NCBI RefSeq assembly: GCF_036588685.1
Contig: NC_086377.1
Coordinates: 2,356,001-2,420,000 of the forward strand
DNA length: 64,000 nucleotides
Reading direction: 5' to 3'
From: Mytilus trossulus
Taxonomy: Eukaryota
A model generated the notes under the pieces. It saw nothing but the letters and a program-made list of their open reading frames with translations. It was not told the DNA's origin and ran no database searches. The translations under genes and the position numbers were made by a program. Below are positions 1-64,000 of this stretch, one piece after another (positions within the stretch are counted from its first letter, which is position 1; every line of letters begins with the position of its first letter).

Positions 1-270
1 TTTTTAATGTAGAAAATGGAGGATTAAACCTTGTTATATAGCGCTTACCCTCTTACTTTTATGACAGTATCATCAAGTTTCGTTATATTTACATTGATGC
101 GTTATTAAACAGACACAATAAATAAATAGTCAAAATATGGGTACAACAGTCATCATTGTATACCAATTTTAAAAGGAACACTTTAACAGAACACAAAAAC
201 ATCTTCTATCTACGAACACATTGATTGATTTGAGTGTCTGACGTCAGAATTTTTTGTATACGTCACATCT
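1..270 (-). mobile_element. Fragment of the 3' region of the Penelope-like element family, second copy of ~33115-33365
   Basis: aatgtagaaaatggaggattaaacc...tctacgaacacattgattgatttgagtgtctgacgtcagaa closely matches 33120-33350. Confidence 0.7.
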
Positions 271-1056
271 TTTTAAGTAAGATATCAAGGATTCGGATAT
301 AGTATATGACAAATTTGAGGAAGTTTTTGTTCTAAAATTTTAAAACAATTTATAAATAGTATAAGATGAATTGTAGGAAGTTTTGTTCTCAAAATTGTAT
401 TCAATATATACATAGTATATGCTGAATACGAGGAAGATTTTGTTCTAAAATTTCAAATCAATATATAAGTAGTTAATGACAAATTTGAGGAAGTTTATAA
501 TCTAACACTTTAAATTAATATCTAAATATAAATTTCAAGGAATCAAATATACGAACTGTGTAAACTACAAACACGTCCTTGTAGATGTTATCATACGTAG
601 TATGCTCTTTTTAGGTATAAGTTTACTTTTGTACTGAAATACTATCATATGCGTTTAAACATGTTCGAGTTTTTATAACATGCATGCTTCTCATTACGTT
701 ATAATATGATATACACGGACATATTTTAGAAATCAAATTAAAATCTATATCTAGAGCTGTCAGGTTTTTTGACTATCACTACTGGTAAAATAATTTAATG
801 TCTATAATGAAATGAGATAAGTTCAAGGCCTACGCAGAAAACTAACTAGTATGAAGAATGGACAATAATACTATCCCTGACGCAATGAGTAAAACTTCCA
901 CTATGCATCAAAGGCTTTATGAATTAATAATTTAAGACCAGGAGTAGAATGCATATATAAATGACCAATCAATTGAAATACAGATTCTACAAAGTTGATC
1001 GATCATGTTGAAAGGCATGACATGTAAACTGCAACTGTTATAAATTGTTGTTGTGA

Positions 1057-1632
1057 AGAAGAGTCATATTTTCCAAATATTGTAATCCCATTCTAGTATT
1101 ACAACATGTATCCCACAGAATATTTGAGAAGAGTAAAATTTTCCATATGTTGTAATCCCAATCTAGTATTACAACATGTATCCCACAGAATATTTGAGAA
1201 GAGTAGAATTTTTCATATGTTGTAATCCCATTCTAGTATTACAACATGTATCCCACAGAATATTTGAGAAGAGTAGAATTTTCCATATGTTGTAATCCCA
1301 TTCTAGTATTACAACATGTATCCCACAGAATATTTGAGAAGAGTAGAATTTTCCATATGTTGTAATCCCAATCTAGTATTTCAACATGTATCCCACAGAA
1401 TATTTGAGAAGAGTAGAATTTTCCATATGTTGTAATCCCATTCTAGTATTACAACATGTATCCCTCAGAATATTTGAGAAGAGTAGAATTTTCCATATGT
1501 TGTAATCCCATTCTAGTATTACAACATGTATCCCACATAATATTTGAGAAGAGTAGAATTTTCCATATGTTATAATCCCATTCTAGTATTACAACATGTA
1601 TCCCGCAGAATATTTGAGAAGAGTAGAATTTT
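1057..1632. repeat. 60-bp minisatellite, ~9.5 copies
   Basis: The unit gagtagaattttccatatgttgtaatcccattctagtattacaacatgtatcccacagaatatttgagaa repeats in exact 60-nt register. Confidence 0.95.
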
Positions 1633-2179
1633 TGGTCAATGTTATCAAGCTCATATTCAATATCATTGACCTCATTGTCTAGTGCAAGCCACTGTTAATA
1701 ATAATTGGTTTCAAACAATTGATTACGAAAATTATTTTAAGTTATAGGACAATACTATTGTGTCAATATTATGACTGTTTTCGTTGCTCATTGTTAAACA
1801 TGTATATGATTTAGTCCATTTAGTCATGACACAATTTGCATGGATCATATCGATCATAACCATAGATTCTACTTATCGAATGTTAAATACAGTTTATATG
1901 AACGTTGTTATAGAACCTTTACATTAAAATCTTCCAAGACTTCCAAGATACATGTAACATTCAATCGTCTTGATTATAATCAGTAAAAATGCTAGACATC
2001 TCAATGTGTTTTTACTCAGGTTTACCTATACATTGTTTTACTTATGTTTATGTTTATAATATAGTTCAAGGATTTGTATAAAAGTAATTTAATAGTGCTA
2101 TATTTTTTAAACAATTTCTTTTTAACATTTTAAAACAGCATATCTAAATATCAGATTTGGAAACCGTTTTAATTAAGGA

Positions 2180-2630
2180 GTGTTCCTATCTAAACATATC
2201 TCTGGTTTGACTATATTTAGTATTGTTTCTATTTAAACATAGCTCTTGTTTGACTATATTTAGCATTGTTTCTATTTAAACATAGCTCTGGTTTGACTAT
2301 GTTTAGGATTGGTTCTATCTAATTATAGCTCTGGTTTGGCTATATTCAAGATTGTTTCTATCTGAAATAGCTCCAGATTGACTATATTTAGTACTTATTA
2401 TATCTAAAAATCGCTCTGGTTTGACTTTCTTCAGATTTGTTTTTAATTTAACATCGCCCTGGTTTGACTATTTTCAAAAATGGTTCCATGTAAACATTGC
2501 TCTGGTTTGACCAAATTTAGGATTTTTTTCTATCTAAACATAGCTTCGGTTTGACTATATATTAAGTATTGTTTCTATGGTTTTACTATATTTAGGATTA
2601 TTTCATATTAACCATAGCTCTGGTTTGACT
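2180..2630. repeat. Degenerate ~43-bp tandem repeat, ~10 copies
   Basis: The core agctctggtttgactat recurs at 2241, 2284, 2327 and onward. Confidence 0.85.
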
Positions 2631-3107
2631 TCATTATTTGGTCATTCGAGTTTATGAGCACTTTCGTGTTTCTTCATTATTTGGTTATAGGTTTTTACAT
2701 ATTTATCTATTGATCATATTTGAGGATCATGCCCATGAGGTACAATACAAATGGTACCGTTGATAATTATACACACGTCTGCATGGTCTGCTTCTATATA
2801 GCACATGTTCTAACTTTTTCTTCTATCACACCAAGAAATGTGCAGTATCAAGTACAATTGTGTAAAATAACAAAAATACTGAACTCCTTTGAAAATTTAA
2901 AATGGAAAGTCCCTAATCAAATGGCAAAATCTAATGATAAAACACATGTTACGAATGAATGGGTTGTTTGGTAAACTTGAATGACCAAAAGATTAAGTCA
3001 AACCAGAGCTATGGTTAGATAGAAATATTGAATGCACACATACATCGAATAAAAAGACATGTGGGAATTATTGTTAAAGCAACCAATCAGAACAAATCCA
3101 TACACAA

Positions 3108-3795
3108 CAGTCAGGGGCGTTACTTAAACAAGTTAATTTTTTTTTAATTACTTATATAAGTATTTTTTTATTTTAAAAATAATAAAATTACTTAATAGAG
3201 TTATTTTAATTTTCAATAGAAAAATAGACTTAATGTAGTTTTCATGATTTTAAACAACATTTTATATCATAAAATAAAGAATTTATCAGATTTGAGAGGA
3301 GTATAGAGATAAAGGGTTACTTTGAAAATAATGACCAAAATATTACTTGAATAAGTTATTTTAAACTTTTTTTTTTTTTTTTTATCTAAGGCACATATGT
3401 AATTGATTTAGGTAACACATTATAAATAACTTCAGGTCTTAACCAATTCACAAGTATATATCTATTTATATTAGCCTACCTTCAAAATTTTAGAGGAAAA
3501 TGATAATTTAATAGTCCCAAGAGACCAGTTTTTGACCCAGATGCGTCGGTATGAAGGATAAGTCCGTCGGAAAGTTAATTAGTGTTTCTAAAAAAATAGG
3601 TTTTATATGTCAAGAGAAAATTAACCAGATAACTGTGAAAAATATTTAAAGCTAATTAAATCTGTATTCTTGGACACCTATAAAATAATATTCAGAAATA
3701 TAACTTAAATAAGTTATATTTAAATTAGCCTCGTTTTCAACATTACTTGTATAGATAATATTAATTGTTACTTGTTTAAGTAATGCCCCTGACTG
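3108..3795. mobile_element. Non-autonomous TIR DNA transposon (MITE) with 5-bp TSD
   Basis: TIRs are cagtcaggggcgttacttaaacaagt and acttgtttaagtaatgcccctgactg. The direct repeat cacaa lies at 3103-3107 and 3796-3800. Confidence 0.85.
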
Positions 3796-5194
3796 CACAA
3801 TGTAAATATCTACCAGTTTTCGGACATGTAAATCATCAAAATAGAAAAAAAATCATTAGTTAATAAATTCCTATTTTGTTTACTACATTTTGCTATTACT
3901 GTTTCTAAAGTTATTGTTTTCCGACACCACATTCAAAAATGTTGATGAAATTCATCCTCCAAAACCTTTAGGTTGTTTTCTTATCTGACAGACGATAAAT
4001 AAAACTCATTGGTGGCTATATTTATAACAGTTTTAGTAGAAATTATTTACAGATACAAAATGTTATAAAGGTACACGTACAATTGTTATCTACCTTTTAA
4101 CCAGGTTTAATCCATCGGTATTCACAGTAAGGATATACCTTTACCCAGAAAAGCATACGAATGTTCCTTAAAGTTAGATATTTTTTATCTATTTCACTTT
4201 TTAATCATTTAGATTTTTTTCTACTCTATTTGAGTGCCCTCAAATTGTCCTAATTAATTATTGACAATACGTCGTTTTTAGTGTCAATATGAGGAGCTGT
4301 TCACAATGATATTGAGTACAAGATGGCGATCTGTATACACATTTCTTTAATTCTATTGAAAAAAAACCTCATAAATAATATTTGACTTTGCCCAGATCAT
4401 AATGTTTATATGGATCAAAATTAAAATTAAAAAGCTTTCTATTGTCATGACATATAAGCATGAACAGAGAATTTTTATTTCTTTAATCAAAAAAATATTC
4501 TAGGTATTTAGCAGTTTTATATATTAAACAATGCATGCATTTATTTAACTTATACGTCTTATCTTGTTGACACATACAAAACAATGAAAGTGTATACAAT
4601 TCAATCACTCCACGAGCTGTCATCTTTGCATACAAGGCCATTAGATATCATTAACATAATTAAGGCGGAAGTGTCGTGAATATATATGCAACACTGTAAG
4701 GTCAAACCTCGATGTTGAAATGCGGCGTTAAAACTTATTTGAAAAAAACACCATTTGCTATTCTTTAGTTATTTATAAAATATGGAAAACAATGATACTA
4801 GTCACTACCTTCACTTGTTTCACAAACCAATCATCCACATAATGAAGTCAGCCGCCATTTTGTGACAGACCTATCGTCAGGAAACACTTAGTTAACGGAA
4901 ATATGTACATATCGAGAAGTTTGATGTATACAAAGAGTTTGAATGATAATGTCTGTATCTTTTTAATGTATTTGTTTGTAAATTTCTTACAAAGTCTTCA
5001 TTGTTTAATGTTTTTTTTCCAATAAACCAACATATTATAACTATTGTTTGTTAAAACACTGAAGATGAGTTTTCGCTGATATAACATTAACAAGTTAACA
5101 TTAACCACTAAGCATTCCACAGCTTGTTTTATAGTTCTAAACATGGAATAGTTATATGCATATATGTTGTTTTTAGTATATCGTATCTATCGAA

Positions 5195-5543
5195 AGGGGG
5201 ACGAAAGACACCAAAGGGACAGTCAAACTCGTAAATCTAAAACAAACTGACAACGCCATGGCTAAAAATGAAAAAGACAAACAGAAAAACAATAGTACAC
5301 ATGACACAACATAGAAAACTAAAGAATAAACAACACGAACCCCACCAAAAACTAGGGATGATCTCAGGTGCTCCGGAAGGGTAAGCAGATCCTGCTCCAC
5401 ATGCGGCACCCGTCGTGTTGCTTATGTGAATACAAATCCGGTAAATAGTCTAATTCGGTAGGTCAAATTCATGAAAGGGAAGGGGATTATAGTTACGACG
5501 TAAGGAACATATCCGATATCATTTGTGAAACGGTTATTCCATA
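5195..5543. mobile_element. SINE-like interspersed repeat, copy 1
   Basis: 5196-5420 is the near-perfect reverse complement of 6326-6553. A related copy lies at ~25790-25952 (gctccggaagggtaagca). Confidence 0.75.
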
Positions 5544-6230
5544 ATACATTCTGCAGAGGGTATACAAAAAAACGGGGATTGCAATTTTAAATAGATTGGT
5601 AAATAGCCTTTTTACATATAAGATGTCAAATTACACATCGTATTTATCGAAAATACATTCTGCAGATGGTATACAAAAAACGGGAATTGCAATTTTAAAT
5701 AGATTGGTAAATAGCTTTTTACATATAAGATGTCAAATTACACATCGTATTTATCGAAAATGCATTCTGCAGAGGGTGGATACCAAAAACGGGGATTGCA
5801 ATTTTAAATAGATTGGTAAATAGATTGGTAAATAGCTTTCTACATATAAGATGTCAAATTACACATCGTATTTATCGAAAATACATTCTGCAGAGGTTGG
5901 ATACCAAAAACGGTGATTGAAATTTTAAATAGATTGGTAAATAGCTATTTACATATAAGAAGTCAAGTTACATCGTATTTATCGAAAATACATTCTGCAG
6001 AGGGTGGATACCAAAAACAGGGATTGAAGTTTTAAATAGATTGGATGAAGTTATATGCATAAAAGATTCTATAAATAGTTTATCGTTTTTGTCGAAAATA
6101 CATTCTGCAGAGGGTGAATACTAAACACGGGGACATTATGCAGAGAAGGGATACTAAAACGGGGACAATGTGCACAGAGGGGACACTAAAACGGGAACAT
6201 TGTGCCCACGGGGACACTTAAACGGTTGAT
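5544..6230. repeat. ~108-bp tandem repeat (~5.5 copies) decaying into ~29-bp repeats
   Basis: The core acattctgcaga recurs at ~5546, 5655, 5762, 5883, 5990 and 6100. Confidence 0.85.
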
Positions 6231-6325
6231 TTGTATTTAACAAGAAAGAATCATTACTCTTCGTTTGTTTTGCCTTTGTATACTGTATACATTAATGTTA
6301 TCAATGTTGAATTGAAAAAAAAACG

Positions 6326-6553
6326 ACAACACGACGGGTGCCGCATGTGGAGCAGGATCTGCTTACCCTTCCGGAGCACCTGAGATCACCCCTAGTTTTT
6401 GGTGGGGTTCGTGTTGTGTATTCTTTAGTTTTCTATGTTGTGTCATGTGTACTATTGTTTTTCTGTTTGTCTTTTTTCATTTTTAGCCATGGCGTTGTCA
6501 GTTTGTTTTAGATTTACGAGTTTGACTGTCCCTTTGGTATCTTTCGTCCCTCT
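6326..6553. mobile_element. SINE-like interspersed repeat, copy 2 (inverted relative to copy 1)
   Basis: Reverse complement of 5196-5420. Confidence 0.75.
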
Positions 6554-7385
6554 CTTTACCATGCATGTACACTTGAACTTTTCATATAAAAAAGAATATG
6601 TGGTATAATTGCCAATGAAACAACTCTCCGTAAGTGATTAAATGACACAGAAACTATATGTCACCGTGCGGCCCTCAAACATGAGCAAAGCACATAACGC
6701 ATCGTCAGGCATAAAAGACTTTGCCATCTTATAAAAGTGAGACGACAGAACAAAACATAAAAATGTTAAATTCCCCATTTCCTTTCTCAATTTTTTTTTT
6801 ATTATTCAACAACATTATTGCACACACTGTTGACTTTATCAACTCAGTTTATATGGAAAATAAGAACATTCATGCTAAACATACTGAAAAAAGAATAGAG
6901 TTTTCCTAAAACTTCGATATTCTTTTTATTTTACTTTCTACCTTCTGTCATTGTCTGTTAATCTCTTTTCATTAGGATAACCTTTAATTCTATAAATGGT
7001 TATTTTATATCTATATTACATTTTAGTAAAGTAATGCTAACCTTCTTTTCTATTTAATATTGAATGTCGTACATTATCATATCAATGATTTTAGATGATA
7101 TTATATTAAAAGATTAGGATATTATATTTCAAATATGGTATTGAGTTTTATACTGTTTCCAGTAATTGGTCTGAATTTGTTAGTCAATTGTGTTGTACGT
7201 CTATAATGGAAACACTATGTTTTCATAATTACGTCAAATTGATAATTTAAAACAAATTCAGGCAAAACTAACAAAAGAAATGATTTTTTTAATAGTCCAG
7301 TATCTTAAATTATAAACAGAAATGTTGACACAATGAATAAAGCATACTTAATAGTTATCCCACGAGGACGCGGTGTGTCCTTGTA

Positions 7386-8480
7386 AGTAAAGGCAACAGT
7401 AGTATACCGCTGTTCAAAACTCGTAAATCCATGGAAAAAAACAAAATCGGGGTAACAAACCAAAACCGAGCGAAACGCATTAAATATAAGAGGAGAACAA
7501 CGACACAACACCGAAACGCAACACACACAGAAATGGACCAAGCATCAGACAAAACACCACGAGAATAACAAATATAACATGAAAACCAAATACATGAATT
7601 TGGGATAGACAAGTACAGTGCCACGTCTTATCTCAATATCTCAAAAATAAGAGGAAACATAAACGATTCAACGTTAAAATGCAACACACAGAGAAACGAA
7701 CAATAATATAACAATGACCATCTTCCTGACTTGGTACAGGACACTTTTAAAGTGGAATAAAAGTGGTGGGTTAAACCTGGTTTTATGGCATGCCAAACCT
7801 CGCACTTTAATGGCAAAGTTAAATATAACATTGAAATGACAACATAATAATACAGGACTACAATACAAATAAATAGGAGAACATATTAGACAAAGAAAAA
7901 CATGATTAATAGATTAACAAAAAGCATCAGGTTTAAAATTCAATACGCCAAAAACGCGCCTTGTCCACACAAGACTCACCAGTGACGCCCAGATATAAAA
8001 GATCGAAAGTGACAAAAGTACAAAGTTGTACAGCACTGAAGATCAAAAGTTGAAAAGGTTTCGCCAAATACGGCATTGTTTTTATGCCCGGGATAAGAAC
8101 ATTCTTATTATATAGAACAATTCATGCTATTGCAAACAGTAAATGTTATCAAATGAATATGAAAGAGATATACACAAAGAAACTAAAGTATTAACTAATT
8201 ACAGAAAACTAAACCTGAATACATAACGCCTAGATATAAAAGATCGAACGTGAAAAAGGTACAAAGTTGTACAGCACTGAAGATCAAAAGTTGAAAAGGT
8301 TTTGACAAATACGGCATTGTTTTTATGCACGGGATAAGAACATCCAATTATGTAGAACACTTAATGCTATTGCAAACAGTATATTTTAACAAATGAATAT
8401 GAAAGAGATATAAATAATGAAACTGAAGTATTAACTAATTACAGAAAACTAAACCCGAGTTTATCACAAAATAGACACAC
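7386..8480 (-). mobile_element. Non-autonomous interspersed repeat with a degenerate hammerhead-ribozyme-like motif and a ~241-bp internal duplication (Penelope/retrozyme-like)
   Basis: 7986-8225 is repeated at 8227-8460. The minus strand at 7944-7992 reads gggcgtca-ctggtga-gtc-ttgtgtg-gac-aagg-cgcg. Confidence 0.5.
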
Positions 8481-8869
8481 ATCCGAATCAGTCTAGGAAC
8501 TTGACACCATATAATCTAAATATATGAGGTGAATATCATACAATAGATCTTTAGGATCTTTGTTTACAAAATTGAAAATGCCATCTCAAATATTTTCATT
8601 TAAAGTACATGTGTGGCCAAGTTATTGATACATAAAATTATAAATGATAAAGCGTAGTGTGTAGTAGATAGTTCTAGTCCAATCTAAGTTTTCCGTGTCG
8701 AAAAAAACTGTTTGCTTGAATGGGGTTGAAGTAACTTCAGTGACTGACCTATCGGCAAACATTTAACAGTTTCTATGAGCTGTCTGTTTAACTGTCACAT
8801 GTTAACTTTTATCAATCAGAATATTTAGTAAACAAATTTAGTTGCTGATTATCATATCACGCATAAGAA

Positions 8870-11800
8870 TAATTGCTTAAAAAACAGCCATGCTACTTTA
8901 ACTAGAAAAATTCCAGAAAAGGTTACTGAAACAGCTGCTTTAACTGTCTACATCAAAACCAGACACGGCGGTGTACATACTATCAGGAATACTACCCGTC
9001 AAATCACTGTCTACATAAACACCAGACCCGGCGGTGTACATACTATCAGGAATACTACCCGTCGAATCACTGTCTACATCAACACCAGACACGGCGGTGT
9101 ACATACTATCAGGAATACTACCCGTCGAATCACTGTCTACATCAACACCAGACCCGGTGGTGTACATACTATCAGGAATACTACCCGTCGAATCACTGTC
9201 TACATCAACACCAGACCCGGTGGTGTACATACTATCAGGAATACTACCCGTCGAATCACTGTCTATATCAACACCAGACCCGGCGGTGTACATACTAGCA
9301 GGAATACTACCCGTCGAATCACTGTCTACATCAACACCAGACCCATCGGTGTACATACTATCAGGAATACTACCCGTCGAATCACTGTCTACATCAACAC
9401 CAGACACGGCGGTGTACATACTATCAGGAATACTACCCGTCGAATAACTGTCTACATCAACACCAGACCCGGCGGTGTACATACTATCAGGAATACTACC
9501 CGTCGAATCACTGTCTACATCAACACCAGACATGGCGGTGTACATACTATCAGGAATACTACCCGTCGAATCACTGTCTACATCAACACCAGACCCGGCG
9601 GTGTACATACTATCAGGAATACTACCCGTCGAATCACTGTCTACATCAACACCAGACCCGGCGGTGTACATACTAGCAGGAATACTACCCGTCGAATCAC
9701 TGTCTACATCAACACCAGACCCATCGGTGTACATACTATCAGGAATACTACCCGTCGAATCACTGTCTACATCAACACCAGACACGGCGGTGTACATACT
9801 ATCAGGAATACTACCCGTCGAATCACTGTCTACATCAACACCAGACATGGCGGTGTACATACTATCAGGAATACTACCCGTCGAATCACTGTCTACATCA
9901 ACACCAGACCCGGCGGTGTACATACTATCAGGAATACTACCCGTCGAATCACTTCCCACATCAACACCAGACTCGGCGGTGTACATACTATCAGGAATAC
10001 TACCCGTCGAATCACTGTCTACATCAACACCAGACCCGGCGGTGTACATACTATCAGGAATACTACCCGTCGAATCACTGTCTACATCAACACCAGACAC
10101 GGCGGTGTACATACTATCAGGAATACTACCCGTCGAATCACTGTCTACATCAACACCAGACACGGCGGTGTACTTACTATCAGGAATACTACCCGTCGAA
10201 TCACTGTCTACATCAACACCAGACACGGCGGTGTACATACTATCAGGAATACTACCCGTCGAATCACTGTCTACATCAACACCAGACACGGCGGTGTACT
10301 TACTATCAGGAATACTACCCGTCGAATCACTGTCTACAACAACACCAGACCCGGCGGTGTACATACTATCAGGAATACTACCCGTCGAATCACTGTCTAC
10401 ATCAACACCAGACCCGGCGGTGTACATACTATCAGGAATACTACCCGTCGAATCACTGGCTACATCAACACCAGACCCGGTGGTGTACATACTATCAGGA
10501 ATACTACCCGTCGAATCACTGTCTACATCAACACCAGACACGGCGGTGTACATACTATCAGGAATACTACCCGTCGAATCACTGTCTACATCAACACCAG
10601 ACCCGGCGGTGTACATACTATCAGGAATACTACCCGTCGAATCACTGTCTACATCAACACCAGACATGCCGGTTTTACATACTATCAGGAATACTACCCG
10701 TCGAATCACTGTCTTCATCAACACCAGACCCGGTGGTCTACATACTATCAGGAATACTATCCGTCGAATCACTTCCTACATCAACACCAGACACGGCGGT
10801 GTACATACTATCAGGAATACTACCCGTCGAATCACTGTCTACATCAACATAAGACACGGCGATGTACATACTATCAGGAATACTACCCGTCGAATCATTG
10901 TCTACATCAACACCAGACACGGCGGTGTACATACTATCAGGAATACTACCCGTCGAATCACTGTCTACATCAACAACAGACACGGCGGTGTACATACTAT
11001 CAGGAATACTACCCGTCGAATCACTGTCTACATCAACACCAGACCCGGCGGTGTACATACTATCAGGAATACTACCCGTCGAATCACTGTCTACATCAAC
11101 ACCAGACACGCCGGTGTACATACTATCAGGAATACTACACGTCGAATCACTGTCTACATCAACACCAGACATGGCGGTGTACATACTATCAGGAATACTA
11201 CCCGTCGAATCACTGTCTACATCAACACCAGACATGGCGGTGTACATACTATCAGGAATACTACCCGTCGAATCACTGTCTACATCAACACCAGACCCGG
11301 CGGTGTACATACTATCAGGAATACTACCCGTCGAATCACTTCCCACATCAACACCAGACCCGGCGGTGTACATACTATCAGGAATACTACCCGTCGAATC
11401 ACTGTCTACATCAACACCAGACATGCCGGTTTTACATACTATCAGGAATACTACCCGTCGAATCACTGTCTTCATCAACATCAGACCCGGTGGTCTACAT
11501 ACTATCAGGAATACTATCCGTCGAATCACTTCCTACATCAACACCAGACACGGCGGTGTACATACTATCAGGAATACTACCCGTCGAATCACTGTCTACA
11601 TCAACATAAGACACGGCGATGTACATACTATCAGGAATACTACCCGTCGAATCATTGTCTACATCAACACCAGACACGGCGGTGTACATACTATCAGGAA
11701 TACTACCCGTCGAATCACTGTCTACATCAACAACAGACACGGCGGTGTACATACTATCAGGAATACTACCCGTCGAATCACTGTCTACATCAACACCAGA

Positions 11801-14800
11801 CCCGGCGGTGTACATACTATCAGGAATACTACCCGTCGAATCACTGTCTACATCAACACCAGACACGCCGGTGTACATACTATCAGGAATACTACACGTC
11901 GAATCAATGTCTACATCAACACCAGACATGGCGGTGTACATACTATCAGGAATACTACCCGTCGAATCACTGTCTACATCAACACCAGACATGGCGGTGT
12001 ACATACTATCAGGAATACTACCCGTCGAATCACTGTCTACATCAACACCAGACCTGGCGGTGTACATACTATCAGGAATACTACCCGTCGAATCACTTCC
12101 CACATCAACACCAGACCCGGCGGTGTACATACTATCAGGAATACTACCCGTCGAATCACTGTCTACATCAACACCAGACATGCCGGTTTTACATACTATC
12201 AGGAATACTACCCGTCGAATCACTGTCTACATCAACACCAGACACGGCGGTGTACATACTATCAGGAATACTACCCGTCGAATCACTGTCTACATCAACA
12301 CCAGACCTGGCGGTGTACATACTATCAGGAATACTACACGTCGAATCACTGTCTACATCAACACCAGACCCGGCGGTGTACATACTATCAGGAATACTAC
12401 CCGTCGAATCACTGTCTACATCAACACCAGACATGGCGGTGTACATACTATCAGGAATACTACCCGTCGAATCACTGTCTACATCAACACCAGACCCGGC
12501 GGTGTACATACTATCAGGAATACTACCCGTCGAATCACTTCCCACATCAACACCAGACCCGGCGGTGTACATACTATCAGGAATACTACCCGTCGAATCA
12601 CTGTCTACATCAACACCAGACATGCCGGTTTTACATACTATCAGGAATACTACCCGTCGAATCACTGTCTTCATCAACATCAGACCCGGTGGTCTACATA
12701 CTATCAGGAATACTATCCGTCGAATCACTTCCTACATCAACACCAGACACGGCGGTGTACATACTATCAGGAATACTACCCGTCGAATCACTGTCTACAT
12801 CAACATAAGACACGGCGATGTACATACTATCAGGAATACTACCCGTCGAATCATTGTCTACATCAACACCAGACACGGCGGTGTACATACTATCAGGAAT
12901 ACTACCCGTCGAATCACTGTCTACATCAACAACAGACACGGCGGTGTACATACTATCAGGAATACTACCCGTCGAATCACTGTCTACATCAACACCAGAC
13001 CCGGCGGTGTACATACTATCAGGAATACTACCCGTCGAATCACTGTCTACATCAACACCAGACACGCCGGTGTACATACTATCAGGAATACTACACGTCG
13101 AATCAATGTCTACATCAACACCAGACATGGCGGTGTACATACTATCAGGAATACTACCCGTCGAATCACTGTCTACATCAACACCAGACATGGCGGTGTA
13201 CATACTATCAGGAATACTACCCGTCGAATCACTGTCTACATCAACACCAGACCTGGCGGTGTACATACTATCAGGAATACTACCCGTCGAATCACTTCCC
13301 ACATCAACACCAGACCCGGCGGTGTACATACTATCAGGAATACTACCCGTCGAATCACTGTCTACATCAACACCAGACATGCCGGTTTTACATACTATCA
13401 GGAATACTACCCGTCGAATCACTGTCTACATCAACACCAGACACGGCGGTGTACATACTATCAGGAATACTACCCGTCGAATCACTGTCTACATCAACAC
13501 CAGACCTGGCGGTGTACATACTATCAGGAATACTACACGTCGAATCACTGTCTACATCAACACCAGACCCGGCGGTGTACATACTATCAGGAATACTACC
13601 CGTCGAATCACTTCCCACATCAACACCAGACCCGGCGGTGTACATACTATCAGGAATACTACCCGTCGAATCACTGTCTACATCAACACCAGACCCGGCG
13701 GTGTACATACTATCAGGAATACTACCCGTCGAATCACTGTCTACATCAACACCAGACACGGCGGTGTACATACTATCAGGAATACTACCCGTCGAATCAC
13801 TGTCTACATCAACACCAGACACGGCGGTGTACTTACTATCAGGAATACTACCCGTCGAATCACTGTCTACATCAACACCAGACCCGGCGGTGTACATACT
13901 ATCAGGAATACTACCCGTCGAATCACTGTCTACATCAACACCAGACATGCCGGTTTTACATACTATCAGGAATACTACCCGTCGAATCACTGTCTTCATC
14001 AACACCAGACCCGGTGGTCTACATACTATCAGGAATACTATCCGTCGAATCACTTCCTACATCAACACCAGACACGGCGGTGTACATACTATCAGGAATA
14101 CTACCCGTCGAATCACTGTCTACATCAACATAAGACACGGCGATGTACATACTATCAGGAATACTACCCGTCGAATCATTGTCTACATCAACACCAGACA
14201 CGGCGGTGTACTTACCATCAGGAATACTACCCGTCGAATCACTGTCTACAACAACACCAGACCCGGCGGTGCACATACTATCAGGAATACTACCCGTCGA
14301 ATCACTGTCTACATCAACACCAGACCCGGCGATGTACATACTATCAGGAATAGTACCCGTCGAATCACTGGCTACATCAACACCAGACCCGGTGGTGTAC
14401 ATACTATCAGGAATACTACCCGTCGAATCACTGTCTACATCAACACCAGACACGGCGGTGTACATACTATCAGGAATACTACCCGTCGAATCACTGTCTA
14501 CATCAACACCAGACATGCCGGTTTTACATACTATCAGGAATACTACCCGTCGAATCACTGTCTTCATCAACATCAGACCCGGTGGTCTACATACTATCAG
14601 GAATACTATCCGTCGAATCACTTCCTACATCAACACCAGACACGGCGGTGTACATACTATCAGGAATACTACCCGTCGAATCACTGTCTACATCAACATA
14701 AGACACGGCGATGTACATACTATCAGGAATACTACCCGTCGAATCATTGTCTACATCAACACCAGACACGGCGGTGTACATACTATCAGGAATACTACCC

Positions 14801-17800
14801 GTCGAATCACTGTCTACATCAACAACAGACACGGCGGTGTACATACTATCAGGAATACTACCCGTCGAATCACTGTCTACATCAACACCAGACCCGGCGG
14901 TGTACATACTATCAGGAATACTACCCGTCGAATCACTGTCTACATCAACACCAGACACGCCGGTGTACATACTATCAGGAATACTACACGTCGAATCACT
15001 GTCTACATCAACACCAGACATGGCGGTGTACATACTATCAGGAATACTACCCGTCGAATCACTGTCTACATCAACACCAGACATGGCGGTGTACATACTA
15101 TCAGGAATACTACCCGTCGAATCACTGTCTACATCAACACCAGACCCGGCGGTGTACATACTATCAGGAATACTACCCGTCGAATCACTTCCCACATCAA
15201 CACCAGACCCGGCGGTGTACATACTATCAGGAATACTACCCGTCGAATCACTGTCTACATCAACACCAGACATGCCGGTTTTACATACTATCAGGAATAC
15301 TACCCGTCGAATCACTGTCTACATCAACACCAGACACGGCGGTGTACATACTATCAGGAATACTACCCGTCGAATCACTGTCTACATCAACACCAGACCT
15401 GGCGGTGTACATACTATCAGGAATACTACCCGTCGAATCACTGTCTACATCAACACCAGACCCGGCGGTGTACATACTATCAGGAATACTACCCGTCGAA
15501 TCACTTCCCACATCAACACCAGACCCGGCGGTGTACATACTATCAGGAATACTACCCGTCGAATCACTGTCTACATCAACACCAGACCCGGCGGTGTACA
15601 TACTATCAGGAATACTACCCGTCGAATCACTGTCTACATCAACACCAGACACGGCGGTGTACATACTATCAGGAATACTACCCGTCGAATCACTGTCTAC
15701 ATCAACACCAGACACGGCGGTGTACTTACTATCAGGAATACTACCCGTCGAATCACTGTCTACATCAACACCAGACACGGCGGTGTACATACTATCAGGA
15801 ATACTACCCGTCGAATCACTGTCTACATCAACACCAGACACGGCGGTGTACTTACTATCAGGAATACTACCCGTCGAATCACTGTCTACAACAACACCAG
15901 ACCCGGCGGTGCACATACTATCAGGAATACTACCCGTCGAATCACTGTCTACATCAACACCAGACCCGGCGGTGTACATACTATCAGGAATAGTACCCGT
16001 CGAATCACTGGCTACATCAACACCAGACCCGGTGGTGTACATACTATCAGGAATACTACCCGTCGAATCACTGTCTACATCAACACCAGACACGGCGGTG
16101 TACATACTATCAGGAATACTACCCGTCGAATCACTGTCTACATCAACACCAGACATGCCGGTTTTACATACTATCAGGAATACTACCCGTCGAATCACTG
16201 TCTTCATCAACATCAGACCCGGTGGTCTACATACTATCAGGAATACTATCCGTCGAATCACTTCCTACATCAACACCAGACACGGCGGTGTACATACTAT
16301 CAGGAATACTACCCGTCGAATCACTGTCTACATCAACATAAGACACGGCGATGTACATACTATCAGGAATACTACCCGTCGAATCATTGTCTACATCAAC
16401 ACCAGACACGGCGGTGTACATACTATCAGGAATACTACCCGTCGAATCACTGTCTACATCAACAACAGACACGGCGGTGTACATACTATCAGGAATACTA
16501 CCCGTCGAATCACTGTCTACATCAACACCAGACCCGGCGGTGTACATACTATCAGGAATACTACCCGTCGAATCACTGTCTACATCAACACCAGACACGC
16601 CGGTGTACATACTATCAGGAATACTACACGTCGAATCACTGTCTACATCACCACCAGACATGGCGGTGTACATACTATCAGGAATACTACCCGTCGAATC
16701 ACTGTCTACATCAACACCAGACATGGCGGTGTACATACTATCAGGAATACTACCCGTCGAATCACTGTCTACATCAACACCAGACCCGGCGGTGTACATA
16801 CTATCAGGAATACTACCCGTCGAATCACTTCCCACATCAACACCAGACCCGGCGGTGGACATACTATCAGGAATACTACCCGTCGAATCACTGTCTACAT
16901 CAACACCAGACATGCCGGTTTTACATACTATCAGGAATACTACCCGTCGAATCACTGTCTACATCAACACCAGACACGGCGGTGTACATACTATCAGCAA
17001 TATTACCCGTCGAATCACTGTCTACATCAACACCAGACCTGGCGGTGTACATACTATCAGGAATACTACCCGTCGAATCACTGTCTACATCAACACCAGA
17101 CCCGGCGGTGTACATACTATCAGGAATACTACCCGTCGAATCACTTCCCACATCAACACCAGACCCGGCGGTGTACATACTATCAGGAATACTACCCGTC
17201 GAATCACTGTCTACATCAACACCAGACCCGGCGGTGTACATACTATCAGGAATACTACCCGTCGAATCACTGTCTACATCAACACCAGACACGGCGGTGT
17301 ACATACTATCAGGAATACTACCCGTCGAATCACTGTCTACATCAACACCAGACCTGGCGGTGTACATACTATCAGAAATACTACCCGTCGAAGCGCTAAT
17401 TGACAAAAGAGCACTGGATTATTTAACAACATCTGTAACCAAGATGAAAGCAGCACGGAAAAACAACTGGCGCGGAGACAAATCAGTGTTAAGTCGCTGG
17501 GCAGTAATAGCTGGTTTATACAAATCAAAAAGATCCTATCAAAATATAACATGGATGAAATCAACACCTACTTGATATACCTATGAAGAAAGAAAAATGG
17601 ATCACTTTAATAAACCGAATTATCCAAAAAAACTGGAGTGACTCAATAACAAGAATGGTTTCTTATAACAAAGGCCTTCAACACTTTATTTACACGGAAT
17701 TCCACCAAGGGAAGCTACATCCACTACTAAAAATCAAATGTCAATCAGTTAGAGACATAGGAAGAATTCCTCCAAAGCTAAAAAAATTAACCGGCACATA

Positions 17801-18366
17801 CATTCGGCACTCGCACAGAATCAAAATGTATGACAATGAAACAAACCCGAATTGTCTGATATGTCACCAACGGGACGAAGCGCTGGAACATTTTATCCCA
17901 GAATGTGAAGGGTTATCCGATACTAGAATCAATGATGGATGAAGTTAGTGCCATTCTGAAGGGTTCAATACATGTAGACTTTCATGAGCAAACATCAAAA
18001 GTAAAGATACAAATTCTTCTGGACATTACAATGCTGCGGGAAAATCTAAAACTAAATACAACATAGATGGCCGAAATCGAATACTGTAGCCGCCGACTTC
18101 TCTTTTTTTAACACACCACCAGATATAGTTTCCTGTCAAAAGGATGGAAAAAGGACTACAAAAACGTAAAGGTGTAATAACCCAACAACTGATGTTGAAA
18201 ATGAACAATGTGTAAATAACTTGTATATAAAACAAAAATCCAATGGTACTGCACTATATATAAAGCACGCAGTTGGGGGATATAACTGTTAGACACACTG
18301 AAGCCTATGAACACACTGAAGTGGTTCTCCTATATAGGTGGTTAAGGATACAGAGGTAAGGTAAGG
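8870..18366 (+). mobile_element. 5'-truncated non-LTR retrotransposon (LINE) ORF2 C-terminal remnant, interrupted by an internal tandem array
   Basis: The left flank translates LEKFQKRLLKQLL*LSTSKPDTAVYILSGILPV. The right flank reads EALIDKRAL/LFNNICNQDESSTEKQLARRQISVKSLGSNSWF, then LTGTY...CLICHQRDEALEHFIPEC (C-terminal CCHC-type zinc finger of LINE ORF2). A (gtaag)n tail lies at ~18356-18366. Confidence 0.8.
8940..17390. repeat. 63-bp tandem array (~134 monomers) with higher-order repeat structure
   Basis: The unit is tcactgtctacatcaacaccagacccggcggtgtacatactatcaggaatactacccgtcgaa. A 64-bp variant (gccggtttta) occurs at 10668, 11425, 12182, 12624, 13381, 13949, 14517, 15274, 16157 and 16914. 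Confidence 0.98.
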
Positions 18367-18374
18367 TTTAATCG

Positions 18375-20435
18375 TTTAAAAGGTTAGTAGTCAGCAGTTC
18401 GGTGTTGACATGAATACAAATGTTGGGGTCTAATCATTGTTACGTTATCATCATTTACAATATTAGTAGTCAGCATTTCAATGTTGACATGAATAAAAAT
18501 GTTGGGGTCTAATCATTGTAACGTTATCATCATTAACAAGGTTAGTAGTCAGCATTTCGGTGTTGACATGAATACAAATGTTGGGGTCTAATCATTGTTA
18601 CGTTATCATCATTTACAAGGTTAGTAGTCAGCATTTCGATGTTGACATGAATACAAATGTTGGGGTCTAATCATTGTTACATTATCATCATTTACAAGGT
18701 TAGTAGTCAGCATTTCGGTGTTGACATGAATACAAGAGTTGGGGTGTAATCATTGTTACGTTATCATCATTTACAAGGTTAGTAGTCAGCATTTCGGTGT
18801 TTACATGAATACAAATGTTGGGGTCTAATCATTGTTACGTTATCATCATTTACAAGGTTAGTAGTCAGCATTTCGGTGTTGACATGAATACAAGAGTTGG
18901 GGTGTAATCATTGTTACGTTATCATCATTTACAAGGTTAGTAGTCAGCATTTCGGTGTTTACATGAATACAAATGTTGGGGTCTAATCATTGTTACGTTA
19001 TCATCATTTACAAGGTTAGTAGTCAGCATTTCGGTGTTGACATGAATACAAATGTTGGAGTCTAATCATTGTTACGTTATCATCATTTACAATATTAGTA
19101 GTCAGCATTTCGGTGTTGACATGAATACAAGAGTTGGGGTCTAATCATTGTTACGTTATCATCATTTACAAGGTCAGTAGTCAGCATTTCGGTGTTGACA
19201 TGAATACAAATGTTGGGGTCTAATCATTGTAACGTCATCATCATTTACAAGGTTCGTAGTCAGCATTTCGATGTTGACATGAATACAAGAGTTGGGGTCT
19301 AATCATTGTTACGTTATCATCATTTACATGGTAAGTAGTCAGCATTTCGGTGTTGACATGAATACACATGTTGGGGTCTAACCATTGTTACGTCATCATC
19401 ATTTACAAGGTTAGAAGTCAGCATTTCGGTGTTGACATGAATACAAATGTTGGGGTCTAATCAGTGTTACGCTATCATCATTTACAAGGTTAGTAGTCAT
19501 CATTTCGGTGTTTACATGAATACAAATGTTGGGGTCTAATCATTGTAACGTTATCATCATTTAAAAGGTTATTAGTCAGCATTTCGGTGTTGACATGCAT
19601 ACAAATGTTGGGGTCTAATCATTGTAACGTCATCATCATTTACAAGGTTCGTAGTCAGCATTTCGATGTTGACATGAATACAAGATTTGGGGTCTAATCA
19701 TTGTTACGTCATCATCATTTACAAGGTTCGTAGTCAGCATTTCGATGTTGACATGAATACAAGAGTTGGGGTCTAATCATTGTTACGTTATCATCATTTA
19801 CATGGTAAGTAGTCAGCATTTCGGTGTTCACATGTTGGGGTCTAACCATTGTTACGTCATCATCATTTACAAGGTTAGAAGTCAGCATTTCGGTGTTGAC
19901 ATGAATACACATGTTGGGGTCTAACCATTGTTATGTTTTCATCGTTTACATGGTCAGTAGTCAGCATTTCGGTGTTGAAATGAATACGAATGTTGGGGTA
20001 TAATCATTGTTACGTCATCATCATTTACATGGTAAGTAGTCAGCATTTCGGTGTTGACATGAATACAAATGTTGAGGTCAAATCATTGTTACGTCATCAT
20101 CATTTAAAAGGTTTGTAGTCAGCATTTCGGTGTTGACATGAATACAAGAGTTGGGGTCTAATCATTGTTACGTTATCATCATTTAAAAGGTTATTAGTCA
20201 GCATTTCGATGTTGACATGAATACAGGAGTTGGGGTCTAATCATTGTAAAGTTATCATCATTTAAAAGGTTAGTAGTCAGCATTTTGATGTCGACATGAA
20301 TACAAATGATGGGTCAAATATTGTTTACGTCATCATCATTTAAAAGGTTAGTAGTCAGCATTTCGTTGTCGACATGCATACAAACGGTGGGGTCTAATAA
20401 TTTTTACGTCATCATCATTTAAAAGGTTAGTAGTC
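18375..20435. repeat. 79-bp tandem array, ~26 copies
   Basis: The unit is gttagtagtcagcatttcggtgttgacatgaatacaaatgttggggtctaatcattgttacgttatcatcatttacaag, with period 79 (18541 to 18620). Confidence 0.95.
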
Positions 20436-22799
20436 TAGTTTTATTTACTGACAATGTCTTAGTAGTTGGTAGTAACAAAACATATATAACTAGACACTAC
20501 TTGTAATTACTGGTGGTATTGATTATATTGAAAACAAAACAGCCTGGAATAGTATGATTTTCAAACAACATAATTGACCTGTACTAGTTTTATTTAAAGT
20601 TGAATTCTTTGAATCATCGTTTTTATGTCATGCCAACTATACAATTGGACCTGGTTACATGTATTAAAATATATTTGGATTATTACATGGCATTTTCATA
20701 TCAGAATCTTTATCGGCCCTATGTAATGATATCAGCCCCTAAACAATTTACAAAATATATTGTATTTATGGCTGAAGGTTCATACGGTACTTAATGTTGT
20801 ATTTTTACCATATTTACTTAACACTTAACGCTTGCAGTTCATGCAGTACTTTGTGTCGTTCTTTAAAACACAAAATTTACCAGAAACCTTATAATGTAAA
20901 TCGGAGAATTCGGAAATTAAATGTGGTTTGTCTCTTCGATCTTTAGGTTGTCTGTCTCGAAATTCGAAACTCGGCATTTAGGATTCAAGATATGGTCGGT
21001 TTGAACGTGGTGATTTTAAAGTGTAAACCCCAATAGAAACATAAAAAGCTAATTGGACTATTAATATTTGCCAGGCCGATGTCTCTTGTCAATCAAAATG
21101 AATGTACCTTCTGCACTTACTTAGATATGAATGAAGGACATTTTATAAATTCAGATTGGAAGGAAAGGAATCCCTGTGTAACTTCTATAATATTTTCGTG
21201 GTTTCAAAAGACTGTTTCATACATATTTTATTTTATTATATAAGAATAAGAATAAGAATATTTTATTAATCCAATCATGGACCCTTGCGGGTTTTAAATT
21301 TCACATAATGATTACAATGATTTGTGTTATAACAATGAAATTATAAAATGAAATACATGACAATAGAACACTGAACAGTTGCATGCACATGGAAGATAAA
21401 GTAATATGGGAGACAATCAATTTCTGTAAGGATTATTCACCTGTAAACAGATATGGTGTTTTGAGCTGCATAAAAATGAAATGCAGCCCCAACTGATTAG
21501 AGATAAGGGTATTTTTCTCCCAAGTATACACGGCAACCAATTTCTAGATATTTATGTAATATGATTATATTTCTTTCACAATTGCAAGATTATGATAAGC
21601 ACCTTAGAGATTTGACTGCAGTTTATTAATGCATATATAAGCATTTACATATTAATAGATGAAATATGCATACACAAAGATAGGGAAATGTGTATTTAAA
21701 TTTAATTTTTGAATTTAGAAAATATATATGGACAAAATAAAAGAGATTTAGCCATTAACATAATTTGTGAATCTCAATTCAAAACTCTGGATAAGAAAAA
21801 TAAATAACTTTTTAAGTATATGTTTATCTTCAGTGGTCATTAAACATATTTTTTTTTATTTGCAGTCATAAATGAAACCTTTTGTAGGATATACGATTGT
21901 AGTTTCGGGAAACAATGTCAACTAAATCTAAAGTTATTTGTCTTCTTTTTCAGAATGTCTTGATAACTTTTAATTTATTAAGTCGACACAAAATAATTAT
22001 ATCAGTAACTGAACGCTAGTACAAAGTAAATAATAACATAATCCAAATGTTTAAATGACTTTGAGCTAGCTTTCGGTAAATGGAAGTTGTATCACATAAA
22101 AATTTGATTGAATTGTCATGCATGTAGTTATTTAGTTCAGGATTACCAATCCGTGATCACATATTAATAATCCGAGATCTTAGATTTTCAATCCGATATT
22201 CACGGAACATATTTGTGTAGTGTTCCTTTATCATGGCTTTCGTAGATATATGACTACACCCTTTTACCTTTTGTTGATAAATTATTTACAAGATGATGTT
22301 AATTGATCTAACAATATATCTATTTAACCGTTGCTGGTTCTTAAAATACATAATTTTATTTTGATCTTCTTCTGCGTACTTTAAAAGATGTAATTGTTTA
22401 GATTAATCTCAGAGGTATCAAACAAGCCTATCCATACAGGTAACAACATACTTATATTGTACCTTTAGAGATAGTCCCAACAGCATATTGTATTCATCTT
22501 CCATCCAACACGAGCGCCAGCAGTAGTGTCGACTTTCCTAACACGTCTATTAAATTAACTCTACCGAACTGCACGGATAACACAACTGTCTATTGACAAA
22601 CACCTCTTTTTAGTTATTGTTGATAAAAAGAAGAAGTATTGATATTTCGTAACATTGCAAACTGTATTTTAGTATATTTTCTCCGACAATCATCCTATGT
22701 TTTATAAAAAAAAACTTTCTTAATTACAACAAGTACTAAAAATCAATGAGACATTTTAATTTCCATTTATATAAGGCCAAAATTGCAATATGTCTAAGT

Positions 22800-24418
22800 T
22801 ATTAAAATTTTGACAGTGCTCATGAGCTTTTGCAAACAATGATTTCCGACATTTATTATAAAATGGACAGTTTATTAAAAAATGAAACTCAACTTCAATA
22901 TTATTTTGAGAACAAAAATTACAAGTCCTCTGTGACTTTTCTATAGGTTTGTTCTTAAGTCGCTCTTTTTCTACTCGTAATTGGTGGGCACTTATTTAAT
23001 TTACATAAACTTTGTCTTGATTGAAAACTTTGAATATAAAGATATTTTCCATTTGGAAATTATTCTTATCAGAAAAATATATATCTAGCTTCCCATTAAC
23101 ATTATCTTTATCATTGAACCATGCTTTTAAAAATAATGTCTTTAACTTTTTCATAATAAGTTGTTTTAATATATTAATTGAATAATCAATACAATATGTA
23201 TCTTTCAATTCAAGCTTTTGTAAAATAAATTTAACAAAGGAATACCATGTCATAGTGTTATTTTCATGCATATCTTTGATACATAAAACGCTTCTTTCAA
23301 TAAATTTGAGTTACAATGATCTAATTTATGCAGATAGCTTAACATAGATATAACAATATTAAAATATTCAGGAAATCTACCTAATTCTGATTGTACAGCA
23401 ACATTTGTACTTTTATTATTTAAGCCTAAAATATGCTTACAGAAATTTAAGTTCATTTTATCAACAACATTAATCTGGTATATTTTTTTCAAGTACATTT
23501 GTAGCATCTTTTTTACAAGAAGCAGAGTTGGTTTTAAACATTACCCATATCTCTGAGCCATACAAAATTCTAGGTTTAATGGTATGGTCAAACAGATATA
23601 CATTTGTTTTAATACTAGCATCTGAGCCAGATAAACATATATTAAGTTTATATGAAGCTTTTAAAGATTTATAAAATAAGTCTTATTTTGCATAATTAAA
23701 TAGACTGGAACATAACTCCAAGGTATTTATATTTGAAAACAGTTTCAATTAATTCATTTTTAAAATAGAATGGTTCTTTTATGTGGCGTTCACTTTTATT
23801 AAAAATTAAAACTTTTTTTTTTTTTTAAGTTTATATTTAGGCAACAGGTATCACAGTATGATTCCAATGCCTTCAAGCGCTTTTGAAGTCCATTAGCAAA
23901 ATCAGAAAATACAATGACATCATCTGCATACATAAGACAGTCTATGTGACTAGTGCTGAGTTTTACACTAACAGGACAATTTAGTAAAAAGTTAGGTAGA
24001 TCATTTATGAATAGAATAAAAAGGGCAGGGCTTAAAATACCCCCTTGTCTAACCCCAATATAATGGTTAAAACATGGACCCAGTGTGTTATCAACTTTTA
24101 CTCTTAGATTATTAAGTGTATACATGTGTTTAATTAACTGGTAAAATTTTCCCCTAATGTCTGACTTGAGCATTTTTATAAGGATACCTGGGTGTATCAC
24201 AGTATCAATGGCTCTTTTAAAGTCAATAACACATGCATACAATTTACTTCCCTTACAATTAGTATATTTATCAATTTGAGGATAAACATGTGATCTCTTG
24301 TCCTTGATTAATTTCTGAAGCCAGCTTGGCAATCAGTCAAAATATTTCTCTCATCGAAATGTTTAGAAAGTCTTGTATTTAACACAACATTAAATAACTT
24401 TCCAATACAAGAACTTAT
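22800..24418 (-). pseudogene. Decayed LINE ORF2 (reverse transcriptase and C-terminal region)
   Basis: RT motifs LYACVIDFKRAIDTV, GVRQGGILSPALFILFINDL and LMYADD, followed by ILGLNNKSTNVAVQSELGRFP. Multiple frameshifts and stops. Confidence 0.9.
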
Positions 24419-24479
24419 ATGTACACATTTTATCGATCAAATTGTAGGGATCATATTAGCAAGTTATTGCTATACAGAA

Positions 24480-25540
24480 ACTAACGTTGATACAGATTGT
24501 GTTAAGGGACAGCTATTAAGGTCAAAATTTGCTTGGAGAACTAGTTTAGCGGATCTGTTAACAGCTTTACTTAATGTTGAGCACCAAATAACTTTAACAC
24601 ATGTTGACAAAAGCTACAGGTTTGTTTGTTTACAGTACTTGTTTAACGGATATATTAAAAAGTTTACTTAATGTGGAGCATCAAATAAATTTAACACATA
24701 TTGTGAAAAGCGACGGCTGTCAATGTCGATTTTTTTATGCAGTACTCGTTTATCGGATCTTTAAAAAAGTTATCTGAGTGTGGAGCAAACACGAGCAGAA
24801 GTTAAAATAACAGAAACATACTTTAATAAATATTTTGTTTATTTACAGCTGTCAAAACTCTATGTTGCCGTACTAGTTTAGTATTTACGTAGTTCGGAGC
24901 AGACAAGATAACAAAAAAACTTGATCACAAACTGTGTTAAGCGGCAGGTGTTAAGGTCAACATCTGTTTGCAGTACTAGTTCAGGGACGACATCAAAAGT
25001 TCAATGAATGATAAAAATTACTTAATTCACAGTTTTTTTCACTGACGCCCCCACCCCCTCTTTAACTTAATTTAGGAAAAATTGGTTGACCAATATGGAT
25101 ATATGTGAAAATCAATGTCGGATTAACAAAACTTGCAGCAGTTTAACCCCCCACCCCCATCCCCGCCCCCCCCCCCCCCCGCCAACTATTTGATTTAATT
25201 TTTTATCCTACATTGATCTTTTGATGTCGTCCTTTATTGGATCTGTTAACAGCTTAACTTCATGTTGAACACCAAATACTTTTTTATAACACACGTTGTG
25301 TTAAGCGACAGCTATTAAGGTCAAAATTCGTGTGCAGTACTAGTTTAGTGGATCTGTTAACTTTATTTTACTTTACTTAATGTTGAACACCAAATAAATA
25401 TAACACATGTTGTGTAAAACGACCGCTGTCAAGGTCAACGTTCAATTCTTTGCAGTACTAGTTTAACAGATTTGTTAAAAAGTTTACTGAGTGTGGAGCA
25501 TACAAGATCAGACGTTAACTTTACATAACTCGTTTAGCTC
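24480..25540. repeat. Highly degenerate ~120-bp tandem repeat
   Basis: Recurring motifs gcagtactagttta, atctgttaa, ttacttaatgttga/gtggagca and aaggtcaa. Confidence 0.55.
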
Positions 25541-25952
25541 CGGCTGCTAAGGGTGCAATTTGCGTCTTTGTTTTAATAGTTTAGATGATTTGTCTTCATT
25601 TACCTTTGTCACTAGAACATTCCAACAACCGATTATTGACAAACAAAATGTGTTATCCATTCGTTCGATGTGTTTAGAGATTTTAATTTTGCAATTGTTT
25701 TATTGACTTTTCCTAAAACGTCTATCAGGATAACCTTTAATTCTTAAAGTCATTATGTTATTTCTATGTTAAATTGTAGTAAGACAATAACAATCAAAAC
25801 CAAGGAGTATACAAAGACTCACAAAACCAATGACATTTACATCAACAGTTATATAAATAATAATTAAGAAACAATACGAACTCCACTAAAAACCGGGAGT
25901 GAAATCAGATGCTCCGGAAGGGTAAGCATTTCCTGCACCGTATACTGCACCC

Positions 25953-26415
25953 GTTTCCTGTAGACTAGTTTGTGACAAAACGAGATATTGCTATCAATGA
26001 TGCGACATTATATTTGGAAACAAGTATTAGTAAACTATTTATCTAGTCTATTTTCTTCCATCTTCTTACCACTATACATTTTTGTTAATTATTTAAAAAA
26101 ATAATTTACTTTATATTACGTTCATTGTAATATAAAAACCGAAATATTTCAACAGCAGTAAAAACTATGCATATTAAAATCAGCATGACATGATCAGATC
26201 ACAATACGACTACCAAACAAAGACATACGTACTTTAATTCCGCCACGGACCAGCGATGTCGTTGGTTGTTTGCGATCTTAAACATGCATAAATATTTATG
26301 AAATATGAGAAACACTATCATTATACATGTACCCATTTATATATTTTTTTAAAATCTAATGTCGCATCATTAATACACAATATGTCATTTAGTCACACAC
26401 TTGTCTTCAGGAAAC
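25953..26415. mobile_element. MITE-like element with ~60-bp imperfect TIRs
   Basis: gtttcctgtagactagtttgtgac...aatgatgcgacatta pairs with taatgtcgcatcatt...gtcacacacttgtcttcaggaaac. Confidence 0.6.
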
Positions 26416-26989
26416 TTATACTTTAACACCGGGCATGTTTACGTATATAGCGATATAAGGTTATTTTATCATCATTTATAAACAATTTATAATGAAGTAT
26501 AACATTGTATACATTTGTATGTTATATTGAATGCCGTATATTATCATATAATTGATTAAAGGTGATATTGCATATGTCATATGTTCCTATCAGTCCAATA
26601 GGAGCTTGAAAACAGTAAACTAATGGTATATCATTTAAGAAAGATTATGAGAAGAGAAATACTGCGAGCAGAGAAAAAATGTGAGAAGAATTTAATAATC
26701 ACAATATGTCAGGTCATCATTAACCCCAATATTAATGCATACTAAAGATTATAAAACAATAGTAGATAATAATCGTGTGTTGTTGACATTTTTGAGTTTT
26801 AAATCCAATTTTCAATTTTCAATATTTCTTAAAAATATTGGAAGTAAAATATGCTACTTTATTTATTATATTGAAATACTAGTCAAAACTCGTCTGTATC
26901 ACAATTTTGTAAAATAAAATTATACAAAATATTTCTCAGGATTCTCCAAGTTTCTAGAAATATTGTTTTGTCAGGCAAAAAGAGAAAAC

Positions 26990-27077
26990 AGTTAATCTGA
27001 TTAATTAGAAATAGGATGATGTGGTATGGGTGCCAATGAGACAACTAAGTTCCTTTTAAATAAGTTATTCTGATTAA
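26990..27077. repeat. First ~1.2 monomers of the 73-bp satellite, separated from the rest of the array by the giant insertion
   Basis: Same unit and orientation as 62605-64000, ending at ...tctgaTTAA. Confidence 0.9.
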
Positions 27078-29078
27078 AACAAGGTATTAAATAAAACTGG
27101 AAATCAACATCAATTCTAGAAAACCTCCATTTCTTCTTACCTCTTAATTTCATGGTGTTAGTTCAATTATTTTTTAATTTGATGTAATTACCTTTTTTTT
27201 CTGTTTAGTTGGTTTTTTTCATATTCAACCTATTAATTATGTTTTACATACATATTGTGCATTATAACTTACCTTAGGAAATAAATTGCAAAACTTGATA
27301 GTATGGCTAAACCTTTTCATGATTTGTAAACATGAAAACTTAGAAACTAAGCTTACTCCATGCATGCATGGACGAAGGTAACTAACGTTAACTTAGTCCA
27401 TGCATGCATGGACTAACACAACAGACTTAGTCCATGCATGCATGCACTAAGGCAACTAACCCTAACTTAGTCCATGCTTGCATGGACTAACACAACAGAC
27501 TTAGTCCATGCATGCATGGACGAAGGCAACCAAGGCTAACTTAGTCCATGCTTGCATGGACGAAGGCAACTAAAATTAACTTCTTTAAAGTTTAAAAAAT
27601 TTATAAATGCAAAATATTTCAAAAAAATCAAATTTTTCAAAAATTAAAAAAAAAATTAAATATTTAAAAAAAAAATCTTTTAAAATTTAATTCTTATAAA
27701 AATAAATGAAAAAAACATGAAAAATTTACAAAATTATTTTTTTCCAAAATGCTGAAAAAAGTTTAAATCCCATTTTTTTTAAAAATTAAACAAAAAGAAG
27801 AAAAAAATGGTTAATTATCACCACCAGATATAGGTACCCTTGGATATAGGTATAAATACCACATGAGAATATTCACGTCTGCCAAAAGATTAGAATGTGT
27901 TCACATTTCATTTCAATGGTAAAAACTCTTCACTGAACAGATCAGTTGGAGGTGATTTGTTTAACATAACCTGGACAGTAGCTGCAATTAGTTCCTGAAA
28001 GTTCCTAATCATTTAGTAGTGGTAAGTGTTATTTTAGTTTGTTGGTATTATATCTGTAATAAACATGTGTTGTTGCACTATGATTTTTGCCTTTGTCTCA
28101 ATAGCAGCTAACTTTTTGTATATTTTGTACATGTACATGCATTTAGTCGTCAAATCATCAACCCAACAATGTAAGATCTGTAAATTTGCTTTCACAAATT
28201 TTTTGTTCTTCCCATGCCGGGATTCTAATCCATGCTACTGAGATATTGTGACACCAAATCTGTACAATTTTTAAACACCAGAGAAGAGCAGATGATTTAA
28301 ACACTTTTGTGTAATCCAGCATTATATAAGATGTTTTGTGTCTAATGTTATTATTGCAGTTTGAGCATTCAAAAACATGTTCATTATGTCCACTGGTAGT
28401 GTTTGGTTGCTGTCTGCCATATTAAATGGATTTCCTTTTTTTGTTATTTGCTTAAATTTGTCTATTAGCTTTCTCTTTTGAAATTAAATAAAAACAGTTC
28501 ACAAATTGAGTGTGCTGGGCTTATTTTAATTAACCTTCATCAGAAACATACTAACAAAAATTTGAAAGCAAAGGATGTAGATACCATTATCTTGGGACTT
28601 AATAAGCCCATGTATAACGATCTTTAAATTCAGGCTTTTGCTCATTGTTGAAGACTTCAGGTGATCTGTACTTGTTTACATCAGTGCCCTTCTATGCAGG
28701 GCTAGCAGTTGTCTCAATTGCAATCATTCAATGTATCCTTGCTTTTGTATCATTTAAAGACTTCAATTCTTTAATCATTTCAGTTAACACATTTTAATTT
28801 CAAAACATTCAACAGATATTTCCAAATAACAAATTTTGTAAACAACAGATATAATTGGTAACTGGTAATTATTTTACAGTCAATATGTTTTTATATTTAT
28901 CAAGAGGCATCATAATCATGTTCATTAAATTCTTTCCTTGTCTGACTGTTACTGATCTCAATTAAAACCAGTGAAAATTGCAAGTAGCTTTTGGTTTCTA
29001 GTAGTACTATTTTGATAAGATGTGTAATTTTTCGTCATTTCTTTTGATGTTCTGTCATATCCAGTCAGACTATTTCAC
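27078..29078 (+). repeat. Left inverted arm (~2.0 kb) of the giant element
   Basis: Begins aacaaggtattaaataaaactgg and ends ...cagtcagactatttcac. Colinear with the reverse complement of the right arm. Confidence 0.93.
27353..27565. repeat. Six copies of the 24-bp palindrome ttagtccatgcatgcatggactaa (variants), spaced alternately 40 and 34 bp
   Basis: Copies start at 27353, 27393, 27427, 27467, 27501 and 27541, and are mirrored at ~62117-62330. Confidence 0.92.
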
Positions 29079-31118
29079 ATGATGAACTTTACTCACAATT
29101 ATATTTCATCTGTAAATGCTAAATTATGCAACTTCTAATGCAGGGAGACATGAGGGTTACTAATTTTTTAAATGTATAACTAGTTTTTATCTAATGCAGT
29201 ATTTTTTTAATATCAAAATAAAAATAACTAAAACTGAGTATTTAATAGCAATATTTATTTGCAATTTTTTTAGTTATCTAACTTCAGTTTGCCTCAACTA
29301 AATGTTATGAAACTTATAAATCTAGGAACTTTGTAGAACATATTGTTGTTAATTGACCATGTTGATTTGCCATAATTTATCACATTCACACATATTCATT
29401 GCAAAAACATCTTCTTTTTCATAAGTGTCTACAGGAGCTTGTGTCTCTGTATCTTTCTTTAAAGAATCATCATGATAGCTTCTGTTCCCTTCACATTCGA
29501 GACATAAATGAGATTTTCAGGAAAATATCTACTCCTTATATCTTAATCTGAAAAAACAAAACAAAAAATATGCTTTCACATAGTTTGACATATTTTTACA
29601 AGATTGTACATACTGAATTCAGAAATGTCTTGCCTGCTTTATGGTCATGATTGAACTTTCTGTTGCATGTTTCAATCTGAAGAATATACCACAATTAGTT
29701 CCTAAAACATATACACATGACAAAATTTTTCTTCCAACATGATTTTTATTTATTTACTAATCAAGCTGAGAGTAGACAATGAAAAGTAGATAAACATATA
29801 TAGATTACCGTAGCTTCTCAACTTTAATTTGATATCAACAAAATGTATTGTGGTAATTCTCAAATATCTGTGCATGGTGGATCCAAGGGGAGGGTTCCGG
29901 TGGTTGGAACTCTCCTTTTTTTGAGACGATCAATGCACTTGAATGCAGACATATAGTTTCACCCCTCTTTTTTTTAACAGGAGGTTAATAAGCTGTAATT
30001 AGCAATGGATGTTAGTAGCCATTTAATTCTTTTAAATTAAAACTAGTCTGAAGTACTGAACCATGTTTGATTGAAATATTTGTAGATGCTATAATGACAC
30101 ACTTCTTCAAACATCAGTAACAGTTATAATCATACCTTTGCTGACTTCAGCATTTGGTTATGTCTTCAGTTTCTTTTCTCATCTGTCATAGTATCAATAT
30201 TATATATGTAGCATACCACCATCTTGATGCATTCTGTATTACAAATAGTTACTCAACAGTTTTATCGTAGCAATCTTTTGGTGTTTTTTTTATCAGGAAC
30301 TACATGTTCTATATTCTGGAAATCTTACAATGCATGGAAAAGCTGAAATTATAAATTAGGTAAATAAATTTTAATTAATATGAAACGACACAATCAGCTT
30401 TATTAATGATAAATGTGTACTAAGTTTCAAATTGATTGGACTTTAACTTCATCAAAAACTACCTTGACTAAAAAAACTTTAACCTGAAACTGAGGGAACA
30501 CTTTTAATTTCTATGTTCAGTGAACCATAAAAATGGGGTCAAAAGTCTTTAATTTTGTTTTAAAATAAGAAAGATCATGTCATAAGAAACATTTGTAGTA
30601 AGTTTCAAGTTGATTGGACTTCAGCTTCATCAAAAACTATCTTGACCAAAAACATTAACCTGAAGTGGGAAGAATGGATGGACAGACAAACAAAAAGACG
30701 AAAGGACGCACAGACTAGAAAACATAATGCTTCTCTACTATTGTAGGTAGAGCATAAAAATTCATAAAAGAACTAGCAAAAAAAGGCACCAACAAAAAGA
30801 AACAAATCTAAAGTAATTGTCCATTATTGATTAACCAGGAAACCCTTGTTTTTCCCCTTTTGTTGCTCCCAATTCATTAACAGATTGAGTCATAACTCCA
30901 ATATTCCAACCCTAACTATCCTTTGGAGTTTTGTGGTGTGGAAACTTCAGGCAATTCTATAAACTGTTCTACAAATTATTGTCTGGACAATAGAAAATTG
31001 ATTATTTGGGCCCCTTTTATATCCCTTTTTCCTACACCAAAGGGACCATAAATTAACCCCAAATCAATCCAAACCTTCCTTTTTGTGGTTTCAAACTTCA
31101 AAGATTTATATTTACTTA

Positions 31119-32058
31119 TAGTCCAGTCAAACTAAGATTTAACCTCAAACTAATTGCAACAGAAAATGTTTTAGTTCTAATCTATAGCATTATGCCCTTT
31201 ATATACACAGAAAAAAGTCCAATAAAATCTAACTTGAGGAAAACTCAAAATCAGCACTTTTAATTTCCTATGGAAATTAACATTGGAAGGGGAGATAACT
31301 CTTACAAAAATGAGTCTTTTTTGGACAGTTTTTGGTTGTTTTTCTTGAAATGTATGTACAGTATGATACTTTGATGGGGTTATAAGTTTGTATTTGACTG
31401 AAATATATAATCTTCTGCTCATGAAATGTACAAAACCAAAATGGAATGGGTAGTTTTATTTTTTTCATGCATTTTTCATTAAAGAATTTGCAAATTTGAA
31501 GCTTTGTAACCATTTTGAAAAAATAATGTGAAAATTTGGTAATGTTTATATCTGTATATTATATTATTTCAGCAACTTTCTTATCTAAAGAAACTTTAAA
31601 CCACAAAAAGGAGAATACATGCTTAATTATTTTTATTAAATTTGAGATTCTTTACCTTGACATGTTGAAAAAATCAATAAATGGTCAACTAATGAATAAC
31701 GAAATCTAGATTATAGCTTGATAAAATATATGAAAACACATTAAGAGTTGTTTATTATACTGTAAAGACCACTAAAAATCAAAAATCAATACATTCTGAT
31801 GGATAGAAGAGGTAAAGTTATAATTTTGTATCAATTTTTATTGATATTTCTGCCTTTTTTGCAAGAGTTATCTCCATTTACAATACAAATCTACATAGGA
31901 ATTTTAAATGGTGATTTTTTTAGTCTTCCTCAAGTTAGATTTTATGGGACTTTTTTCTGTGTATATTTGGGGTATAATGCTAAAGATTTAAACTTTTAAA
32001 TCTTCAGTTGCAATTACTTTTAGGTTAGGGTCAAATTTATGCTAGATAGACTGGACTA
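31119..32058. mobile_element. Non-autonomous DNA transposon with TAG...CTA termini, ~200-bp imperfect TIRs and a 3-bp TSD (tta); Academ-like
   Basis: tta|tagtccagtc ... gactggacta|tta. The inner TIR match is tacacagaaaaaagtcc...aacttgagga against tcctcaagtt...ggacttttttctgtgta. Confidence 0.75.
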
Positions 32059-32175
32059 TTATGCTAAAACTATTGGCATTTTTTTTAATTAAACTTAAGT
32101 TATTGGCAAATTTCCAATGGATTTTATTAATACTGAAGTTATATATTTTGGTAAATTTCAAAATCACATCTTTAA

Positions 32176-32450
32176 GGTGGTACCCAACACTTGAACTAAA
32201 ATTAATTTGGCTCGTTTAATTTTCTTAAAATTTTGACAAAGTATTTACTTTGACCCTTTGACAAAAATATAAAAATTAAAATTTTTTTGAACCAACCATT
32301 TTATCAGAAAAATTACACTGGTTACATATAGCAGTTTGACAAACACTCATTTTGATCATTGAAAATCTTAACATCCCTTTAACAACACAACGTAATTAAA
32401 ACGTTTAGCTGACTTTACAGAGTTATCTCCCTGTAGTGTTAGGTACCACC
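32176..32450. mobile_element. MITE with TTAA TSD and GG...CC ends (Kolobok-type)
   Basis: ttaa|ggtggtacccaacact ... agtgttaggtaccacc|ttaa. Confidence 0.85.
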
Positions 32451-32977
32451 TTAAAATTTGTGTGAAATAATTCAAATATAACTTTTGGATTACCTCCCTT
32501 ACACAGCTTTCAAATTGTCTTGACTATCCTTTAACCAGAAAAATAATTATTTTTCATCTTTTTTGCCCCTTATTCATAAATGGTTTTATCTATACCCTCA
32601 GCCAATCCTAACCATCCCATATAGTAGTATAGAGCATTGGGGTATAATTTCAGAAAGATCATACACTTTTTCACAAGTCATTAACTTAAAACTACAAAAA
32701 TGCTTGTGTTTGGCCCATCGTTCTTGACTGTTTGCCCCATAACCCTAAAAATAAATTCCAACCTTCTTCAAATCTTATAATATTTAACATTGTGGTACAA
32801 TTTCAGAGGAATTGAAATACTTATACACAACTTATTGTCCTGAAACTAGATAAATGCTTGTTTTGGTCCCCTTATCCTAAACCTTAGGGACCATAACCCC
32901 CAATATCAATCCCAAGCTTTCTTTTGTTGTTTTAAACATTGTGTTAAAATTCTATTCATTTCTATTAACATGATTAA

Positions 32978-35531
32978 AAAGTAAAATCACAAAAATACTG
33001 AACTCAGAGGAAAATCAATTTGGAAAGTCCATAATCACATGGCAAAATCAAAAAACAAAACGCATCAAAAACGAATGGACAAGAACTGTCATATTCCTGA
33101 CTTGGTACAGGCATTTTCAAATGTAGAAAATGGTGGATTAAACCTGGTTCTATAGCGCTAACCCTCTCACTTTAATAACAGTCTCATCAAATTCCGTTAC
33201 ATTTACATGATGCGTTAAATAAACAGTCACAATCAATAAAATAGTCAAAATATGGGAACATCAGTCATCATCGTATAACAATTTAACAGGACACAACAAC
33301 ATCTACTATCTACGAACACATGGATTGATTTGAGTGTCTGACGTCAGAAAAATTATATACGTCACATAAATTTGTCGTTCAATGTGCATACAATAGTTAT
33401 CAAAAGTACCTGGATTATAAACAATTTTAAATTTTACATAGGCAATGAGCGCAGACAGGGTTAAAAAATCAAAAGTATGTAATAATAAATTACAGAAATC
33501 AAACTAGTCCAAAAGTTATACATAGAATTTTAATATATGAGAATCCAAAACTTTTAAAAGGAACAATTTAACAGGACACAAAAACCTATCCACGAACACA
33601 TGGATCTACTTGAGTGTCCGACGTCAGAAAATTTATATACGTCACATAAATTTGTCGTTCAATGTGCATACAAACAATTTTAAAATTTACATAGGCAATG
33701 TACGCATACAGGGTTAAAAAATCAAAAGTATGTAAGAATAAATTACAGAAATAGACCGAGATTCAAACTAGTCCAAAAATTATACATAGAATATATGAGA
33801 ATCCAAAACTTTTTAAAGGGAACAATTTAACAGGACACAATAACATCTACTGTCTAAGAACACATGGATTGATTTGAGTGTCTGACGTTAGAAAAATTAT
33901 ATACGTCACATAAATTTGTTGTTCAATGTGCAAACAAACAATTTTAAAAAATTTTCATAGGCAATGTACGCATACAGAGTTAAAAAATCAAAAGTATGTA
34001 AGAATAAATTACAGAAATAGACCGAGATTCAAACTAGTTCAAAAGTTATACATAGAATTTATGAGAATCCAAAAATTGTCAATTCCACTACGCCATTGAT
34101 TGATTTTGACGTTTGTGGTTCAACGTATAAAGTAATTCATAATAGAAATATATCATAATGACATATTATAGACAAATATCATACTGACGGGATCTTTTAA
34201 AGTACAGAGTCACGTTATAAGCACAAAAGAAATACAAAGAGTCACATATACAAAACAAATCACCAAAAAATGAAAGCCAATACAAACACATTGACGAGAT
34301 GTATAAGTACCGAGCCACGTCAAACGGATATCACATAAAACCATTCAACAGTAAAAGTAATCTTAATAATAGAACAAAAACAAATAAAAGAACAATAAAA
34401 CATGTTGTTAAGATGATACACAACATCAGTACGCAGAATCTATACATCAAGACCATCGTGTATTATTTGAGAAGTTGATACGGAATATTTATCAACAAGG
34501 TCTTGGTACCTTCCGATGAACTTTTTTAGAAAAAGGACGAGACGTTCTTTGACATACCCCTGGTTCATCAACTTTCTACTCAGACACTGATGACGTTTTA
34601 CAAAGTCTGAGTAGGAGCTGCAAGCTCTTGAATATCGAATAAGTTGGGAAATATATATCCCATATGCAGGTGAAGTTGGTATATTGCTACTAAGGTGGGG
34701 GAAATTTATAATTTCGAAATTAAAATTGTCTTGTATGTCATAGATTCTGATACTGAGATGACTGTGTAAGTCAAATTCGAGATATAAGTCTAAAAATGAG
34801 GCGGAGGAAGCCGTGTCTGTTGTTTCTTTAATCTCGAGTTCTGGGGGATATATTAATGGAACCCAATCAGAAAAGTTCGGATTGTTTAAGGAAAGAACAT
34901 CATCAATATATCTGAAAGTGAAATTAAATAATCTGGCTTCTTTGATCCTCTTGTTTTTGACAAGTGTCTGGAGGAACTCCGATTCATATGAAAATAAGAA
35001 GAAGTCGGCAAGAAGAGGCGCACAGTTTGTTCCCATAGGAATGCCGACAACTTGTTGGAAAAGTCTACCTCCAAACTCAACAAATATGTTGTCGATAAGA
35101 AACTCCAGCATACTGACTACTTGTTCTTCTGTGTAGCATGATTTACCTTTTTGTTTGTCACTATTAACGAAATATGCTTTATGAAATCCCAAAGTAATAA
35201 ATTTATAGCGTATGCTAGCTACCATTTTTATGTTGAAAGGCATTGTGGATAATTTCTTTTAGGCGATTTTTCAATTTTACATCGGGAATGGTGGTATACA
35301 GGGTTGAAAAATCAAAAGTTTTGATGGAACTTATTTCGGAAAGAGACCGAGATTTGAAATTGTCTAGAAGTTCTTTAGCATTTTTAAGAATCCACATATG
35401 GTTAATACCACTACGCGAGTAAACAGTTTCACAGTATTTCTGAAGACCCTCTTTCACTGCGGACAGAATTTTAGTCAATCTAATAGACAATTCTTTAGTG
35501 GAACATGAAGATGAGCCAGCAATATATAACT
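32978..35531 (-). mobile_element. 5'-truncated Penelope-like retroelement with a 3' region containing three ~255-bp repeats
   Basis: RT ORF remnants at 34440-35530. Tandem ~255-bp repeats at ~33280-34075. The terminal module is shared with 2862-2970 and 1-270. Confidence 0.8.
34440..35530 (-). pseudogene. Penelope-like reverse transcriptase (frameshifted near 35230, 5'-truncated)
   Basis: Motifs TFDFSTLYTTIP, QVVGIPMGTNCAPLLAD, FRYIDDVL, SFLDL and SNIPTSPAYGIYISQLIRYSRACS. The ORF stops with no C-terminal GIY-YIG domain. Confidence 0.88.
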
Positions 35532-35663
35532 TATACTAAAGTTATTATCTGGAAACCATCCGTCTTTGAACGATGCTCAGCTGACCACAAAGACGATGTG
35601 ATACCAATATAATTATATGATTGCAAAAATTTTATGGTTGTATAAAAAGGTATTCTAGACTTT

Positions 35664-36469
35664 AAACTAGAGGCTCTAAAGAACCTGTGTCGCTCACCTT
35701 GGTCTACATGTATGTGAATATTAAACAAAGGAAGCAGATGGATTCATGACAAAATTGTGTTTTGGTGATGGTGATGTGTTTGTACATCTTACTTTACTGA
35801 ACATTCTTGCTGCTTAAAATTATCTCTATATATAATAAACTTGACCCAGTAGTTTTAGTGGAAAATGTTAGTAAAAATTTACAAATTTTATGAAAATTGT
35901 TAAAAATTGACTATAAAGGACAATAACTCCATAGGGGATTAATTGACCTTGTTGACCATTTCGGTCATGTTGACTTATTTGTAAATCTTTTTTTGCTGAA
36001 CATTATTGCTGTTTACAGTTTATCTCTATCTATAATAATATTAAAGATAAAAACCAAAAACAGCAAAATTTCCTTAAAATTACTAATTCAGGGGCAGCAA
36101 CCCAACAATGGGTTGTCTGATTCATCTGAAAATTTCAGGTCAGATAGATCTTCACCTGTTAAACACTTATACCAATTATACCCTTGTCAGATATATGCTC
36201 TAAATGCTTTGGTTTTTGAGTTATAAGCCAAAAACTGTATTTTACCCCTATGTTCTATTTTTAGCCATGGCGGCCATCTTGGCTGGTTGGCCGGGTCATC
36301 TGACATATTTTTTAAACAAAATACATGTACCACAATGATGATTGTGGCCAAGTTTGGTTTAATTTGTTTTCAAAGTTTCAGAGTTCTAGAAGATTTTTGT
36401 AAAGGTAACAACACCAGATGCAAAGTGATGGGAAAAGCTCACTAGGCCCTTTGGGCTAGGTGAGCTAAA
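35664..36469. mobile_element. Helentron-associated (HINE/DINE-like) non-autonomous repeat
   Basis: Terminal hairpin agctcactaggcccttgggctaggtgagct followed by an A-run. Left end aactagaggctctaaagaacctgtgtcgctcacc. Confidence 0.5.
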
Positions 36470-38157
36470 CATTACATTCTTCTAGTTTATAACTGAGTGA
36501 AGGCAATATCATATATACCCAATAAATCAAATTCGAATCATATTTCTATGTTGATTAAAATGAAGCTTTTTATTATTTGATGCAAATTTTATGTTCGGAG
36601 AGCATTCTACAGCTATTTTCCAGTATTCATTTAGGAATTACTTGATCATCAAAAAAGCGGTGTTTAAAATATAATACAGGGGACTCATATTCATTTTAAC
36701 TTTATTTCGTGCTGCTACTTTTGATTTTACACAGTTAAGATGGCTCAGAATTATTCAAAGTCTCTATCAGAATGCTGTATTATTTTAATCTTTACAAAGA
36801 GTACCTCAAATTTGTCGAATAAATAGGGGTTCCAGACCATTTTAGCTCAAAATTTTACTTTAAATAGGTACAAGCATGTTAAAGGGACCATTTTCAACGA
36901 AATGAAAATAGAGGTGCTGACATATTTTTATGGGATATCAAATAAAAACTGTCTGTGACACCTCAGGTGTGACCTGGTCCAAATCTGTAATGTACAAAGC
37001 TGAAATATAGCTTCAAATATTAAGCAAATACAAGCACTTTATACATGTATGCGTCCCTGGCAAATACAAGGGTCACCAATAAGGAAAAATAAAATTTTTG
37101 CCTTTAAACCCAAATTTTGTCGGGAAAATGGTGAAATTGGGTGAAATGTCAATTTGAGCCTTTAGCAGACCTGTACAGAAATTGCTAACAAAACCACTTA
37201 GAAGCATATTTCAGAGATGCAAGTAAGAATTGTATAGCTTAAAATTTATAAAAAAAACATAAATATTTTAAAAGTTTTTAGGAAAGGTAATTGTTCAATA
37301 ACATGTAAATTATTCTCACTGATTTTTGTGATAATTGTCTTTTGATGGATCAATAATAAAAAAACAAACTTTTTGTTTTGATTTATAAGCTAGTAGTCAG
37401 CTTGGAATTAATAAAAACAATGATGTCATGGATGTACGAACTGTAAATGACGAAAACAGGAATTTAATACAAGGATTTACAAGTTCGTTTAAAATTACAT
37501 TTTGTATATTCTGAGACTTGTATTAAAAAACAAATTATTTTGTTAAAAAATAGCAATGAAGATAAATTAATACATTGTACTCCAGTGTTGTTCTACTATC
37601 ATGACAGTGACTAAGCAAATAGGGGAAATAATAAATTGGTTGTGGCAATACAAAAATTCAGCAAATTTTTCAACAAACTTTAACATGTAATGTTCAAATA
37701 ATTAACATTATGCAACTGGAGTACAAAAAAAAATCAGAGCAAATTGATCCAGGGTGAACAAGTACAAGTGTGAGTGATAAATTTGTCCTGGTAAAATATG
37801 TCAGGACGGACAAATATTACTATATAGTATAAAGAGTCCATGGTTACAGAATTGACTAGTATATATTTAGTCAGATATTAGTTATATATGTCCCCAGACA
37901 AATTTTCCTAGGTAATCATGTCCTATAAAAGATTTACTTGCATTTGCAAATTTAAATCTTATATATTAGTAATGTCACATAGTTAAATTTTTGAAAAAAT
38001 TTATGTCCCAAAACTATTAATTTTCCCACAAAGTCATGTCCATGTCATTAAAAGTCATAGGTTTAAATGTCTATGCCTTTAATTTTTAAAAGTGACTATG
38101 AATGTAATATGTTTTAACATTGTTATAGACAAAACGAAAGAGTTGTGTATCAATCTG

Positions 38158-38422
38158 TTACAGCTAATTTCCTAAAGCATGTAGAGCAAGACTTAAGTTA
38201 GCTTGCTTGCTTTGTATTTAAATTGTACACTCATTTAAAAGGATAATATCCAATTAAATTCAAATATTAAATATACAGGTTAAACTATGCCTATATATAT
38301 ATATTATATAAAGATGACCATCATGTCAATCTTATTAACAAAGCTTGTATAAACAATTATACAAACAAAGAAGGCAAGCCAACCAAAGTTTTGCATTACA
38401 TGCATTAGGAAATTAGCTGTAA
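38158..38422. mobile_element. Small foldback MITE
   Basis: ttacagctaatttcctaaagcatgta pairs with tacatgcattaggaaattagctgtaa. Confidence 0.65.
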
Positions 38423-38530
38423 ATAAAATTTGTCTCCAGACTAATTTTCCTAGGAAATCATGTCCATGTCATATTTTCCTAGAAAATCATGTCCATGTCA
38501 TTAGTATTGAATTCCTAGGTAAAAATGTCC

Positions 38531-38728
38531 TAGTCCAAATAATTATGACAGCTTGAAAGGCTATTATATTTTTTTTCTTTGAAGCCTTACTTCGACGAAC
38601 TAAGTAAGGCGTCAAAGAAAAAAAAATCTAAAAGCCTTTCAACTTACAAGACATCATAATTTGACGAAGTAAGGCGTCAAAGAAAAAAAATATAATAGCC
38701 TATCAAGACGTCATAATTATTTGGACTA
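38531..38728. mobile_element. MITE with TAG...CTA ends and a 9-bp TSD (AcademH-like)
   Basis: aaaatgtcc|tagtccaaataattatgac ... gtcataattatttggacta|aaaatatcc. Confidence 0.8.
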
Positions 38729-39057
38729 AAAATATCCATGTCTTTAATTATAAAAAATGTTATAAGCAAAGGAAACTGAATATTTATGTTTTTAATAATT
38801 AGGTTATTAATGAAATATATTCTTCATTTTTATTGGAAAAAAAATTCTTCTATTTTCCAATCTTATCTATAAAAAAAAACACTTCTATTTTAAATATATT
38901 TTATGATACAAAAAAAACTATTAGAAAAAGTCTTGTGACATATTTTCCTAGAAAAACAAGTTACAAACATAAATTACTAGCTATGAACTGATTTTCCTAG
39001 AAACATTTGTCCTGGGACTTTAATTCCTAGTAAAATCATGGACATGGACCTAATTAA

Positions 39058-39627
39058 GGGGGCTCACGGGTCTAAATCATTTTTTTTATTTAATATAATA
39101 TTTCGCTATATTTTCTATAAATTAACTTTATCTTATACCTAATAGAAAATTGAAATAAAAAAATGGGGTCACCGTTCATATACGCTCACAATCTGCTTTC
39201 GACAAAAAGCATATAATTTGGCTAATGTCCTTTTTTTCTGTTGAACTAATAGGAGAAAAAGCGGTAATATAGAAATTAAAAAAGAATAAAATTACAGAAA
39301 TCGCTAAAATTTTACAATTATTTAGTTTGTGTACAGCTTTTTCGAAAACAATAATAAAAAATATTGGTCACCGATGAGTTAAAAAATATATTTAAATTTT
39401 AATGCAAAAAATGGCATTTTTGCATCAAAGGGAGATAATTTGGAGCTTTTTCAATGATATCTACAGTTAAAAAGTCACCTGGGGCCAACACGTATTGATG
39501 TTTTGGAATAATTTTTGTACCATATGATAAAGTAACAACTTCTTAAGGCAATTAATAAAATTTGTAATGAAAAATAAACGTTTGATTTTTTTCTAAAATT
39601 TTATATCCGTCATGTCCGTGAGCCTCC
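39058..39627. mobile_element. MITE with TTAA TSD (Kolobok-type)
   Basis: ttaa|gggggctcacgg ... ccgtgagcctcc|ttaa. An inverted, interrupted relative lies at ~50161-51890. Confidence 0.85.
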
Positions 39628-39688
39628 TTAACTAGGAAAAAAAGTCTGGAGAACAAATTTTACAACCGGACCAAATTTACTGTTACAC

Positions 39689-39809
39689 TATTCCAACTAA
39701 TTATGACGTCTGGCAAGGCTATTTTTATTTTTTTTCTGGGGGCAGGGGCGTCCCAGAAAAAAATTTAAAATACCGGTAGCCTTGCCAGACATCATAATTA
39801 TTTGGACTA
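39689..39809. mobile_element. 121-bp hairpin MITE with a perfect 9-bp TSD (same family as 38531-38728)
   Basis: ctgttacac|tattccaactaattatgacgtctggcaaggcta ... tagccttgccagacatcataattatttggacta|ctgttacac. Confidence 0.85.
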
Positions 39810-41044
39810 CTGTTACACTAGGACCACAGGCACTAGACGTTCCCCCTGTTATTATTTTTTTGATTAGCTACTGTCACGGTGTATTTGTATATACAGAAGA
39901 ATTCTAGAGTTTTGTATCACTTTGACAGTCAAATCCTGACACAGCAGCCCAACTGAGACCAGATATCATTTTTATTCACGAGTTATGATCAGTATCAGAT
40001 ATAAATGAGGGGGAGGACAGGGATAAGGGAGATAGGAGGTAGGAGAAAGGGGTGGGAGAAAGGGGTAGGAGAAAGGAGAGGTAGGTTGGGAAAAAGGAGA
40101 AGTTGGAGAAAAAAATAAAATATTAAAAAATAAAATATCTCTCTTTTTTCCGGTAAATTAAAAAAATAAAATAAGGAGAAGAGGGGTAGGAGAAAGGAGA
40201 AAAGGGGTGGGAGAAGGAAAAGGAATACCCCCCTGTCCCCCCCCCCCCTCATAAATGCATTTTCAGATCCTTTTTTCGCTTGTTCTGTTAAAATCTTACC
40301 ACGTAAATTCCTTAACTCTCTTTTTTATTTAATTGAATGTTGATTTTGTTTGCCTCAAAATAAACTGTTATTCCTGTGAATAATTTTCAATCTCCTTGCT
40401 TCTAGTATGAAAAATTTGCAAATCATCTTTGGCAGACGACGCGAGCACGAATCGCAATCTGTCAACAATGTTCTAAATGCACATAAAAATAGTTCGCTGT
40501 CGAGTTTTAATTTGATTTAGAATGACAAGACATTTCATCGTTCTTTGTAGAACAAACCATGATATCAATACACGTTTGTATTTTATTGATTTTCTAGGGA
40601 TGTTGCGACTTTGATAATAAATATTCGTGTAGTAATATGCCCTCACTTTTCTGTACGAAAGGAGACCGTAAAGACAGAGCAAACGAAACTTGAGGATGAA
40701 GATGAAGATGTGTTGATAAGATCTGATACGTAAAATGCATAAAACTTAAATTTTCTCGGTTAAAAGTCACTTACTATTATTTCTCTTTCAAAACTGCCAT
40801 TAAGGAAACACGCATTAAAATACCCGTTTGAAAAAGGGGGGGGGGGGGGGGGGGGGTCTCAACGGAAGATTCCGGGAACGTTCGGCCTGATATATATATA
40901 TTTAGCCGTCATGTTAAGAATGTAAATTATATGAATTAATATGGGGAAGTTCTAATGTTCGCCGATTATGGCCAGATAATTGTTTTCCATTGATTTGTGT
41001 CTAATAAACTTTTGAGCTGCAAAAAAAAATCAGTTTCTTTTAAC

Positions 41045-41605
41045 GGAGCTATCCATTTGATTTTTAGGGGGGGGGGGGGGGGGCTAGAATAAAATTTGAA
41101 AAAAATAGGTAGGACAGGAGTTTTGAGTAAAAAAAAGGCAGGATAACACACTTGCAAAAAAAAATAAGACAATTTTGGTAAAAATAAAAAAAGTCGGGAT
41201 AAACTAAAAAAAAAAAAATGGCAGGACCAGAGACATATAAAGGATACAATGTATTATATGTCTCTGGCAGGACCGAACACAGTGAAAAATAAAAAAGCAG
41301 GACAGAGATTACAGCTAAAAAAAGGCAGGACAAAATTTACATCCTAGCTCCCCCCCTAAAAATCAAATGGTAGCTAAATGGAGCTACCATTTGATTTTTA
41401 TGGGGGGGGGGGGGGGGGGGGGCCTAGGATGAAAGATTTTGTCCTGTCTTTTTTTTTTTTAGTCTATTTGGTCCTGCCTTTTTTATTTCTTAGCTTATCC
41501 TGACTTTTTTACAATAATTGTCATATACTGCCATTTTTTTTTGCCAAGATACTCATCCTGCCTTTTTTTTTACTCAAAATCCTGTCCTGCCTTATTTTCA
41601 AATTT
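41045..41605. mobile_element. Two adjacent copies (one complete, one partial and inverted) of a MITE with poly-G subterminal tracts
   Basis: ggagctatccatttgattttt(g)n ... aaaatcaaatggtagct, then ggagctaccatttgattttt(g)n again at 41380. Confidence 0.65.
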
Positions 41606-41609
41606 CATC

Positions 41610-43630
41610 ATTTATAAATCTGGTGACCCATCTAATTGTGGGAACTATAGAGGTATAAGCATAACAAGCTGTCTTGGTAAAGTCATTACATCCATTTTAC
41701 AAAAACGACTTAGTGATTTTCTTGAAACACATAATTTATTATTTTCAAATCAAGGTGGTTTTAGAAAAAAATTACAGAACTGTAGATCATGTCTTTTATT
41801 TTAAAAACAATAATAAACAAATATTTGTTTAAATGTAAAAAGAAACTATATGTGTGTTTTGTAAATTTTAAAAAGGCTTTTGACAGTGTCTGGAGATCAG
41901 CTCTGTTCTTAAAATTACAAAATAAAGAAATACAAGGCAAATTTTATTATATACTGCATGACATGTACTCTAATACCTTATATTCATGTAAATATCAAAA
42001 TATGTTTACCAAGCCTTTTCTTGATAATCAGGGTGTCAAACAAGGTGACAGTTTTAAATAAGTCCAACTTGGAAAATTTATACAAGCAGTGTCAAGCCTC
42101 TCAGATAAAGCTAAAACAGCATATTTTGCATTGAAGTCAAAACTACCATATAGTGAAAATTTGTCTGTTAAATTAAGACTTGGCTCCAGCTTTTTAATTC
42201 AATGATAACTCCTATTTTAACTTATGGATCAGAAGTACAATGTATGGTTATCAGAATTCAAACCAAATTTTGAAGCATTTATAGACAAAAGTAATTTAGA
42301 CAAAACACAAAACTCCATATTTAAAAACATACTTGTGGTTCATGGAAAGTCTTCCAATCTAGCAGTGCGGTGTGAATTGGGCACTTTACCCATTAGCATT
42401 AAATGTTATCAACTTATGTTTAAATATTATGAGCGTCTCAGTAATATTGGTGAACAGTCTGGTGGTCCGCATGAAAATTCTCAAGGCTGCTTTTGAAGTG
42501 GACAAAACTCTCACAAATAGAGAAAATTCACGGTCTTATAAACTATCTGAATTAATGAAATATATTGCAATACCATTTAAAAAGCATTGTTATAGTAATT
42601 TCAAATAGAAACTAGAAGATTTCTACAAAAATAAAATTATATTTGAACTTTCTAAAATAAAAGATGGACACTGGTAAACTTTTATTTTTTAGTAAAATTT
42701 AAACAACAAGAATATTTAAATTTTAATATTCCTAAATACCTTTAACCCTTTCCTCCATAATGACGCCTTTTGACGCCTTTTGACGCCTATGTAGTACCTC
42801 AGTTGAAACACTTTGACTACAAAGTGTCTGCAGTTGACTTAATAAAATTGGTATCCATTATGAAAAGGAATATCATATAGGAATATATATATATCCGACT
42901 CAAATTTATTTGATGAAATAGTTGTTTTTCGCAATGCCTTAATACTTTTAAGCATATGTTCAGCATTTTATCAAAAAAATCCTATGCGAATCAAGTATGC
43001 AAAAAAAAAAAAAAATTCAATGGAGGAAAGGGTTAATTGAAAAAAACTCACTAAATTAAGAATAATGCACACTCATTAGCAATAGAATAACTGGGAGGTA
43101 TGCAAGACCAAAAATACCATCTAATGAGAGATTTTGTATATTTTGCACAGGAAAAATTAAAAATGAGATTCATTTCTTGATTGAATGTCTGCAATATAAC
43201 AAAATTAGATCTAAATATAAAATTAATGATATCAATTTAAATAATTTGGATTAAAGTTTTACCAAAATGTTAAATCCTATATGTCTGAAAAGGAATTAAA
43301 ATCTATTTGTATGTATATTGAAGAAGCTTTTTATTTAAGAGACCTCCATACCGTTTCATCAGAAAATAATCCTTGACAGTAGTTTGTCCATATACATATA
43401 TAAATATCTTATATTGTGTGTTTTAAGTAAATATATGAAAATCTAGAATAATACTGAGATATAAGTCTATGGTATCAATATCAGTCTATAATGTATTTGT
43501 ATACATAGAATTGGCTTGACTTGTTCCATGAATCTTTATTTCATTTGTGTGTTGTTTTAATATTATTAATTATCTGTATTTGGATCACGCCTCTATTGAG
43601 CTCTTTCCAATAAAATATTGAATTGAATTG
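41610..43630 (+). pseudogene. Decayed LINE ORF2 (RT with an internal deletion, C-terminal region and 3' tail)
   Basis: KSGDPSNCGNYRGISITSCLGK, NQGGFRK, LYVCFVNFKKAFDSVWR, GVKQGD and SNLAVRCELG. Ends caataaaatattgaattgaattg. Confidence 0.88.
42746..43032. mobile_element. piggyBac-type MITE inserted in the LINE
   Basis: ttaa|ccctttcctccat ... atggaggaaaggg|ttaa. Confidence 0.88.
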
Positions 43631-43884
43631 GATAAACAGGAATTTCGGGAGGGGGCACTTCCTATACATATAAGGTGTCAGCTGGGAACAGTATATTTAA
43701 TACATGTACACATGTTCCCAATGCATAGTCAATAGTCAGATCCTTGCCCCCCCCCCCTTTTCGTGGCAAAAAAATTGGTTTATCAGAGGCGGATTAATCA
43801 TTTAGGAGGGGGGCCTTCCCCCCCTTTTTTTGGAAAAATTTGGTTGCTTATATAGGAAATCACTGAAGCGTGACTGGAGTGTAT

Positions 43885-44120
43885 TTAGTGTGAATTAATT
43901 TGCTAGATATGTTCAAAAATTTATATTGTCCGAAATGTTTTACTTCTTGTTTAATTTCAAAAACTTTTTCTACTAGCAAATGAGAACTGGCAGAAGAAGT
44001 TATGTTAGATTTGTGAAGCTCTTGGCTGCATTTATAAGCATCTTTCAATAGACTGAATTCAGTTGTAAGATTTTCAAATCTATACCAGTATTGTACAATT
44101 GACCTTACAATATATATCAT
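43885..44120 (-). pseudogene. Short LINE ORF2 C-terminal fragment
   Basis: IVRSIVQYWYRFENL...LLKDAY resembles the post-RT region of the other LINEs in the window. Confidence 0.45.
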
Positions 44121-45589
44121 AATGTAAGGGGAAAAGACTGAAGTGGGGACCCCTCTTAGGCAGTCTATGGGCCCCCTCTTATGAAAATTTCTAGATCCGC
44201 CATTGTTTTCTAGTTTAAAAATATGTGAATAGGTGTTGAAAATATTAAGAAATATATTAAGTCAACAAATTAAAAAGAAAATGTGGTACACTGTATGATT
44301 GCCAATGAGACAACTCACTATTATGTTTCTAGATAGGCAGAATCAGGGGGCCCTGTCTGACAACACCTTTTGTTAGAAAAATTTAGTTGATTGTATATAG
44401 GGAATGACTCGAGTTAAGGGACAAAGGGCCCCCTCTTATGAAAATTTCTAGATCCACCATTGATTTCTAGTTTAAAATATGTGAATAGGTGTTGAAATAT
44501 TCAGAATATTAAGTCAACAAATTAAAAGGAAAATATGGTATACTGTCAGTAGGTATGACACATGATTTTTTTAACACATCCATTCCATAATATAAATGCT
44601 TTTAACTTACAGAGCTCATAAAAACAAAGAAAATGGTGTTAAAAATATGAAGATACCTTTAGCGGTTCAAAAGTTACGACCAAAACAAATTTAAAAAATA
44701 GCGATATTTTCTGCCGCTTTTGCTATATATGATACAAAAATGATAAAATCTCAAATTTTAGAGGCTTTTATCTCCACATTTGTTACTAACAAAACCTAAA
44801 TAAACTCTAACTCTTCTATTTAGGGATATATTAGACTGGTATGGTCTTTACTAGTTACTTAAACCCAAAGTTTCCAAAAATATAAACACCACAAATAGGT
44901 CTTCGAGCACCCTCGGAAATGTGTCCTAACTGCAGAAACGACAGAGTCCAGCATTTTTTCTCTTGAATTGGCTGTAATTCTGTTACTATTTGCATTACCT
45001 CCTTATAAATTTGGCTACTAGGGTAATTTGGCATGCTCTTTCATTTGGCACTGTCAAAATTGCAATATTTTTAGTGGAAATTGAGTTTTTTTACCATGGT
45101 TACCATTTTTTTCAATGATCTAATTTGAAGCAACCATCGTACAACCCGTTAAATATTCAATTTCCAAGTTATCTTTGCACAAATTAGTTTTCTGAGACTT
45201 TTTTGCATGCTTTTTCTTTTATCAATGTTAAAGATATATTTACTGGTCAGGAAATGATAGTTTTTTTATCCCTAAATAGTCAATTACCATGGCAACAATT
45301 AACTATAACTTTCCACAAAATATATTGGATACTTTAAAAATTACTGTTTCAATGTTTTTTTAAAGGAAGACCATGTAATTTCTAAAATGTGTATGGTGTG
45401 TCCTTTCAGGGAAAAACAACCAAATGTGTTTATTTCAAATATGTCTGTAGTCTGTAGTGTGAATCTTTAAAAGGTTGGTTTGGCAAAGAATGATATGAAA
45501 CAGTGGAATATGTAATAATTTAAGTAACAAGATAAAATAGCAATAAACAGTTACATGTAACATTGAAAAATAAACATTTTCAGAACAAA

Positions 45590-48500
45590 TTAACAATTTT
45601 CAAAGTATTTTTCCACAAATTGTTTATGCAATATTTCAATTTCATCCATGTTGGGAATGAGCCAATGCCTAAGCCCCGGAGAGGGCATTATTTCAAAATC
45701 AGAATAAATTATAAATTTTTCATTAATACTATCTATATCGTCTTTGTTTGGCCAAATAAAAGTATTTCCTCTCATACTTTTTCGTTTTAAAAACTTTACA
45801 GTGTATGCATTGTCAATTATATCCATAATTTCCCCTGGATACCAATTATCCTCGTAGGATACTGCAACCCATATCCCATTTTCTTAAACTTTCTGTTTGT
45901 CAATTTTCAAAGTAAGTGTTAAAACATCTTTCATTTGGTTAACAGTGTTTTTCCACATTATGTCTTTTTTATCAACATCTAAATTCATAAAATGTTTACA
46001 ATAAAGTAACTGATTTCTGAGTTTTTCTTTCTTTAATCGGATTGATTTAGACAATTGTAAAAGACGGTCAACATCCTTCCTAGATCTCACTATACCACCC
46101 ATTAGCCTCACACTTTGTTCAATTTTGTTTATTTCCATCTTTTTCTTTTGTTCAAGCTGTTGTTTTTTCTTCTTTATTTGCTGTAAATGTGTTTTCCTAG
46201 CTTCCATAACACTCTTTTCATACGCAATTTCTTTTGACTTTAAAAGATTTAGCACTTTTTCTAGCTTTTAAAAGTAAAACTTTCCTGGAATTTTCAGTTT
46301 TAGTTTTTAGCCATTGTATTGTTTTATTTCGTTTGAGCATACTTATTGCAGAATGGTGTCTTAAAGTTGCATTTGGTTTTCTTTTAAAATAAAAGTCTAG
46401 ATCTCCAAACAAATTTTCCGCGGGTATATTTGTTAACCCTTACAGAAATGAAAAGTTTGCTGCAATATTGCAACAATATAGCGGCAATATTGCGGCAAAC
46501 AAATTTGTTTGCAAGAAAGTTGCAGGTTGTTGCAGCTACCTGCAATATTCCCGCAATGTTACTGCAACAAAATTTGTTTGCAAGAAAATTGCAGCAAGTT
46601 TGCTGCAATGTTGCAAGAAAGAATTTGTTTGCCAGAAAGTTGCAGGAACCTTTTCTTTTATTATTTAAGGAAAGACTATTTGCAACAACTTTGCAAGAAA
46701 AATTTCTTTAATAATGTCAGACATGTAGTAATGCACCAATATTTCAAGCATTTTAAAATATTACATTTTTAAAGATTTAAGGTTCAAATAATACACAACG
46801 TATGGTTTCTTTGAACATTCAGTTATGGAATTACTTCAAATTATCTAAATTTGTTATGGTCATACTTTATTTTACACAGATAAATCTGGATATTTGAATA
46901 ATTTATTTGAAATAATCTTCAAATAACAATTAATGCTTATAAAGAATTCCTAAACTGCACATTTATCACAATTTTAGATATTTTGTAAGGAAAGAATTCT
47001 TTGGTATTCATTTCAACAAATTAAATCTAAATAATTGAGTCATAATAAATTTTGTTCTATATGTATTATTATGCCTTTTTGTCACTTTTTTGTGACATTT
47101 TTCTATAAACAATATTTGTAATTCTAATATTTTCAATCAAATGAATTTAGCCTCACCTGCAGTTTAATTTCTAGTATCATTATTTTAAAATTATTTATAC
47201 ACAAATTATCTTTCTCATCTCAATTAGTAATATGAGCTGGTGATAGAAATGTAATGTGCACATCTGGTTTTCATTATCTGTGGAGCTGTAGAGACAGGAA
47301 GTACCATAAATTAATGTACACAGAGTTGGAGGCCAAATTAAGGGCAGAGCATTTCTTGTTTGTATATATTTCCATTATAACTTATAAAACCAAAGATAAA
47401 AAAGATGTATTTATAATTATTCATATATTATAATAAATAACAAATATTCAAGATTTAGGCAATGGATATTTATAATTATGGGCAAATTTCAAAGGGATCA
47501 CATTGAAACAATACCCTAAGCAACCTTGATCAACATATATTCAAAATTTGAACTGGACATGAACATGCATACAACAAACAAAGATGTCTTCTATCAGGAA
47601 CAAAGTAATATGAATTTTACAATGGATTTAGACATGTTAGATCCAAAAGATCCAATTGATTCTATTGACACTGGGTAATGCAGATGCTAGCCTTCAGTTG
47701 ACATGACTCTTGGATTCAGGAAGATTGGTGTTTACACACAATTTGGACAACATCTTTTGGTAAGTAAAATGGAGTTGAATGTCCACCATTTTGAATAAGT
47801 GCATGCTCTTTAACAGTTCAAATAGTGATAAATAAAGAGTCTTCTTAATTTAATAGAGTTGGCAAAAGTATTAGACAATAGATTTATGCACATGAATATT
47901 ATCAATATTGTGTAAGACAGGAGATATTTTTTTAAATCTTTTAATTACTGTATGTTTTAGAAATAATTAAACATTACTTATATTGAAACAAGAAATCTTC
48001 TAATAAAAGCAGTTTGGTATTAAATTAGAGATCTGTGATTTAACTGTGCCAATAAGAGGTTTGTCAACAAATGGCAACAATGTATAGCTTTCATATATAT
48101 ATATATACACAACTTATCACAAAAATTAACATTTTAAAGAATAGACTAGACCAATTATGTTACAGTTCAATGAAAAACAAATATTCAAAAAAAACAATAA
48201 CAACCTAGTACTGACATGAGGTTAAATGTATTCTATAGTTATATGCAATTTCTAGAAGGACTTGATCACTTTTAGACTTTGGCGCTTTAAGTGAAACAAA
48301 TTCACGCGTAGCGAGTCATTTAACAGTGAGCACCAAATTTGTTATGTTATTTTGAATAGACAGAAAAAATATTACAGTCATTTCTTATAATTTAATACTA
48401 AATTCCATTTTAAACCGTAAAAAGCTATGATAAAACGTTGATAATATCACGGTCACAAGACTAAATTATGTATATGGGCTGATAACAAAATAACGTCAGC

Positions 48501-50030
48501 CAATCAGAAGACAAGTTACATCCAAAATTAAACCATATAGTAGTAACTTATATCTGTGTATCTTTATAATTTTAGTTATTTTTTTTATGTCTACTAATTA
48601 AAATTCTTCAACTTTTATTTTGCAGTATTTTTGAAATCAGAAAATTCAACTTAAAGGACAGTGAGACTTATAGAGAAACAGAACTGAAAGCTACACAGAT
48701 GTAACACGACAACCTATAGAGGACAGAGACCATTTTCAACCTACAGAGGACGGAGACATTTTTTTTTTTATTATTAAATCATAAATTATTAAATGTTTAG
48801 TTTTTAATTCCAAATTTTACACCTGAATTGTTGAAAGATTTGCTGCAATGTTGCCGCAATATTGCAAGAAATTAATTTTCCTGCAATATTGCTGCAACAT
48901 TGCAGCTAATGAACTTGCCGCAATATTGCTGCAACAATCACAGCTACTGATTTTCCCACAAACATTTGCTGCAATATTGCCGCAATTTGTTGCGTCAATG
49001 TTGCAGCAACTGTTTGCAAGAAAACTAATTTGCATACGAAAAATGAATATTTGCAGCAATATTGCCGCAACTATTTGCAGCAACATTGCCCCAAATATTT
49101 GCAAGAAGCCTTATTTTTCTGTAAGGGAACTTGCTATGAGATGTTCTTGATTTCAGATCTGGATCAGGGAACGATCCATATACTCCATTTTCAAGGTGGT
49201 CATTAAGTTGTCTTTTTACAATTGTCAACATGGATGAACATATAATTTTAAGAATGTCATTAGTTTTAGGATGTATCTTTGCCTTGTTGAATACCTTTTG
49301 AATTATGTCATGTGGATATTGTTCATATAAACTAGAAATTTCGTCATAATTAAAATCAAAAACATTGAAATCATTGGAGCTCCAATCAACCAATCTATCT
49401 CTTAAAGGTATAATAAATTTGTAAAGATCTAAGTAATGTTCATCACTGTTAATTACATTCCAGAATGGTTCAGCTAAAATCATAGATGCTATAGCAATGG
49501 CGGATACATGGGAGAGAACATCAGGACATTTAATGTCAGCAAGAACAGATTGCAGTTTATCATTTGGATTTTCTCTATAGTTCAAAATAAAGTCAATTAT
49601 GTCTTCAGAATGGTTTAAAATAGAAACAGCACCTGTAAACAAATTGTTGAACCTATTCCCCCTGTAATTTATAATCATGGAAGATTTTTGTTTTAGAGCT
49701 AAATAAGCAAGCCACTCCTGTCTTGCACCGTTCTTCTCGTCACCCCTTGGACCTAAAACTTCTGAAGCCATACGAATTAATCTGATGGATGATGGCTCAG
49801 AATTGTGTTTGAAACGAGAAAATTTTGGCAATGAATCTCTTCCAATAGGTGGATTTTGTTTTGCTAATTCTTTAAGTGATTTTGTTATTTCATTGTGGAA
49901 GCCTAAAAGAACATGTGCACTGCAATAAAAGAAATTAAGTTTTGATATGTCGTTCTCATTTAAATCTTCTGTTAATTTTAATTTTCTCCATTCATCAATA
50001 ATTTCATTTGTTTTTTTCATCACGCTATTA
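45590..50030 (-). pseudogene. hAT-like DDE transposase pseudogene, 5'-truncated, frameshifted and split by an insertion
   Basis: Motifs CSAH, YRGNRFN and KRQLNDHL. After removing 46437-49127 plus the TSD, the frame reads SHSKLTNIPAENLFGDLD. The C-terminal segment is WVAVSYEDNWYPG...FIWPNKDD. Confidence 0.72.
46437..49127. mobile_element. 2.7-kb non-autonomous TIR element with CCC...GGG ends, a 2-bp TSD (aa) and subterminal ttgc/gcaa repeats; CACTA/CMC-like
   Basis: aa|cccttacagaaa ... tttctgtaaggg|aa. Dense ttgcagcaa/gcaatattgc motifs at 46455-46700 and 48840-49105. Confidence 0.88.
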
Positions 50031-50160
50031 CTGTATGATTGCCAATGAGACAAATCTAGTCTCTAGACAATAGACACAATAACATTAGAAATTAACAACT
50101 TTAGGTCACTGTATGGCCTTCAACAATGATAAAACCAGAAACTACTATAAGTTACAATAA

Positions 50161-50546
50161 GGAGGCTCGAGGGTACATGTATAAAAATTTAAGAGAAAAA
50201 TAAACATTTATTTTTTCATTACAAAGGAGTAGATTCAGTAAGACCCCTTTTTGGCCCCAAAATATAGCAGTTTTACAAAATTGTGAAAATGTAATCCTTA
50301 AGCTATTGATTGGAAAGTAGCATGCTTCTGCTAAATAAATATAGGATGTTTTTGACAATCCAATGCATATATCAGGTACTAGCATCATTAAGTAATGCTA
50401 AATTACTGAAATCTTCAAAATGTTAGATTTTTTGGTAAATTTTAGACGGTTTCTGTCTTAAATGAAAGTGTAAATTTTCCCCTTACATTATGATATTGTT
50501 ATTATTCGTGTTCATTTATAATATTGAAATGTTAATTATACCCCAT

Positions 50547-50583
<37 letters not shown>

Positions 50584-51890
50584 TCTTTCGTCCGTCAGTC
50601 CTGTTTCTTGTCATCGCAACTCCTTTCAAACCATGCATCAGAATTTCATGAAACCTTTTTAGATAATAAGGACATACTATGTAGTTGTGCATATTGACCG
50701 GAAATTGTGATTCAATTTTTTTTCTAGGAGTTACGCCCCTTTGAACTTATTTACTTTAATGTACTACTGCAACAGTTTGTCATCTCATCTTCTCTCAAAC
50801 CACACAACAAAATTTCATGAAACCTTTTCAGAAAATAAGGACATACTATGTAGTTGTGCATATCAACGGGAAATTGCAATTCATTTTTTTTCCTAGGAGT
50901 TACGCCCCTTTGAACTTATTTACTTCAATGTTCTACTGCAACAGTTTGTTATGGCAACTCCTCTCAAACCACACAACAGAATTTCACGAAACCTTTTCAG
51001 ATAGTAAGGACATACTATGTAGTTCTGTATATCGACGGGAAATTGTGATTCAATTTTTTTCTAGGAGTTGCGCCCCTTTGAACTTATTTGCTTCAATGTA
51101 CTTCTGCAACAGTTTGTGATCTCAACTCCTCTGAAACCACACAACAGAATTTTTTTTTCTTACACTAAATTAATTTCTCCAATGACAATGTGGGGACGTG
51201 GGGTATGTGAGTGTGCTCACTAAGGTTCTTTAATTGTATTTAATGATAATACATAATATATATATACATGCACTTTCATTTTTTGACAAAAACCATCAGA
51301 AAAGTGACATTTTTTGGCAAATTCAATAGATTGTTCATACGAAAGCTTGAATCTGAGCGTTTTTAATGACTAAGTCAGTCAAAATCTATCACATTAACTA
51401 ATTGAATCAATTGAAATAGACAGTTAAGTGTTTAAAAAGTGTTCAAAATCTTTCGTTAGATGAATTTGAAATTTGAGGCCAAAATCAGAACCTTACCTAC
51501 TGCTCTTATTTGTTACCTTAAGTAGTTGTTACTTTATCATATGGTACAAAAATAATTTTAAAAAAGCAATTTTTGATGGCCTCAGATGAATTGTAAAATG
51601 TAGATATCATTAAAATTGCTCAAAATTATCTCCCTTTGGTATAAAAAAGCCATTTTTGAACTCATCCGTGACCTTTATTTTTTATTATTGTTTTAATTAA
51701 GCTGTTCTTAAACTAAACTATTGTAAAATTTGAGCGATTTCTGTAATTAAGTTCTCTTATTTCGGTATTACCTCTATTTCTGCTATTAGTTCAACAGAAA
51801 AAGGGTACCTTTACAAAAATGTATGCTTCTTTCGAAGGCAGGTTGTGAACGGTGACCCCATTTTTTTTTATTAAGTATAAGATTTAAGTA
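50161..51890. mobile_element. Three-level nest: a copy of the 39058 family, containing an aggagtag... element (~50225-51505), which contains a HINE-like repeat (~50537-51232) with ~180-bp internal tandem units
   Basis: 51515-51870 is the reverse complement of ~39160-39545. The internal units aaaccttttcagataataaggacatactatgtagt occur three times. Confidence 0.6.
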
Positions 51891-52543
51891 CGTTTAATAT
51901 CATTTTTACAGAAATAATTTTTCCTTGTAGATGTTGCAGATACATTCATACAAATGATGTTGAAGAAACAAAGAGAAAAGGAACTTGGACTGTACCATTT
52001 TGTTTGCAGCTGAAGTATACTTATTTAAATGTTTTGTAAAAATAAGAAGATGTGGTATGATTGTAAATGAAACAACTCTCCATGAGAGACCAGTGAGAGA
52101 AAAAATAACAACCATAGGTAACTACATCCTTCAACAATGAGCTATACAACGTCAAGGACTTGAAATTACCAATGAACAACTTAGGGCCTGATTTATTAAC
52201 AAAACATTGAACGATAAACTGTTATGATATACAGCAACAAACTACTGAATTACAAGCTCCTGAATTGAGACAGACACATGGAGTTTGTAAAACATTAAAA
52301 ATGGTTGCTGGCACGAAACCCTTCTTCTGACCTATGACTGGTGCAACATTTCAACTAGCAAACTATAAAAATCATTTGAAAAGGGCTTAATTCTAAGATC
52401 AATACAAAGTCAAAGCACAATAAAAAATCCTAAAACAAAAACACATGAAATACACATCTGAGATTTATAGCAGTTACTGAAAGCATGTTCTAATAATCAA
52501 TATTTTATCCTTGTCCTTACACAATGGGTTGAATTTCTCTTAA

Positions 52544-53712
52544 GGGCATACCGTCCAGTGTTGGATCCTGTATTTACAAGTTCGTGAAAATTTGCATATA
52601 GGCTATTTTTTACCTGATTAAATCAAATATGTAATAAAAAATATACCTTCATGTGCTACTTTTTGAGAAAAATGAGGTCGAAATTTTGTATATTTGCTCA
52701 AAATTCAGATATGTCACAATGTGGCCGTATTTTCTTTTTTCGAAAAAAAGAAATAATTTTTATAAAAGATAAACTCAAATTGTTTTTTGTTAAAGTCATA
52801 TGAAACGAGTGAGTGGTGAAAAATAATGTTTGTCCAATTCTTGAACCAATGGATGTATACATTCATAAACTTAGTCCTATGTGCACGATTTTATCATTAT
52901 TTTCGCAAATATATCATATAATCGCCAATTTTTTTCTCTCTCTGTTATGATTGAACAAATATGGCTGCTCATTTAATGCCGTGATTTGAAGCAGAGTTTA
53001 ACCGATTGTCACCTTATAGTAAACAAATCACAAAAAGCATTGGTATTGAGCATGTGTTTAACATGTATAATCAGATATTTGTTTATTTCAATGACAGATC
53101 CATGCGTATTGTGGTCACCGGATTTTTACGAGGAGGGTTACGCTTGGGTCACTTATAATGCATACGGAAAATATGTCGGCAAATTGCTTGCTGGCAGCAA
53201 GCAATTAAAAATAAGTACTCTTCTTCTAAATGTGGACAAATTAAAAAATTTAAAAGTATATGTACATAAGTTGTTTAAAGAAAACTAACCATTTAGTTAT
53301 AAAAAACATATGCAGATTTTTTTTATTTGAGGTTTCTTATGACTTTAAATAATCGGTAATTTCTGTATTTTATAAGTATCCTAAAAAATTATGCATTTTT
53401 TATTCCGAAATAACTCGTATTTATCAAATGTTCATGAATTGAGGAAAAATATGTCATTTTTGGCTTTATGTTTATCAAAATTTAAAAAAATCCTAAATTT
53501 GGGTCACATAATCTCCCTGCAAATTGAAAGTCAAACAAATTGCTGTTTTGAAAAATGGGGTTCCATGAACTCGTTTTCAAATAAATTCAGTTTGAATGAT
53601 AAAAATCAGTCGAAAAATGCATTTTTCCCTGGTATGTTAAAGTTTGATGTCGCAAAAATAACATTTTGCATTAGCAACGTCATTACCTCCTCTGTAACTG
53701 TATCGTATGCCC
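52544..53712. mobile_element. Non-autonomous TIR element with TTAA TSD (Kolobok-type)
   Basis: ttaa|gggcataccgtccagt ... actgtatcgtatgccc|ttaa. Confidence 0.8.
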
Positions 53713-55556
53713 TTAAAAGCTAACCTAGACCTATAAATGAATGATTATAGCCATCACTTGATGTCATCTAAACAAATAACATATAGATGGAGAGAAATTT
53801 TAGTTTAAGTCGCAAAAATGAACAACAAGAAAAGATCATCAAATAAGTATCATGAATGGTTGAAATTGTCAGTCAACTCCTAATTATTTAATAAATTAGC
53901 CACAGAGTTTTTTGTAAGGTCTAGTTTTAATTAGGATTTTATTGTAGATAAAGGAGATAAATTTCCTCTGTTGACAAAAAAATGGTTGAGGAGTCGGAAA
54001 GTTTGACTGAAGATTAAGGATATCAAATGAAGGTAAACATAAACTTAAAGTAATGTTTATATTTGTATTAATACATGTACCTCGAGTATGCATCAAAGAT
54101 GTATTGGGTAAGATGGTAATAACTGTATGTGAAACAATAAAATTTGTTTAAAGTGGGCAGTACATGTATATTAAAACATACCATCAACATTAGCACAACT
54201 AAAAATGCAATCATAAAAGCATCTGCAAAGTTTCATAGAAATCTGTGAAAGTATGACACAGTATCCATGGTATCAGTTATTTGATGTCCATGTCATTCAA
54301 GGTGGATATTGTGTCATTGGCAATAGACAAATTTCCTATTTACATGTACCCACTTTAATCGGAACAAATTTGAGGGAAGTTAACTGTTTAATGCATATGC
54401 CATTATGTTTTCTATACATGACTAAATCATCAGAAAACAGTAAACCTTCCCCCAAAATTGCACCATTTATATTTTTGAATTTACTTCTTTCGGGTGTTTG
54501 TAGTGACAGAGTACTAGGATGTCTTACCACAGAGACGGTATTAAAACCTGTTGAAAAAAATAGAATCCTAGTCAAAAGTTGATAATGTGAAAATAGACTG
54601 TTATACCACATCATCTTATTGTCGAGCCTGCAACTTTTGTTGCAGAAAGCTCGACATATATATAATGTTCTGGGGGCCAGCAGAGGAGTTAGCTGAATTT
54701 TTAAAAGCTTTATATTTTAGAAGGATGAAGACCTGGATGCTTCATACTTTGAATATATACCAAGATGCCTCAGGTTACCAAGTTTCTCTCAGTCACATGT
54801 CCAATGTCCTTGACCTAATTTTCATGGTTGAGTGTCTACTTGAAAAAAAAGTTAAGATTTTTATACGACTGCAAAAATTTAAAATTTTGGTTGTATATTG
54901 GTATGAGGTTGGCGTCATTGTCGTTGTCATCCGAAGACATTTGGTTTTCACACTATAACTAGTATAAGTAAATAGAAACCTATGAAATTTGAACACAAGG
55001 TTAAAGACTAGAAAAGGAAGTTTCAAATTGATTTTGGGAGTTTTGGTCCCAACAGATTAGGAGTAAGGGGCCAAAAAGGGCCCAAATAAGCATTTTTCTT
55101 GGTTTTTGCACAATAACTTTAATAGTATAAGTGAATAGAAATCTATGAAATTTTAACACAAAGTTTATGACCACAAAAGGAGGGTTGTTATTGATTTTGG
55201 GAGTTTTGGTCCCAAACAGTTAAGGAATTAGGGTCCAAAGGGTCCAAAATAAAACTTTGTTTGAGTTGATCAAAAAATGAATTATTTGGGTTCTTGTATA
55301 TATGTCAAATCTAACCGTATATTTAGGGTGCAATCAACAGTTTTTTTCTATGACGTTATATTTTGAGGGACCATCTATAATTGACCCTTAGTGGTGTTAA
55401 TGTTAATGAAGATACTTGTTTAAAACTAGATATCATTAGAATTAGAATTTTCTTTAGTTTATAATGAAATAAAAATAAATTGTACTTTTAATAGTACCAA
55501 AAAGTTTTATCCAGAGAAAATGGAAAAAACATTGCCTAATCTATGCATAAAAAACA

Positions 55557-56297
55557 CTAGAACACACCCGTGATATCGCGGGTCCGTGACTGAATTAATG
55601 TATATTACTATGCGCAAGCCTTATTTTAGTATTAGTATTGTCATCTGTTAAAGTCATGCCGATTATAAGATACACAGTTTTCTCTGCTTTCAAATCTTTC
55701 TGTTTGAACCCGTCGAACTGGAACTTATCAATTATAGGTAATATTAATTATTTGGAAAACAAAAGGTCCTGGAATGGAGTATTTTTTAATCAACAGCATT
55801 GTCCTATATTAGTTATAAATAAAATTGAATTCTTTGATTCGCTGTTTTACGTCATGCCCGCTAACAAATTGAAAACTGTACCTATACGCCTTATTTTTAG
55901 TCCAGATTTTTAGTATTCGTATTCTTATCTTAGAAAGACTTACTGATTAAATGATTAAAATTAGTAGTGTCAACCCTGTGATTATGACCCGTGTATATAG
56001 CATATTAATCCTAAATACACCGTTTGGTGGTGCGCCTGTCAGGTGCGGAACGTTCAGATAAGGTAATAGGTAACAGGTGAATATACTATTGGTATCGGTA
56101 TCGGTATCGGACTCGACCCGGAACTTCTTAATTATTGGCAATATTAATTACGTGGAAAACAAAAGGGCCTGGAGTGGTGTAATTTTTAATCTACAGCTTT
56201 GTACTATATTACTTATATATAAAGTTAAATTCTTTGATTCGTCGTTTTTACGTGATGACGGCTGACAAATTGGACCTCGTAATTTTAGTATTATAGA
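55557..56297 (-). mobile_element. Non-autonomous Helitron
   Basis: The minus strand starts a|TCtataatactaaa and ends with the hairpin cccgcgatatcacggg followed by tgtgttCTAG|t, i.e. insertion between A and T with no TSD. Confidence 0.85.
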
Positions 56298-57875
56298 TGA
56301 AATCAGGCCATGTGCACACCCATGCAGACATGATACATGCACATTTTTCATATTCAAAACAGTATGAATTTCATAGGTTTTTACCTGGTCTTTTAAAAAT
56401 TTATGCTTCAGGCTACGTTCGTCTGCTTCGAAAAGAGATACAGTGGGTGCAAATAAGTTTTGCACTTTTCACTGACAAAAAAACAGGATGTTTACAGTTT
56501 GTCTCCCCTTAAAACATGTGTATTTAATCTAATTTTTAAAAATTATTTTAATCATTCAACCTGTTTTAATTGAAGCTAATTAACTTAATTTTACAATTAA
56601 ATATAAAAAACATGATACTTTTTTACCAATTATGTTGATAAAAAAGGACTTCCCTCCAAGTCTATTTTTAGTTGGGGGAATTACCCCTAGTTTTTTATAT
56701 GAAACTGTTTATAGCACCCTTAGATTTTTAATTTTTGGTCCCGTTTTCAAATTGGTCTACATTAAGGTACAAATGGTCCAAAATTAAACTTTGTTTGATT
56801 TTAACAAAAGTTGAATTCTTGGACTTCTTTGATGCTGAATCTAAACATGTACTTAGATTTTTGATTATGGACTGTTGGTCCAAATCGGGGTTCAAATTAA
56901 ACTTTGTTTGATTTCAACAAAAATGGGGTTCTTTAATATGCTGAATCTAACCGTGTATTTAGATTTTTAATATTTGGGCCCAGTTATCAAATTGATCCAC
57001 ATTGACATGCTTGAGGTCTAAAGGGTCTAAAATTGCACATTATTTGATTTCATCAAAAATTGAATTCTTGGGGTTCTATGATCATGATGATATGCTGAAT
57101 CTAACCATGTATTTATATTTTGGATATTTGACCATAATAGGTAAATGTCCAATTTAAAATTTATAAGTTTTTTTCTTGCCTTGACGGGGTAAAAAAATGA
57201 GACATAGGTATGGTGTTCCCCGCAGCGGCAGCATCAACTATGTATTAGTTTGTGATTAGGTCAATTTATGGTGAACCACTAGTGGTAGGTGAATGATATT
57301 TGGTATGCAGTTGTATAAGCATTGGCATATCTCATTTTCATGGTCTATAGACTTTAATAATTTTGCTAAGTTAATATGTATTAGTTTGTGATGAAGGTCA
57401 GTTCAAGGGGAACCATTAGTGGTAGGCCAATGTTAATTGGTGTTCAGTTTTATAAATATTAGCACATCTCATTTCCATGGAGAATATTTGGCCCTGCCCC
57501 CTCAGTCATGGTCTATTGACTTTGGAACTTTTGCTTAGTTTACATGTATTAGTTTGTGATAATATCAGTTTAAGATGAACTGCTAATGTTAAGTCAATGA
57601 TATTTGGTATGCAAATTTATTGTCATTTGAAAGTGTTGTTTTCATGGAGATTATATAGCTCCACCCCTGATCATGGTTCATTGACTTTGAAACTTTTACA
57701 TAGTTTAAAAGTTAATGTTTGTGTTTAGGTTCGTTTAAAGGGAACTACTTATTATGAGTCAATGGTAATTGGTATGCAGTTGTATTATATTTATCATTGG
57801 CACATCTCATTCCATGGCGATTGTTTAGCGCATGCACCATGTACCTTCAGTCATTGTTCATAGCCCTGAGACTTT

Positions 57876-58080
57876 GAATATTTGCATAACTTACATGTTA
57901 AAATATTGCTATTTAATTTCAACATTGCATTATCAAAATTACATGAATATTTGCATAACTTACATGTTAAAATATTGCTATTTAATTTCAACATTGCATA
58001 ATCAAAATTACATGAATATTTGCATAATTTACATGTTCAAATATTGCTATTTAATTTCAACATTGCATTATCAAAATTAC
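57876..58080. repeat. ~68-bp tandem repeat, 3 copies
   Basis: gaatatttgcataacttacatgttaaaatattgctatttaatttcaacattgcattatcaaaattac repeated three times. Confidence 0.9.
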
Positions 58081-60155
58081 AAAAAGGCGATACATATCTC
58101 TGTGATAACAGTTTATTATAAAGAGTAAGTTCTTAGACCACATTCATTCTGTGTCAGAAACCTATCTTGTGTCAACTATTTAATCACAATCCAAATTCAG
58201 AGCTGTATCAAGCTTAAATGTTGTGTCCATACTTGCCCCAACTGTTTAGGGTTCGACCTACGTGGTCCTATAAAGGCGTGCCCTGCGGAGCATCTGGTTT
58301 GTAAAGTGAAATTCTCTCTTATTATAAGTAATAGGATAACTATATTTGGTATGTGAGTACCTTGCAAGGTCCTCATGGCTGTCATACAGTTTTCACTTGA
58401 CCTCGCCCTCCTTTCATGGATCAGTGAACAAGGTTAAGTTTTGGTGGTCAAGTCCATATCTCAGATACTAAAAGCAATATGTCTAGTATATTTGGTGTAT
58501 GGAGGACTGTAAGGTGTACATGTCCAACTGGCAGGTGTCATCTGACCTTGACCTCATTTCCATGGTTCAGTGATTATAGTTGAGTTTTTGTGGGTTTTTT
58601 TTCTGTTTTTCATATACTATTTGCAATAGGTCTAATATATTTGGTGTATGGAAATAATAACAGAATAATTGTTAGGTGTACATTTCTAGCTGGTATGTGT
58701 CATCTGCCCTTGACCTCATTTTCATGGTCAGTGGTCAAAGTTAAGTTTTTGAGTTTTTGTCTTTTTATCTAATACTATATGCAAAAAGTCTACTGCTATA
58801 ATAACTATATTAGGTGTATGGAGATATATTAGTTGTATGGAAGAATTATTAGTTGTATAGATGTGTGCCTTGTATGGTTCATCTCACCTTGCCTGTCCTT
58901 GGCCTCATTTTCATGGTTTAGTGGTAAATTTTTAGTTTTTTTGGTTAATGTTAAGGTTATGTTTTAATTGTAATAAAGCTTTATTTTAAGGACTACATTA
59001 TATTAAACATTAGAAAGAAGCTACAGATTAATGTTAACTGCAAAAATACTAAAATCCTTTATTAATTAGATCATGTAGATACAGGAAATGAAAATATTTT
59101 GAAATTTTTTATCATAAAAATGGTTATGCTTATATATTCAAGTTTCACTAAATTCCAAGAAGGGTTTCCACAAATAAAAATGACTGATTTTCAAAATGAT
59201 CATCATGTAAAAATGAAGAGATGTGCTAAGATTGCCCATGAAAACTATCTTTATGAACAATGACAGTTCAGTGGTTTGCTTTCAGCCTTTAGCAAAAATA
59301 ATTACCATATATATTGTAATAAGCTATTAAGAAAAGCCCCCCATTGTTAAATGTTAAACAATTAAAAAGTAAAAAACAGCGTCCTGATTTTTATAAGTTT
59401 GAAGAATAAAATTGAGTCATATTATGGTATGATGTTGTTGTTAGCGATGTATGTTGACACATATGGTTTGATAATTATATAGTTAAAGCGAATGGATATC
59501 CATGAAATTTTACACAAGGTTTAATACCAAAAAGGAAGGTTGGGTTGATTTTTGGGGTGATGGTACCATTGTTACAGTTTAGAAATTAGGGGCAAAAAAG
59601 AAGCATTTTTGTAGTTTCCAGACATTAACTTGTGTGCCAGTGTACTAATCTCTCTGAAATTGTTCTTCAAGGTTCCATATCACAAAGGGTAGACTGGAAT
59701 TGTTTAAAGGGGTAATTGCCTCAAACGTTCAGGAAATAGGGGGTCAAAAACAAGCATTTTTCTAATTTCCAGACAATATTTTGTGTTTAAGTGTATGGAT
59801 TTCTTTAAAATTGTACTGCAAAGTACCATACCACAAAGGAAAAGGCTGGGATTAAGTTTTGGGTTAATTACTGAAAGGGGGTTGAAAAAAATTGGGGGAG
59901 GGTTTTTTTTTTTCTCCTCATAATTTTGATAAAAATCCAAATACAGACAGTCTATCAAGCTTGAATATTGTGTCCAAACATGCACCAACTGGTCAAATAA
60001 CAAGGCTGTGCTGCACATAATTTTCTTCATCATATTAATCTGACATGTTAAAATTTTGTACATTATGAAGTTACTAAATTGTTGATTTTGTGTATTTCAG
60101 ATTATTATTGAAAAAAGAGCACTTTGAAGTACTAGGAGAATTTGAAAACATCGTG

Positions 60156-62604
60156 GTGAAATAGTCTGACTGATTATGACAGAACATCAAAAGAAATGAC
60201 GAAAAATTACACATCTTATCAAAATAGTACTACTAGAAACTAAAAGCTACTTGCAGCAATTTTCACTGGTTTTGAGATCAGTAACAGTCTGACAAGGAAA
60301 GAATTTAATGAACATGATTATGATGCCTCTTGATAAATATAAAAACATATTGACTGTAAAATAATTACCAGTTACCAATTATATCTGTTGTTTACAAAAT
60401 TTGTTATTTGGAAATATCTGTTAAATGTTTTGAAATTAAAATGTGTTAACTTAAATGATTTAAGAATTGAAGTCTTTAAATGATACAAAAGCAAGGATAC
60501 ATGGAATGATTGCAATTGAGACAACTACTAGCCCTGCATAATAGGGCACTGATGTAAACAAGTACAGGTTACCTGAAGTCTTCAACAATAAGCAAAAGCC
60601 TTAATTTAAAGATTTGCATGGGCTTATTAAGTCCCAAGATAATGGTATCTACATCATTTGCTGTCAAATTTTTGTTTGTATGTTTCTGATGAAGGTTAAT
60701 TAAAATAAGCCCAGCACACCTAATTTGTGAACTGTTTTCTTTTAATTTCAAAAGAGAAAGCTAATAGACAAATTTAAGCAAAAAACAAAAAAAAAGAAAT
60801 CCATTTAATATGGCAGACAGCAACCAAACACAACCAGTGGACATAATGAACATTTTTTTGAGTGCTCAAACTGCACTATAACATTAGACACAAAAACATC
60901 TTATATAATGCTGGATTACACAAAAGTGTTTAAATTATCTGCTCTTCTCTGGTGTTTAAAAATTGTACAGATTTGGTGTCACAATATCTCTGACAGTAAC
61001 ATGGGTTAGAATTCCTGCATGGGAAGAACAAAAAAATTGCGAAAGCAAACTTACAGATCTTACATTTTTGGGTTGATGATTTGACAACTTGCATGTACAT
61101 GTACAATATATACAAAAGTTAGCTGCTATTGAGACAAAGGCAAAAATCATAGTGCAACAAATAAAATTGAGAAAGGAAATGGTGAATATGTCAAAGCGAC
61201 AACCACCCGACCATAGAGCAAACAACAGCCGAAGGCAACCAATGGGTCTTCAATGTAGCGAGAATTACCGCACCCGTAGGTGTCCTTCAGCTGGCCCCTA
61301 AAATATGCATAATATTACAGTGATAATGGATGTCATACTAAACTCCGAATTATACACAAGAAACTAAAAAGGCCAGAGGCTCCTGACTTGGGACAGGTGC
61401 AAAATTGCGGCGGGGTTAAACATGTTTATGAGATCTCAATCCTCCCCCTATACCTCTAGCCAATGTAGAAAAGTAAAAGAATAACAATACCCACATTAAA
61501 ATTCAGTTCAAGAGAAGTCCGAGTCCCATGTCAAAAGATGTAACAAAAGAAAATAAATAAAATGACAATAATACATAAATAACAACAGACTACTAGCAGT
61601 TAACTGACATGCCAGCTCCAGACCTCAATTAAACTGATTAAACATGTTTATTACAGATATAATAACAATAAACTAAAATAACACTTACCACTTCTAAATG
61701 ATTAGGAACTTTCAGGAACTAATTGCAGCTACTGTCCAGGTTATGTTAAACAAATTTTCAGCTCCAACTGATCTGTTCAGTGAAGAGTTTTTATCATTTA
61801 AATAAAATGTGAACACATTCTAATCTTTTGGCAGACGTGAATATTCTCATGTGGCATTTATACCTATATGCAAGGGTACCTATATCTGGTGGTGATGATA
61901 CACAGTGATAATTAACCATTTTTTTCAGCATTTTGGAGAAAAAATAATTTTGTAAATTTTTCATGTTTTTTTCATTTATTTTATAAGAATTAAATTTTCA
62001 AAGAATTTTTTTTAAATATTTTTTTTTTTTTTTTTAATTTTTTGAAAAATTATTTTTTTTTGAAATATTTTGCATTTATAAATTTTTTAAACTTTAAAGA
62101 AGTTAATTTTAATTGCCTTCGTCCATGCAAGCATGAACTAAGTAAGCCTTGGTTGCCTTCGTCCATGCATGCATGGACTAAGTCTGTTGTGTTAGTCCAT
62201 GCAAGCATGGACTAAGTTAGGGTTAGTTGCGTTAGTGCATGCATGCATGGACTAAGTCTGTTGTGTTAGTCCATGCATGCATGGACTAAGTTAACGTTAG
62301 TTACCTTCGTCCATGCATGCATGGAGTAAGCTTAGTTTCTAAGTTTTCATGTTTACAAATCATGAAAAGGTTTAGCCATACTATCAAGTTTTGCAATTTA
62401 TTTCCTAAGGTAAGTTATAATGCACAATATGTATGTAAAACATAATTAATAGGTTGAATATGAAAAAAAACAACTAAACAGAAAAAAAAGGTAATTACAT
62501 CAAATTAAAAAATAATTGAACTAACACCATGAAATTAAGAGGTAAGAAGAAATGGAGGTTTTCTAGAATTGATGTTGATTTCCAGTTTTATTTAATACCT
62601 TGTT
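60156..62604 (-). repeat. Right inverted arm of the giant element (2.45 kb including a private ~480-bp insertion)
   Basis: Reverse complement of 27078-29078, ending ccagttttatttaataccttgtt|ttaa. Confidence 0.93.
61161..61639. mobile_element. SINE-like insertion present only in the right arm
   Basis: The left arm is contiguous (aaacatgtgttgttgcactatg at ~28061-28082). The right arm has ataaaattgagaaaggaaatgg...ctcaattaaactgatt at the equivalent point. Confidence 0.8.
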
Positions 62605-64000
62605 TTAATTAGAAATAAGATGATGTGATATGGGTGCCAATGAGACAACTAAGTTCCTTTTAAATAAGTTAATCTGATTAATAAGAAACAAGATGATGTG
62701 GTATGGGTGCCAATGAGACAACTAAGTTCTTTTTAAATAAGTCAATCTGATTAATTAGAAATAAGATGATGTGGTATGAGTGCCAATGAGACAACTAAGT
62801 TCCTTTTAAATAAGTTAATCTGATTAATTAGAAATAAGATGATGTGGTATGGGTGCCAATGAGACAACTAAGTTCCTTTTAAATAAGTTAATCTGATTAA
62901 TTAGAAATAGGATGATGTGGTATGGGTGCCAATGAGACAACTAAGTTCCTTTTAAATAAGTTAATCTGATTAATTAGAAATAAGATGATGTGGTATGAGT
63001 GCCAACGAGACAAATATGTTCCTTTTAAATAAGTTAATCTAATTAATTAGAAATAAGATGATGTGGTATGGGTGCCAATGAGACAACTAAGTTCCTTTTA
63101 AATAAGTCAATCTGAATAATTAGAAATAAGATGATGTGGTATGGGTGCCAATAAGACAACTAAGTTCCTTTTAAATAAGTCAATCTGATTAATTAGAAAT
63201 AGGATGATGTGGTATGGGTGCCAATGAGACAACTAAGTTCCTTTTAAATAAGTTAATCTGATTAATTAGAAATAAGATGATGTGGTATGGGTGCCAATGA
63301 GACAACTAAGCTTCTTTTTAAATAAGTTAATCTGATTAATAAGAAATAAGATGATGTGGTATGGGTGCCAATGAGACAACTAAGTTCTTTTTAAATAAGT
63401 CAATCTGATTAATTAGAAATAAGATGATGTGGTATGAGTGCCAACGAGACAACTATGTTCCTTTTAAATAAGTTAATCTAATTAATTAGAAATAAGATGA
63501 TGTGGTATGGGTGCCAATGAGACAACTAAGTTCCTTTTAAATACGTTAATCTGATTAATTAGAAATAAGATGATGTGGTATGGATGCCAATGAGACAACT
63601 AAGTTCCTTTTAAATAAGTAAATCTTATTAATTAGCAATAAGATGATGTGGTATGGGTGTCAATGAGACAACTAAGTTTCTTTTGAATAAGTAAATCTTA
63701 TTAATTAGCAATAAGATGATGTGGTATGGGTGCCAATGAGACAACTAAGTTCCTTTTAAATAAGTTAATCTGATTAATTAGAAAAAAGATGATGTGGTGT
63801 GGGTGCCAATGAGACAACTAAGTTCCTTTTAAATACGTTAATCTGATTCATTAGAAATAGGATGATGTGGTATGGGTGCCAACGAGACAACTAAGTTCCT
63901 TTTAAATAAGTCAATCTGATTAATTAGAAATAAGATGATGTGGTATGGGTGCCACTGAGACAAATAAGTTCCTTTTAAATAATTTAATCTGATTAATAAG
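62605..64000. repeat. 73-bp satellite, ~19 copies, running off the window end
   Basis: The unit is ataagatgatgtggtatgggtgccaatgagacaactaagttccttttaaataagttaatctgattaattagaa, with period 73 (62761 to 62834). Confidence 0.96.

Follow-up and report, generated by a model that had tools for sequence, protein, structure and literature searches.

The origin of a satellite's first duplication is an open question, and a mussel locus at which an array lies between the two halves of the reading frame it came from raises it in concrete form. The window, by which we mean the whole 64,000-nucleotide stretch of Mytilus trossulus DNA that was analyzed, carries near its left end a 63-bp tandem repeat that an initial annotation, made from the letters, described as a satellite born inside a LINE ORF2. 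The array, its host, and their immediate surroundings are as follows (window coordinates):

8600-8880, no strand assigned: unrelated multi-copy repeat, recognized by contig depth, which joins the LINE fragment at 8880/8881
8881-8940, plus strand: short LINE coding segment preceding the unit, corresponding to P0001 residues 448-467 (19/20 match) and containing one stop
8941-17392, plus strand: tandem array of 134 whole units of LINE codons 468-488 in P0001 numbering (Tandem Repeats Finder and phase cut)
8941-10641, plus strand: array units 1-27, with no 64-bp unit and with short, local recopying only
10642-17392, plus strand: array units 28-134, in higher-order blocks of 12, 12, 7, 12, 9, 9, 12, 14, 12, and 8 units, with one and the same 64-bp variant at the head of every block
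17393-18177, plus strand: remaining LINE reading frame up to its stop codon, with frameshifts near 17416, 17574, and 17928 and two stops
17853-17906, plus strand: C-terminal zinc knuckle C-x2-C-x8-H-x4-C (Pfam zf-RVT, E 0.002, 19.2 bits, below the 27.5 cut-off)
18178-18367, plus strand: presumed 3' UTR read from the sequence, with three short AGGT-type repeats at its end (18353-18367) as presumed tail
18371-20435, no strand assigned: separate 79-bp tandem array of 26 copies that abuts the LINE end (Tandem Repeats Finder)

The host LINE and its one-unit parent

If the array grew from LINE codons, reducing it to one unit should give a sequence that runs contiguously along a LINE protein, and it does. 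The left 60 bp, one unit, and 24 bp of right flank align without a gap to residues 448-496 of the LINE protein P0001, with 42, 44, or 45 of the 49 residues identical depending on the unit chosen, and P0001 and a second LINE protein, P0006, each contain the unit once. Of 162 related proteins compared, 48 match the region and 37 span the unit with five residues on each side; the unit is single in all 37 (36 without an indel, one with a two-residue insertion), eight of which are close relatives at 87-100%. The one-unit form, with the unit leading straight into right-flank sequence, is also present in contigs of all three DNA runs consulted (X1, X2, and X3). The claim that the array grew from LINE codons, putatively of an ORF2, is supported by this contiguity and by the one-unit parent, and for this array one can read the parent, the two junctions, and the ancestral letters.

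Other particulars of the initial annotation fared variously. The monomer peptide that it quoted is the commonest unit translation (22/134 units), and its translations of the left and right flanks are correct, although the stretch given as left flank that begins, after a stop, with LSTSKPDT already belongs to unit 1. The DNA on the left, called unique, is LINE for 60 bp (8881-8940), but 8600-8880 is another repeat. On the right the LINE does resume, and the element extends to about 18367, beyond the noted end at 17600. Collapsing the array restores colinearity with the LINE C-terminus but not an open frame, since the flanks contain three stops and three frameshifts.

The host LINE is a dead 3' fragment of 1.1 kb. 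With the array reduced to one unit it measures 1096 bp (8881 to about 18365) and covers the last 303 residues only; tblastn finds no reverse transcriptase (RT) part of it in the window, and its right flank matches P0001 through to the final residue (tblastn E 3e-128). Besides the three frameshifts, 35 of 281 flank residues are changed relative to P0001, stops accounting for three of them; intact relatives differ from each other at 7 and 15 of 303 residues.

The parent family is classified from its sequences, namely the RT type in the parents and the C-terminal zinc knuckle, as a non-LTR retrotransposon (LINE). Two Mytilus proteins, one at 87% and the other at 77% identity, match a 127-residue open stretch within the right flank, and the cluster of the former has 11 members, the 10 that are named coming from four Mytilus species. 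Pfam places an RVT_1 domain (E about 1e-22) and weak zf-RVT matches in P0001 and P0006, whose best solved structural relatives are LINE-1 ORF2p and R2, while Exo_endo_phos matches in P0006 (E 1.8e-4) and P0009 (E 4.6e-5) both lie just under the cut-off. The family is large, with 603 representatives at E≤0.001 that have the C-terminal piece and a summed contig depth several times that of a single copy. An exact eight-residue motif of P0001 occurs in three RT sequences of the available portion of the PMC10294476 alignment, all three of them RTE/Proto2 from Mytilida, and by eye these resemble P0001 along the RT. The host LINE therefore probably belongs to the Proto2 clade, as judged by motif look-up and not by a tree; an RTEX identity, the initial guess, gained no support from the search. 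Diagnostic features of Proto2 were not found in the portion of PMC7846101 consulted, nor was a DNA motif of the family found in 354,229 characters of PMC10294476 supplement file 24 (2.49 MB), and a consensus of the family may be held in the library of that study. A metagenome scan with P0008 gave 87 pattern matches, none of which was confirmed, and yielded no parent DNA.

The left end of the fragment is harder to read. The repeat at 8600-8880 reaches a summed X1 contig depth of up to 437, versus 30-33 for its two zero-difference contigs, and one X1 contig departs from the window sequence after 8880; family contigs in X1, X2, and X3 run upstream of 8881 into LINE sequence that is absent from the window. 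Around the LINE copy no target-site duplication was found, the longest shared words being 6-7 bases and not at both junctions, and the continuation of the left-hand repeat known from X1 is absent from the window and does not resume to the right of the LINE. The 5' end is therefore perhaps a truncation or perhaps a later rearrangement. Not all non-LTR clades make target-site duplications. At the other end, the role of the AGGT-type repeats as LINE tail is presumed from the window sequence.

One X1 contig (0 differences) and two X2 contigs (four differences each) cross the junction at 8880/8881, so the LINE insertion appears to be common to other samples; X1 is possibly from the same source as the window, in which case it is not independent. 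The locus-specific X1 contig has no continuation past 8921 among the contigs listed.

Structure of the array

Tandem Repeats Finder reports a 63-bp period with 134.0 copies and 94% matches at 8943-17392, and a cut in true phase sets the array at 8941-17392 (8.45 kb), as 134 head-to-tail units of which 124 measure 63 bp and 10 measure 64 bp. All units are whole, and neither end carries a partial one. The ten longer units share one identical one-base insertion, which marks the block starts. Recopying on a larger scale is seen at lags of 19, 26, and 30 units: units 37-55 and 56-74 are an exact 19-unit block with 0 differences, units 59-78 and 89-108 differ at three positions, and units 87-107 and 113-133 at four. 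Most of the array consists of such nested blocks, which hold 7-14 units and were recopied in stretches of 19-30, so that the later growth proceeded by whole blocks of units.

The units fall into 34 types, 14 of which occur once, and are distinguished by 38 different substitutions (11 of the variants singletons), with a mean pairwise difference of 5.4%; they encode 33 different peptides. All four gametes are present at 29 of 231 site pairs, as expected from exchange or conversion between units, although recurrent mutation could explain these pairs too.

A long head-to-tail array with higher-order structure accords with the term satellite, but the array has been demonstrated as one array at one place only. 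In the terms of PMC3389668, where a unit is below 100 bp, it is a minisatellite, and we describe it as a single-locus minisatellite with higher-order structure. Nothing indicates a dispersed satellite family or a function.

Birth and growth of the array

The likely history is growth in place, with one blunt local duplication at the start and repeated unequal exchange or gene conversion thereafter. Microhomology at the array junction is 0 on the left and 0 on the right, but 508 of the 1013 possible 63-bp duplications in the element would also be blunt, so bluntness excludes only the direct-repeat model. Flanking direct repeats of 5-10 bp and an incomplete terminal unit, the marks of the direct-repeat and slipped-strand models, are absent. 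On this account homology-independent repair or a copying error would have produced the first duplication early in the life of the LINE copy. The dimer would then have provided homology for growth, first unit by unit and later in blocks of 7-30 units, through unequal exchange or gene conversion, and the array would be neutral DNA. Against it stands that a pre-expansion allele of the locus has not been seen, and the order and timing of the steps are inferred.

The early date comes from comparing units with the family state. Family letters were taken from contigs at the six sites where unit 1 differs, on the basis of the differences listed among the X-run contigs, and other positions were assumed to equal the array consensus. 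At each of the six sites the family letter is kept by between 16 and 133 of the 134 units, no difference being fixed, and the units average 5.8% from the family state. After a recent start the chance of no fixed difference would be 0.08, 0.03, or 0.01 at flank divergences of 4, 5.5, or 7%, values that we chose. Because no site is fixed against the parent, the first duplication probably took place early in the life of the copy. One observation is awkward for mutation after that event: a derived two-base state at unit positions 6-7 occupies the leftmost unit, five bases from the edge, as well as 115 of the 134 units, a position and prevalence that fit a late start with conversion too.

Such a late start, in which an already mutated copy was duplicated and minority units with family letters were afterwards converted from other LINE copies, gains from the placement of the 16 units that keep the family letters at positions 6-7, all of which are internal. 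In addition, one X1 contig from another locus has one of the two derived letters, as read from depths, and the blocks are nearly identical, so that much of the array's length is recent. Yet conversion would be required at two separate sites (positions 6-7, and position 25, where 60 units have the family letter), a recent start predicts the fixed differences that are missing, and 38 different substitutions have accumulated among the units; we consider this course unlikely. A different start for the same later growth is that the element's own reverse transcriptase made the first duplication at insertion, slipping back 63 bases shortly before it stopped. The available portion of PMC3389668 proposes that such repeats can begin during retrotransposition, the unit begins 60 bases from the 5' end of the 1096-base fragment (about 6% by chance), and the lack of any fixed difference from the family agrees with so early an origin. 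That 5' end, however, is not established as a true truncation, with the target-site duplication not found, and a fold at the unit is neither stable nor unusual (rank 324 of 1003). X2 also counts against it: with the same 5' junction, all its contigs at 8942-8947 show family letters, and the sole X2 contig seen past the unit end is of the one-unit form, both with the caveat that the contigs are unphased. Polymerase slippage of this kind seems to us likewise unlikely.

Birth of the array in another LINE copy, with entry here by homologous recombination, for example from a circle, draws on the many copies of the family noted above. It is very unlikely: no contig crosses a unit-to-unit junction in X1, X2, or X3, where the records are filtered and such a gap proves nothing, and searches with array peptides in all three frames, covering lengths above about 220-245 only, found no repeated-unit protein at E≤0.001, a weak sign. 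The same searches bear on the still less credible reading that the array encodes a repetitive protein. The unit has no stop in any of its three plus-strand frames, and stop-to-stop frames of 925, 1561, and 1929 codons traverse the array, but the reading frame shifts at each of the ten frameshifting units. Nor do the variants point to purifying selection in the LINE frame, 7 of 38 being synonymous against 11.7 expected (p 0.11), and we see no coding constraint because the synonymous count is not raised and a frameshifting unit was copied ten times. Selection for the frame was likewise considered and set aside, since chance alone gives an in-frame length with codon-aligned ends about 1 time in 9, and the copy is a dead one. 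About 6% of one RNA run (X24) was compared and yielded 0 reads, which is no test of transcription. Finally, the length of the array might be an assembly artefact, as could be suggested by its one 19-unit block (about 1.2 kb) repeated without a difference and by its not being seen among the contigs listed for X1, whose left flank matches at 0 differences. Thirty-four unit types in a nested, recombined order and 11 singleton variants are unlike stutter, so that at most the copy number could be off, and an artefact is highly improbable. Growth in place from a single early, blunt duplication is the reading we retain.

Known systems and neighboring repeats

Tandem repeats born inside transposons, LINE ORF2 included, are well documented, and the mussel array is a clean new example; newly observed here are its blunt junction, the nested multi-unit blocks that make up most of it, and the lack of any site fixed against the parent. 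The portion of Ahmed and Liang (2012; PMC3389668) consulted counts 7,276 transposon-derived human repeats, 601 of them from L1. There, 5,747 of 5,932 clusters are single-locus, 6,817 of the 7,276 repeats lack both flanking direct repeats and an incomplete last unit, and most fit neither standard model. The mussel array is like these human minisatellites in repeating part of a transposon in place, at a single locus, without flanking repeats or a partial unit; the human cases described are mostly of about two units, whereas the mussel array has 134 and higher-order blocks. In the available part of the review PMC9659126, chicken HinfI (CR1) and, from LINE-1, Phodopus PROsat and harbor seal Pvc 20 are, like the mussel array, tandem repeats related to LINE ORF2 coding sequence, and any part of an element is concluded to be able to serve for tandem repeats. 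As described there, the LINE piece of HinfI and PROsat lies within, or is similar to, part of the repeat, whereas the whole mussel unit is LINE and both flanks are kept. Squamate SINE-derived satellites (sSats), as presented in the portion of PMC10702118 consulted, share with the mussel array an origin from part of a retroelement and the persistence of parent sequence beside the array, at one end or, in minor variants, at both; they extend to 1000 units and derive from SINEs, often at many loci, in contrast to a coding LINE segment seen at one locus. The bivalve Proto2 LINEs of PMC10294476 compare through the RT motif and the likeness by eye described above, and the family was not located in the tables consulted. 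A title-level search of the open-access literature found no paper on the 63-bp repeat or on a Proto2-derived satellite.

The array is a good test locus for the first steps of array birth and not a new mechanism. Because the parent, junctions, and ancestral letters are known and the insertion seems common to several samples, alleles could order these steps. We speculate, and think it decidedly doubtful, that the array began at insertion, when the LINE's own reverse transcriptase slipped bluntly by 63 bases near its 5' stop, and that short or unexpanded alleles survive in related mussels sharing the insertion. If both were true, all stages from one unit to a higher-order array would be readable at one locus, and they would allow a direct test of the start that has been proposed, though not demonstrated, for homology-free transposon-derived repeats.

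Tandem repeats are abundant in this region, with many short arrays (periods 57, 70, 43, 107, 32, 266, and 169) at 299-6225, 33419-34074, and 50608-51152. Just left of the LINE and its array, a segment of about 241 bp is duplicated in tandem (7985-8218 and 8226-8458, 91% identity). On the other side, the 79-bp array, whose unit has no dispersed copy elsewhere in the 64-kb window, begins three bases past the presumed LINE tail, and the word AAGGT common to that tail and the 79-bp unit is perhaps target-site microhomology. A 73-bp array of 19 copies (62605-64000) runs off the window; a 95%-identical single copy lies at 26990-27077, with shorter matches at 6585, 44293, 50033, 52037, 54603, and 60502, and this array, too, probably arose by expansion, in its case of a dispersed repeat. 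A palindrome-rich 74-bp/40-bp repeat occurs twice in opposite orientation (27345-27582 and 62113-62330). Other LINE reverse transcriptase fragments lie at 23799-24332 on the minus strand (RVT_1 E 1.5e-18) and, as a weak tblastn match, at 41607-41708 on the plus strand. Open frames without a Pfam match at 49025-50062 (345 codons) and 45884-46267 (127 codons), both on the minus strand, are possibly transposon remnants. At 34440-35258 on the minus strand, a 272-codon open frame with no Pfam match at E≤0.01 contains an RT-like YIDD motif and presumably resembles Penelope or DIRS elements.

What the first reader, a model, noticed from the sequence alone, without database searches (positions are those of the whole stretch)
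27074..62608. Giant 35.5-kb long-TIR element with a TTAA TSD, inserted in register into a satellite
Seen in the sequence: ~2-kb arms in inverted orientation ~31 kb apart, ending exactly at TTAA|aacaagg...ccttgtt|TTAA. The flanks are the two halves of one 73-bp satellite monomer (tctgaTTAA and TTAAttagaaat) in the same orientation, so the empty site can be read from neighbouring monomers and only TTAA is duplicated. This argues that the whole block arrived in one integration event. Established: TTAA TSDs are made by piggyBac (CC...GG ends) and Kolobok (RR...YY ends), and AA...TT fits Kolobok. Kilobase arms around cargo recall Drosophila FB/FB-NOF foldback elements. Inference: this is a very large cargo-carrying non-autonomous DNA transposon. 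I see no cognate transposase and do not recognise the family.
Basis: partly seen in the sequence, partly recalled or inferred. Interest (0 to 1): 0.9.

Follow-up and report, generated by a model that had tools for sequence, protein, structure and literature searches.

The report
Giant gene-less long-TIR transposon family
The 35.5-kb block is one of about 25 copies of a mobile DNA element with 2-kb inverted ends that has repeatedly moved some 30 kb of apparently gene-less DNA, making 4-base target duplications that are not TTAA-specific, so it is a real and unusually large transposon but not the Kolobok/piggyBac type first suggested.

Summary
Window 27078-62604 is bounded by ~2-kb inverted arms and flanked by TTAA. 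It sits in register in a 73-bp satellite monomer.

- **Family:** the terminal 28-mer occurs 104 times in the 1.3-Gb genome (reversed control 0). About 26 giant copies (25-51 kb, ~24 independent insertions) plus 0.3-5.9-kb deletion derivatives all end exactly at AACAAGG.
- **TSD:** it is 4 bp, but TTAA occurs only at this locus. Others are TATA, TGCA, TAGA, TTTA and so on, with a palindromic preference (TAC|TNNA|GTA). Kolobok and piggyBac membership therefore fails on their defining feature.
- **Backbone:** five full copies share a collinear 24-28-kb backbone, ~97-98% identical in well-aligned blocks. Size differences are private nested insertions.
- **Coding content:** I found no transposase, conserved exon, tRNA or Rfam RNA. 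The backbone holds LINE remnants and an old interspersed repeat.
- **Arms:** each has six 18-bp palindromes 278-484 nt from the tip, and the short derivatives keep them.

Best reading: a giant non-autonomous long-TIR DNA transposon, moved in trans by an unidentified enzyme that makes a 4-bp stagger. The superfamily is unresolved. Read-level tests and further genome fetches were unavailable. The scan's notes hold no earlier record of this family on other DNA.

The parts
26990..27077 (.). One monomer plus 11 nt of the 73-bp satellite on the left of the insertion, ending in the left TSD copy
   Evidence: same monomer as the array at 62605-63997
27074..27077 (.). Left copy of the 4-bp target site duplication (TTAA)
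27078..27105 (+). Terminal 28-mer (AACAAGG...), the family's exact outer end
   Evidence: 104 matches with at most 2 mismatches genome-wide, reversed control 0; the boundary lies at this base in every copy
27078..29084 (+). Left inverted arm (long TIR, homology to the right arm ends ~1.98 kb from the tip)
27355..27562 (.). Six copies of the 18-bp palindrome GTCCATGCATGCATGGAC, alternately spaced 40 and 34 bp (three 74-bp units). Probable transposase-binding sites
   Evidence: 23 strand-matches in the window, 0 expected, all in the two arms; kept in the 0.7-0.9-kb derivatives
29085..60155 (.). Interior: family backbone (about 20 kb here) plus three insertions private to this copy. No gene detected
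32978..35526 (-). Nested retroelement fragment private to this copy (RT-like ORFs 34440-35490)
   Evidence: absent at the contiguous site in copies C15, C2 and C35
41463..44261 (.). LINE remnants that are part of the shared backbone (RT fragments on +, a LINE-tail-like frame on -)
   Evidence: present in all five copies, still giving 140-237-aa open frames in some
44547..50029 (-). Nested fragment of an unrelated transposable element with its own 5-bp TSD (ACTGT). It carries the 342-aa ORF at 49025-50053
   Evidence: intact empty site seen in copy C60. Relatives of the ORF lie outside the giant copies
54614..54893 (.). Old copy of a high-copy ~280-bp interspersed repeat embedded in the backbone. 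It is the source of the spurious ZSWIM-like frame
   Evidence: 9486 first-look candidates, 55-70% matches full of stops all over the genome
55557..56296 (.). ~740-bp high-copy interspersed repeat nested in this copy only
60156..62604 (-). Right inverted arm (carries ~0.45 kb more than the left arm between the matching blocks)
62121..62327 (.). Mirror array of six palindromes in the right arm
62605..62608 (.). Right copy of the TSD (TTAA)
62605..63997 (.). 73-bp satellite array, the insertion target. It supplies the empty-site sequence

Best explanation
This is one copy of a family of giant, gene-less, non-autonomous DNA transposons with ~2-kb terminal inverted repeats. Shown: an exact conserved outer end (AACAAGG...CCTTGTT); about 26 giant copies of 25-51 kb, ~24 of them independent; internally deleted derivatives of 0.3-5.9 kb; a 4-bp target duplication at nearly every insertion; a palindromic target preference of roughly W-T-n-T-A-C | T-N-N-A | G-T-A-n-A-W; a shared collinear 24-28-kb backbone; and no detectable gene. 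Inferred: the element is moved in trans by a DDE-type transposase or integrase encoded elsewhere (or now lost). That enzyme would bind the terminal sequence and the six subterminal 18-bp palindromes in each arm, pair the two ends, and insert with a 4-bp stagger whose repair gives the TSD. The backbone is ordinary repeat-laden DNA, either accumulated in or captured by the master copy before the burst. After the burst each copy diverged by ~1-1.5% and picked up its own nested insertions.
For: Ends and TSD. Family size: 40 full-length terminal hits at 97-100%; 104 termini, control 0, in inverted pairs 25-51 kb apart plus short pairs. TSDs: 14 of 19 giant pairs have a perfect 4-bp duplication in unrelated flanks, one has 5 bp, three have one mismatch, and chance per pair is ~0.7%. 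Target profile from 54 ends: T at -4 in 40/54, A at -1 in 37/54, C at -5 in 26/54 with G 0, A at -6 in 35/54, T at -9 in 41/54. Shared backbone. No coding content of its own: Pfam on all 206 frames of 45 aa or more finds only nested RT. The long ORFs (140 aa or more) in four other full copies are retroelement-type. No frame of 45 aa or more is both intact in all five copies and low in non-synonymous change. Open-frame counts match Markov shuffles except in a CT-rich/LINE stretch. There is no tRNA or Rfam RNA. The backbone's own LINE remnant still gives 140-237-aa frames, so a real gene of the same age would be visible. Cis-sites. Deletion derivatives keep the ends and palindromes. The arms group by side, not by copy, so one master with defined left and right arms gave rise to all copies.
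Against: No transposase has been linked to these ends, so trans-mobilisation and the DDE chemistry are inferred from TIR-plus-TSD anatomy alone. Pfam has no models for the Sola, Academ, Kolobok, Zator or KDZ cores (PMC5751038), so a decayed or intron-rich gene of those types could escape my screens. Another window of this genome is said to hold a 23-exon transposase gene (note s1-820542, unchecked). Only 5 of ~26 giant copies were read in full, and a larger copy could still hold the gene. No read-level or population evidence was obtainable, so there is no proof of excision, polymorphism or current activity. Transposition efficiency is expected to fall as the distance between TIRs grows (PMC6431247), so ~24 jumps of a 30-kb passive element is itself surprising.
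Confidence: 0.7

Rival explanations
1. It is a non-autonomous member of the Kolobok superfamily, from a lineage whose transposase has relaxed the TTAA requirement.
For: The TSD is 4 bp, the termini are AA...TT (RR...YY), and TTAA occurs at this locus. Kolobok is common in bivalves (PMC9587614, PMC10294476), and the scan's unchecked notes report Kolobok-type elements in this genome.
Against: Kolobok is defined by TTAA-specific TSDs (PMC9587614). Here only 1 of 19 giant pairs and 2 of 54 end flanks are TTAA. No Kolobok transposase is associated with the element.
Confidence: 0.12
2. The mobilising enzyme is an integrase-type transposase of the Ginger2/TDD kind, so the family is a giant non-autonomous Ginger-like element.
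For: Ginger2 makes 4- or 5-bp TSDs (PMC10045372) and prefers AT-rich TATA (PMC3845634). Here TATA is the commonest TSD (8 of 54), one copy has a 5-bp TSD and one an irregular 6-7-bp TSD. Ginger-type elements are reported in this genome by unchecked notes.
Against: Ginger ends begin TGT...ACA (PMC3845634, PMC10045372), whereas these begin AACAAGG. No rve-type frame was found in the element.
Confidence: 0.12
3. The element is autonomous: the backbone hides an intron-rich or wholly novel transposase gene that ORF and Pfam screens miss.
For: Several transposase superfamilies have no Pfam model (PMC5751038). Intron-rich transposase genes are reported in this genome (unchecked note s1-820542). An autonomous element would explain efficient movement of 30 kb.
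Against: No frame of 45 aa or more is intact in all five copies with a synonymous excess. Open-frame counts equal Markov shuffles. The best-conserved 'frame' is an interspersed repeat. A same-age LINE remnant in the backbone is still readable as 140-237-aa frames, while nothing comparable of non-retroelement type exists.
Confidence: 0.1
4. It is a composite or macro-transposon: two copies of a ~2-kb element in inverted orientation that once mobilised the genomic DNA lying between them.
For: The architecture recalls Tn10-like composites and the FB-flanked transposing segments of Drosophila cited in PMC6431247. The interior looks like ordinary repeat-laden DNA.
Against: The arms have no inner terminus: only two terminal 28-mers occur in this copy, both at the outer ends. 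No free-standing ~2-kb element with two such ends was seen among the 104 termini. The short derivatives are left-end plus right-end deletion products. The interior was never found outside giant copies among the hits scored.
Confidence: 0.05
5. It is an assembly artefact or a local inverted duplication, not a mobile element.
For: The locus lies in satellite-rich DNA.
Against: The same exact ends occur at ~24 independent loci on 12 or more contigs, each with its own 4-bp TSD and unrelated flanks. The insertion here is in register in a satellite monomer.
Confidence: 0.01

Closest known systems
Kolobok superfamily DNA transposons
   Same: 4-bp TSD; RR...YY (here AA...TT) termini; abundant in bivalves
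   Different: Kolobok TSDs are TTAA-specific (PMC9587614), whereas here TTAA is 1 of 19 giant pairs. No Kolobok transposase was found. The size (30 kb or more) and 2-kb TIRs are far beyond described Kolobok elements.
Ginger2/TDD integrase-type cut-and-paste transposons
   Same: TSD of 4 (occasionally 5) bp with an AT-rich, TATA-favouring target
   Different: Ginger termini are TGT...ACA and they encode an rve-type integrase. Neither is present here.
Sola superfamily (Sola1-3)
   Same: 4-bp TSD with a group-specific target preference. Sola occurs in bivalves (PMC10294476).
   Different: The Sola1 hallmark target is AWWT (PMC3845634) and reported Sola2 TSDs are AWWT/ATAT-like (PMC3627910). Here the pattern is TNNA. 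The DDD transposase could not be tested, because there is no Pfam model.
Drosophila Foldback (FB, FB-NOF) and FB-flanked transposing segments
   Same: Kilobase-scale inverted arms around unrelated internal DNA, and the ability to move very large segments (PMC6431247)
   Different: From my own knowledge, not tested here: FB arms are built of tandem repeats and give ~9-bp TSDs. These arms are unique sequence with one short palindrome array, the TSD is 4 bp, and the same 30-kb unit was copied ~24 times rather than moved as a one-off.
Pack-MULEs and other non-autonomous cargo-bearing TIR elements
   Same: Non-autonomous; TIRs enclose DNA unrelated to a transposase; moved in trans (PMC6431247)
   Different: Pack-MULEs are typically a few kb, carry gene fragments and make 8-10-bp TSDs (sizes and TSDs from my own knowledge). 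Here there is a ~26-kb gene-less interior and a 4-bp TSD.
Giant eukaryotic DNA elements (Polinton/Maverick, Teratorn)
   Same: Size class of tens of kb, terminal inverted repeats, TSDs
   Different: Those are autonomous and virus-like with many long ORFs (Polinton 6-bp TSD; Teratorn piggyBac TTAA; PMC6431247, PMC10045372). This element has no ORFs of its own.

Membership tests
Kolobok | TTAA-specific 4-bp TSD | tested here: not met
   the TSD is 4 bp long, but TTAA is found only at the window copy (2 of 54 end flanks). Others are TATA, TGCA, TAGA, TGTA, TTTA, GATA, TCAG and so on.
Kolobok | 5'-RR...YY-3' termini | tested here: met
   AACAAGG...CCTTGTT in every copy.
Kolobok | Kolobok-clade DDE transposase (C/DxxH signature) in autonomous members | not testable with these tools
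   No Pfam model exists for the Kolobok core (PMC5751038), and no autonomous partner was found. The only CxxH-bearing ORF in the window lies in a separate nested element with its own 5-bp TSD.
piggyBac | TTAA TSD | tested here: not met
piggyBac | 5'-CC...GG-3' termini | tested here: not met
   the termini are AA...TT.
piggyBac | DDE_Tnp_1_7 transposase | tested here: not met
   no such Pfam hit in any frame of 45 aa or more in the element.
Ginger2/TDD | 4-5-bp AT-rich (TATA-like) TSD | tested here: met
   mostly 4 bp, one 5 bp, TATA the commonest.
Ginger2/TDD | TGT...ACA termini | tested here: not met
Ginger2/TDD | rve-type integrase gene | tested here: not met
   no rve hit in the element. 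A partner elsewhere was not searched for.
Sola | 4-bp TSD | tested here: met
Sola | Group-specific target (Sola1 AWWT; Sola2 AT-rich AWWT/ATAT) | tested here: not met
   first base T in 40/54 and last base A in 37/54, i.e. TNNA, the opposite polarity to AWWT.
Sola | DDD transposase of the Sola type | not testable with these tools
   No Pfam model (PMC5751038) and no partner identified.
Chapaev (CMC) | Invariable 5'-CAC...GTG-3' termini, 3-4-bp TSD | tested here: not met
   The termini are AAC...GTT. The definition is from PMC4079192.
Polinton/Maverick | 6-bp TSD; protein-primed PolB, integrase and capsid genes | tested here: not met
   4-bp TSD and no such ORFs.
Foldback (FB) | Arms composed of tandem repeats; ~9-bp TSD (from my own knowledge) | tested here: not met
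   the only tandem structure in the arms is the 74-bp x 2.8 palindrome array; 4-bp TSD.
Non-autonomous TIR DNA transposon (generic class II) | Conserved TIR ends, TSD at independent insertions, no own transposase, deletion derivatives sharing the ends | tested here: met

The most novel reading that the evidence does not exclude
[quoted passage not shown] Its transposase would make 4-bp TNNA duplications at a ~14-bp palindromic target, use arrays of 18-bp palindromes in kilobase TIRs, and be able to move 30-50 kb of passive DNA again and again. That would make it a natural very-large-cargo transposition system in an animal.
Probability: 0.25. Interest if true: 0.8.

Novelty: new variant of a known kind. 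Interest (0 to 1): 0.6.

Why it matters
DNA transposition is expected to become inefficient as the ends move apart (PMC6431247). Known non-autonomous elements are mostly small, and known giant eukaryotic elements are autonomous and virus-like or gene-rich. Here a ~30-kb unit without any detectable gene has inserted about two dozen times with clean 4-bp TSDs. This shows that some animal transposase can handle very long substrates routinely. Each jump relocates or duplicates tens of kb, which is a ready source of structural and presence/absence variation. Finding the enzyme could both define a new or atypical transposon lineage and offer a large-cargo integration tool. The family also shows that ORF-based TE catalogues, such as the bivalve survey PMC10294476, cannot see such elements.

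Tried and rejected
1. The 342-aa ORF (49025-50053) as cognate transposase: rejected. It lies in a window-private insertion with its own 5-bp TSD, ACTGT. Its relatives sit outside the giant copies in 900-1250-aa frames with no Pfam hit. The atlas look-up gave only unnamed mollusc and sponge clusters.
2. The ZSWIM1/3-helical hit (E 0.03) in frame 54572-54955 as a decayed Mutator gene: rejected. It is isolated, and the frame is a high-copy interspersed repeat.
3. The other weak Pfam hits (PHD_pln, Peptidase_M9_N, IBR, DUF6965) are at the chance level for 206 frames.
4. The 5.9-kb copy (L054) as autonomous element: rejected. It is an older internal-deletion derivative with no ORF.
5. The larger copies as carriers of the gene: in the 44.5-kb copy the extra DNA is LINE and LTR-retroelement sequence.
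6. An end-versus-interior identity gradient between copies: not real once indels are excluded. The gradient between the two arms is real.
7. A progenitor locus for the interior: none among the hits scored.
8. tRNA and Rfam scans: empty.
A mollusc host is only a lead from the transposon content.
10. The scan's notes gave leads (Ginger-, Sola- and Kolobok-like elements in this genome) but nothing with these termini.

Full report
**Observation**

The element runs from window 27078 to 62604. It begins aacaaggtatt and ends aataccttgtt, and TTAA stands immediately outside each end, at 27074-27077 and 62605-62608. The repeat finder returns six collinear inverted blocks at 95-97% complementarity that link 27068-29078 with 60156-62614.

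The right flank is a 73-bp satellite (62605-63997, 19.1 copies). The left flank holds one monomer plus 11 nt. Intact monomers read ctgaTTAAttag, so exactly TTAA is duplicated and the insertion is in register.

**It is a family**

The first 400 nt of the element gave 40 full-length matches at 97-100% identity in the window's own genome (1.3 Gb, 541 contigs; the window is C5:2356001-2420000). Only 40 candidates were scored.

The terminal 28-mer, with up to 2 mismatches, occurs 104 times (50 forward, 54 reverse), against 0 for the reversed control. The matches fall into three groups:
- 24 inverted pairs 25-51 kb apart on C2, C3, C5, C6, C7, C9, C10, C12, C14, C15, C35, C43, C60 and C65;
- short inverted pairs of 342-912 bp and one of 5.9 kb;
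- about 30 unpaired ends.

Two further giant copies (C13:13.40 Mb and C6:10.00 Mb) are shown by interior matches. The two C14 copies at 73.8 and 73.95 Mb share identical flank sequence at the one end read in both. The two C65 copies are of near-equal size and were not compared at their flanks. I take both pairs to be duplications. That leaves about 24 independent giant insertions. A 40-kb 'pair' on C3 at 55.2 Mb is really a 342-bp derivative duplicated with its flank, and no giant interior is found there.

**Target site duplication**

The boundary lies at the same base, before aacaagg, in every copy. The 19 giant pairs whose two flanks I could read break down as follows:

| TSD at the pair | Pairs |
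|---|---|
| Perfect 4-bp direct repeat flush with the ends, in unrelated flanks | 14 |
| Perfect 5-bp repeat (CTGGT) | 1 |
| One mismatch in four, one of them a CpG transition (TACG/TACA) | 3 |
| Irregular (CCGGTA against CCGGGTA) | 1 |

A 4-bp match is expected by chance in about 0.7% of pairs at this base composition.

The duplicated sequence varies: TATA, TGCA, TAGA, TTTA, GATA, TAAT, TACA, TTAT, TGTA, TCAG, TGTT. TTAA occurs only at the window copy.

Over 54 distinct end flanks the target shows an extended, symmetric preference:

| Position | Preferred base | Count |
|---|---|---|
| -4 | T | 40/54 |
| -1 | A | 37/54 |
| -5 | C (G never) | 26/54 |
| -6 | A | 35/54 |
| -7 | T | 31/54 |
| -9 | T | 41/54 |
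| -10 | A or T | 53/54 |

Because both ends are read outward, this amounts to a palindromic site of about W-T-n-T-A-C | T-N-N-A | G-T-A-n-A-W. A palindromic target with a fixed stagger is what a two-fold symmetric transposase or integrase complex produces. That link is an inference from established knowledge.

**What lies between the arms**

I assembled four other copies in full (30.3, 30.9, 32.1 and 44.5 kb). All are collinear with the window copy. In a five-way alignment, 18.3 kb is present in all five copies, 24.2 kb in at least four and 27.9 kb in at least three. Substitution-only identity is about 97-98% in well-aligned blocks, with no difference between ends and interior. Length differences come from 1.8-15 kb of private DNA per copy.

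In the window copy the private pieces are:
- 32978-35526, a retroelement fragment with RT-like frames;
- 44547-50029, a fragment of another transposable element flanked by its own 5-bp TSD, ACTGT, with the intact empty site visible in copy C60;
- 55557-56296, a high-copy ~740-bp repeat.

In the 44.5-kb copy the long ORFs in the extra DNA are LINE and LTR-retroelement ORFs.

**No gene of its own**

- **Pfam:** all 74 stop-to-stop frames of 65 aa or more, and all 132 frames of 45-64 aa, gave only reverse-transcriptase hits from nested elements, plus a handful of hits at the chance level.
- **The 342-aa ORF** the eye is drawn to lies inside the nested insertion. It belongs to a family with 900-1250-aa frames elsewhere that is not associated with these termini.
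- **The best-conserved interior frame** (54572-54955, weak ZSWIM-like hit) is an old copy of an interspersed repeat with thousands of stop-riddled relatives.
- **Conservation:** no frame of 45 aa or more is both intact in all five copies and low in non-synonymous change.
- **Open-frame counts** equal those of second-order Markov shuffles, apart from an excess of frames of 80 aa or more on the minus strand. By inspection that excess lies in a CT-rich stretch and LINE tails.
- **RNA genes:** no tRNA or Rfam family is present.

There is an internal control. The LINE remnant that is part of the shared backbone (41463-44261) still gives 140-237-aa frames in several copies, so a gene of the same age should have been visible.

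Three caveats apply:
- Substitutions between copies are mostly post-insertion and neutral, so the synonymous/non-synonymous test is weak.
- Sola, Academ, Kolobok, Zator and KDZ cores have no Pfam model (PMC5751038).
- Only five of ~26 giant copies were read in full.

**Arms and cis-sites**

Each arm carries six copies of the 18-bp palindrome GTCCATGCATGCATGGAC, 278-484 nt from the tip, alternately spaced 40 and 34 bp. There are none elsewhere in the window, and none are expected by chance.

The 703-912-bp derivatives keep the ~270-nt tip and part of the array. The 342-bp derivative has lost the array.

In a tree of the ten arms from five copies, all left arms group together against all right arms. 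There is no fixed left/right difference within the first 831 nt from the tip, and there are 16 between 832 and 1615 nt. Arm homology ends near 1.98 kb.

So one master copy with already slightly different arms founded the family. The arms are not homogenised within copies, and the outer ~0.8 kb was a perfect inverted repeat in that master. This agrees with the two other first-reader notes on this window (s1-818582 and s1-818604).

**Mechanism**

Shown: conserved exact ends, a fixed 4-bp stagger with a palindromic target, about 24 independent insertions of the same ~30-kb unit, deletion derivatives that keep only the ends, and no gene.

Inferred: the family is non-autonomous and is moved in trans by a DDE-type transposase or integrase that recognises the tip and the palindrome array, synapses the ends and integrates with a 4-bp stagger.

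Whether movement is cut-and-paste or copy-in cannot be told from these data. Pairwise divergence of 2-3% argues for a past burst rather than activity today.

**Comparison with known families**

| Family | Defining features | Result here |
|---|---|---|
| Kolobok | TTAA-specific TSD plus RR...YY termini (PMC9587614) | Termini fit; TTAA specificity tested and not met |
| piggyBac | TTAA TSD, CC...GG termini | Fails both |
| Chapaev | CAC...GTG termini (PMC4079192) | Not met |
| Sola | 4-bp TSD with group-specific targets; AWWT is the Sola1 hallmark, AT-rich AWWT/ATAT reported for Sola2 (PMC3845634, PMC3627910) | Length fits; TNNA target does not |
| Ginger2 | 4- or 5-bp, TATA-favouring TSD (PMC10045372, PMC3845634); TGT...ACA ends; integrase | TSD behaviour is the closest match; ends and integrase absent |
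| Polinton, Teratorn | Giant but autonomous and ORF-rich (PMC6431247) | No ORFs of its own |
| FB, Pack-MULE | Long arms or TIRs around unrelated DNA | Architectural analogues only |

I therefore file it only under the generic class of non-autonomous TIR DNA transposons, with the superfamily unresolved.

**Novelty and limits**

The review PMC6431247 states that transposition efficiency falls as the distance between TIRs grows. The bivalve TE survey PMC10294476 catalogues only ORF-bearing elements, and its longest families average ~5.5 kb. I found no description of a gene-less ~30-kb TIR element amplified some two dozen times. This is a library-limited statement, and Repbase could not be consulted.

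So junction support in reads, empty alleles, expression, the remaining copies and the organism's name are all untested. A mollusc host is only a lead.

**Verdict**

It is wrong on the TTAA/Kolobok-piggyBac inference. This is a real and unusual giant non-autonomous transposon family whose enzyme remains to be found.

Noticed in passing
window 44547-50029; relatives at L052 (C1:101555601-101559488), L053 and L049: The nested fragment belongs to a family with 900-1250-aa open frames that has no Pfam hit. [quoted passage not shown] Its nearest atlas clusters are unnamed mollusc and sponge proteins. The insertion here has a 5-bp TSD (ACTGT) and one intact end (CAGTAGG...). It may be a Pfam-blind transposase family.
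   Followed up: partly
G000 C11:16674670-16703126: Four short (~0.7-0.85 kb) derivatives of the family lie 9-10 kb apart in the same orientation. This suggests a tandemly duplicated ~9.5-kb unit that contains one derivative.
   Followed up: no
G000 C6:67454160-67485744 and 67497467-67529073: Two giant copies lie only 12 kb apart with opposite interior orientation. Each has a one-mismatch TSD. This could reflect local hopping or a preferred region. A simple inversion between them does not explain the TSDs.
   Followed up: partly
G000 C14:73804648-73829577 and 73948268-73973182; C65:2043033-2075070 and 2481298-2513333: These are pairs of giant copies of near-equal size. The C14 pair shares identical flank sequence at the end read in both; the C65 flanks were not compared. 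The copies appear to have been carried along in larger segmental duplications of 144 kb and 438 kb spacing, or the pairs may be haplotype duplicates in the assembly.
   Followed up: no
G000 C3:55197989-55198330 and C3:55237996: A 342-bp derivative with a TATA TSD has its right end and flank repeated 40 kb away. That mimics a giant pair, although no giant interior is present there.
   Followed up: partly
window 54614-54893 and 55557-56296: Two different high-copy interspersed repeats. One, of ~280 bp, has about 9,500 first-look candidates and predates the family's burst. The other, of ~740 bp, inserted afterwards in this copy only. Together they bracket the burst in relative time.
   Followed up: partly
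window 8943-17392, 18371-20435, 1057-1632: The 27 kb upstream of the element is dominated by other satellites: a 63-bp unit x 134, a 79-bp unit x 26 and a 70-bp unit x 8. The element therefore sits in a satellite-rich block 2.4 Mb from one end of an 88-Mb contig.
   Followed up: no
window 39998-41336: A purine-skewed stretch (GC skew +0.23) gives four low-complexity open frames of 90-109 aa on the minus strand. They are a composition artefact rather than genes.
   Followed up: partly
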